DNA from: Schmidtea polychroa | Taxonomy: Eukaryota | NCBI GenBank assembly: GCA_044892525.1 | Contig: CM097886.1 | Span: 66,464,001 to 66,528,000 of the forward strand | Direction of reading: 5' to 3' | DNA length: 64,000 nucleotides | Part shown: piece by piece, positions 1 to 64,000 of the stretch | How positions within the stretch are numbered: position 1 is the stretch's first letter | Layout of the letters: every line of letters begins with the position of its first letter | Translations under genes and position numbers: made by a program | The notes under the pieces: generated by a model | Told to the model about the DNA's origin: nothing | Databases searched by the model: none | Seen by the model: only the letters and a program-made list of their open reading frames with translations

Positions 1-968
1 ATTGACTCTAATACTACCCCACCAGGTGGATTAACTTTAGCAGCTTTATTGAATTAAGAAAATTTTCATAACTTAACAAAATAAATTCATAAATTCATAA
101 TTTCGAATAAACATTAACCAAATCTAAAACAACTATCGAATTAAATTAAACTTAAATGAAAAGTAATTAAAACTCCTATAGATTATGGTAGTGATAATCG
201 AGTTTAAAAATCAAATTGAACTTTAATAAAAATTTAAAATTGAACTTTTTTAACTTCATCAGTTTCAAAATTTAGAAAATTATTCTAATCAATGGAAATC
301 TTACCATCTGAGCACAACTTAATTATTACGAATGTCTTATTTAAGTATGATTTTGTCATAAATAAACATTTGGTTGCATTTTATTTTTTTTTTGGTAAAA
401 TAAATGGTTGCGGTTAAAGATTTCCTTAATTAGTATGTATATGGAAAGTTGCAGTAAATTGGGAAAACAATCTCGTGAAAGGGACCAAAGCCAATCGGAC
501 ATAAGCCTTCTATCGGCAGTCCGTGGACCCAAATTAAGTATTTGGCAATTATAGTGCGAATAGCGTGCTCACTTTTTACCTGACACTCACCCACTTGATA
601 CAGTACCAACATTGATCACTCAATGGGTATCAAGCGGTGTGTCACTTGCTTGTATTCTGGGTTACGCTGGAAAGACCACGACGAGGTAAAATGTATGCTT
701 ACCTGTAACCCACCAGTTATATTTAGGAGCTCCTAATGAGGATGCTCCTAAATAAATTTATTCGTGACCATTCATCAGCTGATAGTGTTTAGTCCTCGTG
801 ATCCTCGTAATGATGACACAAATCCGAATACTTGTAATATCGATAACATGGGTAATCTCATGAATGTGGGTACTTAGAACTGCTAATTCTTCAGAAAATA
901 GGACGATCGAAATAGTTTAACATCGTTGTTAATTATCTTAGATACTTATGAACCATTTCAGTATATTT

Positions 969-972
969 CAGT
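969..972 (+). other. Target-site duplication CAGT (partner at 31587-31590)
   Basis: ...tttCAGT|TGTTGG at the left end and CCAACA|CAGTga at the right end. Confidence 0.9.
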
Positions 973-3905
973 TGTTGGGCTAAAACGTGGAGTTTCGAAA
1001 ACTGGAGCGAATAGAAAAGTAATCCTTGAAAAATAAACGAAATAAAATAAAAATATAAAGTACCATCAAATTCTCGCTAATAAATCAAAAAGGAACAATA
1101 AAATATCAATAAGAGAATAAGAATAAGTAAAACAAACTAAATAAAACCCAATAAACCCCTTGAGATTTAGAAATAAAGCGATTTAGGACCCAGCAGATGA
1201 AATAGAATAAAATAAGTAAAAAAGTGACAACAAATAAAAGAGAAATTTAAGAAATAAATAAAAAATAAAACTATCTTTAAGTCTAATTAAAACAAAAAAT
1301 TATATTACAATAAAGTAGCAATAAATCCACAGGAAAAATAGGAGGAAAATAATAAAAATAAGAAAATAAATAAAATAATAATAGGAAATAAGTTAAGTCA
1401 TTAAAATCTAATATATTATAATAAAAAACATAAAAATAATAATAAATAGAAAAAATACAAACAAGTCGTGTCCTGATTGGACGAAAAATAATATATAAGG
1501 AACGGAAAATATCTGTAGATTACCACTTTTAAAAAATTTTTCTACAGGTAAACTTCGGTTCGTTATATACTACCACTTTTAAAAAATTTTTCTACAGACT
1601 TGACAGATTTCGGAACCTTTAATTATCCTACAGCGAACTAGTTCAGAGATTACCAAACCAAACCGAGGAAGAAATATATAGAGGCCAAACTACAAATCCA
1701 TTCGGGAAAAATTTTAAATTCAACCGATTTAACTTCAGTTTTCGAAACTCAAGGTATGCCTCGACAGTTGTTTTATTTATGGTTATTAGTTTAATTTAGT
1801 TAATCATTATAAATATAATAAAACAATTTCTTATAATAAATTTATTTAAATGAAAAGTTGCCTTTCTTCATGGTACCGACGACTGTACCATCTGAGAGCT
1901 CCCAGTATGATGTGGACGAGTTGGAATTGCACTGCAGTAGAGGACACCACCGTGGAAAGGTTGGTATGCATAAGAAATCACGAACATGCTGAAAAGAGAA
2001 TGTGATATTTGTAGAGAGTGATATTTGTCATATTAGAGATCCACCAAGGAGACGATGAGGTTTCGATCATGTAGGAGGAGCAACATCATACTCGGAGATC
2101 CAAATGATATGGTCGCCGAGTAAATTTTATTTATGCATTTTCTATCATTCAGTTTGATTATTATATTGTTGATTTGATTGAATGGAAAAGAGTTGATTGG
2201 TCCCTCATGACGGTGCAAGGAGGTGGCAGCAATGAATGCCTTCTTGGGTGTGTCGTGAGGGGTGAAGAAACTCAGTAGGTGGAACATCCAGTTAATAAAT
2301 GACCGTTCCTTCATCAAGCGCGATCGTCTGTAGAGCGTACCATCGGTTCATTTAGTTAAATCGAGATTTCCAGTAGATGTAGAGATGATTTGAATTCCGA
2401 ATGCAGACAATTCAGAGCGAGATAGGCAGTGACGTTCGTACAGATTCGATGATAATCCACATAGATAGGAGGAAAATTCTTTTCGTGATATTCAGCCGGT
2501 CAATCGACGTAGTTAGGAAAGAACGGTGTCGACCATAGATTGCAAGTAAATCCAACGATTTTTCGGTGACGCTCTGCGTTTGCAAGGTTCTGTCTGATTT
2601 GTGCCGTCATGATGTTAGCGGCTACATCCATTGTCGATGTACTCTTACGATTTGATTGTCGTCCTTGAGTCACCAATGCCAGTGATAAAGAATCTCTCGC
2701 TGACAGGGAAGTAAACATCTTGTAGTGAAATTATCAAAATTCTTACTTCGAGCCCGCAGACAGTAGTTGTCAACGATAACGAAATCAGTTGATTTGCATT
2801 AGCCTGCGTAGAGTTAGTCGACAGGAGATATCTGATAACGTCCTGGAGAAGGAGATAACATGTTAACTTTTCTGGGAAAATGTCAAATGAATAAGCTGAT
2901 AGTCATTGATCTGAATTAATATCGTAAAAGGAAATTAGATGATATTGTTGAGCTTACCCAATAATCTATGAAGTTGTCGCCCACTCAGATTGATTAATCT
3001 GATTTTTCGATTCATCTACGGCTGCTTATTTGAGGAATCTATTACGCAACCGCTAATATTCCGACTTGAGCATGCACATACACACGCACCACAGTCAAAT
3101 ATGCATAGGGCAGTGTAAAAGGAAATCAACGATTTTGGTGATGTAATAGCGGCATGATGGTATAAATTTCTCTAGAATAGCGAGATAATAGGATGAAGTA
3201 AGGGGATGGATTTCCCCTACACAACTCGATATACAATAATTTATCATAACAGCATAAACCATCATTCGCGGAGATAGCCAACATACAGTTACAGATACCA
3301 CCAGGAGTAATGACACACCTACACAGTCAATCATAATGCATAATCACAAGTAAACGTTTTCCATGACGACGATTTTCGACGCGTTATTGGAATTAATTAG
3401 ATGTAGATTAGAGCTGAATTTTCAACTGATTACACGATCAATTCCATAATTTTGAACGAGATAAAAACATAAATAATCTATTCCGTCGCCGTGAATTATT
3501 TCTCTGTAATGTTAGGCAGGCCTACCTCGACGAATTGCCATAATGATATCGGCAAAAATTCTTAATTAAAATATACTAATGGGAACAAGGTTGAAGGGGA
3601 TAAAGTAAAAGACGGGTTTTACCTGGGAATGGCCCATCCGAAATTAAACTCAAAGGGCGAGGTTTGTGTAGAAAGAATTTTTGGTATACGAATCCCCGTT
3701 TCCTTTTCTTAAATTACACGAATCAGGTGAAGAGATTTGAATGTTTGCAACTGAATGACTGCGTATAGAGATGGATGAAGAAGTGTGTGGGTCATCGTTG
3801 GGTGGTATGTTTGATCAAACTCCAAAACCATGCCCAAAAATTTGATTTTTCTTCACACTGATAGAGGTTTCTTCGAGTAAATATAAACAATGATTGATTT
3901 TCTAG

Positions 3906-4667
3906 ATGGCTACATCGTCCAACAACGCCAAAGAACTTCGCCCGTGTTTTTCTTGTGCGGACAAGAACGCGGATATCGCCCAACTCCACTTATATATCGG
4001 GGCTCTCAAAAAGAGAATTGATCTCTATGAAGGAACGTGGTTCTCCCCGCCACAAATGAAAGAGGAACGCAAGAAAATTCTCCGATTAGAGCATTGCAGG
4101 GACAGCCTGCTAGAGGAAAGCCGTTGTCAGCGGCTCACCATCAAAGCACAGTCAGAAGCCCTCCATAAGGTATATACGGAGGCAGAATTGGCTAAGCGGG
4201 TGCGAGAATTCCCCCTTCTGGATGGGACGAATGTCTTTCCTCGTCACCACCCGTCTCCTACATCTTCCGGCTCGCACTGCCAGGGGCACGGCTCACAACT
4301 GCCGCCCATTCCACCCCCGGTGTTGTCATGTCACCAGCCAAAGATAGGTGGACCTACTGATCCCATCGTAGCTCCAATCTTGGTAGCACCAATCGGTACC
4401 ACGAACACCGAAAAACCCCCGACTACCCGCAAACGGAAACGGCCAACTCGAGCCGAGAAGAACCAAAAACGCCGAGATGCGATGACAGCACTCGAGACGT
4501 CCTTATCGGCGGCGAAATCAAAAATCCAAGAGATAACGTCCTCCCATTCAATCCCCTCAAAGGAAGTCTTCCGCATTGTTCCAGCTGAGGGCATCAAATA
4601 CATTGTAGATAGCCGATTACCGGTCGACATAGATGAGATACTGGCCGATGGGGATAACTTTGTTTAA
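3906..4667 (+). CDS. LTR-encoded orphan protein (253 aa; N-terminal CxxC plus helical region, Pro-rich middle, basic NLS-like RKRKR)
   Basis: ATG-initiated ORF with GC-richer coding-like composition, immediately preceded by an acceptor-like TTTTCTAG and followed by AATAAA at 4798. Confidence 0.7.
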   Translation: MATSSNNAKELRPCFSCADKNADIAQLHLYIGALKKRIDLYEGTWFSPPQMKEERKKILRLEHCRDSLLEESRCQRLTIKAQSEALHKVYTEAELAKRVREFPLLDGTNVFPRHHPSPTSSGSHCQGHGSQLPPIPPPVLSCHQPKIGGPTDPIVAPILVAPIGTTNTEKPPTTRKRKRPTRAEKNQKRRDAMTALETSLSAAKSKIQEITSSHSIPSKEVFRIVPAEGIKYIVDSRLPVDIDEILADGDNFV

Positions 4668-4797
4668 TGTGATGTAAAATTGAGCTTGATTTCCTCTTCA
4701 TTGAGTTGTAAATTATCTCGTGAATGTTGCTAATGTTATATCTTTTTGACTGTTGTTGATCTGTTAGTAGTAATGATATTTTTATCGTTTCAGTGTC

Positions 4798-4803
4798 AAT
4801 AAA
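4798..4803 (+). terminator. Candidate LTR polyadenylation signal (copy at 31173-31178)
   Basis: AATAAA followed by a T/GT-rich tract about 400 bp before the LTR end, a plausible R/U5 position. The hexamer is common in this AT-rich DNA. Confidence 0.45.
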
Positions 4804-5221
4804 ATTTTCTGTTTGATTTTAGTTTTGTCGAGCTTTCATATATTTGTTTGTGCAATTAGAGTAGATGAGATAATGCTGCGGAATGAAGATAATTAAGGTT
4901 GAAGGTTGTTCCTTTGGACCAGGATCAGACCGAGTGACACGCATGTATATGGGTAAGTCCTTCTAAGGCACCGTGGGACCCGAACTGAGAAAGGGTTAGG
5001 AGTAGTCCTAAGGCAGGGGCTCACCTGCTAACCTTTTCCGACCCGTGTGAGCAGCACCAACATGGAACATCACCATGGGCTCATATGTGGGAATATGCAA
5101 TCAATCATTTGGAGTATGTGTAAAAAATGTATAACGGAGCCATGATGCTTGATAGGTGTGATGGAAAGGCATGTATAATTTTTTTTTTTTTTTTCTTCTC
5201 CACATACGCCAACATGATTTT

Positions 5222-5239
5222 TGGGGGCTCAGCCGGGAT
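5222..5239 (+). promoter_or_regulatory. Primer-binding site, tRNA-Pro type
   Basis: TGGGGGCTCAGCCGGGAT matches the complement of the canonical eukaryotic tRNA-Pro 3' end (TGGGGGCTCGTCCGGGAT) at 16/18 positions; it begins 7 nt after the LTR end. Confidence 0.85.
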
Positions 5240-5673
5240 CTATATTGATTTGTTTGATTGTCTATTTTTGTGTTATGATGTGTTAGATTAACAATTTAAT
5301 TAATTATGATAAAAACGGAATCGGGGCTGAAATGAATTATAGTGCAATAAAATGATACGAACTGTCTGAGTTTGAAATAGAGCATGTGGTGAATGAAACG
5401 AACCTAAATGAGTTGGAATGAATGTGATGAAGTATGATGAGAAAAGAAAACGGGAATTGGTTATTGTGGTTAATTTCAACTGGTTAAAATAAAAGGGGGG
5501 GCGGAGAAAGTAAGTGATTAAAGCGAAAAGATGAAAGGGGAACTTCAAAGATCGAATAAAATACAAAAGTTAAAACACTAACGCACAGAAGTCAACGAAT
5601 ACTAAATACAAATATAATAATATTATTTTTAATACCAGCAGGAACAAAATAATAACAACACATTCATTTAGAT

Positions 5674-6153
5674 ATGTCAGAAGCTAGACAACATCTACAA
5701 CAGCTAAGCCGGTTCGTCGAAATAGAAAATGATTCAATAAAAACATTAAGAGAAAAACTGAAACAAATAGAACTGCTAGAACAACAAAGCCACAACGCAC
5801 CGCTGATATCCAAACAAAACTTTCTAACCGACAGATTAGGATCAACAAATACCGATACCGACTTGTCTATTCATTACCAATGGTTTCAGCAACGTCTCGA
5901 CGACCCCGCTCTGAACATCGAATATGTGAGGATACGCGAACGAGTCAAAACTCTGTCTCAGCGGATACGAACATCAATAGTAGAGAAAGCAGCGGCCTTG
6001 AGAACTTGTAACATTTGCAAGATGCGACCTGTCAAAATTCTGATTCTACCTTGTGGGCACCTTAGCCATTGTGACGAATGCGCCGCCGGTTTAATCCGTT
6101 GTTCTATGTGCACATGTGTAATAAAAGAGAAGCACACCATCTACTTCAGTTAG
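5674..6153 (+). CDS. Coiled-coil + C-terminal IAP-type C3HC4 RING protein (putative E3 ligase, no BIR domain)
   Basis: CNICKMRPVKILILPCGHLSHCDECAAGLIRCSMCTCVIKEKHTIYFS-stop matches the IAP/XIAP-type terminal RING spacing and the ending xxF(Y)S. Confidence 0.85.
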   Translation: MSEARQHLQQLSRFVEIENDSIKTLREKLKQIELLEQQSHNAPLISKQNFLTDRLGSTNTDTDLSIHYQWFQQRLDDPALNIEYVRIRERVKTLSQRIRTSIVEKAAALRTCNICKMRPVKILILPCGHLSHCDECAAGLIRCSMCTCVIKEKHTIYFS

Positions 6154-6741
6154 GTATGCGATCGTCGCTCGGTGAAGGAAACTGGATGATTAACAATTAG
6201 ATTAAACATTTTTGATATTTTTGTTCTGAATTAATTCGGTAATGTTTTATAATGATAGCATATATTATTTGTAATGTGGAGTAAATAACTAATAAATCCT
6301 TTCTGTGTATTCATTTCATTATACGAAGTTATAAATCGATTTGTGTTGTTATAATTTTCACCATGAAGAAAGGGCATTTTAAAAATTTAAATTGATTATT
6401 TAAAGTGGAACTAGTCCCATCATAGTGCTAAAGGGGGAATAAACCGAGCCACCTTCGGGAGGTACGATATTGGAACCATTTGGGAAGGGACAACCGATCA
6501 CCCCGAGTAAGAGATGTAAGGCGAGGTACCATCGCGAATATTGAAAAGTTTCTGCGGTATGGCTGATCACCATACCAATGTAGAAATGGATCAATGCGAT
6601 CGTTTTGCGTTTTAAGCAAGGGGGGAAAGGGGAAACCTTCCAAAGCGGTACAGATTAAGTCGACAAATAAAAGTAAAAATAGGAAGATGACAGTATAGAA
6701 TAAAGACAGAAAAGGAACGGAAGCATGCAGAGTTTAGAGAC

Positions 6742-7175
6742 ATTAAGGCCGAGCTGTTGAAAAGTCCAGCCGGTCAGGGAAATTGAAACTGAGCTGTGAA
6801 AAGTCCAGCCAGTCGGAGATATTAAGGCCGAGCTGTTGAAAAGTCCAGCCGGTCAGGAAAAATTAAAACTGAGCTGTGAAAAGCCCAGCCAGTCGGAGAT
6901 ATTAAGGCCGAGCTGTTGAAAAGTCCAGCCGGTCAGGAAAAATTAAAACTGAGCTGTGAAAAGTCCAGCCAGTCGGAGATATTAAGGCCGAGCTGTTGAA
7001 AAGTCCAGCCGGTCAGGAAAAATTAAAACTGAGCTGTGAAAAGTCCAGCCAGTTCGGAGATGAAGAAGATTGAGCTGTTGAATAGTGCCAGCCAGTCGTA
7101 AGATCGAGTTGTTGAATAGTCCAACCGGTCAGGAGAAGAAGATTGAGCTGTTGAAAAGTGCCAGCCAGTCGTAAA
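6742..7175 (+). repeat. Tandem array in the element leader: four 79-80 bp units, each a dimer of ~40-bp subunits, plus degenerate subunits
   Basis: Units start at 6742, 6821, 6901 and 6981; the core GAGCTGT(T)GAAAAGTCCAGCC(A/G)GTC recurs about 11 times. Confidence 0.92.
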
Positions 7176-8401
7176 GGCCTAAAGTAATAGTGAGATAGCA
7201 TTCAAGCTACAAGTTGATAACATTTAAATTACTAGTGAGATGGAATATTAAAGCTAGCTAGAAGCAAAGTGAGTTTGAAATATGGTATTTGAATTTAGAA
7301 AGGATTAAACGAGCTCGTGGGAGGTAATAATGAAATTTTTTTTTTTTGTGAGAAAGAGAAACTGAAAAGGAAAATGAATTAAAAAGATAATGAAAATAAA
7401 GAATAAGTGAGAATAAATGATGAGTAAAAGAGGAAGGTGATTAATTAATTAAAAGGGATCCCAGATAAGTAGACAAAGTTCTACAGAATTTTTTGGTTTA
7501 AACCGGTTAAACGAATTTTGTTTTGGTTACAGAGTAGAACCAAATAAGGGGAAACAGAGATGAAAGATTAAGTAAAATAGCGGAACCGCGTAAAAGGATT
7601 AAGAAAATAGGGGAGGTAATAAGCAGTAACTGACAACGACCTATCGATATTATAAATGCTAACTATAGATAATTTATACGACTATATAGATAATTGTTAC
7701 TACCCCAAATAGATAATTTAAAATCGACGAAAAATATGGGTTGATGGGTAATTATATTCCGCGAAGAAGTGTATGAGGGGAAATGAAGAGAAGTATAACA
7801 GAGGCCCTAAAACGGTGTCTGTGCTTGAATGTGGCAAAAAGGAATGATTGATTCGTGTAAGCAAAGGCAACACGATATCATATTTTCATTGTAGACATCA
7901 ATCCAACCAAGTCAATTCAGAACCAGCTCAAGAGGAATCCAGAGAATATACAAACAACCCAGGAAAAGCAATTCAGAACCCGCACAAAGGAAGACAATAT
8001 CAGAACCGAACTCGACCAATTCAGCAGACGCTAACCGTAGAAAATCCACGTGAAAAGACAGGAAAGAGTAAGAAAGAAACACGGATAAACCCAACCTTAG
8101 ATCTTCAAGTAAGCCAGGAGACGTATTATTTTCAGGAGACGAATTAGATCAACTCAAAAGAGGACGATCATTTAGGCAGCAGAGAGGAATATCACAAGGA
8201 GCAAAAAGACCCCACAAAACACCGATATACGATCAAGAAAACCCCACAGCCGGACATACGCCCAGTCGATCAAGAAGTAGAGAAAGTCTATCCGATATAA
8301 CAAACAACCTAACCGGGTCAACGGAAGAATTATCCGTCCATAGTTTAGCTACATCACTAGAAAATTTAAAAGAAATAATAGCATTTCAAGAACCAATCAA
8401 G

Positions 8402-11400
8402 ATGAATGTAGCAAAAACCGACGAATATAAAGAAAAATTTAGAGGCGAACCGTTCAACGGGAATGCGAACAAGTTGGCAACGTTCATAACCAATTTTGAA
8501 GTCTATATCGATGTGTGTGGATGGACATCCGAAGCAATTAGTAAACGAATGCCTCTGTTTTTGTGCGATAGCGCACTCGAAGTGTATCTGGAAGCAAAAG
8601 AAAGAAATACGAAATTAGACAATTGGGAAAACATCAAAACATTTTTGAGAAAAACATTCGGAGCCAGCAAACCGATAAATCAAGCGTTAGGTGAACTGGC
8701 AAGTAGAAAACAAAGAGCAAACGAGTCAATTACGTTATACGCAAGTGAATTACGAAGATTGGCAAAGAAGGCCATGAACGGAAACTTGCCGGAGGAAAAC
8801 CTAATTGGGTACTTCATAGAAGGACTACGCCGAGAAGAGGTAAGGGCCTCGGTGGGATGTCAAATGTGTAAAACACTAGAGGAAGCTATAGATTGGGCCA
8901 CAAGATGCGAACTACACCTCCCGGCACAAATGAATGTCATGCAAGAGGAAGGAAGAATCGCAACAGCAGCGGTGAAAACGGAAAATGGAGATAACAATAA
9001 TCATGAACCAAAGATGAATCAGTTTATACCAGGTGCGCATCAAATTTTCAAACCACCACAAGGACGATCAAACGGGAATAACAGTGAACGCAACAACTCG
9101 AACAATGGGAACAACTTTAATAATCGACGAAATATGAACGATAACAAACAATGCCGAACATGCGGTAAACCAGGACATTGGGATAGAGATTGTTACCGAA
9201 ACGCAAATTGCAATAGGTGTGGACGACGAGGACACACGGAAAATATATGCCAATCGAGAGGATGTTTTAACTGCGGGCAACCAGGTCATATCTCAAGAGA
9301 CTGTCGAGAAAGGAGCCAACAGCAACGACCACCACAGCGAAATAATAACTATGCACCAAATCCGCAACGACAAAGTAATCCTAGTGAGGGAAAGCAAATG
9401 AATGTGATGCAAGAAATTTCACAAATGAAGCAGATGATGCAACAAATGATGAGACCGAGACAAGAGCAAGTACCACAACCAACCCAGAATATACGCATGA
9501 TGAGAAGCACCGAGAATCTTAACAATTATGAAGTGCAACAACATGCACAAGAATGGCAAAGACTACAAGCTGAAGAAGAAAGGATAAAAAGAGAGCGAAT
9601 TCAGCAGCGACAAGAACAACCACTACGAATAAATATGATGAGGATGGTAAAGGAGATAAAGGAGCAATATTGTTACAATTACGGTAAAAATCCAAGAGTT
9701 GTACCTATGAGCGAACCAGAGAAACCGAAAGAAACAATTCCAGCAGCAAAAAAGGAAAATTCAACAACATCGCTAAAAGGAAATCAGAGAATTCAGAAAA
9801 TATTTTGGAAAAAGATAAAAGATAAAATCGAAAGAGAAAATGAGCAAACAAAAACAGAAGCAGAAGCAGAAAATAACGAAAATGGAAAACAGATCAATCA
9901 TCTAAAGCATAATATGATACGAGAATTAGACTCAGAGGAGCTAACGATACTCGAGAACAAAAAGTTAAAGAAGGTACCAAGAATGAGAAATTTACGAATT
10001 AATATGATGAGGACAACAAAGAAGGTGTTGTCAACAGATGACGATGAGGATTATGTGAGTAGCCTTGGTGGAGAAATGTTACAGTTAAATGAAAATATCG
10101 ACCAACTAAGAGAAAAGATCGGAGCAGATGAGGATGAAAGAGAAAGCGACGTGACAAGCGAAAGCGAAGACGAGAATATCGAAATGAAATTGAGAAAAGA
10201 AAGAGAAGAAGCGATAAAACAAGTAAAGGAAATACTTCCAGTGGTAGTAAGAAACCAGGAGTTCATCGACCTTATACCATATAAACGCTTCTTACAAAAG
10301 ATAATGAAACTAGAAAGAAACGAAAAAGATCTAATACCAAACGAGGAAAAAGCGATAATAAAGAAGTATATGGAAAAAATGAAACAAGCGGAGACAACAC
10401 GGTATGTAATAAAAATCGGAACGAGTAAAGGGCTCGAGAGAATATGGATAAAAAGCACAGTCACAGACGACCTTTTCGATTGGATAAGAGAACATTTGGG
10501 CAGCTCGAGAAAGAAAGAGTATTTATATCAATATCAAGGAGAACAAATTAAGCCAGACATGCACCTAATAGATGCATTGATCTGGCCAGGAGAAACTCAA
10601 ATATTGAAATTGTATAAAGAAAGGCAACCAGCAAATATTCATGAATGGGCTAAAGACGCCAAGGCCGAGTATGACTTTAACCTCAAGCTGAAGCTGGACC
10701 AAATAAAACAATGCACCTTGCGACGAAATCTAGATAAATTAATCAAACAAATTCAAGAACAAGTCGAAGATAACTGGGATTTACTCATAGCAAGACGAAC
10801 TCCAGACATGCATGAACTAATGAGCCGATTACGAGATACAGAATTGCTCAGGATGAGCGATTGGAGAACCATAAATTTGATCCACAAATATGGAAGGTTG
10901 AAAGAAACGCAACCGCAGAAATTAGAAATAACCATATGGTTACCAAACGAGGAGAAACGACGAATAAAGATGAGTAATCAGAGTACGGTGGATGACTTAG
11001 TAACCAAGATAAACCAAGAGATAACGGAAAAAGTACGAAGCGAGAGTAGCGACGGGATGATAGATGACGTAGTCATGATGTACGATAAAATAATATTACG
11101 GGCCGAAGACGACACCTCGCTAAGCGAAATGGGAATGTGGGATAATCATCAAATCATCAGAATATTGCCCATGGACGAATTCCGAACAAGAGATATAACA
11201 TACCAGAAAGAAATACGAGACAGGATGAAAACGCTATATCAAAAATCAGTAGAGATAATTGAAATTCATCAACAGTGGCTAAAAGAAAAAGAGCTTCAAG
11301 GAAAAATAAAGAAACTAAGTGTTAGATCCTGCAGACGAACCCCATGGGAAAGGACGTGGAATGCGGAAAACAAAGAATGGGAAATCAGGAAAGGGATTTT

Positions 11401-12007
11401 CGTGGAAACAGACATTGGTGAGATAGAAAGCGAATCAGAAGAAGAGGAAGATGAACCTCCAAAATACGAAGAGGACGAAATAGAATCGACATCGGACGAC
11501 GAAAGCGAAACGGATGTTACATCAGAAAGTGAAACGGAAACCAGACATATTCATGCGATGAGAAAGAAAGAACGCGAATATGCCGATATGGACAGCGAAG
11601 AAGCGATGGAAGCTCGAGAACGAGAAGAGAAGGAAAGATATAAACAATTAGGTGATATCTTAGCAACGGGAACAAAAAATCAAAAACGTCAAGTAATAGC
11701 ATTGGCTAACATCATCCTAAAGACATCAGAGAATATCCACAATCTAAGAGAAATGGCGAAAGCGATTGAGGAATACAGACAATATAACGAATGGTACCCA
11801 GAACAGCTAGAACAAATTATTAGGAAATGGAGAAACCAAGAATGGGCACAAGATACCCAGGAAAGGTATCGTATCCGAGTCAAGTATCCCGACAAAAGCA
11901 TTGAGGATACAGAAGTACATCCAACAACAAAGATCAGAGAGTTAAAAAAAGAAATTAGCATACGAAACTCCATTTCACCTACAACTATTCGGAAAATCGT
12001 TGGATGA
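8402..12007 (+). CDS. gag: Gag (Ty3-type capsid, three CCHC zinc knuckles) with a long extension containing ubiquitin-like domains; N-terminal part of a probable single polyprotein
   Basis: Capsid motifs (FNGNANKLATFITNFE..., KQRANESITLYASELRRL, YFIEGL); CX2CX4HX4C knuckles at 9152-9304; UBL-like segments at ~10400-10620, ~10919-11170 and 11864 onward. Confidence 0.93.
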   Translation: MNVAKTDEYKEKFRGEPFNGNANKLATFITNFEVYIDVCGWTSEAISKRMPLFLCDSALEVYLEAKERNTKLDNWENIKTFLRKTFGASKPINQALGELASRKQRANESITLYASELRRLAKKAMNGNLPEENLIGYFIEGLRREEVRASVGCQMCKTLEEAIDWATRCELHLPAQMNVMQEEGRIATAAVKTENGDNNNHEPKMNQFIPGAHQIFKPPQGRSNGNNSERNNSNNGNNFNNRRNMNDNKQCRTCGKPGHWDRDCYRNANCNRCGRRGHTENICQSRGCFNCGQPGHISRDCRERSQQQRPPQRNNNYAPNPQRQSNPSEGKQMNVMQEISQMKQMMQQMMRPRQEQVPQPTQNIRMMRSTENLNNYEVQQHAQEWQRLQAEEERIKRERIQQRQEQPLRINMMRMVKEIKEQYCYNYGKNPRVVPMSEPEKPKETIPAAKKENSTTSLKGNQRIQKIFWKKIKDKIERENEQTKTEAEAENNENGKQINHLKHNMIRELDSEELTILENKKLKKVPRMRNLRINMMRTTKKVLSTDDDEDYVSSLGGEMLQLNENIDQLREKIGADEDERESDVTSESEDENIEMKLRKEREEAIKQVKEILPVVVRNQEFIDLIPYKRFLQKIMKLERNEKDLIPNEEKAIIKKYMEKMKQAETTRYVIKIGTSKGLERIWIKSTVTDDLFDWIREHLGSSRKKEYLYQYQGEQIKPDMHLIDALIWPGETQILKLYKERQPANIHEWAKDAKAEYDFNLKLKLDQIKQCTLRRNLDKLIKQIQEQVEDNWDLLIARRTPDMHELMSRLRDTELLRMSDWRTINLIHKYGRLKETQPQKLEITIWLPNEEKRRIKMSNQSTVDDLVTKINQEITEKVRSESSDGMIDDVVMMYDKIILRAEDDTSLSEMGMWDNHQIIRILPMDEFRTRDITYQKEIRDRMKTLYQKSVEIIEIHQQWLKEKELQGKIKKLSVRSCRRTPWERTWNAENKEWEIRKGIFVETDIGEIESESEEEEDEPPKYEEDEIESTSDDESETDVTSESETETRHIHAMRKKEREYADMDSEEAMEAREREEKERYKQLGDILATGTKNQKRQVIALANIILKTSENIHNLREMAKAIEEYRQYNEWYPEQLEQIIRKWRNQEWAQDTQERYRIRVKYPDKSIEDTEVHPTTKIRELKKEISIRNSISPTTIRKIVG

Positions 12008-15000
12008 TAATGCAGATGTCGGAATAACACCCATGAGATTGGGGGAGATCAATGTATTGACAATGGCAGAAACATTGGGAAAACCGATTAAAAGGAAGAG
12101 CAAATCCAGTAAACCTACGAAAGGTAGCTTGAGTACACCAAGCCCTAACAAAGTGGCAAGTAAAACGAATGAAACCGAGGAAATCGAGGAAATTATATTG
12201 GAAGACAGCGATGAAGGAGCTGGAGAAAGATCACCAATTCTGGTAAGATGGCCGACAGGAGCCGAAATATGGACAACAAGCCAACCGTCAACTAGCTATC
12301 AGCAGCCAAATAAGCTGAGTATCGAGGAGATTATCGATAATACAACAGAAACCGAAACCGACGAACAATTCCAACGACAGAAAGGACCAACGAAAGCAAC
12401 ACCAGAAGGTCAAACGGACAAAATAATAGACGAATGGAACGAATGGCTGAGAAACAACGATAGCTCATTGCCAAGAACGGATAACGAGAGAAACCCGAAT
12501 TATGAAAATACAAGGGAAGCCGGAACAATGATGGAAAAACGGGCAAAAGGGAGACCCAAGAAGCAAGGAGAAAAACCGGAATTTAAAACTAGAGAACAAC
12601 TGAAACAAGAACAAGGACAAGTCAGATTAGAGAAACTGGATAAAATAGTGTGGGATCTAAAAGAGGCCCAGCCAACTATCGAAAGAGGCGAAAAATGGAT
12701 ACGAGAGCTAGTAAAAGATATGCTAATAATAACGAACCCACAATTGCGACGGTTATGGCAACGAAAAGTAGCAAGCGTAGACGCCAGACAACTATGGAAT
12801 ACAATATCCGGAATAATTCCGAAATTAATCAAAGAGAAGACAAAAACCACTAAAACCGATTGGGAAGAGACAAGAAGAGTAATTGAACAATTAACTTTAA
12901 ACGCAAACGACGACGAACATCATTTAGTAGTATTAACGTATCTAATGTACAATTTGATGGGATTAGCAGCGAGGAAAATACCTAACAAACAATTCGCAAA
13001 TCATGTAGAAATGACCGTTACAATCATCGAAAATACAATCGAACCACATATTATCCGCGCCGGTGGGTGGAAAAGACTCATACAAGCGCCACGAAAAAAC
13101 GAGCAAGAGAGATCAATGCAAATTCGGTTGAAGAAATTACTAAACAAGCTAGAATGGGAATTGCCATTGAAAGACCCAGCCAGCAGAAAAGCGTCGATTA
13201 ATTCACTAATGATGACCATGATGATATGGATGCTCTGCACCAGTGGAGCCGCGGGATTTACTATTTACGACTGTGACAATTCGATAATAGGAGAAAGATA
13301 CTCCCTGAGAGATATAGAGGAATGTAGACAGGCGTCTCCGAATAAATTAGATATAGTAAAGAAGAAAGTCTCCTATCACGTATACCAAGAATCAGATTTC
13401 ATTAGAACGCAAGCTAGAGAATGCGTAGTATCGAAGAAAGTGTTGGCATATTACTGTGGACAATACTCATATTCAACCCTCATATTACCTGGATTAGATA
13501 AAGAAATAGTACCTATACAACGGGAAGACTGTAAAGAGCTTTTTAGAACCGGAGCGATGAGAATCAGGGATGGAGTAACAATACACGGACAAAGCGGAAT
13601 GATCAAGACAGAAAGTATCTATGTCGCCGGACGAGTAAAATCAACGGATGGATCATGTAACGGAGGCACATATACGATCAGAGGAGAGGTGATATCAGGA
13701 GTAGTAGTAATTGAGTCCTACACAGTGGAGTTGAAGGAATACGAAGCACAATTCGACGCAAACAACTATCAAATGAAAACCAACCCAGCATGCAGAGCTA
13801 CGGAAAACGTGTGTAGAACGGGGATTTCGACTATAATATATGAAGCTAACACCCAAAAATGCCGACTCCAATTGTTAAAAAGTGCTCTATTCAATGAAGT
13901 AAAAGGAGAAATTTACGAAAACGAGGATGACGATGAAGAGAATGGAAACGTAAGGATGCGAAATGGGAAACCAGTTCCGCCATCCCCCAAAGAAAAGAGA
14001 CTCACAACCCAAAAAACACCAACGGCATTAATTACCGATGATCCAGACATCGGCATGAGATTCATTAGAGAAAAAGAGACCACCAAATGTGACAGTATAG
14101 TATACCGGACGAACTACGCAGGTATCTACATGTCAAGGCAAGTAATAGACCGAGCAGTGGGAAAGGTAGCAACGGAGGACGTAAAATTGTACCTGTATGC
14201 CAATAATAAGATGGACTTCTTGTTCCACCGAGGACAAACGACAATGCAAAAAGTGTATTACGATCTTATACAAAATGACTGTTCATTGAATAAAGAGATA
14301 CTAAAAACAAAATTAGCCATCGCAATAACACACCCAGATAACACAATGCCATCACTCCCGTTACCGGATGGACATTTTGGTAGAATGGTGGGAGAGGTAA
14401 TGTATACATATGCATGTACCAAGACATTTGCGCGACTGCCAAGAAAGCCCACAATTCCACCAGGGAAATGCGCAAACGAGTTGGAAATTAGTTACAAAGG
14501 GCGAAACAGATTCGTTCAACCCGTCACTCGAATCATGAACCCAATTGGATTTTATCCGAACACCTTTAACTGTTCAAATGCATACGGACCGTTATATGAA
14601 AAACCCGATGGGAAATGGATAATGTTACCAGTAAAAACCGAAGTACAAGAGCCTAAAAAGTTTGGACTAATAGAACTCGCAACAGAACAAGATTTCAAAC
14701 CAATTGATGTGTCAAAAGCAGGTATGTACTCACCAGAGGATTTAGAAACGGCACGATTAAACGTATTATTCCCAGCAAGACGGGAATCCATTCTATCGAA
14801 TATGGTTACCATAACTGGGGGAACGAATTTCCAGTCAGGCCCCAATTACGAACTATTATTGTCACCTGATCATTTTCAACAAGCCACGTCAAACATGATG
14901 AAAGCAATGTGGGGAAGATTTCTAGTGTTCGGTCAAATGATGGCAGGAATATTGGGAATCATTCTTATTATCCAGATAGTTAGAGTAATATTGACTCAAA

Positions 15001-18000
15001 TGTTAGCGTGTTTTGATATCTATAAGAGAGAAAAGAAGGTAAATTGGAAATTGATAGTAGGCTTTCTACCATTTTTGGCAAAAACAATGGTGTTGCACGG
15101 TCATTCTAAAGACATACATAGAATAAAACGATTGATCAAAATACTGACAAAAATAAAAGGAACTGACGAGGAAGTCGGTAGACGATTTCGGAAAACAATG
15201 TATGATGAAGCAACAAGGACGCAACTGAAAAAGAACAAACCAAAATTCTTAGACAGATTTAGGAATCGATCAAACAGCAGCGATAGTGATGATGACGACA
15301 ACGGGAATGACAAATACCCATATCCAAGTAGAAACCCGAATGAAAAGCCAATAGAAACAGCACCATATTGGGAGAAAGAAAAAACAAATACCTGGATAGC
15401 CAACGGAAGTTATATACCACCAGATATCGTTGGACAACAAACAGCTTTGACCATGACACAAAATATGTATCCACAGTTACCAAGTCAACCAGGGATGAAC
15501 TATATGCCGACCCGAAGAACGAAAAGTGTAGACCAAGCGGACGACGTAAGAACGATAGCAGTGATGAGTTCACCAGGAGGTGCGGCAGTAACAGTCATGA
15601 TCCAAATCAACGGGAAAGAGACAAGCGCCATGATAGATACCGGAGCAAACGTATCAGCAATAGCAATAAACCAAATACCCAGTAAATGTTGGAAAGATAT
15701 CGAACAAACAACTATCCATATTATTGCATGCAGTAAAGAAACCGTCGACGTAGTAGGAAGATGGTGGACTACGTTACGATATCAGGATAACGAAATTGAA
15801 ACGTATCTAGCGGTGATACCCAAACTGAGTGAACCATGTATAATCGGAACGGATTTAATGCCGGAATTGTTTAAGGAAGTAGTAATCGATTTAACAACAA
15901 TGTGTCTAAAAGACAAAATGGGTAGAATATGCAAGATGAACGCAATAATTAGATGTCCGGAGAAAATAATTGTACCCGCAAAATCACAGATGATATGTCA
16001 AATAAAAGTGGATGCAGGAATGGAAGGAGAAGTCATTTTTGAGCCAAGCAAATCATTCGAAAAACGACGAGAATTACCATTAGCAAGAGAAATAATAACA
16101 ATAAATGAAGACGGGGAAATACCAATTAACATCACAAATTTCGAGGAAGAAGACAAGATCATATATGAAAATGAAAGATTGGGTAGATTGACACCCATGA
16201 TAGACATCGAATTACCAAAAATCATCAACGAAACAACGAAAGCTGACGAATTATGGATAATTGACAGCACCTTGCTAACGGAAAAAGAAAAGGAAAGACT
16301 TCAACAATTATTGATAGAATATAAAGATATATTCGCAATTTCGGATTTGGATTTGGGAGCATGCGATGTTACATTACACGCAATACCATTAATAGACGAA
16401 ACTCCAATCGCACTACGTCCATACAAACTAGCAGAGAAGCAAAAAGAGATAGCCGAAGCTGAAGTACAAAAAATGCTAGATGCACAAGTGATCGAACCAA
16501 GTTGTTCGCCATGGCAATTTCCAGTAGTCATGGTGAAGAAAAAAGACGGTACTCAGAGATTCTGTATCGATTATCGGAAATTAAATGCAGTAACAAAAAG
16601 AGACACATACCCGTTACCAGACATCAATGAGATGTTACTTATGTTACAGGGGGCCGCATATTTTACATCTTTAGATCTGAAAAGTGGATATTGGCAGATC
16701 AAAGTCAAGGAGGAAGACAAAGAGAAAACAGCATTCACATTGGGCCGAGATCTATACCAATTCAGGAAAATGCCGTTCGGACTGACCAATGCCCCAGCAT
16801 CATTCCAGAGATGTATGAATTTTGTCACACACGGGATCAAGCAGTGTATGGTATATATTGATGATTTATTAATATATTCAGCAACTTTCGAACAACATTT
16901 GGAAGATATCAGAAACGTGTTCGTTCGATTACGACAATGGAAACTGAAACTTAAACCATCCAAATGTGATTGGGCAAAAGAAAAGGTTACGTTCTTAGGA
17001 CACATAGTGTCAGCAAAAGGCAAAGAACCAGATCCAAGAAACATAGAAAAAATAAAAACATGTCCAGCACCAAAAACTGTCACCCAAGTTCAAGAATTTC
17101 TCGGATTATGCGGATATTATCGAAAATTCATCAAAAACTATGCAGGTATTGCGAAACCAATACAGGAATTAGTGAAAAAGGATATTTCATTTATTTGGAG
17201 TGCAGAACAACAAAAAGCGTTTGAGACATTGCGCGATAAATTAATCGAAGCCCCAATACTAGTACATCCTGATTTCAAGAAACCGTTCTTATTAGCAACA
17301 GATGCAAGTGGATATGCAGCCGGAGCAATATTGGGACAACTCGACGAAGAAGGAAAAGAAAGAGTGATTGGATACTACAGTAGAACGTTTAAAAAGCACG
17401 AGAAAAACTATTCCGTAACCGAGAGAGAAGCGTTAGCAATCATACAAGCAATTAAACATTTTCGATATTTGTTATGGGGACACGAAATATGTATCACCAC
17501 GGATCATCAACCATTAGTATGGCTTGGTCAACACAAAGAAGCTTCAAGTAGATTGATGCGATGGGCAATGCAGTTACAAGAATATTCACCGTTCATAAAA
17601 TTCAAAGCGGGAAGAGCGAATGCCAATGCGGATTGTATGTCCAGATTTATCTTTCCAGATTTAGTAGATCACGAAATGCAACGAATATGTTTGATTGTAG
17701 CAGAAGATTTAGATTTTTGCCAATTACGGAAAGACCAACAAGAGGATACAGAGTTGAAGCAAATCATTGAATATGTGAAAACAGGGAAAGCAGAGGTATA
17801 TGAGAAAGATCAAAAATTGAAGGAGCATATGGATAAACATCGACATCGATATATTATCGAGAAAGATTGGTTATTGATAATGGATGGCGAAAAAAGACTG
17901 ATGTGCATTCCCGAGAATAGACGTAAAGATCTACTAACACAATACCATGACGGAAGACTCGGAGGACATATGTCATCTAAAAAGACGTTGGCACGAATGA

Positions 18001-21000
18001 AACAAAAATATTTTTGGCCTACATTGACCGAGGATGTAACGGAATGGGTGAAAAATTGCATAACTTGCGCAACCAGAAAAAACACGGGAACAAAATGGAA
18101 GGCACCATTAAAGCCAATGCCAGTGCCAGCAGAACCAATGACAATGATATCAATGGACGTAGTCGGTCCACTACCAGAATCAGATAGAGGAAATATATAT
18201 ATATTGGTAATCACAGATTATTTGACAAAATTCCCCGAAGCATTCGCAATGGCAGATCAGAAAGCAAGAACAATCGCAAAAATATTAGTAGAGGAAATAT
18301 GTTGTCGATATGGAACGCCGAAACAAATACTGACGGATCAAGGAACGAATTTCATGAGCGAAATAATGAGCGAAGTCACCAACTACTTCAAGATCGCAAA
18401 ATTAAGAACATCACCGTACCATCCACAAACTAATGGTATGACAGAAAGATTCAATGGAACACTGATTCAAATGTTATCAAATTATGTCGATCGTCATCAA
18501 CGAGACTGGGATGAATATATAAAATTATGTCTAATGGCTTACAGAATGTCGATTCACGCGTCCACAAAGATGAGTCCGTTCAAGTTGATGTACGGCAGAG
18601 AATGCAATATGCCAATGGATTTAGAATATCAGCCACCGATATCACAATACATGGAAATAGACGATTATGTAACCAAGTTCAAGGAAAGAATGCAGGAAAT
18701 CTGGGAAACCGCAGGATTGAATATAAAATTTTATCAAGAAAGTTACAAAGAGTTACATGATAGAAAGAAAAACGTCAAACAGCATACGTTTCAAACAGGC
18801 GATTGGGTGATGATTGAAACACCAGAATTAATTCCAGGAACCACCAAAAAATTACAACGAAACGGTAAAGGGCCGTATGAGATTCTATTCGTTGGAGAAA
18901 CTAATGTAAGAGTACGATTAGTGAACAACCCTTTTACAAGACCAATATACGTAAATGTTGCACGATGTAAGCCAATTCCGAAAACCGCCACCAGTCAGCC
19001 AGAAGGACGTACACTAACGACAAGATCACAAACGTATAGAATAAACATGTTACAGCAAATAAACGAACCAACAGGTAATCGATTAGGGTTACAACCATCA
19101 GAAGCCGAGGAAATCATAAAGGAAGTAAAAGTTAAAATGCCCGGATGGGCAGAAGACAGATTAGATTTTGAGATATTGGGAGGTCTGCTAACAATGATCG
19201 AAAATTATGCAAACCGAGAAAGAACACACCCATTGCTCAGGGTAGTTAAAAGTCAATGGCCTATATTATTCACGATCACAGACCATTACGGAGACACACC
19301 CCTGCACAAGCTTTTAAAGGTGGGTAGTAACGAACAGATATTAGAAACAATTGAAGCATTTCGCGATTGTAACATTTCGACAGATCAAGAAAACAACCAA
19401 GGTTACACTCCACTAATGATAGCAGCCAATCGGGATAAAGCTAAAGATATTATCATCGCATTACTTGAAACTGGGTCAAAGATAACCACACAAGACCACA
19501 ACCAGAAAAATGCACTACATCATGCAATCGAAGGGAAAAGTACGGAAGCCTTCATAATCTTAGTAGATCTATTATCATATGAGGATAATAGAGAGATAGG
19601 AAACATGTATGACGGGCTATTAACTGCAATCAAAGAGAAATTAATAACAATTACTGGAATACTAATTGCATGGAGGAACCCGATCAAAAACGATTATATG
19701 GTAGATATAAACGAAACATTTACCAAAGGAGAAAATACCTTGATGAGAGAAGCGATGAGAGGACATCACCTATTCGAAATTCCAAATCAACTACTACAAC
19801 GTGGCATAAAGTTCTCAAATCACAAAGACGAACAACTAATCAGAAAACGAATTATCAACTTCGAAAAAGCTATATCTCAATTTACCGATAAAGTACAAGT
19901 AAAATTTTGGGAAACCGTGAGTGTATTATATATGATGGAAAATATGAACAACATTCGAGAAACTTACCTAAGCATTATTCAAGTTCTAACGGCAGAGGAA
20001 CGCATTAACAATTCGAACAAGAAAAAGATAAAAAGGAAGAAAGTAAAAGCAAGAGAGTCTGAGGAACAAGTCGATCAACCAATAACCGATATAGCAACAA
20101 CAAGTAAACCAAAGACAATAAACTCCGACCAAGAGATAGTAGTACGTAAGGCTAAAGAAGTATTCTTTGAAGAAATGCAAGATCTATCCGATGAAGCGAT
20201 ACTAGCAAAAATAACCAAAACAGTACACACCTACGCAAGAGATCAGACCACAAATCTAGACATAGGAAAAATAAAAACATTTATACCACTAGCATTCACC
20301 TTACCAACAAAAGACTCAAGAACACCATTACAACAAGCCATTTTAGCAGCAAAAGAAAACAGAGCAATAACCATCATAAGAATCCTTAGAGACTTCGGAG
20401 AAGAATCTAATGCAAAAAATGAACAAGGAGAAACAGCAATGATGTATGCAGCCATAACAAATATACACCCGAAAACATTACATATACTACATCGATCGGG
20501 ATCAAGACTTGACGAAATATCAAACGAAGGAAATTCTGCCATGGATTGGGCAACAATACAACCAAACTTGGAAATGATTAGATTCATTTGTAAAAATGCT
20601 ACAAGAACTGAGGTAGAAAATATCTGTAAAAACACGTCACAGTTCCAATGGAACACGATACGGATGAACTTAGAAGCCATGAAGTTGCTGCTAACATGGA
20701 GAATACCACAAAGCAATAAATATGCAATAAATATAAATGAGTTCTACGAAAACGGAGAAAATGCTATGGTTAAAAATACACTAACAAAAGGAGGAACTCC
20801 GAAAATCATAATGATCGTATTAAACAGGGAAGATCTCAAATTCACGCAGAATCTAAACGAACAAAAGCGAATCGGGAAACATCGTCGGATACAATTAAGA
20901 GAATTAGTGAAAGAATGGAATAGAAAGAGACATGTAGCAACAGGCAGAAAGGAGTTCGAACTCGAAGCAAAATTAGCAAGAAACAGAGTGCTAACGGCAT

Positions 21001-22283
21001 ACCGCAGATTGTTGAATGATATAAATGTCGAGGACGACATTTTAAACGATAGCGGGGGAGATAAAGACGATAAAGACGATAAAGACGACGATAATAATGA
21101 AAAAGGTCGAAACGGGAATAAAGAGAAAGAGAAATCAGAGGAGAATAATCAAGAAAATAACGACGCGAGTAGGAAAAAAGAGGAAAATAACCCGAGAAAC
21201 CGAATGAAGCAAGAAGAAAAGACGAATAGTGGAAAACAGAGGGTATGCCTACTTTTTACCAACAAAGAAATGGAGACAAATATGATGATAATGATACTCG
21301 TACTAACAATGGTGGAAATGATAACAGCCCAGGGAGGAATGAGAACGATAAAAGAAGCCAAAGAAACGGAAAATAAGGACAACAAAGAGGAAGAACTAAA
21401 ACAAGAAAAGAAAAAACAAGTACAAGAGCAGCAATGGGATCTAAAAGAAGAATGGGATTTAAAAGAAAGGTGTATATTAGGAAGATGTATGTCTAGAGCT
21501 TATCAGAGACTAGTGTTAAAAAATGAAGATGCAGAACCAATAACGGAAGTAAGAATACAAGAAGCATACCGAAATCGAGAAGGAAAGAGAATAACGAAAG
21601 TCAAAGGGAAGGAGGTACACCTGGGAAAAGGAGGTGAGGTAGTGATAACGCAACTCCAGCCAAGAAAAGAACACAAAGTCTGCATCGCAAGATTAAGACC
21701 GGGTGAAGACTGTCTACAATATGTAATACAGCAACAACCTCCAAAAGAATACACAATATGCATCTGGAGAAAAGATACAGCGAGAGAATGTCGACGATAC
21801 CCTGGGAAAAGAGGGAAGAAAAGAAAAATCGATGATGAAAAAGATGAGCAAGGAAAACGCAAGAAAAACAGTGAGAAACATCAAGACAATTATGTATCCG
21901 AGGAGGAGATGGAGAAAATACAAAAAATGGCAAAGGAAGGTATGAACGAGGAAATAGCAAGAATACGAGGAATGATGAAAGGAAATGGCAAAGACGGTAA
22001 TCTAAAAAGCACAGAAGCAATATCAACAATAACGAGCAAGGAAAAAGCGGAAATTATAAGCATAAAACAGATGATGTGGATCAGCGGCATAATAATAACA
22101 GGGGCCTTTTTAATCATAACGGGGGGGACAATAAAAATAATCAAAGATAGACGGCATCACGGAGAACTAGAAATGGCCAGAATAAGAAATTTTCAACATC
22201 GTGTAAAACGACCAAGTAATATCAAGCAGGAACAGTGGGTGGAGGCCTGGAATGCTCAGCGCCCTCCAAGCTCACGTATATAG
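11946..22283 (+). CDS. pol: Env-Pol polyprotein (frame open from 11946; ORF track starts at TTG 12000): UBL end, AT-hook, Bcl-2-like, gB-like Env, PR, RT, RNaseH, IN, ankyrin repeats, FN3-like membrane protein
   Basis: Uninterrupted 3,400+ codon frame containing IDTGAN (15636), YIDD (16854), ATDASG...EREALA...TDHQPL, HxxxxxH...CITC, D,D35E ([19 protein letters not shown]) and a GPY motif. Confidence 0.95.
   Translation, partial: [3445 protein letters not shown]
12625..13085 (+). other. Bcl-2-like helical domain within the polyprotein
   Basis: BH2-like [14 protein letters not shown] (GGW at 13062-13070), preceded by a hydrophobic BH1-position helix [12 protein letters not shown] that lacks the NWGR signature. 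Confidence 0.6.
13209..15100 (+). other. env: Envelope glycoprotein of the chuvirus/Jingchuvirales G (herpesvirus gB-like class III fusogen) family, with internal signal peptide and C-terminal TM
   Basis: Signal [22 protein letters not shown], then Cys-rich ectodomain with chuvirus-G-like motifs (YYCG, [59 protein letters not shown]), then [22 protein letters not shown] TM. Confidence 0.85.
15567..15930 (+). other. Retropepsin aspartic protease domain
   Basis: [21 protein letters not shown] ... CIIGTDLM. Confidence 0.93.
16380..17650 (+). other. Reverse transcriptase + RNase H
   Basis: [71 protein letters not shown]. Confidence 0.97.
17690..19020 (+). other. Integrase (HHCC zinc domain, DDE core, GPY/F module)
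   Basis: [10 protein letters not shown]...CITC; [31 protein letters not shown]. Confidence 0.96.
19278..20790 (+). other. Two ankyrin-repeat clusters downstream of integrase (internal duplication)
   Basis: [24 protein letters not shown] (cluster 1); [25 protein letters not shown] (cluster 2). Each cluster is followed by a similar LxxWRxPxxNxYxxxINExxxxGEN motif (19662 and 20685). Confidence 0.85.
21282..22283 (+). other. C-terminal type-I membrane protein module: signal peptide, FN3-like Cys-containing ectodomain, TM, basic tail
   Basis: [17 protein letters not shown] signal; [16 protein letters not shown] and [11 protein letters not shown] resemble the FN3 L-x-P-x-T-x-Y-x-V strand; TM [21 protein letters not shown]. 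Confidence 0.55.
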
Positions 22284-22451
22284 AAAGGATTATGACTGTA
22301 TATAGATTGTAAAAAGTAAGTAGGAAATATTTATTTATATAACAGTATTCTATATTTTTATATAAGCGCGGTATCAATAGTATATAATGATGGGGATAAT
22401 TAATATGAAAATAAAATTAGATAAGGATTGAAAAGTATATATAAATTAAGA

Positions 22452-22811
22452 ATGGAGCGAATAGGCGAGGAAGTAAACCACAGTACAACAACCGAGGAGA
22501 TGTGGAAACAACAATGTGCAATGTTAACTCAAGTGATTTCGAATTTACAGGAACAAGGACTCGCTGTACAAAGAAGCTTAGTCGAAAGTTTAAATAAAGG
22601 CTTCAATTATGTAAGAATAATCGAAGACCAACGAATGAAAATAGAACAAATGCAGCGAGAGATAGACCGAATATCACGATACAGCCAGGTGCAAGAAGAG
22701 GAGTTAATAAGAATCGCGGAAGAGATGGAGCGAGAGGAGATAGAAGACTGGTCAGAATGGTTAACCAACAGGGAAGAGGGCGGACAAGAGGCCGACTCTT
22801 CCAGCCAATAA
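22452..22811 (+). CDS. Small coiled-coil accessory protein
   Basis: ATG at 22452 in the 22428-22811 frame; heptad, E/Q/R-rich sequence. Confidence 0.65.
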   Translation: MERIGEEVNHSTTTEEMWKQQCAMLTQVISNLQEQGLAVQRSLVESLNKGFNYVRIIEDQRMKIEQMQREIDRISRYSQVQEEELIRIAEEMEREEIEDWSEWLTNREEGGQEADSSSQ

Positions 22812-22900
22812 ATATAACCTAAAATAGCAATGTAAATAAATGTAAATAAAAATACGAAACTGTACCAGTAACGAATATATGTATATATATAATTATAGAA

Positions 22901-24289
22901 ATGGATAAGCGACAACGAGAAGAATTCAGAGAAATTGTTGAACAAATCAGAAAGTCCACCACAATTCGAATACACAACCATGTAACGTGTGGAATATGCA
23001 AGAGCTTATTAAGAGAACCTCACCAAACCAGATGTGGATGCAGAATGTGCAGAGAATGTGTAGAGGAGATAATAAAGAAGGGACCACAATGGTGCCCAGT
23101 ATGCAAAGAAACAATGATAACAAGTTTGGGAGATACAAACGAAGATAAAGCAGCTGTAAAAGATATGTTGAATGCAAACCTAGGATGTAAAAACACCCCA
23201 TGTAATTGGCGAGGAGTGATATGGGAAGTGAGGCAACATATGGAGCAATGTGAGTATAAAATCAGTCAATGCAAACGTTGCCAAGAAGAGATTAAAGTCA
23301 ATGAAGAAGCAGAACATCAAAGTCGATGCGAAGAAAGACTAGAGAAATGCGAGTATTGCGGAGAAAACGACACCTGGAAGAAACTAATCAGTCAACATCA
23401 CAACATACAAGAGGAGAAAGTGTGCGCAGAATTCAGAGGAGAATGCCCCAACAAATGCGATAAACCCGGAGTAATAAAACTCGCTCAACATCTAAAAGAG
23501 TGTGAAAGAAAAAAGATAACGTGTGTGCTAGGAAAATGGGGATGTCCGAAACAATTACACCGAGGGGAATTACCCCAACATCTAGCAGAAAACGTATCAA
23601 CACACGCGGAAATATGGTCAACGGTATTACAGGAAAACGAAAGGAAAACCGAAAACTTAGAAAGAGAAATAGTCTCGCTAAAAGCGTTGGTAAAAGAACT
23701 ATTGGAAGAAAAGGAAGCATTTGAAGAGGCGAGAACAAGTACAAAGATACAGACAGATCTAGTAGAAACTAGCAACATTATGGTGAAAGAACTACATCAA
23801 AAAGTAAGCGAATTAAACCTCAACGAATTAATACCTACGGCTCCGTACATATGGAAAATAACGGGAGTAAAAGAGAAGATGCAGAGAGCGAGAAATGGAA
23901 AGGATACAACATTACTAAGTCCAGCATTCTACTCATGGAAAAACGGGTATAAAATGAAAATGAAAGCATACCCCAATGGGGATGGAAGTGCATACGGAAC
24001 GCATTTCTCAGTATTCTTCTTGATGTGCAAAGGGCCATACGACGAGTTAATAGAATGGCCATTCAAAGCAAAAATAGACCTCGCAATGATGAACTATCAA
24101 AGTATACACGAACAGAGTTTCCATACAGCGGGAAACCTCGTATGTTACCAAAGGCCCTTGGAAGAAGAAGGACCAGCAACTGGAGCACCAAATTTCATCC
24201 TACAGCGGAAAGTAGAAGACATGACGAGAAACGACACTATATACATAAAAATAGCGGTGAGGCGAGATGGGAAGAGTAGGACTGAGTAG
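22901..24289 (+). CDS. traf: Full-length intronless TRAF-family protein (RING, TRAF zinc fingers, coiled coil, MATH)
   Basis: RING CGICKSLLREPHQTRCGCRMCRECV...CPVC; zinc fingers CKNTPCNWRG..HMEQC; MATH YIWKI...SPAFYSWKNGYKMKMKAYPNGDG..YGTHFSVFF.MCKGPYD.LIEWPF. Confidence 0.95.
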   Translation: MDKRQREEFREIVEQIRKSTTIRIHNHVTCGICKSLLREPHQTRCGCRMCRECVEEIIKKGPQWCPVCKETMITSLGDTNEDKAAVKDMLNANLGCKNTPCNWRGVIWEVRQHMEQCEYKISQCKRCQEEIKVNEEAEHQSRCEERLEKCEYCGENDTWKKLISQHHNIQEEKVCAEFRGECPNKCDKPGVIKLAQHLKECERKKITCVLGKWGCPKQLHRGELPQHLAENVSTHAEIWSTVLQENERKTENLEREIVSLKALVKELLEEKEAFEEARTSTKIQTDLVETSNIMVKELHQKVSELNLNELIPTAPYIWKITGVKEKMQRARNGKDTTLLSPAFYSWKNGYKMKMKAYPNGDGSAYGTHFSVFFLMCKGPYDELIEWPFKAKIDLAMMNYQSIHEQSFHTAGNLVCYQRPLEEEGPATGAPNFILQRKVEDMTRNDTIYIKIAVRRDGKSRTE

Positions 24290-24510
24290 TGAGACGAATA
24301 ATTTTGTATATAATAAATTGTAAATATCGGCGTATATATCCAGTAAAATATTATATAGTAGTGTAGAAAAATTCCCCCCAAATCTACCAAAGGTAAACTT
24401 AAGCGAAAAACTCCTAAAACAACTCCTATAACGAATTATAAAAATAAATAAATAATAAACCAGATATAAGCGTACAACGTTAAGTTAATGATATCGTTAT
24501 TTAGACAAAG

Positions 24511-25548
24511 ATGACACAAGAAGGAACTGAAGCCCCAAACCACGAAACCAAAGTCAATAAAATCCATAAGGGAAAATGGGTCAAAGTAATGTTACAATTG
24601 ACGAACCAGACCCACAACCATCTCGAAGAGGCCAGGGAATACGAGAATAACAAATATCAGTGGTTAGTAAACAATTTAAGAGCCGAAGCAGAAGCATGCA
24701 AAAGAGCCTCTAAGTGGGCATCATTGGAAAACACTCGCCAAGAAGCGCACAGCCACTATTTAAAACAGTTAGTGCAGGAAGCACGGAAACGATTGACGGA
24801 CGAAAACACAAAACGAGAAGCAGAAAAACAAAAGGAAGGAAGGAAAATGAATCACCTATTGGCAGAAGCCCGAAACTGGAAGCGGCAGAACAAAGAGATG
24901 AAAAAAGAAATGAAAGAATTGCCTATGAGATTAGAATACGAAAGCGAACAAGGCAAATGGGAGGAAAATCTGGTCATAAGAGAAGAACTGAAACGGCTCA
25001 GAAAGATTGCGGCCCGAAGCCAAACATGGCAGACCAAAGCCATGGAATTTGAAAGACATCTAGCCATGAAAATCTCCATAAGGGAGCACGAGAATGCCGC
25101 AATGGAAGAACTGATACTTCAACAGTCAGGACGACTCGTGGAACTGGTGAATAAGGTCGCAGAACTAGAACGAGATGTCAACGGATACCAAGGAGCTCTG
25201 GAGCAGAGAAATATGGTACTGGCGGGGAAAAACAAAAAGTTAGAAAACGAAAGGAAAATGTATAACGAAAATCTTAAAAATCTGGAGATAGAGATCAAGA
25301 AATGGGAAAACGGCGAAAAAGCGGAAGAGCTAGAAAAACAGATAGAGGTAAGAGACGATGAAACCAGGTATCTAACATACCTGTTGGACGAGGAACTTAA
25401 CGTGTCAAGAGCACTAAGAGACGAAGTGCAAGAACTTAGAGCGCAGATTCCCCGGTACTACATCCCATTTGATCCCATCGCACTCCAATTACAAACGTCA
25501 GTAGAAAGCGATGAGGGATACGTAGGCCAGGAAGAGACCTTTGTATAA
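24511..25548 (+). CDS. Long coiled-coil accessory protein (345 aa)
   Basis: Uninterrupted ATG ORF, E/K/R/L-rich heptads throughout. Confidence 0.8.
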   Translation: MTQEGTEAPNHETKVNKIHKGKWVKVMLQLTNQTHNHLEEAREYENNKYQWLVNNLRAEAEACKRASKWASLENTRQEAHSHYLKQLVQEARKRLTDENTKREAEKQKEGRKMNHLLAEARNWKRQNKEMKKEMKELPMRLEYESEQGKWEENLVIREELKRLRKIAARSQTWQTKAMEFERHLAMKISIREHENAAMEELILQQSGRLVELVNKVAELERDVNGYQGALEQRNMVLAGKNKKLENERKMYNENLKNLEIEIKKWENGEKAEELEKQIEVRDDETRYLTYLLDEELNVSRALRDEVQELRAQIPRYYIPFDPIALQLQTSVESDEGYVGQEETFV

Positions 25549-25722
25549 AGATAAAAGGAAAGATAAAAAATATAAAAATCGGGACCTGTATCCCAACCAA
25601 AAAAATTAATGGTACAATAAAAGTATGAAAGGGACTGTAACCCTGATTATAAAATAACATATAAATGTATAAGTATAAGCCGCACTGTAGCGCAATTATT
25701 AACTATGTATATATTATAGAAA

Positions 25723-26424
25723 ATGAACACTGAAAACGGACAACCCAGCATAACATCTATAATCGAGTTAGAAGAGGGAGAAATTGAAGTTGATGAAGTG
25801 GAGAGGAAGAAAACCATCAAGGAAGAATTACAAGAAGAGAGACAGGAAAACGAAAGATTAGTTGAAAGGTGGAGAGATAATCGAAAAATGATTAAAGTAT
25901 TGAAAAGAGAATATATCCTGTTAGAAGGAGTAAAGAAAGAAGTAGAGGAAGAAAACGAATGGCTTCACGAGCAAAGAAAGCGAGGGAGAAATTGGGAAAA
26001 GATCGCGGAAGAATTATGGCAGGAGAGGGCCAGTCGAAAGGCCGACGAAGTGATTAGTGACTATTGGAAAACCGAGGCACGGAAACACCAAGAAAGCCTG
26101 AAAGGGTTACAACTCCAACTACACCAAAAACAGAAAGAATGTGAGATAATGAGACGAATGAACAACAAATACCAGGAAATAGACAACGAAGGAGACGGGG
26201 AAAGGGAAAATGATTTTCTACAGATAATGAACCATAGAAACCTCGAAAGAGCAACACAAGAAATAAAAGCACTAAAAGAAAAAATAATAACCCTAAGGCA
26301 ACAGTTAGACGAAAGAGACAAACAATTAAAAGTACTACCCGAATTGAGAAAACGAGTAATAAAAGCAGAAATGAGAGTGATGAGAACATCCGAGAAAACC
26401 CGTAAAAAGAAAACCCGGCAATAA
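25723..26424 (+). CDS. Coiled-coil accessory protein (233 aa) with basic C-terminus
   Basis: Uninterrupted ATG ORF, heptad-rich, ends KTRKKKTRQ. Confidence 0.8.
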   Translation: MNTENGQPSITSIIELEEGEIEVDEVERKKTIKEELQEERQENERLVERWRDNRKMIKVLKREYILLEGVKKEVEEENEWLHEQRKRGRNWEKIAEELWQERASRKADEVISDYWKTEARKHQESLKGLQLQLHQKQKECEIMRRMNNKYQEIDNEGDGERENDFLQIMNHRNLERATQEIKALKEKIITLRQQLDERDKQLKVLPELRKRVIKAEMRVMRTSEKTRKKKTRQ

Positions 26425-26479
26425 TTAAAGATGAATGATCAATGTAAATAATTGTAAATAAAAATTTTCGTATAGTAGT

Positions 26480-27116
26480 ATGTGGTTCGGAGCAACCCTG
26501 GTGACAATAATGATGATAGCGATAAACGGAATACCCATATGGCAGCCAATCCCAACATTCTGGGAGAATCCCGAGAAACAGCAAAACCCGTTAACCAAAC
26601 TGAAAAGCGAAAGAAAGCTCTCCAACAACATCCCGAAACAATGCTGGAACAAAGCCGTCTGGCAAAAACTTCAAATGCAACTCCACCTACAAACCCAAAA
26701 AAATCGAACAGCTCGAAATTCTCTTACAAGAACAAACCACCCAACAATCCTTGAAGGAAATCATCATGAAGAAGGAAGTAAAAGAAAGCCAAGTCTTACT
26801 CTATACTACCATCAGTGAAACCCTTATCATCTGCGCACTAGTCATCTGGAAAGCGTATGATATTCATCGAACATGGAGAAGAAACCAGTCACTATCCGAG
26901 AAACACGAAAGAAAGAACCCACGATCGAAAAATAAACATAAACGAGCAGTACATTTTCAACAACCAAACCCACCCGACCAAATGCAACAAAATCTATCTC
27001 CTGACCAAATGCCTGTTACAATCCAGCTCCCCACGATAACAACTTCAACCAGCCATCCGACCCAGAACTCAACCAACCAAGACAGTAATAACATTCCGAA
27101 CCTTGAGATCATGTGA
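26480..27116 (+). CDS. Probable ~211-aa type-I membrane protein split by a +1 shift at A7 (26697-26703)
   Basis: Frame from ATG 26480 gives signal peptide MWFGATLVTIMMIAING. Removing one A joins it to QKIEQLEILLQEQ...TLIICALVIWKAY (TM) and a Q/P/T-rich tail ending at 27116. Confidence 0.6.
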
Positions 27117-27347
27117 CATCGACTATTCATAAACTTTGTGTGTATAAATCCGGTCACCTAAAGTGGCCACTGCTTGCTTATATTTGTCCTTTTATCTGTT
27201 TAATTAAAGTATTATTTAGTTATTTTAATTTTATGTTTGTGTGAATGTTGACCGTGAAATTAGTTGTTATGCCGAAAAAAGGTATGAGTTAAACGTATGA
27301 TATTATGTGAATTGCGGGGCGCAATTTTAACGGGCCCCGGAGTGATT

Positions 27348-30300
27348 TGTTGGGCTAAAACGTGGAGTTTCGAAAACTGGAGCGAATAGAAAAGTAATCC
27401 TTGAAAAATAAACGAAATAAAATAAAAATATAAAGTACCATCAAATTCTCGCTAATAAATCAAAAAGGAACAATAAAATATCAATAAGAGAATAAGAATA
27501 AGTAAAACAAACTAAATAAAACCCAATAAACCCCTTGAGATTTAGAAATAAAGCGATTTAGGACCCAGCAGATGAAATAGAATAAAATAAGTAAAAAAGT
27601 GACAACAAATAAAAGAGAAATTTAAGAAATAAATAAAAAATAAAACTATCTTTAAGTCTAATTAAAACAAAAAATTATATTACAATAAAGTAGCAATAAA
27701 TCCACAGGAAAAATAGGAGGAAAATAATAAAAATAAGAAAATAAATAAAATAATAATAGGAAATAAGTTAAGTCATTAAAATCTAATATATTATAATAAA
27801 AAACATAAAAATAATAATAAATAGAAAAAATACAAACAAGTCGTGTCCTGATTGGACGAAAAATAATATATAAGGAACGGAAAATATCTGTAGATTACCA
27901 CTTTTAAAAAATTTTTCTACAGGTAAACTTCGGTTCGTTATATACTACCACTTTTAAAAAATTTTTCTACAGACTTGACAGATTTCGGAACCTTTAATTA
28001 TCCTACAGCGAACTAGTTCAGAGATTACCAAACCAAACCGAGGAAGAAATATATAGAGGCCAAACTACAAATCCATTCGGGAAAAATTTTAAATTCAACC
28101 GATTTAACTTCAGTTTTCGAAACTCAAGGTATGCCTCGACAGTTGTTTTATTTATGGTTATTAGTTTAATTTAGTTAATCATTATAAATATAATAAAACA
28201 ATTTCTTATAATAAATTTATTTAAATGAAAAGTTGCCTTTCTTCATGGTACCGACGACTGTACCATCTGAGAGCTCCCAGTATGATGTGGACGAGTTGGA
28301 ATTGCACTGCAGTAGAGGACACCACCGTGGAAAGGTTGGTATGCATAAGAAATCACGAACATGCTGAAAAGAGAATGTGATATTTGTAGAGAGTGATATT
28401 TGTCATATTAGAGATCCACCAAGGAGACGATGAGGTTTCGATCATGTAGGAGGAGCAACATCATACTCGGAGATCCAAATGATATGGTCGCCGAGTAAAT
28501 TTTATTTATGCATTTTCTATCATTCAGTTTGATTATTATATTGTTGATTTGATTGAATGGAAAAGAGTTGATTGGTCCCTCATGACGGTGCAAGGAGGTG
28601 GCAGCAATGAATGCCTTCTTGGGTGTGTCGTGAGGGGTGAAGAAACTCAGTAGGTGGAACATCCAGTTAATAAATGACCGTTCCTTCATCAAGCGCGATC
28701 GTCTGTAGAGCGTACCATCGGTTCATTTAGTTAAATCGAGATTTCCAGTAGATGTAGAGATGATTTGAATTCCGAATGCAGACAATTCAGAGCGAGATAG
28801 GCAGTGACGTTCGTACAGATTCGATGATAATCCACATAGATAGGAGGAAAATTCTTTTCGTGATATTCAGCCGGTCAATCGACGTAGTTAGGAAAGAACG
28901 GTGTCGACCATAGATTGCAAGTAAATCCAACGATTTTTCGGTGACGCTCTGCGTTTGCAAGGTTCTGTCTGATTTGTGCCGTCATGATGTTAGCGGCTAC
29001 ATCCATTGTCGATGTACTCTTACGATTTGATTGTCGTCCTTGAGTCACCAATGCCAGTGATAAAGAATCTCTCGCTGACAGGGAAGTAAACATCTTGTAG
29101 TGAAATTATCAAAATTCTTACTTCGAGCCCGCAGACAGTAGTTGTCAACGATAACGAAATCAGTTGATTTGCATTAGCCTGCGTAGAGTTAGTCGACAGG
29201 AGATATCTGATAACGTCCTGGAGAAGGAGATAACATGTTAACTTTTCTGGGAAAATGTCAAATGAATAAGCTGATAGTCATTGATCTGAATTAATATCGT
29301 AAAAGGAAATTAGATGATATTGTTGAGCTTACCCAATAATCTATGAAGTTGTCGCCCACTCAGATTGATTAATCTGATTTTTCGATTCATCTACGGCTGC
29401 TTATTTGAGGAATCTATTACGCAACCGCTAATATTCCGACTTGAGCATGCACATACACACGCACCACAGTCAAATATGCATAGGGCAGTGTAAAAGGAAA
29501 TCAACGATTTTGGTGATGTAATAGCGGCATGATGGTATAAATTTCTCTAGAATAGCGAGATAATAGGATGAAGTAAGGGGATGGATTTCCCCTACACAAC
29601 TCGATATACAATAATTTATCATAACAGCATAAACCATCATTCGCGGAGATAGCCAACATACAGTTACAGATACCACCAGGAGTAATGACACACCTACACA
29701 GTCAATCATAATGCATAATCACAAGTAAACGTTTTCCATGACGACGATTTTCGACGCGTTATTGGAATTAATTAGATGTAGATTAGAGCTGAATTTTCAA
29801 CTGATTACACGATCAATTCCATAATTTTGAACGAGATAAAAACATAAATAATCTATTCCGTCGCCGTGAATTATTTCTCTGTAATGTTAGGCAGGCCTAC
29901 CTCGACGAATTGCCATAATGATATCGGCAAAAATTCTTAATTAAAATATACTAATGGGAACAAGGTTGAAGGGGATAAAGTAAAAGACGGGTTTTACCTG
30001 GGAATGGCCCATCCGAAATTAAACTCAAAGGGCGAGGTTTGTGTAGAAAGAATTTTTGGTATACGAATCCCCGTTTCCTTTTCTTAAATTACACGAATCA
30101 GGTGAAGAGATTTGAATGTTTGCAACTGAATGACTGCGTATAGAGATGGATGAAGAAGTGTGTGGGTCATCGTTGGGTGGTATGTTTGATCAAACTCCAA
30201 AACCATGCCCAAAAATTTGATTTTTCTTCACACTGATAGAGGTTTCTTCGAGTAAATATAAACAATGATTGATTTTCTAGATGGCTACATCGTCCAACAA

Positions 30301-31586
30301 CGCCAAAGAACTTCGCCCGTGTTTTTCTTGTGCGGACAAGAACGCGGATATCGCCCAACTCCACTTATATATCGGGGCTCTCAAAAAGAGAATTGATCTC
30401 TATGAAGGAACGTGGTTCTCCCCGCCACAAATGAAAGAGGAACGCAAGAAAATTCTCCGATTAGAGCATTGCAGGGACAGCCTGCTAGAGGAAAGCCGTT
30501 GTCAGCGGCTCACCATCAAAGCACAGTCAGAAGCCCTCCATAAGGTATATACGGAGGCAGAATTGGCTAAGCGGGTGCGAGAATTCCCCCTTCTGGATGG
30601 GACGAATGTCTTTCCTCGTCACCACCCGTCTCCTACATCTTCCGGCTCGCACTGCCAGGGGCACGGCTCACAACTGCCGCCCATTCCACCCCCGGTGTTG
30701 TCATGTCACCAGCCAAAGATAGGTGGACCTACTGATCCCATCGTAGCTCCAATCTTGGTAGCACCAATCGGTACCACGAACACCGAAAAACCCCCGACTA
30801 CCCGCAAACGGAAACGGCCAACTCGAGCCGAGAAGAACCAAAAACGCCGAGATGCGATGACAGCACTCGAGACGTCCTTATCGGCGGCGAAATCAAAAAT
30901 CCAAGAGATAACGTCCTCCCATTCAATCCCCTCAAAGGAAGTCTTCCGCATTGTTCCAGCTGAGGGCATCAAATACATTGTAGATAGCCGATTACCGGTC
31001 GACATAGATGAGATACTGGCCGATGGGGATAACTTTGTTTAATGTGATGTAAAATTGAGCTTGATTTCCTCTTCATTGAGTTGTAAATTATCTCGTGAAT
31101 GTTGCTAATGTTATATCTTTTTGACTGTTGTTGATCTGTTAGTAGTAATGATATTTTTATCGTTTCAGTGTCAATAAAATTTTCTGTTTGATTTTAGTTT
31201 TGTCGAGCTTTCATATATTTGTTTGTGCAATTAGAGTAGATGAGATAATGCTGCGGAATGAAGATAATTAAGGTTGAAGGTTGTTCCTTTGGACCAGGAT
31301 CAGACCGAGTGACACGCATGTATATGGGTAAGTCCTTCTAAGGCACCGTGGGACCCGAACTGAGAAAGGGTTAGGAGTAGTCCTAAGGCAGGGGCTCACC
31401 TGCTAACCTTTTCCGACCCGTGTGAGCAGCACCAACATGGAACATCACCATGGGCTCATATGTGGGAATATGCAATCAATCATTTGGAGTATGTGTAGAA
31501 AATGTATAACGGAGCCATGATGCTTGATAGGTGTGATGGAAAGGCATGTATAATTTTTTTTTTTTTCTTCTCCACATACGCCAACA
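27348..31586 (+). repeat. 3' LTR (4,239 bp)
   Basis: Copy of 973-5214. The only differences I saw by eye are A>G at 5123/31498 and T16 versus T13 near the end. Confidence 0.97.
30281..31042 (+). CDS. Second copy of the LTR-encoded orphan protein (3' LTR)
   Basis: Identical translation to 3906-4667. Confidence 0.7.
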   Translation: MATSSNNAKELRPCFSCADKNADIAQLHLYIGALKKRIDLYEGTWFSPPQMKEERKKILRLEHCRDSLLEESRCQRLTIKAQSEALHKVYTEAELAKRVREFPLLDGTNVFPRHHPSPTSSGSHCQGHGSQLPPIPPPVLSCHQPKIGGPTDPIVAPILVAPIGTTNTEKPPTTRKRKRPTRAEKNQKRRDAMTALETSLSAAKSKIQEITSSHSIPSKEVFRIVPAEGIKYIVDSRLPVDIDEILADGDNFV

Positions 31587-31959
31587 CAGTGATTGTGGGG
31601 AGATCTTACGGGTCATCTCTAACAGGTTTCCAATACTATGTCGTCACATCGCCGGTTTTAAATCTATATACAACAACAGAAGTTGACTGGACTAAACTCC
31701 TCCATAGCTTTAAATTTGGGTGCCATTTACTTCCGGTTATTGGAACTATACATTACACGACAAGTATGAGAACAATAGTCTTCTCACCTGATTGTGTTAA
31801 ATGTCCATATGACCATATCTTTAAGTTATTTTTATTCATTTTAGTTAATTTATATTTGGGTTTTCCCTAAGATCTGGTTCCTTATTCGAACGATTCAGTC
31901 CAACATATTGCAACTTAAATAAAGTACTATTTCTAATTTTAGGAAGTTCTTTTATGAAA

Positions 31960-32850
31960 GACAATATTTTACGATTGCATTTAAAAAAGAGTTGTTACCC
32001 ATATAGAAAATGGCAATAGTTGTTACAAAGCTGCAAAGCATTTCAGTAAAACGAATGGCTGTCTATGCTATCCTTCAATGTTTTGACGATGGTACAACAA
32101 CTGAGAAGTCATTAAAATCCATCCAAATGCAATGAAAATAGTTAAAAGGGGTGGTGGAAAGGTATCACTGGATGTATTAGAAAATATGCTGTTGTCAGAA
32201 GTTCTAGAACTTCGAATAATGAAGGTAAGAGTTACCAGAATAGGAAAGACGATATGTTCTCATGTGATCAACAGGGTTTCCATCGATTAAAGTAATGGTT
32301 GCTATTTCTGTTTTGACAAATGGAAAAAGACTGACCCTTTAATTATCCACAAAGAAAAAGATTTAAGTACAATTAAAAATCAGAATAGAGTATTAATAAC
32401 ATCGCCAAGCAGATCTTGGATAACACAGGAAATCATAATCTTTGAATTGTTTTAATGTTTCCTAGATTTTATATAAGTTCAGACAAGTGTGTCGTTTTGA
32501 ATTCTTGCAAAGTAGATATTTTCATAGTGGTAAAGGAATATTATCAAAAAATGAATGGTGGTCATTCCTGGTGTATTAACATTATATTTTCAAGCAGATA
32601 TTGGAATATTTAGAGTTTAAGGATTTTGTATCTTCTCGTATTAATTTTTAGAAAAGTTCCTATAAAGTAGAATTTCCTAAAAATCGGAATCCTAAACCAC
32701 TCTACGCCTCAAAAGTCAATGCTTGTGTTAGAAATTCATGCGATGTTGTGTCATGGAAAATTCTGTCAATTTCATTAATGCGGTTGGATTTTTTTTAGAT
32801 AGCAGTAAATAGCACATTTCGAGGCATGATGTAAAACATTTTCTTTAATG
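31960..32850 (+). mobile_element. Degenerate pogo/Tigger-type (DDE_1) transposase fossil
   Basis: Fragments read IAFKK.RVVTHIENGNSCYKAAKHF (HTH), VLTNGKRLT and IPGVLTL.FQ.DIGIF (compare IPGGxTxxLQPLD), with many stops and frameshifts. Confidence 0.65.
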
Positions 32851-33936
32851 AAAAATATTTATTAACAAAATTTTCAGATTTATAGGTTTAATCAACTGAT
32901 ATTGCCGAAAAATCAGATGTATTTGAATCAGAAATCAGAATCCAAACCCTTCACTAACAGGTACCCACTTGCCAAAATAAAAATCCTTATCGACCCATTG
33001 GAAATTAAAATTTGTACATGGGGGGACGAAGTGAGTGAAGCAAACCACGGACGATTAGGGAGTCTGGGTGGAGATTCAGCCGCCAACGCTTTTCGGAGTA
33101 TTTAGATATAAGAGGAGTTCTTTTAGGCAACTTCAAAACAACAATTTTGACACCCATAGAGCAAGCAAAAAACCAAAAACAAACATTTAGAAAAAATTAC
33201 CTATGTTGTCGCAAATATTTAATTAGGTGTTTTATGAAGTGTATGGCAAAGTCGAATACACCTAATAAGATCTCGGAAGATGTCGGAATTATTATCATTG
33301 TGTTAATAATTTTCAATTTTAAATAACATTTTAATGCTAAATTATGTTGATGATCTAGGTTTAATAAATATATTTGGCGACCCATCTGGAAGGATCCCGC
33401 GACCCAAAAGTTGGGAAACGCTGAATTAGAGGATGAATTAAAGATTTAATAGATTTGTATTGCTTTTATTTAATATTTTTTATAAAACTTTCATGAAATC
33501 CAAAATGTATCCCTATTTTTGTAAAAAACATATCATCTTTACATATTTTTAGTGATCCTGGATAGTTTTTAGAGTTACTTTTCATTACTTTTCAGTCTTT
33601 CTATAATATTTTATATCCCCACTATAGTCCTAATATTTTCCTACTTATAGAAATTTAAATGTCATAAAGCGCTTGAAATATCCTAAAATTACATATAGTA
33701 AATGAACTTAAATATATATACTCTTTTTCGACATTTTACAAATTTAAAGTGTAATCGGTGTTTTCCTGTACTAAATATATAACAAAGTTTGAATTCGTAT
33801 TGTTTGAATATTATTTTTATTCAGGCAAGTCTAAATTTGTCAATTTTATCATATTCTTATTTAGTATTAATTAATTAATTATCCACATAAGTTATTCAAT
33901 CAAAAACAGCAAATTTAATAATTTACAAATAAAGTA

Positions 33937-36900
33937 TCATTCATATGGGAAACATGGTGAATTCGGATCATCTAAAACTGCTAGAAGATATATGGGGATG
34001 CAATTATAGTTTGTATTTTTGTCAGTTTTCCAACTTTCAGCTATCTTCATCAAAGTCTTAAAGACTTTTAAAGCCGAGTATCCTGATAATTGAATTTTTT
34101 CTCCTTTCAATCTATAAATTGAAGACTTTACACTGAATGTCTCATTTTTATTCTTTATTAAATCATTAATTAACTTTTCAACTTTCTCTTTTTTACCACT
34201 TGCATCCACATCTATGGAAATTGTTCTAATTATTTCAATTGTCTTTTTAGTCCAAGGCTTGTCTATTTGGTTTTTCCTAATGTATTTACTTACCAAAATG
34301 TTAACAACTATTTCAACTTTGGTCATCTTACTAATGTTAATAGAAACTGATTCTGAAACACAATCGAATTCATTTGTAATTTCAAGGTTGGGAATTGGGA
34401 GGCCATTTAAGTCATTAATAACAGGACGACCAAGAAATTCTTCTTCATCTTGGACGACGTGAAATTTTTGCTTGGCGAATTTTCCAACAGGCAACATTTT
34501 AATTAAAGAACGAACAGATGAATTTCTACTCAATTCGCATTTACTGGCCATGAGATTATCACTAAAAAGTATATTCATTTTTTTGCTGTCATTTATTAGA
34601 TTTTCTCTTTCAAATCTTTCATTCTTTTGTTCATTCATTGTGTAATAGATATTCTTTTGGTTTGATTCTCCATGAGATTTCTTATATGATTCTGGACTGT
34701 CATTATTGTAGAAATAAAATTTATGTTGTTTCTGAGACTTCTCAATATCTAAAAATAAGAATATTATAAGAATTTAATAAACATTATTTTCTGATTTTAT
34801 TCTAATGAAAAAATAAAAAATTTTTTTAAGTGATATTCAATGTCATTTCTAATGGTAGACAAGTTTCAACCTTATCAGTACCATGTAGGAAACTCAATTC
34901 CACCCTAAATGGAACTTAGCAACTTCGTGCCCAGAAACCAACCGAAAATTCGTGTTGCATATAGTTAATTTTTGATCTTTTGTCGGAATAAAAATAAATG
35001 AAACATATTTCTTAAAATTTACTATTTATTAGATGTTCAATTCTATTTATCTTGATCCACTTATGAAATTAGATGAAAATATTAGAAAATATTAGTTTTG
35101 AATAAGTTATTCTTGTTTGATGTTTCGTTATTTCATATAGTTAGAAAATCATTTTATTATCTTTTCATTTCTTTTCAGATTATTGATCTATATTTTATTT
35201 ATTGAAAATGAATTTTTAGAACATCTTTTCATAAGTATTAAAAAATGAGGATAACGGAAATTGAAAATAAAAATATTCGTAATGAAAATAATAAAATATT
35301 TGGTCAGACCGTAGTTTAGATTGTTAAAGTATTTTCATTTAGTATATTTCGTATAATAGGCTACTAAATTAAAAAGCAAAAAATCTAATCTTGTAAATAA
35401 TACCCTATATAAAATTCTATTTCAATATTAAAACAATCGTGATCGGAACTAAATTCAAATAAGCCAGATGGCAGGCGTATTTGAAGTCTTAGTTTGGTAA
35501 TGAACGAAAACGATGAATGTTTGACATGGTTTGCAAGAAAGAGACGGCTTCAGAATTCTTACGGTTCCTTTTTCCAGCGTAGCCATTTTATTACCAAACA
35601 AATTATACTTTTACTATACTTCCTGATTTACCGCAAAATTTGACAGCCCATGAAGTTAAAAACCCATTTTGGAATCGCAATTTTACAATATATTCTACAA
35701 GGGACACACATCATAAGTGACGGATGAACATCACGTAGTCAGGAATGGAATTTACGAACACTCAGTTGTAGTTCATGAAGGCAACTTTGTTCAACCGGAT
35801 GATCCTGAAATACATACTCAAAAAATAGAGAACATTTGGATGCTTGAATGCTGATTATATTAAAAAGCGTTTCATAGAAAGTTAACATTATCTTAATGTT
35901 AATGTAGTTGTCGATACAGGTCTGCTATTATTTACATTGTTTTTTCGTGTATAATAATTTAGCTACTTCTCTATACTAAAAAAGATAGAAACAATTTCAA
36001 CTACAAACACAATCATATCTTAAATAAAACTTCATTAAAGCAAGTATACAAGCATTTTTATCGACATTTAGAAACCTCAGAATATATAAAATATTGTAGC
36101 GCAAGATGGATTTAGTAATTACAGTTATAAACCAGATATCACTGAACAGTCTTTTCTATTTATACTTATAACAAGTCATATTTAACTCTGTAATACATGA
36201 TTCTTTAAATAATTGTTAAAAAGATATTGTGTATAGTTTTACTATATTTATTGAAGGGGAAAATATTTGTACATTTTACCGTACTAGCGCTTATGTAATG
36301 GAAAATGAATTGTTCCAGAGATATAACGGCATACANNNNNNNNNNNNNNNNNNNNNNNNNNNNNNNNNNNNNNNNNNNNNNNNNNNNNNNNNNNNNNNNN
36401 NNNNNNNNNNNNNNNNNNNNNNNNNNNNNNNNNNNNNNNNNNNNNNNNNNNNNNNNNNNNNNNNNNNNNNNNNNNNNNNNNNNNNNNNNNNNGTATTTCT
36501 GCAACAATATGCATTAAAGAATTAAATAATTCATTTTATAATCAATTTCCTTTTTAACTTTTCGGTTTGTGTTTAAGTTAAAGTGGTTAAAATATTAACT
36601 GAAATGCCTAATTTTTTAAATTGTGTTTTATCAAAATTTATGGTACATTTAAAATTATATATAATAATTAATATTACCTCTTTTATTTTCTTTCGATTCC
36701 CTCATCTGTGTAATATAATTCAAATAGCCAAAATCTGTTGATTCTTGCTCGGGTAAATTATTTCTGTAAACATTAGCCAAATCAACTGAATCATGATTGT
36801 TAGATGTTTCTAAATTTGGTCTTGGAAAATATTTAACATTTTTATGAGCATTTGTGAATGTTTCACTTTTCTCGTCTTTAGCAGGTACAACAGAACTAAA

Positions 36901-37254
36901 ATAAAATGATTTTGGTTTCAAGTTGGGACCAAAACTTTCTCTGCCAGATTCCTTGTGCGTAAATTTAGCATTGTCAATAAAATAATGTTTATTTCGGTTT
37001 GGAACAAAATTCTGATTTTCAAATTTATTATCATCAACTTTAACATAATCAGATGAATCATTGTTTGTTTGGTGATTTCCAAAGGTATTTGCTTTTTTTT
37101 CATAAGGTTTGACATTATTTACATTTTTTCGAACGGCAGGTAGAACAATATGATCAGAAAATGAAGAATTTGCTATTTCCTGAACTAAATTTTTTCTACC
37201 TCTTATTTCCCCATTGTTTGATAATATAAATTCTTTTTCTTGCACTACTTCCAT
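33937..37254 (-). CDS. Host gene of unknown function, minimally two exons: 37254-36678 joined to 34748-33937 (~462 aa)
   Basis: The two ORF-track segments join through a GT...AG intron in matching phase 1 (ENKR/DIEK). N-half is low complexity; C-terminal part looks globular. Extra exons in the gap cannot be excluded. Confidence 0.7.
35490..35860 (+). mobile_element. Merlin/IS1595 (ISXO2-like) transposase fossil inside an intron
   Basis: ILQGTHIISDG...HSVVVHEGNFVQPDDPEIHTQKIENIW matches the ISXO2 DDE core pattern. Confidence 0.75.
36336..36492. other. Assembly gap (N run)
   Basis: Run of N. Confidence 1.
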
Positions 37255-37748
37255 TGATTTTACGCACTTTCAATAGTTAACGCCCTAATTAATGCCGCTG
37301 AATTTCGCATGAGAATCAATAAATAAAGTTTTAATTATGACATTAAATTTTTAATGTGCATGAAATCTTTAAATTTTATATGAGCATTAATTTTCATAAA
37401 ATTATGTGTTTTCTCTTCGATTGAATATTAACAATTTATTTATTTTTATAAATATTTTAAATTTATGATATTAAATCATGCTTTAAATTTTGATTTATTT
37501 ATAAATTTATTAAAGTTTTCAAAATTCATTCATTAAAATTATTACTACATGATTTGGTTAACCAAAATTTACTGATATTTATACACATTTACTTTTGTTT
37601 ATTTAAGTTTAAATTTGAAATATTTTTAAAATTTTGAATTAAGATTTTTGTTAATTCTAAATACTATAATTAAGCAGCTTTTATAATTAACGTACTATTT
37701 TATTTTTAAAAGTAATTTATTTATAATTATTCACATATAGAATTTTAC

Positions 37749-40700
37749 ATGAATTCATCGCCATTCAATACTAACTCAACGCCTAACCAGCCAAATGTTT
37801 TTGGGACTCCAAATAATGCTTTATCACAATCTAAACCTTTCAACTTGGGTTTGAACACTCAAAATGCAGGCTTAGGATCAAGCAATTCCTCATTCACTAC
37901 AACGCAAAATGTATTGTTCGGAAATCAGCCTATTCAGCCATCTACAGGATTCTCCATACCTGGAAACTCTAATTCGTCAAGTATGTTTGGATCAACTAGT
38001 AATAATAGTTTCTCAAATAATTCTGGATTTGGAGGGTCTACTAATCCAATGTTAATCAATTCAAATATTTCGACGCCCACTGCAAATAATTCTATGTATG
38101 AAAATAAGACATTAAACCCAATGTTTAATAACCAAAATGCCTCTTCTAGCCAGAGTACTGGATTCGCAACGAATTCACCTCAAGCCGGTTTCAATATCGG
38201 GAACCAAAATACCGGTACATCTAATTTTTCCTTTGGAACAATGAGTAGTTTGACAAGTGGTACAGTCGCGCCTCAATCTTTGTTTGGATTAGATTCTACT
38301 AAGTCCACATTTGGGTCTGTTAGTGCAAATTCGACTACGATGTTCAATACCCCTTCAAATACTTTTGGTGTTTCAAATAATACCGGATTTTCACAATTAG
38401 GAAATACTTTTTCTAATCCAAGTCTTAATAATTTTTCATTTCCCAATACTAATCCTACTACTTCAACATTAACAAATTCTATAGTAAGTAAATCGGGATC
38501 ACTTTTCGGGATTGGATCATCAAGTCAGACTAGCAATGCCTTTACAATTGCTGCTCCACAGCAAATTTCAATTATAAGTTCAAATTTAAATGGTACCACA
38601 CAAAGTTCGTTTGGCTTTCAATCTGTTACACCGATACAGAGCACTAGTTCCATAGCACCAGTTGGTGGGCAAAATACATTTTCATTTGGAACGCCATCAA
38701 GTACTGGCAATCTCAATGTAACAAATGCTAGTGCACCAATTTCAAATTTCTGTGTGTCACAGACAAACTTATCTACAGGATTGTCTCTCACTCCGACCTT
38801 TAATTCTAATTCATTAATTAACAAAACGACATCATCTACCTTTTCTCTAAGTCCTAACCAGTCTACAACTTCAGTAATTTCACAGGCTAATTTCACAGTG
38901 TCAAGTTCTGGATTGGGAGGAGTTGCGTCAAGTAAACTTCAAATCAATAGTGCTTCTCCTTTAATTAGTAGTTCTGTATCGGCCAAAAAGGGCTTAGGAG
39001 GATCACCAATTTCCGATTCTTCGAAATCAATTGCTTCAAAAGATGCTGCTCACAAAATAAGGTTTTATTTGAATTTTGTTTTAAATAGATTTCTTGATTA
39101 CATTAATTATACTGAATACTTGAAAATTGCTCAATATATGCATAAAATAAAGCTCATAGTTTTTGTGTAAATTCCACAATGACTGTATTTCGTACATCAG
39201 TAATATGCGATTAGGGTCTCCGTAAAACATCTGTTTGTGGTTATCTTAATGAAAAATAGCGGCCTCGTTCGGTTTCGATTTAAGTCTTCCATCATATATA
39301 CTGTGAAGTAAGTCGATAAAATTCTTTTCTTTAAACGGCTATTGAAATAACCTAGTCTAGTTTCTAGTGTGTAAAACAATATATTAATACAAAATCTCAC
39401 TTCTGCCAGTTGCATGTGAGGTACCTGCTTCTTAGTGACCGACATTGGGGCAACCAAAGTATTGCTTTCTTCAGTACTCTATATCTATTTATTTATTGCC
39501 ATTAAAAAGGACTTTGTTAAATTTCCAGCGCGTAAATCGTTTTCTTTAACTTTGTTTCGGAAATCAATAACTAATTCTGTAGCTTTCCCTGTTTTTATTT
39601 GTCTCTTAAATTTCATAATATTTTTCACTAGCAAATTTCAAAGCATTTTTGTATTACAATTTCATTGATAATTATGATAATTCAAAGTGAAATTTACATT
39701 ATGTTGATTGATTTCTAGCATCGTTAAACAAGTCAAAGATACCGATTTGCTTCCTGAAATTAAAGAAACCGTTGAGCATTTCAAGTAGGGCTTTCAAATT
39801 GTATTTCAAAAAAAACCATATTAAAAAATTACAGGCAATTTGTTACTGAACAAAAGAAATTAAAGGAAGAAATCATTAAATCTAACGAGGTAACAAATCT
39901 AATGACAAGAGTTGAAGAAGAATCACAAATATTGCGTCAATCTATTTCCGATGTAGCAAATGGGTTACAAAAAATTCAAGTTCAGAGTAATAAATTAAAA
40001 TCAGATATATGTAAAGTAAGTTGATACGGCTCTTAATCAGTAATTCTATCATTACATTAATAGGAACAATCAAACATTAAAATCGCACAAACTAGTTCAG
40101 AAGCGTCTATTAACTTGGCTTTGGATCGCAATGAGACGTCTAGGTATGATTGGCTTATTAGTTTTATGTCGTTTGCTATTATTAATTTTTACTTTTAAAT
40201 ATTAATATTTGCTAATTGATATTTATTATATAGTTGATCTATTTAATTTATTCTCAATAATTGTGTTTTTATTTTACTGATAATTTATAAGTAGACTTAA
40301 TTTAAATTACTTTTTGCTTTGTCACAATTTTCAACTCTATAAATGACAGTAATACAGACTAGATTAATAATAACCTAAATATTCTCATTGATTGGTATTT
40401 TATGTATTTCGTTCTCATTATAATAAATCGATTTATATAATATTGTAATTAATGCTACATTTTACTGACAAATTATAAGTAAAATATTAAATTAAATTTC
40501 CTTTCGCATTTTAGATATTATTTATTTTTAATTTGAGATTAGTTGCGTTTCCGACAAATGTGATAAGGCATAAAAATTCAAAAAAATAATTCAAATATAT
40601 ATTACCTATAATGGTAAGTAGTTTAATTGAAAGTTATTTTCAACACACCGGGGGGAAAAAGTTAACTGCTTATGTTACGCATTTTAAATTTAAAGTTGTC

Positions 40701-41470
40701 TACAATCTCTATTATCAGATTGGGTTCAAAGGTTGGCCATTTAATTCAGTCCATATAGACAGCTTGTATAAAACATTTTGATGATTAATAAATATTTTTC
40801 TTAGCAATATATATGATTATAATAATATTTATATTTCAGTTATTTTGGTAACAAAGTTAGAGAACTTGAAAATCGAGCTGGTCTTTATTTACAAGAAATA
40901 GAAGTTGTAGAATCAATGTGTAATTCATCAAACAAATCTGCTTTAACAACAAGAGATTTAGTAGAAATTATACGAAGAATGGATGATGAATTTATTGGAT
41001 TAGCTGCTCAGCTCTATGTAGTTCATGAACGTGTAAAAGTAGCTAAAACAGAATATCTGCGTCGATATAAACAAGCCAATAACCATCAAAATCCATTTTT
41101 AGCCATAGAAGGCCGATTTGGAGATACATTTGAATCAATTAGTGAATTGAATGATGTCAAAAGGTCTAATTCAACAAAAAATTCTGCTTTAAAATTTAGT
41201 GATAACGTTGGCAGTTCACCATTCGACAATAATTGCTACATTAATCAATTGAATTCTTTTTCCATTCCGAAAACCGCTAATAATGTTCAAAAATCCAGCA
41301 TATTCGGAATCAACAACAACAGTTAGATAAAATAAATCTTTTGTTTTAAATTCTTGTATTTTTGTGAAATATAGATCCATCAATTAATCCATCTGCTGTT
41401 ACTGCAACTACGATTCCATTCTCGTTCTCTACAACCAATTCTTCATTTACTCTCAATAAACCGCCAACTA
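37749..41470 (+). CDS. nup58: FG-nucleoporin Nup58/p45; exons 37749-39061, 39719-39784, 39835-40015, 40064-40143, 40840-41321, 41375-41470; terminal exon not resolved
   Basis: FG/SN-rich N-terminus. Spliced coiled coil VKDTDLLPEIKETVEHFKQFVTEQK...FIGLAAQLYVVHERVKVAKTEYL and FTLNKPP tail match NUP58. All introns are GT-AG and phases are consistent. Confidence 0.9.
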
Positions 41471-42199
41471 GTACGAATTTATTATAATTATTGTATTAGT
41501 AATAAATATTTTATTCCGAAACTATTCATTAAAATCTTTAATAATCCACTATTTGCATGCATTTGAATAGAAATTTCTATAAAATTCTAATTTCCACATA
41601 ATAAATTTGAATTATTAATTATCAATATTTCGATAATACTATTTTATTATTAATGCATTAATAGTAATAGAATCTTTGTTTATTTTTTTTGCTATTTTTC
41701 AAATATTTATGCAATTTTTACCATTAGTAATATTAGCGAATCTAACACAGAAGGACTAGTGATTTAACACTTTTGCAGGTGGTTGGATTGTTAGATACTA
41801 AGAATTTTCTAATTGCCACAAGGATTCATTAACCGGGAAAGAGAAAGAAACAAATTAAAATGTTATCAAAGACAAATCATGGTGAAAAGGAATAAAATCG
41901 ATGGAAAGAAAATTGAAAATAGAAGCTAAAAAGCAAAATGAAAAACCAATTTTCTTATTTAGACCAATTGTCTGATATAATTAAGGAGGAAACATAAAAT
42001 TTTTCCTCTAATACAAATTATGAATGAATAAAAAGATTATAAAAACTCGAAAACAAATTCAAATTTTATTAGAAATAATTGGATATTGAAAAAAAATTTC
42101 CTATTCAAGATAATATAATATCTGATTTTACAGCTTCATCGTTATCTAATTCAATTTTCTCTTCCAATTTTCCTTGTTTAATTTTATCATTTTATTTGA

Positions 42200-43650
42200 A
42201 TTTGGTTAAATGATATAAATTAAAACTACTTTTTCAGATGCATTTTGAATCAATTTAATTTCGGTTTACACCATAGATATAAGTGATGCGTTCTATAAGT
42301 TCTGGTCATGGGACTATGTTCTACTAACATCAAATTTTTATGAAAGAATAACATATATTTTCAACATAACCCCAATTTCGGTTCACACAATTCTAGCAAG
42401 GTTAATAAAGCAGCTCCGAAAAGGCATTTTTAAAGAAATTGCAGGACCATTTGACTAAAAAATTCTGCATAGCAACCTTCAAATCTTCCTTCGATATTAA
42501 CATCGCGAATATAGAAGAGTTTTTTGAGACCAAAATACTCCAATCTTGGATGAATAGTGCCAACGCTTGATATACAGATGCGTTGACAGCTTTCTCGTTG
42601 TAATTTGACCCTCTTATTGGAATAATTTCTGTAATTTTTCAACAATAGACAGATAAATTACTGCTTGACAGGCATTCTTTGTCTTTATCAAAAATTGAGG
42701 TTCACCCTCATTTAATATTTAATACCAATCATTGAAGGTGTGTCCTGAAGAACTTGATTACATTGCGATACTCTACAACCATATCTATTTATCTACAAAC
42801 AAACGACTGCAAACTTCATGTGCTTTTAATTGTATACATTTATCTTTAACTCTTAAGCCTTTTGGGTTTCGATCCTTTGCCCACTCTAACATTTGTCTTT
42901 TCATTTCATTTCATTTGCAATTTCCTTATATTACCTAGTAATCTTAATGCACTTTTTATTTGTATTTTTGGGTTGTTGCTTGCTTGAAAATGTTGAAATG
43001 TGTCAATTGTATATTTTGTTAATAATGCCAACTTATGTTAACACAGGCGTTATATTCGTTTAAAGTGGTCAGTTTTAATTTTATTGAAAGGTTTTTTTTC
43101 AATTAACTATTACTGATTGGACTCCAATCGTGATTTGAAATATCAACAAGAATGACAACTTCTCTATATTATCAATATCTATTGTCTATTACAATTACAA
43201 TCGATTTAATTTCTGCTAATACAATTACACAAAGGATTCACCACTCAATACTCTAAACTTAGGACTTATATCAACACACAGTAAGTAATAGTCCAATTAA
43301 TAACCACCAAAGTGCTTTTTTGATCGAGCTTCCTCGATATGCAATGCGTCAATCGATGGGTTCCTTTAATTTTTGTTAATTTGATTTTCTACAACTTCTC
43401 CCATTTCCACTAATTTGTTGTTATCTGCGACAGCTGTCAAGATATTCCATTTTTTTATTTCCCCGTCTTCTCCAGTAGTTTATTCGTTGATCAAGCTATA
43501 GACAAAGTAAATCCATTCCCTTTTTCTTTTTAGCTTGTACTTATTAATTAATAACGACTATGTCGGATTTCATGGTTTGAACTTATTGATTTTTGCAAAA
43601 GGCTAGGTCGATTCAGAACCATTTTATGGCGGGAAAGGTTGGAGTTAAGG
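42200..43650 (-). mobile_element. Highly decayed gypsy-like pol fragments (RNase H / integrase-like)
   Basis: Minus-strand fragments such as QRICISSVGTIHPR and HSPMTRTYRT loosely resemble integrase MDxVGP and SPYHPQTNG motifs; many stops. Confidence 0.35.
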
Positions 43651-44663
43651 GTATAAATGATGTTTCAAGGGCCAAAATTCAATTGTAAGCTCGATTTAGA
43701 CTTGTTGGATTTTTATTTGAAAGTCGGTTCTCTCTCTGACTCCTTGTGTTCTTATTCAACCAAATAAATCAAACCCAGCACAGAATAATTTTATTCAATC
43801 TTTATCACAATTGAATAAGATTTAATTTATCACGCTTCTCCTTTCTCTGTTTTCCTCTTCGACCAATTGATGGCTTGCTCATTTCTGAGCTCTCTTTTTA
43901 TACTGTTTCTGAGAGGCCAATTATCTAGAAAATTGCGCTTTATTATTTCCCCGGGAATCCTAAATCAATATTTAAGGGTTTTTTGATTATTTTAATTATT
44001 TACCCTTGATTAAAGCTCAAAACATTCCCTCTATTTATCTTATTGCTCGGGTCTCACTGCGTATCGGGTTTCCTTCAGTGCTTGGGCTTTCCATTACCGA
44101 TTAATTAATTTGGTTTTTCACATTAACTTTCCCTGTGAACACCTTATTAAATTTTCATTATAATTTCTGAACTCGTCTATCAATTTGGCTTTCAACTATA
44201 CTCGATATTGATTTTCCTCATTTTTGTTAAGCTTTCCTTTTTTATATAGTTTTTTTTTGGTTTTTGCTCTAACCCAAACAGACTCGTCAAAATCTCAAGT
44301 TATTTTAAGTTAGAGTTGTCAAATACTGGTAGTGGGTGTGGTCGAACAAAAGTTGGAAAAAACATTAGGAATAAACGGAGTAACATCTCACAATCCTTTT
44401 CCCATAATTGATAATATTCAATTATTAAAATTAATAACAAATCTTCCTAAATTCTTATAATTTCCCTCATCAATCGATATTTATGAGAAAGCGGTTATTT
44501 TTAAAACATCACGATTACAACTTCATTTGTAATTACTTATTTTCTATTTTAGGTTTATTTTTAAGTGACACGGTGTCCAATAAGAAAAGAAGATAAATGA
44601 TGATTATGTAATAGAATAAAATTGTGTTTGTTGTTATATACTTCACTGAACTTTTCCGCCTAC

Positions 44664-44665
<2 letters not shown>

Positions 44666-44714
<49 letters not shown>
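44666..44714. repeat. (TA)n microsatellite
   Basis: About 24 TA units. Confidence 0.98.
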
Positions 44715-44718
<4 letters not shown>

Positions 44719-44738
44719 TATATATTAAATCAAAAAAA

Positions 44739-47700
44739 ATGAAATCTAAAGTAATCGTTATTGGAGCTGGTTTTGCTGGACTTTCAACTGCTGTTCAATT
44801 AAAGAAATCGGGTATGACAGATTTTTTAATTTTGGAAGCTCGTGGAAATATTGGTGGGCGTGTTCAACAAATTAAATTTTGCGGTTAGTAGAAATTATTT
44901 TAAATGTAATTTATTTAGTTTTCATAAATTTTAAGCTTTTTTTATTATTTCAAATTTTTATTATCATAAAAAAAATTGAATCTGGGACATCTATTGTTTA
45001 TTGCTATGCCAAAAGATTTTGATATTCATTGACAAAGTGTAGCTTACTACTAATCCGTTTGATGGAGTGTCGTGTGTCCCAAATTGATGGCATTGATCTA
45101 TATTTCATTTACAGCCAGATGTGATTTGAAAATAATTGAGAAAAATTGGAAGTGCTGGAAAATATTAAGTTGAAAATGACTTTATTAAAACAAGCTTTTG
45201 ATGTATTTACATTTTCGACAGTGAAATCTGTTTTCAATATATTCTTTTCACTAGAATTTTATATATGCTTTATTAAGATGGTGTATTATATCGAGCAAGT
45301 AAACAGCATTTATCCAAAGCTTATTATCATACTTTTTCTGAGAATACAGAAATAATTTGATTTATTTTTCCAGTTCAAATGCACTCACATTATTTCATTA
45401 TCGAAGATAAAATTTTGCAAAAAAGAAACATGAAAAGGTTATCCTTGTATACGTGCGCACAAAATCATATTTTCGTAACCCATACGGATGTTGCATCGTG
45501 TACATTTTTGCACTCCCACATGTTTGAAAAGTTAATTTAGCTAGTCACCCTTAAATACCCCTTGTATATTACAAGATACAACTGTTAAAATCTATATTTC
45601 TGTGGAAATATTCACAATTTCCCGAGAAAACCAATTTTATGAAGTGTGGTAATTGTATGATAATATCGCCAAAGCTTATCAAAACTTATAGATTAGACCA
45701 GCTGTGTTCAATAAAGCAATACTGTGATAATTTAAAAAATATTTTGAGTAAGTTTTTCATTGTGTGCAAATAAATGGTTGTATCTTTTTAAATACACTGG
45801 ATATTCTTTACACATTAGAGTTTCATGTGTAAGCTGTTATGATTTGCCTATTTTGCCTTAAATATATTGCAACTGTGATCAAAATTAATGGCCATACGAC
45901 GACAAGATGAAATTGAAGAACTAATATTTGATTGCTGTGATAAAACCGACTGTTTGGAAGATTGTGGGTACGAATTTTCTACTAAAAGTTTCCCATGCAC
46001 GAACAGGACCTGTAAGAAAACCTGTCTAACATTCAGTGCATCGTTAACGATGAATTCAGAATGCACAACTAAGTTCTATCCAGTTTTTCTGAACTATTGG
46101 CATATCTAATACTGATCCATGCTAATTTCCGTATGAATTTCGAAATTTCGTAGTTGATCCTACGTCGGTGACCTGTGGAAAAGAGGCAATCTGATGTACC
46201 AGGAAGAAGACATCAATTTCCGAGGGAACAGTAGTGTTTCGGAAGATTTGAAAGACCTTCAAACTACGTTTCAAAAATGGTCATATTTATTCCCTGATTC
46301 CTTGTAAAAATTGATTGCGGAAGAAACAATGTCTCGTTCCGATTTCATATATTTGATTTGCGCAAGTTCATCGGCATTCTGTTCTACAAGACATTATAAT
46401 CATTCAAGGGCACAGGGCTATTTGTCAGATAAATAAATTTTTGGCATAGATGTGACATTCCTATCGTGGAAAGACAATCGTCAATTCTATTTCCACATAC
46501 GCTGGTGTGAAACCACATCCAAATAACCAGAAACAATCTCTACTGGAAAAAATTTGGATAAAAAGGAAAAGAAAATGATTCCCTGTTCTGAGATTATAAA
46601 AAAGTATAATCACCATATCGGTGGCGTTGACCTAATGGGACGACACAATATCACCATGAAAATTCGAAAATGGACAAACAGGATCTCCCATCATTTGTTG
46701 GGCATGTCGTCCGTTAACACATGGATTTTGTATAAACGAATCAGTGGAAACCAGTAGCATAGCAAACATATGAGATTGATTGATATTAAGTTTGATACAA
46801 TAGCGGATACAACATTTTCTTTCAAATCTGTCCAGGCTACCAAACGCATCATTGGCTCCGCCTAGAGATAACAGATTCAACTGATCATTGGTCAACTCCA
46901 AATTGATGCAAATTCCCCAATTGTTCTGGTCAAAGAAATATGTTTTGTACTAAATTTGTGTCTTACATCTGACAAAAATTGTTCTTATAATTACCATCAT
47001 AATTAAATAATAATAAGAAGCTGAATTTTCTTTGAAATAAATATTTAAAAGAACTTATTATAGCAAGCCCACATTTATTTTCATTGTATACTGAGAAAAG
47101 GATAATGTCCAATGTATCTTAAAAGATACAACTGGGTTTTTTTGGCTTAAAATGGTTAAAATTAAAATAAGTTTGAAATTCGGTAACTATTAGCAAAATT
47201 ACATTGAATAAAATATTTTCATCCAAATTTGGGTATTTAAGGGTTAAATAACTATGCTTAATTTTGAGAAAGAAAGCCAAAACATCATTCAACTCTGGCT
47301 TGATTTATATACCGCGAATGGTCTACGAATTTATTGTAAGATAATAATATAATAATAACTTTCTTTGCAATTAATTTGCTCTAATTTTAAAAAGCAAGTT
47401 ATCAAAACTAATAAAATTAATTAATCAGTTTAATGTATAAATTAATTCTTTTAATTAGGTTCTGAATATAGTATCGGACCAGAATGGTTGCACGGTCAGA
47501 CGAGTAATCCTATTTTTCATCTAGCTAAAGCCGAACTCGGTTTGAAAGTTAAAGATTCTGAATACGATAAATTTTATTTCACTGATCCCAGCAATCTCTC
47601 AGTTAGCAATCGCCAAAAACTTTTCAACTCTAAATTTAACAATCTTAGAAAAGCTGTCGATGAAAGACTCGCGAACTTCTCCTACGAATCGCTGGAAAAT

Positions 47701-48618
47701 AAAAGTATTTCTGAAGTTCTGAAAATTGATACCAGTCAGACTGATACACTTTCTAAGTTTATTAATTATTGGGCCTTTAATTTCGAAAATGGGGTAGAAT
47801 CCGAAAAGTTTTCAGCCCTTGTCTATAAAATGTCATCAGACATATATAATAATGTCGGGTCATTTTCGGATTTTCATTTTGTGGAAAATAATGGTTTTGT
47901 AAAAATTATTAATTATTTTCGCGCATCAGCTGGTCTAAATGATAAAAATATTCGATTCAATGATAGAGTTGAGGAACTTATCTGTGATGAGGACAAAATA
48001 AAAATTCTCACAAAAAATGGAAAAGAATATTTAGCAGAATATTGTATTTGTACAATTCCTATTTCGGTCATAGGGAAAAGTCTGATAAAAATTCAACCAG
48101 ATTTTTCGAATGAGATTTACGAGACCATCGGGAAGTTGAAGTTTTCAACATATTCAAGAGTATTTATAGAACTGTCAAAACCAAATTGGATAAATAATTA
48201 CGACTGGCTGGTACATTTGTCAGATCATTTTGAAGATGAAATATGTCTATGGAAAAATCCAAATGACAACCCTAAAACCCTTATTGGTCATATTTACAAT
48301 TTATCTAAGAACATTTCTTATAATTTGGAAAGAAAAATTGAAATAAGTCTAAAACATATTCTAGGAAATGATTACAGCGGAATTAACTCTTTTCAGGTTA
48401 TTTGTTTAGAAAACTCTTCTTACAGTTTTGGATCTTTTCCAACTGCAAGTTCTGAATTTAATATGAAAGACGTTGAAAACCTTATAAGTCTCAATAATTC
48501 CAGTCGGTTACTATTTGCCGGGGATAGTTATTCTTTAGAATATTTTGGAACTGTCCAAGGAGCATTCAATACTGGAGTTCATGCAGCAAACACCGTTCTA
48601 TCAAAATTATACAGTTAA
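44739..48618 (+). CDS. Flavin-containing amine oxidase (polyamine/spermine oxidase family); exons 44739-44883 and 47459-48618 (~434 aa)
   Basis: MKSKVIVIGAGFAGL...LEARGNIGGRV (FAD-binding) splices in phase to GPEWLHG; C-terminal LLFAGDSY...GTVQGAFNTG. Confidence 0.92.
45548..47243 (+). mobile_element. Defective piggyBac element in the amine oxidase intron
   Basis: 13-bp TIRs CCCTTAAATACCC (45548-45560) and GGGTATTTAAGGG (47231-47243); TTAA on the right, GTCA on the left; transposase fragment YNHHIGGVDL...KIRKWTNRISHHLLGMSSVNTWILYK. Confidence 0.85.
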
Positions 48619-49644
48619 AATGTACATTTCAAATCCCTGGATGGATCTATTTTGTAAAAAGGAGAGATTACTGTAATGTTGTCCAAAGGTTGTATTAAAA
48701 CAAATAAATAAAAATTGCATAATTCTCAATTAAAGAATATTTGGCTTAAGCTAATAGGTTTACCAAAATATTTTTTATAAAAAAATCATGTATAAATGAG
48801 TTTTATTCTAATTGCATATAATTTTTATTTTTGACGACAAAAAATAACGACAGACTTACAAAAAACCATCAGTTAGCTCAGTTTTTTCAAAAATAACTGA
48901 TCAAAATTATAATACCAATTAAAATTATTAACGTATTTTTATTACGAAGAAAAAGAAATAAAAAATTTTCTTTATTTTTGTAAATTTAGATTTAAAATTA
49001 CTTAAAAATACCTCTAAGCAGTCATATATAAGAGCGCATCTAATACACAGATAGTAAAATGTGAGAAATATGGAATTTTTGCAAAATAGTTAGCGTAATT
49101 GATGAATATTTAAAATATTTTTCATTAATATTGTCGGGTATATTGTATTTGGTCGGTGATTATTAAACTGTCGATTACTGATCTGACTCTGACTCCTAGC
49201 GTGTTATTTAATAGCCAACGACGTAAAACTTTATTGATTATCCTGATAATTATCATAATTGATTACAACAAATTCAACGACACACCTCAAATGTTTGAAA
49301 TGCTTATTACAACCCTTCGGGAGAAATAGCACAACAGTGACAATACTCTAAGAACACAACCACTTGACTACTACCGGTAACGGGAGATTCGCAAAATTGA
49401 ACTGATTGCCTTGAACTTGATTTGAGTTTTTCAACTACTTCTGATTTATTAATTCAATACACAAGTTTCTTCCAATTGTTTCCCGAGTCGCAACAATGTA
49501 TTTAAATCTTGTAAATTCAAATTTCTCACAAATTTTCTCTCTTTTTTTTTCTCTCTAATTTGTGTTCAGTTTTTATACCTTGTCATCTGATGGCACTTAT
49601 TGATAATTCATTCCTTTTTTCCAACCTATTCCATTGGGGACTCC

Positions 49645-49796
49645 NNNNNNNNNNNNNNNNNNNNNNNNNNNNNNNNNNNNNNNNNNNNNNNNNNNNNNNN
49701 NNNNNNNNNNNNNNNNNNNNNNNNNNNNNNNNNNNNNNNNNNNNNNNNNNNNNNNNNNNNNNNNNNNNNNNNNNNNNNNNNNNNNNNNNNNNNNNN
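49645..49796. other. Assembly gap (N run)
   Basis: Run of N. Confidence 1.
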
Positions 49797-50859
49797 TCGA
49801 ATTCTCCATGTCCTTTTTCCATATTTTCGAATAGGCCTTCGAAATAACAGGATAATTTAAATATTGTTTTGCTTCTTTTACTCTTAAATTTGTTAATTAA
49901 GAATGACCTTTAATTTAATTTTCTGTTTTTATTGATTTTCTTCTGTTCCCTTCTCATTTTTCAATATCTCTCTTCCACTGCAATTTCACTGAGTTCCAGA
50001 ACAATATTTATCATCAGTTCCCTCCAATTATTTTACGCCTTTAATAATTATTTTAATTTTATTATTTAGATATCCTCAACAATATAATAATTTTTTATTT
50101 GTACGCAAACACGTTTTAGATAAAGCAGACTGCAAAAGATATTTTTTATAGAAACGACAAAGTATAAAATGGCGTCATTTGTTTGAATTCGAGTGTAACG
50201 TCACACTATTATTGCAAAACGAATGCGGTTTCGAACTGTTAGGAGATCTGGGATTGTTGTCGAGATTTTGAATTAACATAGAACGTTAGATTTAGTTTAG
50301 AATAACTATAAAGTTTTTAAAAGATAGTTTTGTATATTAAAATGTATTTTTGTTTGTAAAATTTGGCACTCTTGACGGCTACCAGTATCGCCTCTGCCAG
50401 AAGTTGACTCTGTTCTCTGGCATCTTTACTCACCAGGCATTACAATGTTACTACGCAAGGAATGATTCCTACTGTCATTAAAACAATCTGTTGTGCAATC
50501 CGTTGTCAGAAATCATCACAAAAACTATGAATAATTTCGAAAAAAAAGAATCATAAAATATTAAAAATCTTCCTACAATTTTTAAAATATAATATTGCTT
50601 GATTGATAATGAAAATTATTTCCCACATTTTTATTTTGGAGATTTTTATATTCTTTTCTACAATCTGTTCGATAGTTTTATCTGTTAATGCTAGCAAATA
50701 TTATCCAGGTAGATGACGTTATAAGGAGGTTTACCCTACTTAAATTGCCTTTCAAAAGAGGGGTGGAAATAAATGTTATCGATCTTTATATTAATTCAAA
50801 TTTAAAATGCATTTTATAAGGCATAATTATTTATTAAATCATTTTATTAAATATTTCAC

Positions 50860-51402
50860 ACTAGCTGTTGTACCCGGTTTCGCCCGAGTTTACATTTATT
50901 ATAATAATTCATTTAAATTAATTTTTTGTTTAATGATGTATTACGTTCCAGTATTAATTTTATAACAGCTTCAATTCCATGTTTAATTCACAATAAGAAA
51001 AGCTTTCGAAATAAATTTCAATTTGAAAAATCGAAAACGCACTCCAATTTAAATCGAAAAATAACTGGCAATATTTTTCCAATTGCAAACTGGTTCACTA
51101 ATCAAATAAAATTCAAATTCTCCATGTTTGAATTCTGCTTTGAAAACTTTTGACTAAATTATATCACTTTCAACTGCAAGTAGTAAGCATATAATAAATT
51201 ATTATTTATATGGTAAATTGCGGACCGGACAGACAAACAAACCGACTAAGGGTACCCTAGGCGTGGTCACCTGGGGTTGAAACATATCCTATGACCTGGC
51301 CCGAGTCAAATAAAGGTCACATGCAAAATTTCAGCACCCTAAGTCTAACGGTGGGAAATTCTATGGGTAACAAACAAATAAACTTTCATTTTTATATAAG
51401 AT
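50860..51402 (+). mobile_element. Non-autonomous Helitron-like (Lep1/HINE-like) short element
   Basis: Begins ACTAGCTGTTGTACCCGGTTTCGCCCG, contains GACAGACAAACAAAC and CATGCAAAATTTCAG, ends AACAAACAAATAAACTTTCATTTTTATATAAGAT; these motifs are typical of such elements. Confidence 0.45.
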
Positions 51403-52099
51403 ACAAGAAAAAGAGGTACTTTCATTTCTTCGATTATATGTCAGTGGAAGTATACGATATAAGAATCATTTAGTTTGTCAGAGTTTTAAAAGAACGTATG
51501 AGTTTACAGGAGAGGGTATCTATAAGAAAATCCTGGGAATTGTTAAGTAATTTCAATTGTAATTTCAGTTAAAAAAGTGAATATTGTAACTTTGAAATCC
51601 GAATTGTGATATATATTATTGGGGCTCTGTTTATAATTAAAGGACAGAATGGGTACGAAATTTTTATAAATCCAAAATACATCTTTTATAAAACAGTGAA
51701 CCTAATACTAAATGACCATTCTATTGCACAATACATTTCCAGATGTGTCAAAGCCAGAGTAATTGCCAAAAAAACTATTAATTCAAACAAAATTAAAATT
51801 CTTTTCACATTAATGCCTAATAAGTCGTTCTCATGTGGTTGCGTGAATTACAGATGAAATAGATTAAGTTTTTATTTTTTTTAATATGCTATATTGTACA
51901 GAATTATTTTTCTATGTAAAATGGTAAAAAAAATATTTTTTAAACATCATTTTTAACGTAGCATTTTTAATGCCGAAAATTTTGAAACATTTTTATAAAG
52001 CGCGCAAAAAAATTTTAAATTTAAACAAATATAATTTTACCCGTCATTTATAAGGTAGTATTTTCATTTATATTGGATCTTAGGGGATAGGGAATGTTC

Positions 52100-54000
52100 T
52101 ATGGTTACTGATAATTTATCATCAACTTCCTCCCAAACACCTTCATAATTATTATCTTATTCTACCATCCATGTACCAATTGCAACTATCATGGTGGTAC
52201 TGTGCATAGCGGCTGAAAACTAATGAACAGGTGAGGTTCATTACTTGAACTACTCATTGGAATTTCATTTTCGGGCTCCTAGCTGCCGATAGAAATACTT
52301 AGGCTTCTTATCTTCCAATTCTCATTTACTAACTGTTTCAAACCTTTGACTATACTCTATCGGATTTTATAACCTTCGAACTTGTCAAGATTGTCCATGG
52401 TAATTTCCATCCTCAAACATACATCATTCAACTCAAAACAAAACGTAATCCCATGATACATTTATTATCATAACACAGTTATATCATCATTTACAGGAAA
52501 TCGATGTGCCATTCATGGATTTCCACATTGAGATTTTGACCATCCAGTTTACCCCACATCTCGGCTGTCTTACGAAAAATTTCTTCTTCTGATCACAGGT
52601 TACGCAGAGCTGGTTTTTCCAATTTTCTCGGTCGCTTGCGGATTTTCAACAGCGCTTGGGTTTGGGACTTCCTTCTTCCGTGGGATATCGGGGATTTGAT
52701 TTAAGGGTATAACATTGAACATCTTTGCAGTTCTAGGTTCGCGATTCGTCATTTTATTTCATTTTCCGTGTATACTGCCATGAGAGCCTTGCTCTGTTCA
52801 ATGATTAACAACCTTAGGGCTCTGTCCTCCGTATTGAGTTCAACTCAGGCTTTCTCCAGGTGAAAGACTTTCTGTTACAGGGTGAACCAGGTAGTCTGGG
52901 TCTTCTCGAACTCGGTTTGTATTTCTTCTATCTGTTGGGTTTTTGGTTAATTTAAGTCGGTTCCCTCTGACTCCTCGTGTCCTTTAAATCAAAACAATAA
53001 CGACCCAACGTATATTGAAATAACAAAATTCACAATCTTTTCTCACCACTTTACGATCAAAAATCAAAGTTACGTTTGACCGATTCTCCGCTCGGCGTTG
53101 ATGCTTCGATAAAGATAATATTCACCTTTTATTCTCTTAGGTTCTTTTGACCAACGTTTTCCTTTTGTTTCTTTGATTTGATCCTTTTCACTCTTTTTAT
53201 TCTTATTCTATCTCTTCTTTTTCCCTAATCTCCTAAATTCGTTTTTGCCTTTTCCTAAGCTCGGTTTCTTCTTACCCTACCTGAGGCAAAATGCCGATTT
53301 GCTCTGATTTTCCCTTTCCTTATATACTCCTCGAAATCGGGATGACAAATGGTTATTGCCGAGCCAATCTTTCACTTGACATTTGCTTCCACGTATCTGC
53401 TTCGGCTGTCACCCATAATGGTCCAACGAACCAATATAATTAATGGCCCTTCCGGCCTTTCTACACGCACTATCTTCTCCTTGGTCTTTTCCCATTAATC
53501 GTTGTGTCACGATAATGGGCCCAAATCTTCCTTCTATTTACTTTTCTTCTTGTTTACCCAGCTCGGGTTTCCTTCATCTCTCGGGTTCTTCATTGGCTCG
53601 GGTTTTCTATTAGCCAATTAATTAATTAATTAACATTTTCTGTTTTTACACATTTGAATGCTTTTCGACCCTTCCTAACCATTTTCTGATAAATCCCTAA
53701 TCATCATCTAGTTGACCATTAGCTACTCTATACCTGTCCCGTTTTCCCCATTCGATTTCGATGATTTTACCATTTATTGATTTTTATCGGATTTCCGGAT
53801 TCTTGCCTTTCGTAATTGCTTTTGGCATTTTCTAATACTGCTTCCATCACACTTTCCTTTACTATCGATTCTGTGCACGATCCCGCTTTTATTTGTCTTC
53901 TTTCTTCACTTACTTTTTATTTAAATTGTTAACCTAAATTTCATTTAAATTTATTTTAATTTACGGACCTCAACATATCTGTTCGTTTAGTTTGGTGGTT
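52100..54000 (-). mobile_element. Decayed LTR-retroelement-like fragment related to 43690-44110
   Basis: Purine-rich minus strand with broken coiled-coil-like frames; shares AAGTCGGTTC..CTCTGACTCCT.GTGT and CGGGTTTCCTTCA...ATTAATTAATT blocks with 43700-44110. Confidence 0.35.
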
Positions 54001-54984
54001 TTGAGCGCATTGAATACTGAACACTGACATGTGTTCAGCTTGAAACTCTTGGAGGGTCCTGTCACTATAACCAAAATTCCATCATTATCACATACCCTAC
54101 TATATGGCGCGAAAATTTAGTCTACGTGGTGATCTGTTAAGTCTTGGTATACTGACCAGATAACGTGAGGGTGAAATGTATGAATAACCCACCTTATTTA
54201 GAGAAAATTAATTTCCCAGAAGTTTGTGTGACGGATTTTGATTATATTTTCACAAGAATGATTGCTGAACTAGCGCAGTGTGCGTTTACTTTTATCTTTA
54301 TTGGATGACGTTGCCCTGCGTATGTTGTGTGAAGTTACACGAGTATCTGTGAATTTTTTTAGCCACAATGAAGAACCGGGTTGATTATCAATGGTCGACT
54401 ACTCACATCGAGAATTGCAGTGAACTATATTCCTAACAATTCTTTCATTGGTGTTTTGCGTATTTTGCTGTGTTGGTGTTGTGAGTGTACTTATGTCTTC
54501 CAGCGAAATTGAACTGCTAATCTTTCATTTCTTCGACCAAGTTACATTTTCCTAAAATTGTCATTTGGTTTTATATTGCTACTCGTCCCGCTTACCCTCA
54601 AAATCAAATTAGCATCGACCAAAATTTGAAACAGAATAATTGAATAGACTCGCCTTGTTCGCAGGTCTTGTTTTACATATTACAAACTAATAATTTTGAA
54701 AAGAAGCCTAATTATTGCTTTACTGCTTGGGTTTTCTACATGGCTCGAGCTTCCCACATACCTAATAAATTATTCATTTATTTTTGTATTTCTTGAATAT
54801 CTTTTCTGGGAAACCCCTTTCGGTTTCATATTAGTATATCCGTGTTCGTCTCAACGTTCGCTATCCGCACATATCAATACGTGATTTTGATTTTTTTTCA
54901 AATTTTTAATTAATTTTGGTCTTTTATAGGTTTTAGCATTTTATTGATTTTCACATTTAATGTTTTGTATTTTCTACGTTATAG

Positions 54985-55300
54985 CCCAACATTTCTAAGG
55001 TGGTATTTTTGATCATTGACATAATTATAATTTTAAACCATTTTAAATAGCGCGCAAATATTTTTTTTAAAATTTAAACAAAAATAATTTTTACCCGTCA
55101 TTTCTAAGGTGGTATTTTTGATCATTGACATAATTATAATTTTAAACAATTTTAAATAGCGCGCAAAAATATTTTTTAAAATTTAAACAAAAATAATTTT
55201 TACCTGTCATTTATAAGGTGGTATTTTTGATCATTGACATAATTGTAATTTTTAAATATTTTTCAAAAGCGCGCTAAATTTTTAAAAATTTAAACAAAAA
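54985..55300. repeat. ~108-bp tandem repeat (about 3 copies); partial dispersed copy at ~51985-52065
   Basis: CATTT(C/A)TAAGGTGGTATTTTTGATCATTGACATAATT at 54991, 55099 and 55208. Confidence 0.9.
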
Positions 55301-55515
55301 TTTTTATATTAAAATTTAAATATTTCAAAAAATATTGATTAAAAAATAAAATGTGGAAACTGCCGCCTTTTGAGCGCCAATATTTCGAGTTTATATTGGA
55401 GAATATAAAATAAAAAATTAAGTCATAAAAATTTATATTGTAGAAAACAAATAGACTTGTACACAAATAAATACGCATGAGTCATTGGGAGGTCCTTGGA
55501 GGACTACCTAAAGAA

Positions 55516-58500
55516 TCATTTGTCAGAATTTGCTGTGGCTTGTTGTTGTTGCAGCATCGATAGATAGTAGTTCAATAGGGCGTTATTGGTAGTGCTATTA
55601 CCACTGGCGCCAGTTGTATCGGGGGTAGTTGAGGGATTATTGAGGAGACCTGCCATGTTACTAAGAAATTGTACGAATGAATTTGCAGCTGCATTGTTTG
55701 TAGATCCGCCAAGAAGAGTGCTTGCACTACTCATATAAGCCATCTGAAGAATTTGTTGCATGAGCTGTTGCTGTTGGCGGGTAGCTTGTTGATTCACTGA
55801 ATACAGAGAGGAAAATTATTCAACGGAAAAAGGATTTTGAAAAAACCAAGCCAAAGATTTGTATTTTAGGAAACAATCGATAAATGGTGAAGAGGATAAA
55901 ATATCTAGCATTATTTATCGGCATTATTAATAATTATATTGATATTATTATTAATTATATCGGCATTATTAATAATTATATTGATATCATTATTAATTAT
56001 ATCGGCATTATTAATAATTGTATTGATATCATTAATATTTATATCGACAATAATAATTATAATAATAGAAGAAAAATTAGCAGCGAGCACAATAGTGGAG
56101 TATAAAGAGTCATTAAGGATATTTGCCAGGAATAATGAGTGGGTAAATCTTCTATTTATAAATTAGAGAAAGAATCATTAGGAAATGTATTAGGAAAAGT
56201 AAATAAAAAACAATAAATGAATATTTAATTAAAATATTTTGTTTTAATAATTATTTTTGTTACCATCGGGTTATTAGGAAAATTGGGCGTTTACTCTAAA
56301 TCATAAAATTTATACAACTTTCAAGTCGAATTGTAATAAATCAAATAATTTATCGAAGGTAGCAATAGGATTTTTCTCAACTAGCATAGACTTATTGTTT
56401 TTCATGCTTCATTTCTCAATCTTTCATCGACTTGATTTTCAAAACATTATGACAAACCGTCTTATTTGTTGCCTTGACGTTATTGGCAAGTTTGGTCTAA
56501 TCTATCTGACAAATTGATAAAAGTCCTTCAATTTCACTGGAATTTCGTAATATAAATATTTATATAATTATAAGAACTTTTTTTTCCAAATTTCACCACT
56601 GATTTCCTTTCAATTGACATTGTATTTATTATACGCTTGACTATGAATCAGTAATATATCGATGTTTTTTTGATATTCACGAATTTTCGGCACTGCCTTT
56701 TTCAAGTGATTATATATATCCCACTTTAGGATATCTTAATAGATACCAAAATATCTTTTTTCATTTGTTCCTGTTGAATAGGTCAAAACTCAACATCCTT
56801 GAAATATAATTCCAGAACGTATGCTTTTTGTGAATTTATATGCACTACAATGTTTCGCTTCGCATGGCTATTTGTCTTTACAGTTGTGAATTTTTGAAAT
56901 GTTCATATATTTCCCATGGTTGCCGGTAAAAACCCCAGGGAAGAAAAGCCAAATGTTGCTAGGAAAAAAAGCCAATAAAATGGTTTGTTTGAAGTGTGCT
57001 CAAATTTAATTTGTATGTATTTACTGTTTGTTTGAAATTTTAAATAATAGAATATAAAATTATTGAAAGTCAGAAAAGGAATAAGAAGTTATGTTTAGAT
57101 GGTTATATGTATGTAACAAAGTATACTGGAAAGCAGCAGATAACATGGCGTTGTGAGAAGAGTCTATCAGCGAAGTGTCAGGCAAATGTGAAAACCGATT
57201 TAGATATGTAGAATCCATCTTTTGTGAGTGGAACTCAAAAGCATCCGTAAAGTGAAGAAAAACTGTTCTATCAGAGGCAAGACAAACGATGAAACGGATG
57301 GCAGAATCAACATTAGATCTACCAAATCAAATTCTGGTACGGGTCGCCTCACAGCTATCAGATGAAATCAGTGCATTTCTATCAGCAGAAGATACATGTC
57401 GTCGTACTCTACGCAATGTCAGATCCAAACATCGTCCAAAGGATCCAAACTCACTTGACGAATTGATAGTTAATGGACATTGAAAAAATGACAACCGGCC
57501 CTCGTAATCAACAGTTTCTTCAACTCGACAATGGAAAAGATACCGACTGATGAATCATTGAAGCTTCTTGTAAATTCAAATGCTTGGTTTATAGATGGAA
57601 CATTTAGTGTTGTGCCTAAAATCTTTTAACAATTGTATGTGATTCATGGGCAAGTTGGTCAACAACGTATGCCTTAATGCAACGTCAAACACACTCATAT
57701 AAATGTGACGCCCCAACCTTCAAGTATAACGGTCAATTTTAAAAAGTGTCCATCAAGCTATACGGAATGTGTTTGGAAATGATGTTTTCATCAGAGGATG
57801 CTTTTATCACCTAACCCAATCCACATGGAGAAAAATTCAAAATCTTGGAATGACAAATTTATAAAAATCTGATGAACGATTTAGACTTTTTTGTGGGCAA
57901 CTTGATGCTCTGGCTTTATTGCCATTGGATCAAGTTAAAGAAGGTATGACATACATTCAGATATATATTCATCCTGGTGCGGAAGATTTAGTAGTCTATT
58001 TTGACAATACCTAAGTCTCTGGTCAATTTTGAAAACGCAAGATGACAGGAAGAAGAATTGGTTTCAAATTGCAACGGATGCCACCAGCTTATCCGTCAAA
58101 AACGTCGAATTGTTTTGATACAACAATGGGCAATGGTGCTCGTACAAACAATATTTGCGAAAGTTGGAACAATGGATTTGCAAATCTCGTTGGACAGGAC
58201 CATCCGTCAATATAGAAGTTAATCGAAAATCTTCAAAAGGAAGAAGCACGCGTCCGCATCAAAGTTCTAAAGGATGAACGTGGAATTCAAGAACACAAGC
58301 GCAAGCGACGAAACTACGAAGAAATGCAGAAAAGTCTCAAGAATCTCCTGGAAGACCTCAACAATGGCCGAGAAGACATCCCACAGTTTCTTTGTGGTGT
58401 CAGTCATAACATCAGATTTGGTCAACCATTTGTGTAAACGATAGTAATAAAAGTAATAATTATGAAAATTTGTCTACATAATTTAAATTTTTATTTGAAA

Positions 58501-58682
58501 TATTATTTAACATTTTTATATACTTTTTTATGGTTTATAATTGTGACATTATCTAAATTATTTTTGGCTTTTTTTCCATGGGTTTTTTCATCTGGATTCA
58601 TTTCCCACACATTCGCATTTTTAAAGTCGTTATATGGTCTCTTTTTCGTCATTTTTCCTTATCAATTCATCTCATAACAAAT

Positions 58683-58740
<58 letters not shown>

Positions 58741-61700
58741 CAGAATGAAAATTCGATCAAAAAAACACTATCATAGTAGCCAAAAAATACTTGATCCGTC
58801 ATGTTTATCTCATTAATATATTGTTTCATTTTAACTATATGCACCTGAAAATATAACAAGAATAGAATTTTATTTTTTTGTTCATCTATTCAATTTGATT
58901 ACTAAGCAGAGCGGTTAAAAATATTATTATCATTCAATAAATATTTAATCAATAATAAATAATTAACCAATAATAAATACTAAAATCAATAATAAATAAT
59001 TAAAATTAATAATAAATATTTAATCAATCTTGCACACTAAATATTATTAAAATATCAGTGTTTTTAAATAATCGATCAATATTTTATTTTATATTTAACA
59101 TGGATTTTTTGTCATGTGTTTGAAAAATAAAAAGAAATGAGGATAAAAAAATGATAGAATTATGAACAGTCAAAACATATTTTAAAAATAATTATTAAAC
59201 TCACAATTACTTGAAGAACCGAGTTGATTAAGTGCTTGAAACATTTGCATGTAAGCCAATTGATCCACAGTTAACTGAGATGGAGCAGTTGATGTAGCAC
59301 TAATACCACTAGCTGCTGTATTCTGATGTCGCATTTGTTGTTGTCCATATTGTTGAGAAACAGTCGTTGGTGCTGTTCTACCAGTCCCACTAACTGTTGA
59401 CACGGTATTTGATGGCCGATGTGAAGGCCGACCCTGCGATTGTGTCGCTGTCACAGTGCTCGCTGGAGTTTGATGATGATGCCCTGTAGTAGTACGAGAT
59501 CCAGGCTGTGTCGTTGCAGCATTGGGACGGTTGTTAGTGGTACTCATAGCCAGTAGTTTTTTTTCTTGTTCTTTACGGAATAATTCAAATTTCTTAGGAC
59601 TATCAAGCATATCTTTATAATCGCGATCCAAATCACGTTCCTAAAATTATATTTGCTATTGTGAAATAGATAGATGGTAATAGTCAGTTACAACTATACA
59701 ATTATTAATTTACAACGCAAATTATTATCCAATTATCCACAATATTGAGATGCTGCTTAGGGAAATCTTTCACTCAAATCAAAAGAATATACCCAAATTG
59801 CTGCAAAATAATAAATTCTGGGGTAAATGTTTTATTCGATATAATGAAAATGTGCTACATTTGAAAATCATCAATTATTTATTGATTATTAATGTTTTTT
59901 TTATAAAATGTATTTTTGATGATTTTATTTAGCACTGCACAATTGAGACAACCAACGGGATTTAAACAAAAAATACAAATCAATAATATTGTGAGAAATA
60001 ACTCAAGTTGTATGAAAAACAGAGATTTCTAAAATGAAGAATTCACAAATTTTAATGGATGAAATAAAATATGAAAATTCAGCATATTTTGATTACAATT
60101 TTCAGTTTAATTTGTGGGGTAGTCAGTGTGGTAATGAAATTCATTTGATTAATCTAAATACATAATCATCTATATATATATTGAGCATGACGATAAATAA
60201 ATAGATGATAAAATATCAGATTTGTCAACACTCAATTCATTGGTATGTAGAAATATAACATAGCGGTTTATAAATGTTTATAAATAATGTTTATCATCAA
60301 CAATTATCATTTCTACAACAATTCATGTGAACTAATGCAGCATCAGATACCTGGATAAACATTAAAAATAGAAGCACGTAACTTTATTAATATAAATAAA
60401 TAATATATAAATAAAAAAATTTTAAATTAACGATTTTTAGAATGTATTAAAAAGTAAGAAATAATGTTTTATTGTGTTCAATCGCAGATTTAGGGGAAAA
60501 TAAAAATTTGGTGAGTAAATACTAAATTCTCCACTTTGCATATTCTAGATTCTTGAACTTTTTCTTTAGCAAATCTGTCGGTACGAAATGATGTTAAATC
60601 CATATTTTGTATGTAATCACAATTTTATATATTTATATAAATAAAATATACCGATAAAATTCGGAAAATAAGGTTATCAAACTTTTAGTCCGTTTTAGTT
60701 CTGAAGCCAGAGACACTAAGAAAGGTTATTCCCCTCATTTTTAATACTTTCTGATACACATTGTCGGGACTAAATACTTTTAATTATGTCAAATGTTGTT
60801 TGTATTTATTTTTCTTATGCGTCAGCTTAGTTTCCGCAAAATCTTATGATGCTGTCACATTTTTTTCACTTTACTCGAGTATGCATTTATATTATTTTAT
60901 CCATTTCAGATTTTTGAAAGTGTGTAATAAATATTACCTTAAATTATTAATAATAACATTAATAATTATATCGGCATTATTAATAATTATATCGACTTCA
61001 TTAATAATTATATCGACTTTATTAATAATTATATCGACTTCATTAATAATTATATCGACTTAATTAATAATTATATCGACTTTATTAATAATTATATCGG
61101 CATTATTAATAGTTATATCGACTTTATTAATAATTATATCAACTTCATTAATAATTATATCGACTTCATTAATAATTATATCGACTTTATTAATAATTAT
61201 ATCGACTTCATTAATAATTATATCGACTTCATTAATAATTATATCGACTTTATTAATAATTATATCGACTTCATTAATAATTATATCGACTTTATTAATA
61301 ATTATATCGACTTTATTAATAATTATATCGACTTTATTATATAATTATATCGACTTCATTAATAATTATGCATTTATATTATTTTATCCATTTTAGATTT
61401 TTGAATGTGTGTAATAAATATTACCTTAAATTATTAATAATAATATTAATAATTATATCGGCATCATTAATAATTATATCAACATTATTAATTTGTATTT
61501 ATTTATCTATATAACTAGGAATAACTGTTGGATAAATGTTTAGTTTGTAACTATTTTTAATTAAAACTTAATAATTTAAATAATTTTAAATAATAAATTA
61601 AATATTTGACTAACTTGATCTTGATATTTTTTGAGAACGAGTCGAATTTTATCTTGATAATCGTTTTGGAGAGCTCGACGATAATTTTCACCACAACATG

Positions 61701-61842
61701 ATTCACAAACAACTTTACTACTACCGGGCCGTTCTCGTTTCCAGAGGGGTGTAAAATCAGTACCACATTGAACACAATTGAATGGTGTGAACACCATACG
61801 GACTTCATTTGTATTATGGCCGAGAGCCAAATTACGATATTC
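55516..61842 (-). CDS. gatad2: 3' exons of NuRD subunit p66/GATAD2 (exons 61842-61615, 59640-59211, 55796-55516); 5' exons not identified
   Basis: GATA-type finger CVQCGTDFTPLWKRERPGSSKVVCESC followed by RRALQNDYQDKIR...KYQDQ|ERDL matches p66 CR2. Splice phases are consistent through to the stop at 55516. Confidence 0.88.
55912..56045. repeat. 21-bp AT-rich minisatellite, same family as 60959-61368
   Basis: Repeats of ATCGGCATTATTAATAATTAT and variants. Confidence 0.85.
56915..58600 (+). mobile_element. Defective Mutator-like (FLYWCH + MULE) DNA transposon in a p66 intron
   Basis: LDGYMYV....TWRCEK..SAKC (FLYWCH), DGTFSVVPKIF.QLYVIHG, GCFYHLTQSTWRKIQNLG, RTNNICESWNNGF; stops and frameshifts; degenerate TIR-like ends at ~56915-56980 and ~58560-58600. 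Confidence 0.88.
58685..58738. repeat. (AT)n microsatellite
   Basis: About 27 AT units. Confidence 0.98.
60959..61368. repeat. 21-bp minisatellite (ATTAATAATTATATCGACTT[C/T]) of about 19 units, flanked by a duplicated ~110-bp head (60881-60990 / 61369-61482)
   Basis: Repeat units and duplicated head read directly from the sequence. Confidence 0.95.
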
Positions 61843-64000
61843 CTAAATGAAAAATTTATTAATGAACAAAATAAACAAGAATCTATTAATGAAATATTTA
61901 TAATATCACATTGAGACGTGTGTGCATAGTTAATCTTAATGATTCGTTTCACTATTATTGTTTATTATATATAATTCAAGACAGAAATTTTTCTAACGGT
62001 GAACTTGTTTATGATGTAATCGTATCAATAGATTTTAAGGGTAAAAAGGACGGAAATCGGTTGGATATACAAAAAGCACTTAGCAATATCAATTTTTAAA
62101 AAAGAACTTTTTGGAATTCGATTTTTTGAAATTGAAGTCAGGAAAATGTGTTGAGGAACATTTGTATTGGCATTGTTGAAGCAAATGATTTTTAATCATA
62201 GGGAAATTGAGTTTTATATTGAATAAGATTTCGGATTATCAATAATGTTAGTAATAGTAATCAAGTTACACCAGAGGTCCTCAACCAGTGTTCCACGAGA
62301 ATGGTAAAATGAAATGTCAAATATGAAACATTTGCTATTTTAACATGATTTTTTCTTATTTTTGTTTTTGTAAAAGCAATGTTCAAAGACATTTTATTAT
62401 AAAATCAGATTTTTTATGATTTGGAATCATTTCTCTACATAATAGTATATTATTTCGGACTAGCTTCCTTTGATTTTCAATGAAGCACGTCTTTCGTAGT
62501 CGAAATTTTCAATGTGACAACTAAAGTAATTGTGATCTCTATAAAAATTATTCCTATTAATTTTTCTAAAGATGATTGGATAATAAAATTAATAATGAAA
62601 AAAATATGGATTATAAAGATTTGTGGACTTTTTCTACCATTACTCGATCCGAATAACTTAAAAAAATAAAAGTTTAAATTCAAACGAACATTTAGTAAAA
62701 TCCTAAAGGTGAAGTGAAGACGCTTTTCGCTGTATACGTGTGACTATTCATTCACATACATTTTTAATGCACAAAATAATTGGTCTTTTTGTAAATTCTA
62801 CTATCACAACGTTCAAAAAATTCTTTAGGACAAAAATTAAATTTCTCTAAAAAATTCAAATTTTTTTTAATCAAGATAAAATAAAAATCATATGCATAAT
62901 TGCATTCTTATCATTGAGAAATGTAACATCTGATTAATTTATTCCATGGAAATATAATTGAAAATGAAATTTTTTAAATTCATTTAATTTATAAGCATTA
63001 TCGTTATCAAATTTTAATATTAGAATATTTAAAAAAAAACATTTTCAAAACAAATAAAATGATTGTGACAATTACTTTTATTTGCACACGACTATGTTAA
63101 TCAAACTTATTCTAAATTCTATTTTCACTGTCACTTATCAACTATTTTCTGATTAGAAATGATATATCCAGTCTACAAAGAGTAAACTAGAAAAAAATCA
63201 GTCAAACTGTGTTGGTTTTACAAAGCGCAAATTAAGATAAAAAACCAAAAAAAATTTCAGTATAAAACACATTCACATAAAATTAGCAGTAGCGCTACGG
63301 AATTGAGTGCGTACAGGAAATAAATGCACGCTTGACCTTAGAATAATTACGAGAACTCGGCAATTATCATCTTGGAGGGGGTGAGTAATATAGTTTCAGA
63401 AATATGATTCATAGGTAAATATTGAATTAGCGATGATGTTTGCAATGCGATAGATGATCATAACGGAATGAAAATGAAGTTCGTGAGAAAATAAAACAAA
63501 AATAGAAACAATTTCACGAAAAATAAATTTTTTTCTACATTTTTAAAATTGCTTTTCTGTCTCAGTTTTTTTAGATAAGAATATGAGGGAAAAGATTGAC
63601 AAAATTTGTTGTGAACATAAAATATAAACGGTAATGCTAGCGAATCCGGCAGCATGCAGTCATGCAGTCACAAGCCCAGTACTGCTTATTTATTGCGTTA
63701 TAAACTCATTATGCCACAATGGAACAATAATAATAATATTAATAATAATCATAATAACAATAAAGTCATTTATAATTCAGAAAAGAATAAGTCGTGTGTT
63801 TGTCCGACGGTTTTTTTTAAATAAATTCATCAGTTGAACTTAATAGATAAAATTATATACACTGAAAAATTCTGAGCACGCAGTTATCAAGGGATAGAAG
63901 CAAATGACTTTTTCAGGTAAAGGAAAAAGATTGAAAAATATTTTAGGCGAAATTTGTAAATTTATTTTAAAAAATTAATAAACGGTCATAGATTTTTTTA

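Follow-up and report, generated by a model that had tools for sequence, protein, structure and literature searches.

A recent, twice-frameshifted copy of a young and very probably Burro-like Ty3/gypsy family with envelope and cell-death-related cargo in Schmidtea polychroa

The window analysed here (64,000 nt of the Schmidtea polychroa assembly GCA_044892525.1, contig CM097886.1, positions 66,464,001 to 66,528,000 of the forward strand) contains a 30,614 bp element on the + strand (973-31586 in window coordinates), which raises the questions whether this is an intact and recently mobile retroelement, whom its cargo serves, and whether such an element has been described before. We consider it very probable that it is a recently inserted copy, disrupted by two frameshifts, of a Burro-like Ty3/gypsy family that is young and high-copy, and that this family encodes a fusion glycoprotein together with Gag and Pol as a single giant frame, is likely to spread via enveloped particles, and carries Bcl-2-like, RING and TRAF cargo that would shield the host cell or alter its behaviour.

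Structure, coding content and integrity of the copy

The element starts with TG and ends with CA, and is flanked on both sides by the same 4-bp duplication (Table 1). Alignment of the LTRs gave a single substitution (5123/31498) and a T-run length difference of 3, and the primer-binding site matches a tRNA-Pro(UGG) gene of the same genome at 18/18 positions (3′ end with CCA added), with a 19-mer spanning this site present at 183 places in the genome. All long ORFs of the 22.1 kb internal region are on the + strand, and the Pol domain order PR-RT-RH-IN, together with the LTR ends, primer site and target duplication, identifies a Ty3/gypsy element. The original prediction of these termini, of nearly identical LTRs and of a 22-kb internal region with + strand ORFs was thus borne out. 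No Rfam families were found in the element. On the left side, contigs from runs X1 and X2, which may be the source sample, extend from the flank into the LTR by 29 bases; a 552-base contig from runs X5 and X6, also covering the left side only, matches the flank up to position 972 and then continues with different letters. The latter contig resembles an empty site, a hint of insertion polymorphism. No RNA data set was among the matches listed for the flank query.

Table 1. Features of the element in window coordinates
Feature	Position	Strand	Remarks
Left target-site duplication CAGT	969..972	.	4 bp
5′ LTR, "type A" allele	973..5214	+	4,242 bp
Inverted CCAAT-like box and TATA-like motif	1470..1499	+	Box in 20/20 other 5′ LTRs, both alleles; likely promoter
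AATAAA, both LTR alleles	1835..1840	+	In 20/20 other 5′ LTRs; likely polyadenylation signal ending R
253-aa orphan ORF within LTR	3906..4667	+	Coiled-coil-like N-terminus, basic KRKR patch
Primer-binding site, tRNA-Pro(UGG)	5222..5239	+	7 nt past LTR
159-aa ORF with C-terminal IAP-type RING (cIAP/XIAP-like), no BIR	5674..6153	+	
80-bp tandem repeat in leader	6737..7174	+	Variable number, 0-6 exact units across 20 copies
Polyprotein, first piece (first ATG 8402)	8072..12007	+	Gag, three CCHC knuckles, coiled and acidic regions, ubiquitin-like domain
Divergent Bcl-2-like domain	12873..13070	+	BH2-like GGW motif, no NWGR
Env, class III (gB/mononegavirus-type) fusion glycoprotein	13254..15026	+	In frame, upstream of protease
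Pol: protease, linker domain, RT, RNase H, integrase	15594..18479	+	Ty3/gypsy order; profile search and RT tree
Ankyrin repeats and C-terminal tail with membrane segment	19344..22283	+	PF12796 E 4e-17
119-aa helical ORF, no family	22452..22811	+	
Intronless full-length TRAF (RING, zinc fingers, coiled coil, MATH)	22901..24289	+	TRAF3/TRAF2 E 2e-28
345-aa coiled-coil-like ORF, no family	24511..25548	+	
233-aa coiled-coil-like ORF, no family	25723..26424	+	
Last accessory ORF, hydrophobic segment	26480..27116	+	One 214-229-codon frame in 19/19 other copies; likely membrane protein
3′ LTR	27348..31586	+	4,239 bp; second LTR ORF copy at 30281-31042
Right target-site duplication CAGT	31587..31590	.	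4 bp

The polyprotein frame has the order Gag-UBL-Bcl-2-like-Env-PR-RT-RH-IN-ankyrin, and comprises about 4,600 residues in all. Its Gag piece matched PF03732 (E 3e-10) and PF00098 (E 5e-12), with the knuckles read in the translation, whereas the ubiquitin-like domain (UBL, PF11976, E 8.6e-4), which precedes the Bcl-2-like domain, falls short of the curated cut-off because a frameshift cuts it. For the Bcl-2-like domain the Pfam match had E 0.12, and a Bcl-2 profile derived from the genome scored 13.5 bits versus a best score of 5.1 in 200 shuffles. A fold model of this domain, built on a Bcl-2-rich alignment, gave Bcl-2 folds among the top matches (Z 8-8.7, 101-125 residues aligned), tied with unrelated bundles, and a single-sequence fold was uninformative (pLDDT 46); a homologue search with the region found none. 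Env matched PF24664 (E 3e-72), is 33-41% identical to distant relatives across about 590 residues, and ends in a hydrophobic stretch (aa 998-1016 of the frame) corresponding to a membrane segment. The ~95-aa linker between PR and RT is conserved and lies at the place where a dUTPase-like domain is reported; in sequence searches none of the Bcl-2-like region, Env, the linker or the linker profile matched a solved structure. In a tree without Burro sequences, the RT of the family joined four other gag-env-pol proteins with 99/99 support; multi-RT gene models dominated the RT homologue search, and 4 of the 120 matches listed carry the env family. The RING of the 159-aa ORF matched PF13920 (E 5.9e-8) and the cIAP1 RING (E 3.5e-9), and no BIR domain matched in the ten element ORFs scanned, a scan that a small spliced exon could escape. 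A MATH domain was detected by domain scan in the separate TRAF ORF and not within the polyprotein. Among the cargo originally listed, env, ankyrin, the full TRAF and the RING are firm, the UBL and Bcl-2-like domains are weak but above controls, and the IAP-type RING comes without a BIR.

The description of the element as intact and essentially unbroken did not hold. Within the ubiquitin-like domain, near 11,900-12,000, a frameshift interrupts the polyprotein, which is continuous over that junction in 29/29 other copies and likewise in 8/8 copies of a separate comparison, and a second frameshift splits the last accessory ORF, which is unbroken in 19/19 other copies holding the region. Both are private to this copy, and programmed frameshifting between ORF1 and ORF2 was rejected, as none was present in other copies. 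The copy as assembled could not make its own Env or Pol, and would move only with the proteins of other copies, unless the breaks are assembly errors. That the copy is intact in the animal, with both frameshifts being errors of the assembly consensus, is a serious possibility, to which we give a little less than even weight: each break region holds a run of seven identical bases, the T-run also differs in length between the LTRs, and such run-length differences are a typical long-read error. Furthermore, an insertion with a single substitution between its LTRs has had hardly any time to gain two real indels, and eight other copies lack any further frame-changing indel across 14 kb. However, the same assembly gives unbroken frames at these positions in all the other copies compared, breaks or errors do occur elsewhere (a stop in copy L011, a shift in copy L022, and split ORFs in 2/20 copies), and reverse transcriptase slips in runs as well.

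Age of the family, selection and the two-allele 5′ block

LTR pairs differed by 0-3 substitutions in 18/20 sampled copies (omitted from this count were copy 3, which is rearranged and lacks part of one LTR, and copy 20, which misses the 3′ part), with the sample consisting of the best RT matches and hence biased towards young copies. All 18 other copies having both ends (18/18) are flanked by 4-bp target duplications. The family is young, high-copy and recently active, in agreement with the recent activity originally read from this copy.

Purifying selection was observed on every ORF tested, with env constrained as strongly as RT. The pN/pS ratio was 0.02 for env (64 synonymous versus 4 replacement changes in 8 copies), 0.03 for RT-RH, 0.05 for gag, 0.12 for the Bcl-2 region, 0.12 for TRAF (19 copies), 0.21 for the ankyrin region, 0.22 for the 345-aa ORF and 0.27 for the 233-aa ORF. 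The selection on env shows that the family requires Env, but is no proof of a role in infection. The selected envelope and the cell-death and immune-signalling cargo are likely to serve the spread of the family.

A block of approximately 5 kb, from the promoter motifs to past the RING gene (ending near 6,500), exists as two deeply diverged alleles, which in the alignment begin to diverge just downstream of the CCAAT- and TATA-like motifs, and the bodies carrying the two alleles are 95-100% identical. This is the pattern that recombination during reverse transcription would give. The RING ORF had a dN/dS of 0.08-0.14. The 253-residue LTR ORF is whole in 19/20 copies and is under purifying selection, with a dN of about 0.2 between alleles and saturated synonymous sites; homologue and domain searches with its protein were empty, and all Atlas leads were under 0.9. 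No second long frame conserved between both LTR alleles was found.

Several smaller observations concern the same region. A short ATG-started frame near 1870-1989 is ~64% alike between the LTR alleles, and YAG is located ≤10 nt upstream of 6/8 ORF starts, versus 139/614 of all ATGs. The other LTR allele lacks the candidate splice donor at 1751 as well as the AATAAA at 4798, and both were dropped for this reason. The selected orphan gene in the LTR and the swappable two-allele 5′ block were the less expected features of the element.

Life cycle and alternative readings

We propose that one RNA would start near 1,520 and be translated into the giant polyprotein, which would be threaded through the ER membrane with Gag, UBL and the Bcl-2-like domain on the cytosolic side, Env in the lumen and Pol on the Env tail, and would be cut by signal peptidase and the protease of the element, with splicing as the likely source of the RNAs for the small ORFs. 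Co-packaging of two genomes is likely, and by template switching two old lineages may have exchanged the block that runs from R-U5 through the leader to the RING gene. Since the Bcl-2-like domain is weakly detected and lacks NWGR, and the RING lacks a BIR, an anti-caspase role like the one reported for Burro1 is not given. A bolder version, which we offer only tentatively, is that of an actively spreading enveloped complex retrovirus of flatworm cells, with an LTR that is mostly a 3.3-kb coding U5, and with a 5′ module (R-U5, orphan basic regulator, primer site and IAP-type ubiquitin ligase) existing as two ancient alleles, which recombination would swap onto a shared Gag-Env-Pol body, thus changing regulation or evading small-RNA silencing.

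It is possible, although rather unlikely, that the element is the orthologue of a catalogued Schmidtea mediterranea family, either Burro2, 3 or 4 or Smed_errantivirus_5. In size class, domain order and number of CCHC knuckles (three) the element agrees with the published description, as far as given in the available part of PMC6431247, and among the six S. mediterranea elements listed in the available part of PMC13524379 Smed_errantivirus_5 has the most similar env, sharing by eye 50 identical residues among the first 100 aligned. However, an env only about half identical contrasts with its near-invariance inside this family, and Smed_errantivirus_5 as documented there is a different family. 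The missing BIR and the TRAF gene of its own downstream, rather than inside ORF1 (GYPSM1) or upstream (Dugesia tigrina), also argue against orthology, as do published BURRO1 primers, of which 3/3 were absent from the window at 3 mismatches and 2/2 tested were absent from the genome; this is a weak test, as a host control primer was absent from the genome too.

We consider it improbable that this is a purely intracellular retrotransposon, in which Env would anchor the polyprotein in the membrane or act as a scaffold for its assembly, and the host, in a mutualism, rather than viral spread would profit from the cargo. The position of Env within the obligatory Gag-Pol frame disfavours loss of the frame whatever Env does, and protection of stem cells has been reported for the Burro1 IAP (cited in the available part of PMC13465017). 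Keeping the frame does not explain, however, why so few replacement changes are found over the whole ectodomain, nor the Env identity to distant relatives, and selection across hundreds of dispersed, moving copies points to a benefit for the element. Assemblers do collapse near-identical LTRs and families with hundreds of similar copies, as present here, but a collapsed or misassembled repeat is highly unlikely as the source of the overall structure, given the matching 4-bp duplication, the 18 other copies with their own duplication and matched LTR pair, and the left junction crossed by 29 bases in contigs of two runs.

Comparison with known giant elements

Burro1/GYPSM1 and Burro2-4 were compared by published description (Jurka 2007 and Grohme et al. 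2018, as related in the available part of PMC6431247). According to that source, the Burro/GYPSM1 cargo was in print in 2019, with an in-frame env between gag and pol, BCL2, BIR/RING, TRAF, ankyrin and a SUMO-like domain, as was its reading as "tinkering with host apoptosis and ubiquitination", and a functional study reporting protection of stem cells by the Burro1 IAP is cited in PMC13465017. A giant gypsy element combining env with cargo for apoptosis and ubiquitin pathways had therefore already been published, and the element described here is of Burro type and differs from Burro1. The original reading as a recently active Burro-type giant was correct, and its cargo is functional in so far as it is selected, but novelty and intactness were overstated; an annotated counterpart with env exists for the kind of element, with the exact family not shown.

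What is added to the published picture is population evidence from a second, still moving family, in which env is constrained like RT, all tested cargo genes are selected, and the LTR has its own selected gene and two swappable alleles. This makes it testable whether a gB-type env in gag-env-pol elements carries them between cells, and whether host cells are also protected by cargo lacking a BIR, as was reported of Burro1. Such elements may also inflate TRAF gene counts in planarian genomes.

With Burro1/GYPSM1, as described in PMC6431247, the element has in common a size of >30 kb with multi-kb LTRs, a Ty3/gypsy pol, ankyrin, TRAF and IAP-related cargo, three CCHC knuckles in Gag, a SUMO-like domain ahead of the place of BCL2, a mononegavirus-related env in frame between this place and the protease, and one giant polyprotein (4,873 aa in Burro1/GYPSM1). 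In contrast to the MATH domain inside ORF1 and the BIR-containing B-IAP of Burro1/GYPSM1, TRAF is here a separate full-length gene downstream of pol and no BIR was found, and four further downstream ORFs go beyond the Burro1/GYPSM1 description. An LTR-borne ORF and two LTR/leader alleles have no mention for Burro in the available part of that account. The Burro-like element of D. tigrina in the same source is alike in having a TRAF accessory ORF outside the polyprotein and env between gag and pol; it differs in its 5,140-aa ORF1 with two CCHC knuckles, its upstream TRAF and its midasin homology, versus three knuckles and a downstream TRAF here.

The platyhelminth GAG-ENV-POL errantiviruses (PMC13524379) share the gB-type env, the domain order and multiple young copies; in the available part of that paper, neither LTRs nor primer sites are given for the elements of S. 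mediterranea, and its main text as available contains neither "accessory" nor "ankyrin". Finally, LTR swapping in reverse transcription, as described in the available part of PMC6894440, gives progeny with R/U5 of one parent and U3 of the other, plus template switches; the swapped block found here differs in extending over ~5 kb with two protein-coding genes, and its LTR-gene alleles are synonymously saturated.

Structure, age and insertion site of the element

The two LTRs bounding the element are identical except for one substitution and a T-run that is three bases longer in one of them, and the target duplication CAGT is present on both sides. An 18-base primer-binding site, located 7 bases past the 5′ LTR, is complementary to the 3′ end of tRNA-Pro(UGG) plus CCA, and a matching tRNA-Pro(UGG) gene is present in the S. 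polychroa genome. No clear polypurine tract was found before the 3′ LTR (window 27324-27347 is not purine-rich); the GC-rich 24-mer directly 5′ of this LTR was identical in 14/14 copies compared. Every long ORF lies on the + strand, and all N stretches of the window lie outside the element. The original prediction was accurate in its structural reading (termini, LTR pair, duplication, primer site and ORF orientation), except for intactness. The genes for the primer tRNA form a tandem array with 475-bp spacing (G000:C1:130901009-130952345, G000 being this genome), and the tRNA-Pro(UGG) 3′-end pattern occurs 2,164 times genome-wide.

Features of the element and of its surroundings in the window
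Feature	Position	Remarks
Left-flank repeat	450-750	short, very high copy; summed contig depth hundreds of times that of the flank
Element	973-31586	30,614 bp
5′ LTR	973-5214	
Short ATG-started frame	1870-1989	~40 codons, open
LTR ORF	3906-4667	253 aa, in 5′ LTR
Conserved island	4930-5120	near U5 end
First large frame	8072-12007	
Second large frame	11946-22283	
Overlapping ORF pair	26462-27116	
3′ LTR	27348-31586	
Host gene with FG-repeat exons	37716-41326	nucleoporin-like (PF15967, E 2.6e-8), ~6 kb downstream of the insertion
387-codon open frame	47455-48618	flavin amine oxidase (PF01593, E 5e-25), apparently intronless
Arrays of a related 21-bp AT-rich unit	55841-56134; 60852-61512	two arrays, ~4.9 kb apart

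This is a young family with many copies. Of 921 RT candidates, other families included, the best 40 were 99–100% identical; the gag-env junction gave 328 candidates, and exact matches to the primer-site 19-mer occur at 183 places in the genome. Twenty copies were fetched as the best RT matches, a sample biased towards young copies, and 18/20 had a full LTR pair with 0–3 substitutions per pair over ~4.2 kb, all 18 with a 4-bp duplication. Together with the single substitution in the LTR pair of the window, this bears out the young age originally proposed. Among the 40 best matches to the middle of the LTR, 34 form 17 pairs, 16 of them ~26 kb apart, and solo LTRs thus look uncommon. The left junction is crossed by 29 bases in contigs of sequencing runs X1 and X2, while in runs X5 and X6, from another study, the contig tracks the flank exactly up to 972 and then continues with different letters, a hint of an empty insertion site.

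Coding content, reading frames and selection

The first large frame encodes Gag with zinc knuckles (Pfam) and ends in a SUMO-like domain (E 8.6e-4), and the second contains, in order, a mononegavirus-type fusion glycoprotein (E 3e-72), protease, RT, RNase H, integrase and ankyrin repeats (Pfam). The Bcl-2-like domain that immediately precedes env is weakly detected (Pfam E 0.12), scoring 13.5 bits with a profile of the genome's own Bcl-2 hits (best of 200 shuffles 5.1); Bcl-2 folds were among the top, but tied, fold matches for this region, with a model built on a Bcl-2-rich alignment. Upstream of gag, a 159-aa gene ends in a cIAP/XIAP-like RING, with no BIR domain found in it. Past the 3′ end of pol come a complete TRAF gene without introns and four ORFs that belong to no known family. 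A 253-aa ORF, for which homologue searches found none, is contained in each LTR. The predicted cargo was recovered firmly for env, TRAF, ankyrin and RING, the last without BIR, and weakly, though better than in controls, for the ubiquitin-like and Bcl-2-like domains. Genome-wide, PF00452 gave 909 candidates, many of which lie in long retroelement frames or belong to multi-copy short genes, and there were 2,581 for PF24664; a second env-bearing family shows 37% env identity to the element.

The two large frames overlap within the SUMO-like domain of this copy, a region which is a single frame in 29/29 other copies, and this break was the sole frame-changing difference from the window in 8/8 copies compared over 8,300–22,300. 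The family polyprotein is therefore ~4,600 residues, and the frameshift is private to this copy. Likewise, the overlapping ORF pair is one ORF in 19/19 other copies holding it, and the element described as intact is thus broken in two places. Each break region contains a homopolymer of seven bases, so assembly error has to be taken seriously as an alternative to private frameshifts.

Pooled over 8 copies, env showed 64 synonymous versus 4 replacement changes (pN/pS 0.02). The ratio was 0.03 for RT-RH, 0.05 for gag, 0.06 for integrase, 0.12 for the Bcl-2 region, 0.17 for the post-Gag/UBL region and 0.21 for the ankyrin tail. In the set of 19 copies, pN/pS was 0.12 for TRAF and 0.22 and 0.27 for two coiled-coil ORFs, with 3 and 3 changes in the 119-aa ORF being too few to judge. 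The RING gene had a dN/dS of 0.08–0.14, and the LTR ORF a dN of ~0.2 between LTR alleles, with saturated synonymous sites. The low pN/pS and dN/dS values show that the cargo genes compared here are kept by selection on a family that is still moving.

The 5′ block in two alleles and the proposed life cycle

Of the 20 copies, 11 share the LTR type of the window and nine carry a diverged type, with only ~45–85% identity from ~1,500 through the LTR end to ~6,500, whereas the element body beyond is 95–100% identical between copies of the two types. Both types are young. Genome-wide, there were 105 (window type) and 70 (other type) candidate matches. A window-like RING lies inside the diverged block in 5/9 diverged-type copies, and there are further mosaics within 973–6500. 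The divergence begins directly after a CCAAT-like box and a TATA-like motif, which are present in 20/20 LTRs, as is AATAAA at 1835, and from this we infer a U3 of ~550 bp, an R of ~340 bp and a U5 of ~3.3 kb with the LTR gene. The observed mosaic is just what would result if synthesis were primed on the RNA of one parent, moved at R to the other parent and switched back once near 6,500; such recombination during reverse transcription is reviewed in PMC6894440. The short frame just past AATAAA stays open in both alleles, which are ~64% alike there, and is a candidate micro-ORF or structured RNA. The island near the U5 end has ~90% identity between alleles (flanks 50%) and no Rfam match, and is a possible packaging or integration signal.

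In this cycle, tRNA-Pro primes reverse transcription and integration generates 4-bp duplications, both steps being evident from the sequence. The polyprotein would be inserted across the ER membrane, and a hydrophobic stretch that follows the Bcl-2-like domain, seen by reading and below threshold in the membrane-segment scan, would serve as env signal; a membrane segment at aa 998–1016 would end the env ectodomain and leave Pol on the cytosolic side. YAG occurs ≤10 bases upstream of 6/8 ORF starts versus 139/614 ATGs overall (~0.003, hand binomial, post hoc), and the other LTR allele retains AG before both its genes, which suggests that the small ORFs may be expressed via splicing. Judging from the protein families, the cargo most likely would keep the producing cell alive and damp TNF/innate signalling or ubiquitin-dependent restriction, while Env would most likely carry particles between cells. 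The weight of the finding lies in the selection results and in the 5′ module with its two alleles.

Relationship to Burro elements

The novelty of the element was largely anticipated by PMC6431247, which describes the same cargo and in-frame env for Burro/GYPSM1 of S. mediterranea: a 4,873-aa ORF1 with three CCHC knuckles, SUMO-like, BCL2, dUTPase-like, ankyrin, MATH/TRAF and BIR domains, and an env between gag and pol that matches mononegavirus fusion proteins. Cargo is reported there as subdomain or accessory ORF, and such elements are proposed to be proviruses meddling with apoptosis and ubiquitination. PMC13524379 presents six S. mediterranea gB-type GAG-ENV-POL elements, with number 5 sharing, by eye, 50 of the first 100 aligned env residues, and PMC13465017 cites a 2026 study in which stem cells are protected by the Burro1 BIR-RING protein. 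In a tree of 25 rows picked from RT homologues, the RT falls with four gag-env-pol proteins at 99/99 support. The BURRO1 primers from PMC8532177 had no match in the window or genome, and a smedwi-1 primer, possibly intron-spanning, was unmatched too; the host is thus probably related to S. mediterranea, and the primer comparison carries little weight. Burro1 has a BIR and carries MATH/TRAF in ORF1, whereas here no BIR was found in the ten ORFs scanned and TRAF lies outside ORF1, and the element is therefore not Burro1 itself. It shows the length, single polyprotein (broken in this copy), in-frame env, ankyrin and TRAF cargo and SUMO-like domain of the Burro group and works like a Burro element.

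Follow-up and report, generated by a model that had tools for sequence, protein, structure and literature searches.

The element and its polyprotein

The 64,000-nucleotide stretch of the Schmidtea polychroa genome analysed here (the window; contig CM097886.1, positions 66,464,001 to 66,528,000) carries a young 30.6-kb LTR element of the Ty3/gypsy group and the Burro/GYPSM1 type, located at 973-31586 and flanked by a 4-bp target duplication, CAGT. Burro/GYPSM1 elements of planarians exceed 30 kb and contain one ORF of ~4,800-4,900 aa, encoding Gag with 3 CCHC knuckles, ubiquitin-like and Bcl-2-like domains, an in-frame Env before the protease (PR), RT-RH-IN and ankyrin repeats, with TRAF/MATH domains as further cargo (PMC6431247). 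The window element shares this layout (PMC6431247) and was assigned by it. Along the element, Pfam searches recovered, in order, Gag, CCHC knuckles, a Monjiviricetes/gB-type fusion protein, protease, RT, RNase H, integrase and ankyrin repeats. Env, located in frame between the Bcl-2-like domain and PR, matched PF24664 with an E value of 3e-72. The Bcl-2 match was weak in the window element (E 0.053) and reached 9e-5 in relatives, and the UBL profile matched ubiquitin and ISG15. For the conserved PR-RT spacer, named dUTPase-like in PMC6431247, Pfam and PDB searches gave no dUTPase match. A TRAF-like ORF recognized by Pfam lies separately downstream of the polyprotein (22850-24289) in the window family, whereas in family M (see below) the corresponding domain is inside the polyprotein, as in Burro1. 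Hydrophobic stretches correspond to the Env anchor (14919-15014), the second signal (21270-21332) and the last anchor (22071-22133); the Env signal (~13203-13256), which falls below the hydropathy cut-off, was read from the sequence. PR is 94-100% identical across the best 150 genome matches, and a PDB search with it returned matches to HIV-1 PR only, all weak.

In the window copy the polyprotein is broken into two frames, both of which are carried as one by sister copies (Table 1). At least ~59 single frames of 4,705-4,817 aa were counted by eye among the best 150 protease matches in the genome. Thus, the single product of ~4,600 aa assumed in a preliminary description of this locus is correct for the family but not for the window copy. 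When the genome was searched with the Pfam profiles Ank_2 and Rad60-SLD, no frame was long enough for a further whole polyprotein. In a search for homologous proteins started from protein P0002 (positions 430-1500), 0 of 6033 candidates were retained.

The element has additional ORFs, namely, a RING-finger ORF in the 5' leader (5656-6153), a 253-aa ORF within each LTR (3906-4667 and 30281-31042) and three ORFs before the 3' LTR (24505-27116) without a convincing Pfam match. The 5' LTR is immediately followed by a primer-binding-site-like stretch (5215-5245), which we take to be tRNA-Pro-like, and the leader holds 80-bp tandem repeats (6737-7174). The window also includes an exon of a host flavin amine oxidase gene (47455-48618; Pfam E 5e-25). 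Elsewhere in the genome, many near-identical short Bcl-2-like frames of 152-179 aa are scattered outside long ORFs, possibly as accessory ORFs of other repeats.

Table 1. Features of the element and candidate processing sites (window coordinates; ranks are those of the three-way score)
Feature	Position	Strand	Details
5' LTR	973..5214	+	TG...CA; 4.2 kb; 99.9% identical to 3' LTR
3' LTR	27348..31586	+	
Polyprotein frame 1, window copy	8072..12007	+	CA, NC with 3 CCHC knuckles, spacers, UBL1, UBL2, start of UBL3; first ATG 8402
Polyprotein frame 2, window copy	11946..22283	+	End of UBL3, Bcl-2-like, Env, PR, PR-RT spacer, RT, RH, IN, two ankyrin units, second membrane protein
Retropepsin protease	15594..15869	+	Intact DTG motif; Pfam RVP E 1.5e-7
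Q-MNVM, CA/NC	8930..8941	+	Supported; 9/9 copies; Q-VAAM in M
Q-MNVM, after NC	9398..9409	+	Supported; 9/9 copies; Q-INLM in M, flank identity 24%
N-IRMM	9491..9502	+	Extra candidate, absent from earlier list; 9/9 copies; R-INMM in M; rank 15/4709
R-INMM	9629..9640	+	Supported, held out; 9/9 copies; rank 1/4709
R-INMM, start of UBL1-UBL2 block	9998..10009	+	Supported, held out; 7/8 copies; K-INML in M, flank identity 25%; rank 7
H-IHAM, between UBL1-2 and UBL3-Bcl-2-like blocks	11549..11560	+	Supported, held out; 9/9 copies; R-ICMM in M; rank 20
S-INSL, just before Env signal	13197..13208	+	Supported, held out; 9/9 copies; G-MNAI in M; rank 16
T-IAVM, PR N-terminus	15555..15566	+	Supported; IAVM/IAAM in 10/10 copies; T-IAVL in M
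R-ICKM, PR C-terminus	15927..15938	+	Absent from earlier list; ICKM in 10/10 copies; Q-ICTM in M; rank 4
R-ICLI, RH/IN	17685..17696	+	Supported; ICLI in 4/10, ICLM in 6/10 copies; identical in M
R-INML, IN/ankyrin	19041..19052	+	Supported; [IM]NM[LM] in 10/10 copies; R-IFML in M

Enrichment and conservation of a junction motif

Most junctions of the polyprotein carry the motif [IMV]-[N/C/A/H]-x-[M/L/I]. All 13 four-residue words listed in the preliminary description are present, in frame, at the coordinates given there. The accompanying statement that the motif occurs at almost every domain border is, however, too strong: no conserved site was found at UBL1/UBL2, UBL3/Bcl-2-like, dUTPase-like/RT, RT/RH or Ank1/Ank2.

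For comparison, we used ten sister copies from the same genome (81-99% DNA identity; families A and A') and four other families of that genome, B, C, D and M, the last of which is 35-64% identical and has a 4,791-aa frame that includes a MATH domain. The union pattern, which is post hoc because it was drawn from the same sites, occurs 18 times in the window element versus 6.3 +/- 2.5 times in shuffled sequences (p ~0.001), and local 50-residue shuffles show an equal excess. Out of sample, family M contains 13 union matches versus 6.3 expected (p 0.011), and the pattern derived from five textbook borders yields 8 versus 1.9 in the same family (p 0.002). Families B (5 versus 5.4) and D (6 versus 4.8) show no union-pattern enrichment and no excess under any of five patterns. 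Thus, the enrichment over shuffled sequence that had been set as a check is seen in the window element and in M, but not in B and D. Moreover, a loose Ty1-site pattern fixed beforehand gave a non-significant 36 versus 29 in the window element (p 0.10), so that the signal depends on the narrower pattern.

A profile was trained on the five textbook borders, CA/NC, NC end, PR start, RH/IN and IN end. Among 4611 positions, it ranked the held-out sites at 9998 and 9629 third and fourth, with scores above those of three of the five training sites. We further computed a three-way score, the minimum over A, A' and M, at 4709 positions; the top 20 included 11 linker sites, namely, the five training sites and those at 9629, 15927, 9998, 9491, 13197 and 11549. 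The other 9 fall in the Env, PR, RT, IN or Bcl-2 cores, and a motif alone thus does not define a site. Of the 10 listed sites that were counted, 7 retain the strict pattern in family M, within flanks that are at most 45% identical and against an expectation of ~2.5% per site (binomial p 7e-10, a crude figure, A and M sharing ancestry and not being independent trials; 12048, at the alignment edge, is outside the count). The words lost in M under the strict pattern are those at 8402, 19041 (IFML) and 21243, and none of the 6 non-border motif matches is kept. Furthermore, sister copies differ silently or within residue class (MNVM/MNIM, ICLI/ICLM, INML/MNMM), which indicates that the constraint acts on the protein, and the flanks of the repeated sites match at only 11-22 of 42-45 bases, so that these sites are not DNA duplications.

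Families B and D were analysed together with 11 distant polyproteins from public assemblies. In this set, the top tenth contains 10-11 of the 39 border windows defined beforehand, compared to 3.9 expected (p 0.004 and 0.001). The 39 windows are what is left of 57 (18 of them in the top tenth) once M, near-duplicate families, post-PR and double-counted windows are set aside; post-NC and post-PR windows in the distant relatives are non-significant when taken alone. Conservation in related elements, on which the preliminary description had made its case depend, is thus evident in M, but most of the distant border windows (28-29 of 39) miss the top tenth, implying that specificity drifts between lineages or that the sites differ. 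At homologous borders, families B and C carry, as judged by eye, an aromatic residue (S-FAII, I-FAAI, N-YSMM, S-YALM), and this aromatic P2 possibly reflects a lineage shift in protease specificity. Several distant polyproteins with Env before PR (P0006, P0153, P0003, P0004 and P0017) hold two to six or more retropepsin-like domains, and several of these domains are preceded by the motif, e.g. R-INYM, F-IGML and S-IGML in P0006; P0153 also contains ankyrin repeats and C2H2 fingers.

Could such words arise by chance, and be picked out by eye, in an A-rich frame with many Asn, Met and Ile residues? The pattern was defined post hoc, 6 further matches lie away from borders, four of the listed sites fail (see below) and the loose pattern is non-significant, all of which is in line with this explanation. 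Nevertheless, the excess persists with local 50-residue shuffles and the held-out and cross-family tests were passed; the cross-family and three-way tests largely refute chance, which we consider very improbable. As far as sequence comparison goes, the motif is real and selected, beyond chance.

Individual sites and their likeness to Ty1 protease sites

Nine of the 13 listed sites hold (8930, 9398, 9629, 9998, 11549, 13197, 15555, 17685 and 19041) and four do not (8402, 12048, 15936 and 21243); the corrected map of putative sites is the earlier list minus these four plus two, 9491 and 15927. The supported sites lie outside Pfam domains. The AlphaFold model of the 1,021-aa region from the UBLs to Bcl-2 has a pLDDT of 35, and the accessibility of the linkers is accordingly presumed from composition and domain borders. 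In a PDB search, IN aligned with Ty3 and foamy virus IN but short of their N-termini, so that this search cannot place the RH/IN cut.

Among the rejected words, E-INVL (12048..12059, +; rank 127), previously placed after UBL3, lies in the last beta-strand of this domain, at strand E74-79 of a ubiquitin-fold model built from a sister copy (pLDDT 67, matching ubiquitin over 73 columns); the word is TNVL in 6/10 copies and VNRL in M. K-MNAI at 15936, proposed as the post-PR site, is conserved in family A, whereas M has MRTE at this position (rank 501), and the conserved register is at 15927, three codons upstream. R-VCLL before the second signal (21243..21254, +) is VCLP in 5/10, VCLL in 4/10 and VCPL in 1/10 copies, with no aligned match in M; T-NMM at 21276 (TNM[MI] in 9/10 copies, also with no aligned match in M) is a weak alternative. 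Two further words were also discarded, E-LWII at 16251 as a spacer/RT site (rank 1142) and T-INLI at 10871 as a UBL1/UBL2 site (lost in M).

K-MNVA (8402..8413, +; rank 29) coincides with the first ATG of the frame, and its Met sits one codon earlier in 6/8 copies; it could be a site only if translation covered the 110 codons upstream. The frame is open over these 110 codons (8072-8401), with a dN/dS of 0.30 versus A' and 0.01-0.08 elsewhere. In families A, B and D, the first ATG is preceded by the word PNLRSS, YNLRSQ or YNLRNR, which resembles YNLRPR, given as the chromatin-binding word of foamy virus Gag in the relevant passage of PMC12125541. The open stretch and the upstream word hint at non-AUG or spliced initiation. 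Similar words, YPLRS and YGLRS, follow IN in families B and D. Contigs from 4 sequencing runs had no GT..AG among the 15 of 37 joints listed, a count with no bearing on splicing or expression.

The supported words resemble the sites of the Ty1 protease. The latter, given in PMC6952103 as TARAH/NVSTS, VPTIN/NVHTS and IHLIA/AVKAV (slashes mark the cuts), have hydrophobic P2/P2' and hydrophilic P1/P1' residues, and foamy virus sites are said, in a passage of PMC3185560, to resemble those of yeast retrotransposons. By analogy, the Burro words fit the Ty1 register as I-N/M-M, I-H/A-M and I-A/V-M. In this register, which is itself taken from Ty1, P2 and P2' are hydrophobic (I/M/V and M/L/I) at 11/11 supported sites and P1 is small or polar (N, C, A or H) at 10/11, the exception being R at 9491; in M, one site (19041) has F at P1, outside the second-position class of the motif. 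In contrast to Ty1, with 3 sites, the ~11 predicted Burro sites reach cargo beyond Gag and Pol, show a preference for Met at P1'/P2' and tolerate Cys at P1. Type 1 and type 2 sites of orthoretroviruses, as outlined in PMC3185560, have aromatic-Pro or hydrophobic-hydrophobic pairs at P1-P1', whereas the Burro words include no aromatic-Pro pair and, in the Ty1 register, have N/C/A/H at P1.

Taken together, the enrichment, the held-out ranking, the conservation in a distant family and the likeness to Ty1 sites argue that the element cuts its polyprotein at the motif with its own aspartic protease, a reading that we regard as probable. Thus, the assignment to the retropepsin made in the preliminary description is well supported, but the sites appear to be of the Ty1/foamy kind rather than of the generic hydrophobic retroviral kind.

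The live rival to this reading is that PR cuts the textbook Gag/Pol borders only. The words in the cargo would then be conserved for other reasons, as short motifs that form beta-strands or mediate binding (words like SUMO-interacting motifs, or the border of a signal h-region). Indeed, 12048 is a true beta-strand look-alike, 13197 adjoins a hydrophobic signal, and 9/20 of the top conserved matches are in folded cores. However, the words at 9629 and 9998 are nearly letter-identical to the textbook sites and outscore three of the five used for training, the cargo sites keep the pattern in flanks that are only 24-41% identical, and an Asn at the second position would be more at home in a protease subsite than in a buried strand. 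We therefore consider restriction to Gag/Pol borders unlikely, while still weighing it above the other alternatives. Another such alternative is that the Met-rich words are internal translation starts, reached by leaky scanning or from spliced or sub-genomic RNAs. Most sites do contain Met once or twice, and the first ATG does lie at 8402. Yet the codons for the Ile and Asn preceding Met vary silently, so that the amino acids are preserved, ICLI has no Met, MNAI, IAVL and ICLI of family M have none at the third and fourth positions, and internal starts would leave C-termini, such as that of NC, unfreed. This explanation thus has very little probability.

Predicted processing of the polyprotein

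If the protease of the element does recognize these sites, the cut is predicted to follow the second residue, which is small or polar (I-N/M-M), as at Ty1 sites. The one-frame polyprotein would thread through the ER membrane, signal peptidase would free Env and the second membrane protein, and PR would cut cytosolic linkers at ~11 sites. The first predicted products are CA (178 aa), NC (156 aa) and spacers of 31, 46 and 123 aa; the predicted cargo products are a UBL1-UBL2 block (517 aa), a UBL3-Bcl-2-like block (~550 aa) and an Ank1-Ank2 block; and the remainder would comprise a signal stub, Env, PR (124 aa), spacer-RT-RH (586 aa), IN (452 aa) and the membrane protein. With 11 PR cuts and two signal-peptidase cuts, ~14 pieces are expected, including three small spacers and one signal stub. 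The ~14 proteins proposed earlier are thus a plausible number if the two predicted signal-peptidase cuts are counted, although the route to it differs.

The idea that each captured domain had been fitted with its own cleavage sites does not fit this map, in which the cargo would be released as multi-domain blocks rather than domain by domain. Family M illustrates the point: its inserted MATH domain is directly followed by R-ICMM, the counterpart of 11549, and has no motif in front, so that a captured domain need not gain a site of its own.

The cut at 13197 would part the Bcl-2-like block from the Env signal helix, which, if left uncut, could act as a tail anchor. In flaviviruses, the capsid anchor is processed in a comparable manner, with cytosolic cleavage next to an internal signal by the viral protease and lumenal cleavage by signal peptidase; the virus and its protease are unrelated to Burro and the likeness is one of analogy only. 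Extending this analogy, we tentatively suggest that the protease may be a timed switch on host-control cargo. As long as 13197 is uncut, the Env signal helix would hold the UBL3-Bcl-2-like block at the ER in the manner of a tail-anchored Bcl-2 protein, and cutting would release the UBL3-Bcl-2-like, UBL1-2 and ankyrin blocks as soluble effectors of apoptosis and ubiquitin signalling. Such a switch, if true, would amount to flavivirus-like two-step processing inside a retrotransposon.

Processing by gypsy-type proteases has precedents. In the relevant passages on PEG10 and Ty3, such a protease frees CA, spacer and NC, and the freed PEG10 NC acts on the host cell (PMC10076021, PMC4974528); unlike Burro, PEG10 and Ty3, as presented there, lack an in-frame Env as well as captured cargo of the UBL, Bcl-2 or ankyrin kind. 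Errantiviruses with the GAG-ENV-POL order and an HSV/gB-type Env are reported from Platyhelminthes, Nematoda and Bryozoa in part of PMC13524379 and share with the window element a gB-type Env between gag and pol; the three passages on cleavage found in that paper concern furin sites in Env only. The Burro section of PMC6431247 does not discuss processing sites, and the passages of PMC11410931 and PMC8532177 that mention Burro do not mention its processing; in smedwi-2(RNAi) planarians, BURRO1 RNA is reported to be de-repressed (PMC8532177). Full-text literature searches found no description of Burro processing sites, which supplements, e.g. that of Grohme 2018, might annotate. The element and the site type are known, and this is neither a new class of element nor a new class of protease, whereas the processing map is apparently unpublished.

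The interference of Burro elements with apoptosis and ubiquitination has been called 'worthy of experimental confirmation' (PMC6431247). The conserved site map indicates which protein pieces are expected to exist, where the borders of expression constructs should be placed and which exact peptides proteomics should find. More generally, it suggests that a retrotransposon protease likely serves captured cargo, as the polyprotein proteases of RNA viruses do.

Follow-up and report, generated by a model that had tools for sequence, protein, structure and literature searches.

A gB-type envelope gene inside the polyprotein frame of a Burro-like element of Schmidtea polychroa, with a predicted internal signal-peptidase site

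How might a retroelement make and use an envelope protein whose gene lies inside its own polyprotein? The question is raised by the window analyzed here, a stretch of 64,000 nucleotides of Schmidtea polychroa (assembly GCA_044892525.1, contig CM097886.1, positions 66,464,001 to 66,528,000, forward strand), in which a first-pass annotation made from the sequence had placed an envelope-like segment (Env) between Gag and protease. We examined the element that carries it, the identity of Env, the state of the frame in other copies and families, and the signals by which an internal Env could be released. All coordinates are positions in the window.

A young Burro-like element

Judged by its sequence, the element is a young, high-copy, Burro-like Ty3/gypsy element with the following parts.

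973-31586, + strand: whole LTR element, 30.6 kb, Burro-like Ty3/gypsy
973..5214, + strand: 5' LTR with TG...CA ends; the 4-bp target duplication CAGT lies directly before it
8072..12007, + strand: Gag part of the polyprotein, with Retrotrans_gag, CCHC knuckles and weak ubiquitin-like matches; cut off by a frame break that only this copy has
11946..22283, + strand: stop-free frame of 3445 aa with Bcl-2-like segment, Env, protease (PR), reverse transcriptase (RT), RNase H (RH), integrase (IN), ankyrin repeats and a second membrane protein
12870..13070, + strand: Bcl-2-like segment just 5' of the Env signal; weak match (E 0.029), below the Pfam cut-off
15594..18425, + strand: PR, RT, RNase H and integrase in Ty3/gypsy order (Pfam-type domain matches)
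19344..20489, + strand: ankyrin repeats 3' of integrase (domain matches)
22850..24289, + strand: separate TRAF-like ORF (RING, TRAF zinc finger, MATH), downstream of the polyprotein
27348..31586, + strand: 3' LTR; CAGT lies directly after it

Placement in Ty3/gypsy (Metaviridae) follows from the TG...CA LTRs with a short target duplication and from the domain order PR-RT-RH-IN, together with the presence of H2C2 and gypsy-type RNase H domains. In the 3445-aa frame, the DTG motif lies at 15636, YIDD at 16854 and the integrase core from about 18130. The insertion appears very young, because the two LTRs, each 4.24 kb long, are 99.906% identical over 4243 columns with 3 gaps and retain their TG...CA ends and the CAGT duplication. 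The Bcl-2-like match reaches E 0.00096 in the relative P0006.

We call the element Burro-like by comparison of its layout with the published description. As described for Burro/GYPSM1 (PMC6431247), it is about 30 kb long with multi-kb LTRs and a polyprotein of about 4,800 aa (a single ORF of 4,873 aa in Burro, against single frames of 4,724-4,817 codons stop to stop here), and both have a CCHC Gag, ubiquitin-like and BCL2-like domains (the Bcl-2 match being weak here), env between BCL2 and PR, and ankyrin and TRAF/MATH cargo. Unlike in Burro, the TRAF/MATH part of the window is a separate ORF 3' of the polyprotein, and the parts of the window that were scanned gave no BIR match.

Env resembles the class III fusogens of chuviruses and herpesviruses

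The Env region consists of four predicted parts.

13209..13256, + strand: predicted internal signal peptide of Env, a Met-rich hydrophobic stretch with small residues at -3 and -1
13257..14912, + strand: predicted class III fusogen ectodomain of 552 aa, its mature start predicted at 13257, with 14 Cys and a single N-glycosylation sequon
14187-14330, + strand: long central helix of the ectodomain in the AlphaFold model (model residues 311-358)
14913..15023, + strand: transmembrane (TM) anchor, a hydrophobic block, followed by a predicted cytosolic tail of about 200 aa before the protease

These parts bear out the earlier description of a signal-like stretch, a Cys-rich ectodomain of about 550 aa and a TM segment in frame with PR-RT-RH-IN. 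The sequence pattern by itself, with signal peptide, Cys-bonded ectodomain and TM anchor, is that of a fusogen. Env matches the Pfam family PF24664 (Monjiviricetes fusion glycoprotein) with E 7e-74; at 249 bits against a cut-off of 27, and with 0/14 control genomes positive in the same search, this match is not due to chance. A HMMER scan with Env returned 869 representatives at E ≤0.001, with long chains closest and free-standing proteins of about 650 aa after them. A plain single-sequence search of the PDB with Env found no match, and a profile built from 103 of these representatives found herpesvirus gB weakly (best E 8e-4). Searches with both Env and the second membrane protein gave no usable match in the ESM Atlas and no match in word-seeded protein searches, whose length limits make such blanks uninformative.

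The AlphaFold monomer of the ectodomain (mean pLDDT 89.9, pTM 0.74) shows the class III fold, with an elongated fusion domain of beta structure and a long central helix. Its top viral match by Foldseek was the glycoprotein of a chu-related virus (E 7e-37, TM 0.71), and the PDB matches listed were herpesvirus gB only (best E 2e-13, with a modest TM of 0.43). Profile and predicted fold agree, and on both Env is a class III fusogen of the chuvirus G/herpesvirus gB type, as the first-pass annotation had proposed; the comparison with class III fusogens that it had suggested, by profile and by Foldseek on an AlphaFold model, recovered both chuvirus G and gB.

The G proteins of Jingchuvirales and of Anakin BEL/Pao elements belong to the same Pfam family and give the best structural match, but each is a separate protein of about 650 aa whose signal is N-terminal, whereas the window Env is embedded in a polyprotein. 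Herpesvirus gB has the class III fold and the long central helix in common with Env at about 10% identity. In a quick Env tree, 15 polyprotein-embedded proteins separated from 28 others (SH-aLRT 98), a grouping that is weak evidence since the rows were the query's own top matches and included flanks; the separation speaks against recent capture from a sampled chuvirus.

The gag-env-pol order is kept across copies and families

In the window copy, gag (8072-12007) is out of frame with env-pol, with a break near 11.9-12.0 kb. Such a private break is what one might expect if a chuvirus gene had been inserted once, or if the window were an assembly chimera, and it could also be mistaken for a programmed +1 frameshift. 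Other copies were sought with the first half of env as a genome query; of 300 first-look candidates the best 40 were scored, all 99-100% identical, and as the youngest copies they overstate intactness family-wide. The break was present in 0/39 siblings, so it is a lesion or an assembly error of the window copy, and a programmed frameshift between gag and env was rejected. Gag to RNase H formed one stop-free frame in 32/39 siblings, the other 7 having a stop or frameshift at differing places, and env, TM and PR were in a common frame in all 39.

A query independent of env, the integrase DNA, gave 762 candidates, of which 40 were scored. Among the 39 other matches, 32 were already in the env-picked set and 7 were new; five of these have the whole env in frame, one (L060) lacks its first half and one is cut by a contig end. 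The whole env was thus present in 37/38 assessable integrase-picked copies, and L060 demonstrates that copies without an intact env can exist. In a protein search near the polyprotein end, counted by hand, 58/150 scored places have a frame open for 4,700 codons or more and 92/150 a shorter one.

The arrangement extends beyond this family. A Pfam-based genome search gave 2,580 candidates, of which 68 were scored and 20 of those 68 examined; all 20 loci represent other families, in which env is 35-42% identical. One frame holds both env and PR at 16/20 of them, and gag to RNase H at 7/20. Of 15 long relatives from outside, taken from the top matches, 10 have a protease after env within one chain and 3 have a Gag domain ahead of env.

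The placement of Env between Gag and protease, in frame with Pol, is therefore confirmed, with one qualification: the window copy has its own break between gag and env, which lie in one frame in 32 of the siblings. At the level of the family, one Gag-Env-Pol polyprotein is upheld by these frames and by the frames of at least 4,700 codons, and env is kept in the same place rather than being specific to one copy. Against a one-off insertion or chimera stand the near-identical copies, which number in the dozens and lie on five contigs or more, the further families and outside relatives with the same gene order, and the contigs of run X3, which cover all 30 bins at similar depth; the 39 siblings, other families and outside relatives refute this explanation, to which we assign a negligible probability. 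The gag-env-pol layout is real and kept by selection.

Env is under very strong purifying selection

Across the ectodomains of 40 copies we counted 70 shared synonymous variants and 0 shared replacement variants. Pairwise pN/pS in env was about 0.005 among these 40 youngest copies, which are not a random sample, and the same value was obtained in the half of env not used for picking them. Gag core (0.05), RT (0.05) and integrase (0.03) all lie above it. The 14 ectodomain cysteines are invariant in 40/40 copies. Purifying selection of this strength shows that Env is needed for the spread of the element, not necessarily for extracellular infection.

Env could have been kept for a job inside the cell, such as anchoring Pol and Gag at ER membranes for assembly, or for fusing membranes internally or where cells touch, and no free infectious particle would then be made. 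An in-frame env is required for Pol, so that stops would be selected against in any case, and planarian germ cells derive from somatic stem cells, so that cell-to-cell spread may not need free virions. An open frame alone, however, cannot explain a pN/pS lower than that of RT and integrase, and the invariance of all the cysteines, together with the full fusogen fold predicted, also counts against a purely intracellular role, which we consider improbable.

The acidic/basic loop lacks a furin consensus

The first-pass annotation had also suggested that a charged loop in the ectodomain could be a maturation cleavage site.

13920..14006, + strand: acidic/basic loop of Env, a length-variable insertion of low model confidence, without a furin consensus

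In a furin-matured fusogen we would expect a conserved R-x-K/R-R in an exposed loop. The motif is absent from the window loop, occurs across the same span in 1/102 aligned relatives, and occurs before the central helix in 0/103 aligned Env rows. The furin linker of gB sits directly before the central helix, whereas six short strands lie between the window loop and that helix. The loop lengthens the span between the two invariant cysteines that enclose it to 60-78 residues in the polyprotein-embedded Envs; the median for all rows is 49. Lacking the motif, rarely having it in relatives and varying in length, the loop was rejected as a furin maturation site, and the suggested cleavage there is unsupported. 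Its dibasic KR may be cut by another protease. From alignment and model, we read the loop as a probable surface insertion peculiar to the polyprotein-embedded Env group.

A conserved internal signal pattern and a proposed processing route

We compared the region before the mature-start motif of Env in 17 polyproteins, comprising the window, two other families and 14 outside relatives. Small residues at -3 and -1 were found in 16 of the 17 (background 7%) and a hydrophobic core in 15 (background 4%), and in each of the 17 the frame upstream of the signal is open for 141-1362 residues. A hydrophobic core followed by small residues at -3 and -1 is the established pattern of a signal-peptidase site. 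The pattern points to a conserved, predicted internal signal-peptidase site within the polyprotein.

The window has one of the weakest of these 17 signals, opening with five in-frame Met codons (13209-13230). Such codons would suit a route in which Env, or Env-Pol, is mostly translated separately, the template being a spliced or subgenomic RNA that begins at the Met cluster, and the single frame is kept only for read-through into Pol; the env of insect errantiviruses is made from a spliced RNA, which provides a precedent. But several relatives (P0001, P0002, P0003 and P0011) lack any Met upstream of that core, the upstream frame stays open into env in 32/39 copies, and translation of Pol must pass through env regardless. 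We think separate translation unlikely.

The reading that we prefer, with a probability of roughly 0.7, joins the signal pattern to the fold class, position, single frame, multi-copy state and purifying selection described above: this is a Burro-like envelope gene, encoding a gB-type fusogen within one frame of about 4,700-4,800 codons, likely freed by host signal peptidase, and would act as an entry fusogen. The polyproteins of flaviviruses and alphaviruses are the model for the processing route that we infer. Gag and the Bcl-2-like part would be made in the cytosol, after which the internal signal would thread the Env ectodomain into the ER and signal peptidase would cut ahead of the mature start, which is conserved. 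Transfer would end at the TM helix; with one signal and one stop-transfer helix, Pol would be returned to the cytosol, PR-RT-RH-IN facing that side. Gag would thereby be severed from Env-Pol, and Pol would stay on the Env tail until the element's protease frees PR-RT-RH-IN. The ectodomain would trimerise and serve as the entry fusogen of enveloped particles, which may carry the element from one cell of the animal to another.

A second predicted membrane protein

The polyprotein ends in a further candidate membrane protein.

21276..22283, + strand: second membrane protein, predicted to be of type I, at the polyprotein end, with signal (21276-21329), beta-rich core, TM (22062-22145) and short tail

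The same terminal pair of hydrophobic blocks is present in P0002, P0007, P0014 and another family, L067, and the core has a dN/dS of 0.16 against 8 diverged copies. Its model is poor (pLDDT 46), and Foldseek with that model found no match under E 0.001.

By eye, FN3-like motifs can be seen in the second membrane protein of the window, P0002, P0007 and L067, suggesting a possible FN3 fold; the protein has no fn3 Pfam match.

Herpesvirus gB needs gH/gL and a receptor-binding partner. A bolder version of the preferred reading would have these elements as live enveloped flatworm viruses with a flavivirus-like plan, in which signal peptidase severs Gag from Env-Pol and leaves no Gag-Pol fusion, the enzymes are packaged as the cytosolic tail of the spike, and the fusogen has the second membrane protein as its partner in attachment or cell contact. 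We put this forward tentatively and lean against it. Literature listings yielded no paper on particles or FN3 cargo for such elements, and supplements may hold some.

Relation to published elements and meaning

Whether an env had been described in planarian Burro elements was a point that the first-pass annotation left to be checked. It had been: Arkhipova and Yushenova (2019; PMC6431247) place an env in frame between gag and pol of Burro, and gB-type elements of this order from Schmidtea followed in 2026 (PMC13524379). The former links the Burro env to gypsy Env and to baculovirus and paramyxovirus fusion proteins, with mononegavirus matches in addition, whereas we find class III; its section on Burro makes no mention of a second membrane protein or of signal-peptidase processing. 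BURRO1 RNA increases upon smedwi-2 RNAi (PMC8532177), a state in which transposons are de-silenced. Chary and Hayashi (2026; PMC13524379) describe 'ancient errantiviruses', with the order GAG-ENV-POL and an ENV of HSV/gB type, from Nematoda, Bryozoa and Platyhelminthes; Schmidtea mediterranea accounts for six (Smed_errantivirus_1-6). According to them, the furin site has not been kept in every case. The six elements have the same order, fusogen class and multi-copy state as the window element. The piece of ectodomain most like ours, by eye, is that of Smed_errantivirus_5, with an acidic/basic insertion at the same place; one copy of it is listed, against the far more numerous sibling family here. 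The main text of PMC13524379 does not use the words 'polyprotein', 'single ORF' or 'in-frame', so the making of an internal Env is not discussed there.

As a layout already published, the window copy is a further member with little discovery value. Two lines of support go beyond what PMC6431247 and PMC13524379 describe in the parts considered here: among young copies the fusogen is under very strong purifying selection, and a predicted internal signal-peptidase site is conserved. More interesting than the layout is how the internal Env is processed and whether particles spread. If the predicted topology is true, no studied retrovirus or retrotransposon would package RT and integrase in this way, and a repeat that is very abundant in a model group for regeneration would be an infectious agent passing from cell to cell.

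Reading frame and Env tail

The frame of gag relative to env-pol is interrupted at window 11946-12007, a break that none of the 39 sibling copies shares; it is a lesion or an assembly error private to the window copy. Another copy, found through an integrase search (L060, G000:C4:556766-566765), carries an internal deletion, across which the beginning of gag is fused to env's second half.

About 20 residues past the Env transmembrane helix lies a short second hydrophobic block (window 15035-15100), which is conserved in nearly all relatives. If the block crossed the membrane again, Pol would end up in the lumen, so we consider it to be probably a re-entrant or amphipathic helix. The window element has a single aspartyl-protease-like stretch, whereas at least two are found downstream of env in six outside relatives with long polyprotein chains (P0001, P0002, P0003, P0004, P0009 and P0019).

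Other coding regions and repeats

Further features of the element, by window coordinates, are:

3906-4667 and 30281-31042, 253-aa ORF, one per LTR
6780-7053, 80-bp unit in three tandem copies, in the leader upstream of gag
21276-22283, second predicted membrane protein, of type I, at the C-terminal end of the polyprotein
22850-24289, separate TRAF-like ORF with RING, zinc finger and MATH
24505-25548 and 25720-26424, two coiled-coil-like accessory ORFs
~26460-27116, third accessory ORF with hydrophobic stretches

The TRAF-like ORF has a pN/pS of 0.35 across 15 copies and is truncated in three of 14 siblings. The third accessory ORF spans 200-217 aa in 12 of the 14 siblings and is split in the window copy. 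Pfam gave no useful match for the two coiled-coil-like ORFs, and none for the 253-aa LTR ORFs.

Outside the element, the window contains a flavin amine-oxidase-like ORF (47455-48618), an FG/Asn-rich ORF that looks nucleoporin-like by eye and has no Pfam match (37716-39170), and an AT-rich tandem array with a 21-bp unit (60852-61512).

The second membrane protein is under purifying selection, and its layout is kept in the relatives P0002, P0007 and P0014 and in a locus of another element family in the same genome (L067). The chain ends of P0002 and P0007 do not match the class I PDZ-binding C-terminal consensus. The window chain ends in S-R-I and the L067 chain in T-R-L, and both endings fit this pattern.

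Follow-up and report, generated by a model that had tools for sequence, protein, structure and literature searches.

An in-frame Env-Pol polyprotein with a predicted alternating membrane topology in a Burro-like retroelement of Schmidtea polychroa

A young Burro-like element and its reading frames

The window, a 64-kb stretch (64,000 nucleotides) of Schmidtea polychroa contig CM097886.1, contains a gypsy-type LTR element of 30.6 kb (973-31586; 30,614 bp). It was assigned as Burro-like by its length, layout and domains, and was set beside Burro1-4 by description. The two LTRs are 99.9% identical, with one mismatch and one gap, a 4-bp target duplication (CAGT) is present at the element ends, and the element is young. 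The probable primer-binding site, which we take to resemble that for tRNA-Pro, starts 7 nt past the 5' LTR; no tRNA genes were found in the 64-kb window. The GC content of the element's flanks is ~27%. The features of the element are as follows.

973..5214, +, 5' LTR, 4242 bp, TG...CA
5222..5239, +, probable primer-binding site
5674..6153, +, accessory ORF with a RING finger at its C-terminus (Pfam zf-C3HC4_3, 5.9e-8)
8072..12007, +, Gag ORF with capsid domain and zinc knuckles (Pfam Retrotrans_gag 3e-10, zf-CCHC 5e-12)
11946-22283, +, Env-Pol polyprotein ORF, 3445 aa, stop to stop, no internal stop
12870..13070, +, weak Bcl-2-like segment, predicted cytosolic (Pfam Bcl-2, E 0.035-0.053, below cut-off)
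13185..13259, +, predicted internal signal sequence 1: basic n-region, Met-rich core, A-A-G c-region
13260..14918, +, Env ectodomain, predicted luminal: gB/chuvirus-type class III fusogen, 14 Cys, one sequon
14919-14993 (aa 992-1016), +, predicted Env transmembrane helix TM1, KD 2.5-2.6, rough insertion score -2.1
15045..15098, +, second hydrophobic patch WKLIVGF (aa 1034-1050, nt 15045-15095), rough score +2.9, predicted interfacial
15099..15569, +, Env tail, predicted cytosolic, and linker to PR; YPQL at 15468, protease-site-like segment at 15552
15594..18900, +, PR, RT, RNase H and integrase, predicted cytosolic (Pfam RVP 1.5e-7, RVT_1 1e-36, RT_RNaseH 4e-39, Integrase_H2C2 2e-20, rve 3e-12)
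19344..20489, +, ankyrin repeats, predicted cytosolic (Pfam Ank_2 4e-17, Ank_4)
21243..21329, +, protease-site-like motif, then predicted internal signal sequence 2 (21282-21329, aa 3113-3128)
21330..22070, +, putative second ectodomain, 6 Cys, no sequon, 24% K+R
22071-22139 (aa 3376-3398), +, predicted TM2, KD 2.08, rough score -1.6
22140..22283, +, C-terminal tail, short, basic, predicted cytosolic, and stop
from 22452, +, accessory ORF of 119 aa, in the group downstream of Env-Pol (22452..27116)
22901-24289, +, TRAF-like RING/Zn/MATH protein (Pfam MATH_2 2.6e-25)
24511 and 25724, +, two charged accessory ORFs, downstream of Env-Pol
26480-26818, +, signal-like ORF, overlapping a TM-bearing ORF (26604-27116)
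27348..31586, +, 3' LTR, 4239 bp

Three CCHC knuckles were read in the translation of the Gag ORF, which also has a PPxY-like motif at 11456 and a ubiquitin-like match, under the cut-off, that covers the first half of the domain (positions 1-40 of the 72 in the profile, E 0.0075); no TM-like window was found in this ORF. A preliminary description had counted Gag as part of the polyprotein, but in this copy the Gag ORF sits in a different frame from Env-Pol. The frame change falls within 11946-12007, inside the ubiquitin-like domain, and in this single copy it may be a lesion, an assembly error or a programmed shift. A PDB search at the start of the Env-Pol ORF gave no match for the remainder of the ubiquitin-like domain. 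The Bcl-2 label corresponds to a match that is present but sub-threshold; a relative, P0009, has a Bcl-2 match at the same place (E 0.00096), to which the segment aligned over 18 aa only, and the segment had no PDB match. No BIR match was obtained for the accessory ORF at 5674..6153, and no BIR or dUTPase Pfam match among the 12 ORFs scanned.

The Env module and its membrane segments

The Env ectodomain matches Pfam PF24664 at 3e-72. Its AF2 monomer model has a pLDDT of 84.7, and Foldseek searches with this model matched herpes gB (E 1.2e-13) and the G protein of a chu-like virus (3.8e-37). The conserved cysteines of the gB-like class III fold are present, and the ectodomain is flanked by a signal and a TM, as judged by hydropathy and conservation. 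No shorter Env relatives were found by word-based search.

The first signal-like segment (aa 420-438, nt 13203-13259) ends in A-A-G and is followed by FTIYDC, placing a predicted signal-peptidase site before F439. Its 10-aa KD of 2.0 compares with a median of 2.9, making it one of the weaker kind. A 10-aa KD of at least 2.0 was found ahead of the conserved YDC start in 14/15 relatives with more than 100 aa upstream, and in 62/68 relatives with a short N-terminus vs 3% of Pol/ankyrin windows. Across the whole ORF, three 17-aa windows reach a KD of 1.9, vs 0.77 in shuffles (15/300 shuffles reach three); signal 1 itself falls short of this strict threshold, and looser thresholds gave no significant difference from shuffles (52/300; 222/300). 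Hydropathy alone is thus modest support, and the real support for these predicted segments is their conservation in relatives. Insertion scores throughout are rough values from an in-house script.

Composition did not discriminate between compartments. There are 14 Cys in the 553 aa of ectodomain 1 and 6 in the 246 aa of ectodomain 2, and none in the adjoining linkers. Because the Cys density of PR-RT-IN (2.3 per 100 aa) equals that of the ectodomains (2.4-2.5), with no luminal/cytosolic separation, Cys content alone is no evidence for a luminal site. Sequons likewise failed to separate ectodomains from tails (383 vs 400 expected; 85 vs 69).

TM1 lies within a long model helix (536-591) that begins in the membrane-proximal region. 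The preliminary description had asked whether the hydrophobic patch behind it, WKLIVGFLPFL, spans the membrane, noting that an even number of TMs after Env would put Pol in the lumen. The patch is conserved throughout the Env family. In the AF2 model it forms a proline-kinked pair of helices of 7 and 10 residues, with four K/R in the 20 aa before it and six in the 20 aa after it. Its median rough score was +3.1 vs -1.2 for TM1 in 14 Env-Pol-type rows, where it was never below TM1, and proline was present in the patch in 14/14 of these rows vs 8/106 other rows; the Env-Pol-type rows are one clade (18/121 tips, support 0.995) and are not independent. The tails behind the patch contained YPxL/LYP in 57/116 homologues (shuffles mean 5.5, max 14) and PPxY/P(S/T)AP in 30/116 (shuffles mean 4.1, max 11), and the rate of YPxL-like motifs was 6.6 per 1000 aa in tails vs 0.45 in ectodomains. 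These data suggest that the patch is most likely a proline-kinked segment on the cytosolic face that does not cross the membrane. A non-crossing patch and the excess of YPxL-like motifs in the tails together argue that Pol is probably cytosolic.

It is very improbable that the patch is instead a second crossing, with a luminal Env tail and Pol made in another way. Such a reading would fit the retention of the patch across the whole Env family, and among stand-alone relatives the score of the patch, by this rough scale, is 0 or lower in 6/106 and 1 or lower in 21/106. However, it conflicts with the proline kink, the short helices, the K/R on both sides and the cytosolic adaptor motifs that the tails carry in strong excess, and it would cut off RT and integrase from RNA and DNA. 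A single crossing after Env with a cytosolic Pol is, by comparison, very probable; with env in frame between gag and pol, hardly anything but an odd number of crossings would work.

Fusion to Pol and a second membrane module

Thirteen relatives have Env in the same frame as PR or RT, and in 7/16 relatives examined the Env ORF also has upstream Gag knuckles; P0020, at odds with the proposed layout, has two hydrophobic segments ahead of Env. The relatives that keep the fusion share 45-57% RT identity. In-frame env between gag and pol has already been published (2019). If the ORF is translated whole, Pol is tethered to the Env tail at synthesis. Alternatively, most Pol might be translated from RNA out of which env has been spliced, as in foamy viruses, which express Pol separately (PMC3196705), the tethered precursor being minor. 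The preliminary description had named such an RNA as evidence against its topology, and our sequence scan did find an acceptor-like site at 14975, in the TM1 codons, whose phase agrees with that of a donor-like site at 12243 and which is followed 24 nt on by an in-frame ATG. A phase-0 site occurs within 14900-15600 in 2.9% of synonymous shuffles, and splicing seems to be used by the element, acceptor-like AG sites lying just ahead of most accessory ORFs (5638, 22345, 22898, 24504, 25719). The site is not clearly above chance, however: the ORF has three such sites vs 1.7 expected (P 0.24), another of the three falls in the RT active-site codons, and any site in 14900-15600 is found in 23% of shuffles. 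The Gln and Met at the site are not conserved in relatives, and 13 relatives keep a continuous frame through the TM and tail. We regard the env-skipping route as distinctly unlikely.

Protease-site-like motifs, defined on this same window, numbered 17 in the predicted cytosolic parts of this element (7.2 expected) and 0 in the predicted luminal ones (1.3 expected); the corresponding counts for 13 relatives were 49 cytosolic vs 36.8 expected and 5 luminal vs 18.7 expected. The number of protease motifs in one chain is one in this element and two or three in six to seven of the 16 relatives examined (three in P0003, P0004, P0006 and P0007; two in P0005, P0008 and P0019), often with one directly behind the Env tail and one ahead of signal 2. 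To judge from their placement in the sequence, these multiple protease motifs might allow early release of Pol.

Past integrase, a signal-like segment was seen in P0003, P0007, P0010 and P0016. The full arrangement of signal, 217-265 aa, TM and basic tail is present in P0003, P0007 and P0010, two of which have Ser/Thr-rich stalks, so that a second signal, ectodomain and TM are clear in 3/5 relatives extending that far. Counting against the layout, P0016 has two hydrophobic segments near its C-terminus, and the chain of P0004 stops 357 aa past integrase without a second signal. The second modules of this element and four relatives did not align (best pairwise E 0.14) and have in common their layout and one motif, the FN3-like LxPxxx(Y/H)x(I/V), found in this element and in 3/4 relatives' modules (4/5 modules), a motif picked after the sequences had been viewed. 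The earlier FN3 label thus keeps a short motif and gains nothing from databases: ectodomain 2 had no Pfam or PDB sequence match, two Atlas searches gave no usable match or scores under 0.9, and aa 2330-3445, searched against shorter proteins, matched ankyrin proteins only. The single-sequence AF2 model of ectodomain 2 has a pLDDT of 38, and its structural matches (beta-meanders, best Z 5.7) were given no weight.

These observations bear on whether signal 2 is used. Were it unused, the Env module would be as proposed, the 'second ectodomain' would be cytosolic and TM2 would be a tail anchor. Consistent with this, the domain has no sequon, no fold assignment, a very basic composition and an NLS-like basic run, and signal 2 has a rough insertion score of +0.2. 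Against it, the A-richness of the strand makes K, E and R frequent all along the ORF, the signals of relatives are stronger at the same place (KD17 2.1-2.5), their modules have Ser/Thr-rich stalks and 2-4 sequons (not above expectation), and the residues past TM2 are more basic than those ahead of it in 5/5. An unused signal 2 is therefore unlikely in our judgement, and the second module is likely luminal.

A model for membrane threading and its relation to known systems

The two internal signal-like segments that the preliminary description reported, each followed by a Cys-containing ectodomain and a TM, are all present in one stop-free ORF. Its alternating topology finds partial support: the Env fold, the conservation of the four segments and the evidence on the patch are in keeping with it, but Gag lies outside this ORF. 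We propose that the polyprotein would be threaded through the ER membrane during synthesis. The N-terminal part (Gag, ubiquitin-like, Bcl-2-like) would remain cytosolic. Signal 1 would start translocation of the gB-type Env and TM1 would halt it, leaving the kinked patch on the cytosolic face and the Env tail, PR, RT, RNase H, integrase and ankyrins in the cytosol. Signal 2 would then restart translocation, bringing across a second surface protein of type I with TM2 as its anchor. Host signal peptidase would cut behind both signals to give three membrane-held pieces, namely the N-terminal part on the signal 1 remnant, an Env-Pol-ankyrin piece with an anchor at each end, and the second glycoprotein. 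Cleavage of the cytosolic linkers by the element's protease would follow. This explanation, which we consider reasonably probable as a whole, builds on the domain order, the Env fold, the four conserved segments and the conserved in-frame fusion, which are established here.

The placement of Env between Gag and Pol in Burro-like elements raises the question of the assembly route. Retroviruses and most env-bearing gypsy elements are described as making Env from a separate RNA and packaging Pol as Gag-Pol (PMC10309623; PMC6431247). As a tentative hypothesis, the tether may persist until Gag, Env and Pol have been brought together at one membrane and Pol has entered budding particles, with the YPxL/PPxY-like motifs helping budding. 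Equally tentative is the same topology with a transient tether and no packaging role: the protease would free Pol early, Pol would enter through Gag/RNA contacts as in ordinary gypsy elements, and the layout would stem from in-frame capture of env. The protease-site-like motif just ahead of PR (15552) suits such early release, as may the two or three protease motifs of relatives, which could allow cleavage within the chain, and the GAG-ENV-POL order is reported in several separate clades (PMC13524379). Two points count against a transient tether: the fusion is kept across relatives despite their RT divergence, and this element has one protease motif. Retroviral-type proteases must dimerize, a need that favours activation where precursors cluster.

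A fuller scheme, which we think rather unlikely, is a two-glycoprotein enveloped particle made from one chain. Gag would be held on the leftover signal peptide in place of a matrix domain, and Pol would be fixed on one side to a class III fusogen tail, carrying a late domain, and on the other to the signal of a second, FN3-like attachment protein; Env clustering would activate the protease, freeing the enzymes in the budding particle. If true, this would be retroelement assembly with flavivirus-like processing and a fixed 1:1:1:1 ratio of Gag, Env, Pol and receptor-binding partner. If the tether is transient, the finding is a sound annotation of a known family. The topology itself predicts two signal-peptidase sites, a cytosolic Env tail that carries a late-domain-like motif, protease sites by each anchor and a second surface protein common to distant relatives. 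In planarians, Burro1 is described as both abundant and active (PMC8532177), and a role in supporting the survival of stem cells has been reported (cited in PMC13465017). Enveloped particles or surface display by such elements would bear on planarian biology and on the origin of retrovirus-like infectivity.

The element belongs to a known family of jumping genes, but this membrane layout looks undescribed. In the literature searched we found no description of the membrane topology of such polyproteins, nor of a second glycoprotein that is conserved, a Pol anchored at either end or a late-domain-like Env-tail motif; papers beyond that search, on Burro1 among others, may report signals or TMs. 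The element resembles the Burro/GYPSM1 planarian giant gypsy elements, which exceed 30 kb with LTRs and have CCHC Gag, PR-RT-RH-IN, env in frame ahead of PR, and ankyrin, MATH/TRAF and RING cargo (PMC6431247). Their env is described as related to mononegavirus glycoproteins (PMC6431247). They carry ubiquitin/SUMO-like and BCL2-like domains, for which only sub-threshold matches were obtained here, and MATH/TRAF, a downstream accessory ORF here, lies in the polyprotein of S. mediterranea Burro1 and upstream in D. tigrina (PMC6431247). Their BIR and dUTPase-like domains had no match among the 12 ORFs scanned here and, in this copy, Gag is out of frame. Nothing is said of signals, TMs, topology or any C-terminal membrane protein in the section on these elements (PMC6431247). 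GAG-ENV-POL errantiviruses similarly have a gB-type Env between gag and pol, with a signal or TM on one side of it and a TM on the other, and at least two S. mediterranea elements of ~14.8 kb are given in the supplement; the available part of the account makes no mention of a polyprotein, in-frame fusion, splicing, a second glycoprotein or cargo domains (PMC13524379). Foamy viruses and C. elegans Cer1 also show unconventional Pol production or packaging, but foamy Pol is a separate precursor, unlike here, and Cer1 combines a single long ORF with a spliced product, its extra ORF lying behind pol and encoding no envelope protein (PMC10309623).

Here, as in flaviviruses, hepaciviruses and alphaviruses, a capsid part would be followed by an internal signal, HCV core-E1 being an example of signal-peptidase cleavage (PMC5402940). 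The likeness to a flavivirus or alphavirus polyprotein drawn in the preliminary description would hold, by analogy, for the predicted processing logic, but does not extend to homology, since this element has a class III rather than a class II fusogen and RT and integrase rather than an RdRp; here, moreover, the enzymes lie between two putative glycoproteins. In those viruses, signal peptidase acts on the luminal side and the viral protease on the cytosolic side. Chuvirus/Monjiviricetes glycoproteins and herpesvirus gB share with this Env the fold, the Cys pattern, the membrane-proximal helix, one TM and membrane-binding tail helices, gB being single-pass with such helices in its cytoplasmic domain (PMC4690880). 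Chuvirus G and gB stand alone, each having its signal at the N-terminus and leaving the C-terminus free, whereas here both ends of Env are fused to retroelement proteins.

The element and its reading frames

The LTR element is 30.6 kb long, with LTRs at 973-5214 and 27348-31586 that are 99.9% identical, start with TG, finish with CA and are flanked on both sides by a CAGT duplication; the insertion is therefore recent. Its reading frames are as follows.

Reading frames of the element (window positions)
RING ORF: within the LTR element, before Gag
8072-12007: Gag ORF
11946-22283: Env-Pol ORF, 3445 aa
Accessory ORFs: downstream of the Env-Pol ORF, one TRAF-like

The Env-Pol ORF encodes, in order, a weak Bcl-2-like segment, a Monjiviricetes fusion protein (Pfam 3e-72), PR, RT, RNase H, integrase, ankyrins and a C-terminal region without a match. 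The preliminary description had included Gag in this polyprotein. That did not hold: Gag occupies a separate ORF, the frame switches within 11946-12007, and the Gag ORF stops after positions 1-40 of the 72-position ubiquitin profile. Since Gag knuckles share an ORF with Env in 7 of the 16 relatives examined among the matches listed, the change in this one copy is more likely a lesion or assembly error than a programmed shift. It falls inside the ubiquitin-like domain, despite the near-identity of the LTRs. The Gag ORF could contain two or more ubiquitin-fold domains, given weak matches to PI3K_rbd at 10910-11230 (E 0.027) and to ubiquitin at 11849-12004 (E 0.0075).

Downstream, the TRAF-like gene (22901-24289) is intron-free and complete-looking, with RING, zinc fingers and MATH (Pfam). 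A 112-aa ORF at 26480-26818, preceded by an acceptor-like AG, opens with a signal-like segment and is overlapped by an ORF in another frame that bears a TM (26793-26849) followed by a basic tail; the stretch 26480-27116 may encode a third type I membrane protein, which in this copy is divided between two frames. Each LTR holds a 253-aa ORF (3906-4667 and 30281-31042) without a Pfam match, and ~80-bp tandem units lie between the RING ORF and Gag (6737-7174). The flanks are 27% GC; together with the element's likeness to published ones, this makes a planarian host likely. Of their host-side ORFs, 47455-48618 matches flavin amine oxidoreductase (Pfam 5e-25) and those at 33937, 36655 and 37716 have no Pfam match. 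The host flank also holds two arrays of a related 21-bp AT-rich tandem repeat (55841-56134 and 60852-61512), and N runs occupy 36336-36492 and 49645-49796.

Env and the side of Pol

An alternating topology with Env luminal and Pol cytosolic had been proposed from the segments below, all of which were found where they had been placed.

Membrane segments of the Env-Pol ORF (window positions)
13203-13259: signal 1
14919-14993: TM1
15045-15095: patch WKLIVGFLPFL
21282-21329: signal 2
22071-22139: TM2

Hydropathy alone was modestly above chance (3 strong windows vs 0.77 in shuffles, matched by 15 of 300), and signal 1 falls below the strong-window threshold. Relatives were collected with aa 421-1208: the best 150 of 1006 proteins at E <=0.001 were used, 2 long ones were added from another search, and 121 of these 152 were aligned with the window Env. 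The hydrophobic core in front of the conserved YDC start was counted in rows where the first Cys is aligned and 25 aa lie upstream of it. Among the matches listed, it is present in 14 of 15 relatives with >100 aa upstream (2 of the 15 are not in the Env-Pol clade) and in 62 of 68 whose N termini are short, compared to 3% of Pol/ankyrin windows. The window's core is among the weakest (2.0 vs median 2.9). An AF2 model of aa 439-1110 was confident (pLDDT 84.7) and matched herpes gB (Foldseek, E 1.2e-13, TM-score about 0.35) as well as chu-like virus glycoproteins (3.8e-37). Being disulfide-bonded, such a fusogen has to lie in the lumen, and this settles the first half of the topology. Sequons in ectodomain versus tail gave no signal in either direction.

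Within 12870-13259, signal 1 follows the Bcl-2-like segment at a distance of ~45 aa. Bcl-2 proteins carry a tail anchor at the corresponding place, and signal 1, once cleaved, could act as one. The same order occurs in the relative P0009; most relatives have no Bcl-2 match.

Env runs in frame into PR or RT in at least 13 relatives among the matches listed. Thirteen in-frame relatives, the window and 4 shorter proteins group in a single Env clade (support 0.995; 18 of the 121 tips), so the in-frame proteins represent one origin. Seven of the relatives include RT, and their RT is 45-57% identical to that of the window.

The patch is the deciding point for crossing parity. In the AF2 model a single long helix runs through the membrane-proximal region and TM1, followed by helices of 7 and 10 residues split at a proline. 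Herpes gB is described in the excerpt of PMC4690880 as single-pass, with cytoplasmic helices that bind the membrane. The 20 residues before the patch hold 4 K/R and the 20 after it 6. Our own rough insertion score, which differs from the published predictor and covered 120 of 122 rows, was -2.1 for TM1 but +2.9 for the patch; over the 14 Env-Pol-type rows the medians were -1.2 and +3.1. Among the matches listed, the proline is present in all 14 of these rows vs 8 of the 106 others; in 6 of those 106 the patch scores 0 or lower, hydrophobic enough to cross. Leaving out six short-tail rows, YPxL/LYP occurs in 57 of 116 listed tails behind the patch (shuffled mean 5.5, max 14) and PPxY/P(S/T)AP in 30 (4.1, max 11); the window has YPQL at 15468 (Env tail) and PPKY at 11456 (Gag ORF). 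These motifs are recognised by cytosolic proteins and so provide evidence for a cytosolic tail that is independent of hydrophobicity. We judged that the patch probably does not cross.

A Pol-bearing RNA might instead skip env through a splice site in the TM1 codons, which is a lead rather than evidence. Acceptor-like sites precede the accessory ORFs, so the element probably splices, and an acceptor-like site at 14975, within the TM1 codons, is in phase with the Env-Pol ORF; a phase-0 site in 14900-15600 arises in 2.9% of synonymous shuffles. Any acceptor-like site arises there in 23%, and the whole ORF has 3 vs 1.7 expected (P 0.24, not significant). T/A-rich acceptor-like sites lie a few bases before accessory ATGs (5638, 22345, 22898, 24504, 25719) and donor-like sites at 1754 and 4953, inside the 5' LTR, which suggests a set of spliced subgenomic RNAs. 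On the Env fold, the patch evidence and the tail motifs, we concluded that Env is probably followed by one crossing, with tail and Pol cytosolic, and that the proposed alternation is probably correct. To a large extent this is expected from the published in-frame env, because RT in the lumen would leave an element unable to copy itself.

A probable second membrane module and proposed polyprotein processing

The region after the ankyrins had been described as a luminal FN3 ectodomain. Five relatives among the matches listed run past integrase, and three (P0003, P0007, P0010) share the window's layout: a signal-like segment, then 217-265 aa, a TM and a basic tail. P0016 (a signal after integrase and two late hydrophobic segments) and P0004 (ending without a second signal) depart from it, as does P0020, with two hydrophobic segments before Env. 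The second modules of window and relatives do not align. An LxPxxx(Y/H)x(I/V) motif, common to the window and those three relatives, recalls FN3, as a pattern chosen after the fact; Pfam, PDB, Atlas and AF2 gave no confirmation of FN3. Two relatives have Ser/Thr-rich stalks in this module; the window's has no sequons and a strongly basic composition, owing in part to the A-rich strand. A second membrane protein after integrase appears conserved, and no mention of it was found in the texts consulted.

The chain would be threaded through the membrane during translation and cut by signal peptidase into an N-terminal part kept on the membrane by signal 1, an Env-Pol-ankyrin piece with an anchor at each end, and a second type I protein, after which the element protease would cut the cytosolic linkers. 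Domain borders repeatedly carry a motif like gypsy protease sites, one of them (21243) immediately ahead of signal 2, and a similar segment directly precedes PR (15552). By predicted topology, cytosolic parts of the window hold 17 vs 7.2 expected and luminal parts 0 vs 1.3; 13 relatives hold 49 vs 36.8 and 5 vs 18.7. These counts are supporting only, since the window itself served to define the motif and the rows are not independent of one another. Several relatives have 2 or 3 protease motifs, often adjoining each membrane anchor. We hypothesise that the tether loads Pol into particles, depending on the timing of protease action.

P0003, P0004, P0006 and P0007 carry three aspartic-protease motifs per polyprotein, in P0003, P0004 and P0007 one after the Env tail, one before RT and one after integrase.

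Comparison with known systems

The likeness to a flavivirus or alphavirus polyprotein is one of predicted processing, which would work as in hepaciviruses (excerpt of PMC5402940) and flaviviruses, and not one of homology. GAG-ENV-POL elements whose gB-type Env has a signal or TM at one end and a TM at the other are described from flatworms, nematodes and bryozoans in the available part of PMC13524379. An in-frame env is already published for the planarian Burro elements (PMC6431247); added here are a resolution of the patch, a tail with a late-domain-like motif and a conserved second membrane protein after integrase.

Follow-up and report, generated by a model that had tools for sequence, protein, structure and literature searches.

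The window analysed here, 64,000 nucleotides of Schmidtea polychroa DNA, contains a complete TRAF-like gene inside a long retroelement, and the question is whether this gene is a captured signalling adaptor that serves the element or host sequence that is only copied along. A preliminary description had taken it for a retro-captured adaptor with a His-to-Cys change in its RING, used to modulate immunity or cell death, and had suggested that element mobility contributes to the TRAF expansion of the host. The gene sits within the LTR pair of a complete element of 30.6 kb (973-31586), with the following features in window coordinates:

973..5214, + strand: 5′ LTR, TG...CA, 4242 nt, preceded by the target-site duplication CAGT at 969-972
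5222..5239, + strand: candidate primer-binding site, from the sequence
5674..6153, + strand: 159-aa ORF with an IAP-like RING at its C-terminus and without BIR (Pfam)
8402..12007, + strand: gag with CCHC knuckles; its C-terminus has a ubiquitin-like match, which is weak (Pfam)
11946..22283, + strand: frame with mononegavirus-like fusion glycoprotein, protease, RT, RNase H, integrase and ankyrin repeats (Pfam)
22452..22811, + strand: 119-aa ORF directly upstream of TRAF, which also precedes TRAF in the Burro1-type family
22896..22898, + strand: TAG, separated from the ATG by two bases; candidate acceptor site for splicing of a subgenomic mRNA, from the sequence
22901..24289, + strand: full-length TRAF accessory gene, 462 aa and stop, in an unbroken single frame
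22988..23104, + strand: RING with eight Cys ligands (C30, C33, C45, C47, C50, C53, C65, C68)
23186..23605, + strand: five putative TRAF-type zinc fingers, residues 96-235, placed by eye on Cys/His spacing
23594..23812, + strand: coiled coil (TRAF-N), residues 232-304, a predicted continuous helix
23846..24259, + strand: MATH/TRAF-C domain (Pfam, PDB alignment)
24511..26424, + strand: two accessory ORFs of 345 and 233 aa; purifying selection, no Pfam match
27348..31586, + strand: 3′ LTR, 4239 nt, followed by CAGT at 31587-31590

A single base and one 3-nt gap are all that separates the two LTRs, and the insertion is therefore very young. The candidate primer-binding site presumably resembles that for tRNA-Pro. 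The mononegavirus-like env (PF24664, E 3e-72) lies between gag and protease, and Ank_2 (E 4e-17) follows the integrase. With a size above 30 kb, LTRs of 4.2 kb, a 4-bp target duplication, env and ankyrins, the element can be classed by the published layout as a Burro-type giant Ty3/gypsy element. It is not Burro1 proper, as the polyprotein of about 4800 aa with MATH and the BIR cargo are found in a sister family and not in the window.

Several other features were recorded along the window. The gag and env-pol frames differ and overlap by 62 nt (11946-12007); the sister family has one polyprotein instead. Each LTR holds a 253-aa ORF (3906-4667 and 30281-31042) whose ATG immediately follows a TAG; Pfam does not recognise it, and locus L229 contains a relative with 36 % identity. 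A tandem repeat of about 80 nt lies between the RING ORF and gag (6737-7170). The 345-aa ORF (24511-25548) shows a dS near 2 among close copies, against 0.4-0.5 in the other genes, which may reflect recombination between lineages or an alignment artefact. Outside the element we noticed an FG-repeat, nucleoporin-like frame (37716-39170; a host exon judged by eye, no Pfam match), a host exon of a flavin amine oxidase (47455-48618; PF01593, E 5e-25) and, at a distance of 5 kb from each other, two tandem arrays of a related A+T-rich repeat with a 21-nt unit (55841-56134 and 60852-61512).

The TRAF gene starts 618 nt past the pol stop (22283), with the 119-aa ORF in between. Pfam recognised a MATH domain (residues 316-453, E 2.4e-25; TRAF-mep_MATH, E 2.9e-25), a TRAF-like zinc finger and a RING (residues 30-68, E 9.5e-5). 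The PF21355 score of 89.5 bits, against a cut-off of 27.4, identifies the MATH/TRAF-C domain of the TRAF adaptor family. The first homologue search returned only 12 unnamed TRAFs at 24-29 % identity. Sequence matches in PDB were TRAF3, TRAF2, TRAF1, TRAF5, TRAF4 and TRAF6, with E down to 2e-28, and the RING-zinc finger order at the N-terminus is recovered in alignments to TRAF6, TRAF5 and TRAF2 constructs (E to 1e-15). The AlphaFold2 model, built on an 18-row alignment, has a mean pLDDT of 87 and a pTM of 0.39, and its best fold matches are the TRAF domains of TRAF2/3. A single helix predicted over residues 232-304 (pLDDT near 90) aligned to the TRAF3 coiled coil, as in a TRAF-N region. Translation, Pfam, PDB matches and the model thus confirm an intact RING-zinc finger-coiled coil-MATH gene 3′ of pol. 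The replacement of CGH by CGC was also borne out: QTRCGCRMC of the window TRAF aligned with QTPCGHRFC of TRAF6 and with the corresponding motifs of TRAF5 and TRAF2. The fourth ligand, His in TRAF2/5/6, is Cys47 (codon TGC, 23039-23041); the domain has RING spacing with eight Cys and departs from the canonical C3HC4 type, in which His is the fourth zinc ligand.

In a search of the own genome, all 92 scored places of the window lineage were full-length with 92-100 % amino acid identity, and 84 had no internal stop; since 92 were scored out of 1872 candidates, this is a lower bound. A host TRAF query revealed a second lineage with at least 84 further places (92 rows minus 7 host genes and 1 known copy), and all 15 fetched copies had the same element context and were 69-71 % identical to the window TRAF. 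The third lineage is of Burro1 type. Its TRAF, 487 aa and 32 % identical to that of the window, also reads CGC and holds the same position, behind pol and the small ORF; there are at least 88 copies, and 88/88 scored places were 99-100 % identical to their own query TRAF. The counts for the three lineages (at least 92, 84 and 88) come from places ranked by score and are biased to intact copies. In a sample anchored on the upstream DNA, TRAF was intact in 30/30 fetched loci; nine of the other 10 rows were places already in the 92-copy set and the last had a frameshift. Hundreds of copies over three lineages exclude the possibility that the gene is present in one copy only. A representative of the third lineage is:

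G000:C1:96632000-96667999 (L184-L187): Burro1-type element with RING ORF, polyprotein, small ORF, full TRAF and BIR-RING gene

The polyprotein of this type has 4791 aa and contains MATH and env, and the RT-integrase region of the sister family is about 65 % identical to that of the window element. The 88 near-identical Burro1-type TRAF copies point to a very recent burst. In one element copy (L101:2716-8082), a deletion fuses TRAF in frame with the end of pol into an open frame of 1789 aa.

For the analysis of selection we fetched 70 of the 92 window-lineage copies: the top 30 by score, 20 of the 23 ranked after them and 20 of the 23 at the bottom. Cys47 was retained in every one (TGC in 58, TGT in 12) and all eight RING ligands in 67, while five copies carried in-frame stops. 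The selection values are pairwise counts against natural copies, and the copies were chosen by score, which favours intact ones. Among the 11 most distant window-lineage copies, dN/dS was 0.07-0.13 at dS 0.26-0.44. In 64 distinct copies, variants common to at least three copies comprised 74 non-synonymous, 136 synonymous and 1 stop, and private variants 106 non-synonymous, 101 synonymous and 6 stop; the neutral ratio of non-synonymous to synonymous changes derived from the observed mutation spectrum is 2.67. Between the window and second lineages dN was 0.17 and pS 0.71, with constraint on all domains. The RING (0.11-0.14) is as constrained as the rest of TRAF, and MATH (0.05) is the most constrained domain within the window family. 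By gene, dN/dS was 0.08-0.12 for TRAF, 0.01-0.02 for RT and 0.09 for the ankyrin module. The TRAF is under purifying selection and is not decaying; the dN/dS values of 0.07-0.13 exclude neutral decay across copies. This selection shows that the element lineage needs its TRAF; it does not show that host immunity or cell death is the target.

We then compared the gene with the TRAFs of the host, which are only 25-32 % identical to it; one of them is 71 % identical to TRAF-2-like A of Dugesia japonica. Cys is the fourth ligand in 18/18 non-element RINGs of the host TRAF clade. Ten of these belong to single-frame TRAFs at single or paired loci (L102, L114, L115, L116, L117 with two, L118, L188 with two, and L189); an eleventh such gene, L190, has no RING within its frame. 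The other eight come from clustered loci, of which nine were fetched and seven had RINGs, all eight of them with Cys. The TRAF4-like host gene L109 has the His ligand and is split by introns into several exons. Of 132 database homologues, 61 lacked a corresponding motif, 65 had His as the fourth ligand and 6 had Cys; Dendrocoelum TRAF-4 and TRAF3-like proteins from Amphiura and Patiria are among these six. In the echinoderm TRAF3-like proteins P0037 and P0047 the same His-to-Cys change apparently arose independently. Because Cys occurs in the host clade, in Dendrocoelum and in echinoderm TRAFs, the change is old, shared and tolerated. Its presence in 70/70 copies and in host genes rules out an element-specific or RING-killing change. 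The change had been presented as a trait of the captured copy, but it is the normal state in the host clade to which this TRAF belongs; the Cys RING is a trait of the whole triclad TRAF clade and not of the element. Nor does the lack of introns prove retro-capture, as the closest host genes equally run from RING to MATH in one frame without coding introns.

As to origin, trees were computed from hand-picked subsets of copies and homologues. The full-length tree (44 rows, 452 columns, mixture model) unites the nine element rows in one clade (100/98) inside a flatworm clade with Dugesia TRAF-2A and Dendrocoelum TRAF-4 (100/98), with the elements as weak sister to all host members in the best tree (88/75). 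The RING+MATH tree (36 rows, 247 columns) likewise recovers membership in the triclad Cys-RING TRAF clade (100/100); here the element clade (90/70) is nested among host genes (94/92) and the clustered host genes group with L189 (100/100). In a MATH tree of 69 rows, for which the tool issued a long-branch warning, the MATH of the polyprotein joined the element TRAFs (95/92), which suggests that it may have arisen by duplication within the element. None of the sampled host genes was nested inside the element clade in any of the three trees. An origin from an echinoderm-type Cys-RING TRAF was rejected (AU p 0.0001). A tree with the elements as sister group of every host gene in the clade was not rejected (AU p 0.082). 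Third codon positions of the element TRAF have A 0.48 and T 0.14, compared with A 0.35-0.38 and T 0.30-0.37 in host TRAFs, and these element-like positions would fit a long residence in the element. Since the element TRAFs form one clade inside or beside the host clade, a single old capture from the host Cys-RING TRAFs is the simplest and likely reading, with the direction not proven. The captured gene is older than the split between the Burro lineages.

An expansion of TRAFs in planarian hosts is described in the available text of PMC6109357 and PMC7586133. Our genome contains dozens of two-exon host TRAFs (L226-L234), clustered on C2 around 1-5 Mb and 105-124 Mb; the genes have a Cys RING, a shortened zinc-finger region and MATH, and often form head-to-head or tandem pairs. 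The best 150 of 1551 MATH candidates, sorted by hand on frame length and profile range with some fetched, comprised about 56 host-like matches, mostly from the C2 clusters, and about 94 that look like element cargo. A derivation of the clustered host TRAFs from the window family was rejected on RING+MATH (AU p 0.003) and not rejected on MATH alone (p 0.085 and 0.118). Grouping all elements with the cluster was also rejected (AU p 0.017), but not once L189 was added (p 0.28). The genes that neighbour TRAF in the element were found beside it at 0/21 host loci, several of which carry unrelated or inserted element fragments. Element mobility, which had been offered as a source of the expansion, therefore does not explain the clusters: they are two-exon genes in a clade of their own, and no sampled host gene falls inside the element clade from which these lineages would have supplied them. 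Given the 0/21 loci, the true host expansion is separate from the three element lineages, and cargo can inflate TRAF counts; the numbers of TRAF and MATH genes given for planarians include both host genes and cargo of elements.

Regarding expression, a YAG stands 0-3 nt before the TRAF ATG in 53/53, 33/33 and 5/5 distinct contexts (three probes, the first two overlapping), compared with 47/504 background ATGs, and a comparable AG precedes most other accessory ORFs of the element. TRAF could thus be translated from a spliced subgenomic mRNA that uses this YAG. Contigs of four runs guessed to be RNA matched 30, 17, 8 and 0 of 30 bins, but they are short and uncontrolled and do not count as evidence, and no spliced joint into the TRAF gene was found in them. 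In one run, contigs bridge a stretch of about 3.6 kb that includes TRAF (22801-26442), without GT-AG ends, possibly an internally deleted variant of the element.

We also inspected the residues by which TRAFs bind their clients and by which TRAF6 acts as a ligase. In the available text of PMC6125299, the serine triad of TRAF2 is hot spot 2 of the groove and R393/Y395 are hot spot 3. The triad S453-S455 is replaced by Leu-Val-Cys in the window TRAF and by Gln-Leu-Cys in the second lineage; R393/Y395 correspond to Lys355/Tyr357 in the window and to Arg/Tyr in the second lineage, and S467/C469 to Thr/Ala in the window. Host TRAF-2A retains Ser, Arg, Tyr and Ser at these groove positions. In the host genes L117a and L117b, too, the first of the three serines is missing, so that some of the change in the groove may be older than the capture. 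On the RING side, TRAF6 I72 and R88 are retained as Ile32 and Arg48, whereas L74 and F118 are replaced by Lys and Asn, so the Ubc13 ligase residues of TRAF6 type are incomplete. According to the accessible part of bioRxiv 2023.06.19.545655, L74 contacts Ubc13 and F118 serves dimer-dependent chain synthesis.

How should these results be read together? That the TRAF is a neutral passenger, merely copied along with a successful element, is hardly credible. Young copies are intact whatever their function, some of the fetched copies do carry stops, and constraint is weaker on private variants (pN/pS 0.27) than on those common to several copies (0.14); the dN/dS values nevertheless refute the idea, the frame has stayed open at a dN of 0.17 between lineages despite near-saturation at synonymous sites, and the gene has persisted across the three lineages, even at an identity of only 32 %. 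The proposal of a captured, functional cargo gene is instead supported by the hundreds of copies and by purifying selection. A transfer in the opposite direction, in which an ancestral element TRAF gave rise to the intron-poor Cys-RING TRAFs of the host as settled copies, is improbable as well, though it draws on the best full-length tree and on the fact that one or two exons suffice to encode RING to MATH in the host clade while TRAF4-like L109 takes several. Against it stand the nesting of the element among host genes in the RING+MATH tree, the absence of host genes from the element clade, the missing element flanking genes at the host loci, and host TRAF-2A itself, which has a shorter branch and equivalents of R393, Y395, S453 and S467. 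It is equally improbable that a Burro-type element was the route by which the TRAF2/3-like family of planarians arose, with essential TRAF-2A/B and the clustered expansion among its members; in that case the TRAF of the element would be sister to every Cys-RING TRAF of the host, and settled intron-poor host copies would have replaced an intron-rich ancestor.

With a captured and needed gene as the preferred reading, its mode of action has to be weighed. One option is a stand-alone ubiquitin ligase, whose MATH would select a host restriction factor or an element protein for ubiquitination by the RING, with no signalling of TNFR/TLR type. The constraint on the RING, equal to that on the rest, and the retained Ile32 and Arg48 agree with such an enzyme, a changed groove implies new clients, and the element has a further IAP-like RING and a weak ubiquitin-like match; we nevertheless consider it the less likely option, as the TRAF6 positions for Ubc13 binding and chain synthesis are lost. 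That loss argues only against TRAF6-like activity, since host TRAF-2A-type genes lack the L74 and F118 equivalents too. Because the groove is changed, MATH is the most constrained domain and L74/F118 are not kept, we favour an adaptor: the MATH groove without serine triad makes it probable, with moderate confidence, that the protein is a retargeted trimeric adaptor of a Burro-type element which would tilt host cells to survival or weaker defence. It would trimerise through coiled coil and MATH, and the all-Cys RING should bind two zinc ions and fold normally. The groove would be expected to take clients other than the Px(Q/E)E motifs of TRAF2/3/5, and the protein, instead of being a ligase like TRAF6, could serve as a scaffold or join host TRAF-2A/B-type proteins as a mixed partner. 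The strongest constraint on MATH would fit a new, fixed partner. The role in immunity or cell death that had been proposed is plausible; knock-down of host TRAF-2A/B leads to cell death and lethality in the available text of PMC7586133 and PMC8807557. A predicted complex between the TRAF trimer of Burro1 type and the BIR encoded next to it scored 0.00, which is evidence for neither side, and this BIR matched XIAP BIR2, cIAP BIR1 and NAIP alike, so that its type cannot be assigned. In mammals TRAF2 works with cIAP.

Compared with known TRAFs, the element protein has the domain architecture and MATH fold of vertebrate TRAF2/3/5 and TRAF6 and keeps the equivalents of Tyr395, Ile72 and Arg88. Vertebrate RINGs are C3HC4 or C3HC3D, whereas the element TRAF has an eight-Cys RING and lacks both the serine triad and TRAF6 L74/F118. 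Planarian TRAF-2A/B and Dendrocoelum lacteum TRAF-4 fall in the same clade with the same domain order, with the Cys ligand where a RING is on the available record, and the host TRAF-2A/B-type genes of this genome share the single coding frame. Unlike TRAF-2A/B, to which it is 25-32 % identical, the element TRAF has a long branch, element codon bias and no serine triad, and it is multi-copy and mobile. No relatives were found among 215 pattern matches in metagenome contigs, and an Atlas search returned ordinary TRAF clusters only.

Burro1/GYPSM1 and Burro-2 to -4, as described in the available text of PMC6431247, are longer than 30 kb and have LTRs, a CCHC gag, a mononegavirus-like env between gag and protease, and ankyrin repeats, and the window element is alike in all of these. 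The same text reports MATH_TRAF cargo in two positions: within ORF1 for Burro1 and, for Dugesia tigrina, in an accessory ORF that lies upstream. It is thus already known that Burro elements carry TRAF-domain and apoptosis cargo. The window element differs from Burro as described there in that the cargo which follows pol is a complete RING-zinc finger-coiled coil-MATH gene, and the family of the window element differs from Burro1 in having neither polyprotein MATH nor BIR and in keeping gag and env-pol in separate frames. In the literature searched we found no account of the full-length TRAF gene, its selection or the clade-wide Cys RING, though the full-length gene may be described elsewhere. 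A close parallel is B-IAP of Burro1, a captured RING-bearing regulator that was tested as anti-apoptotic and protects stem cells, according to the accessible part of PMC13465017. Both B-IAP and TRAF are captured cell-fate cargo, and in the Burro1-type family the BIR gene directly follows the TRAF orthologue. The function of B-IAP is experimentally reported, whereas that of TRAF is proposed here from sequence, in a family that has no BIR gene. TRAF is a second captured cell-fate gene beside the IAP of Burro1, kept even in a family without BIR gene, and it bears on how Burro elements manage their host.
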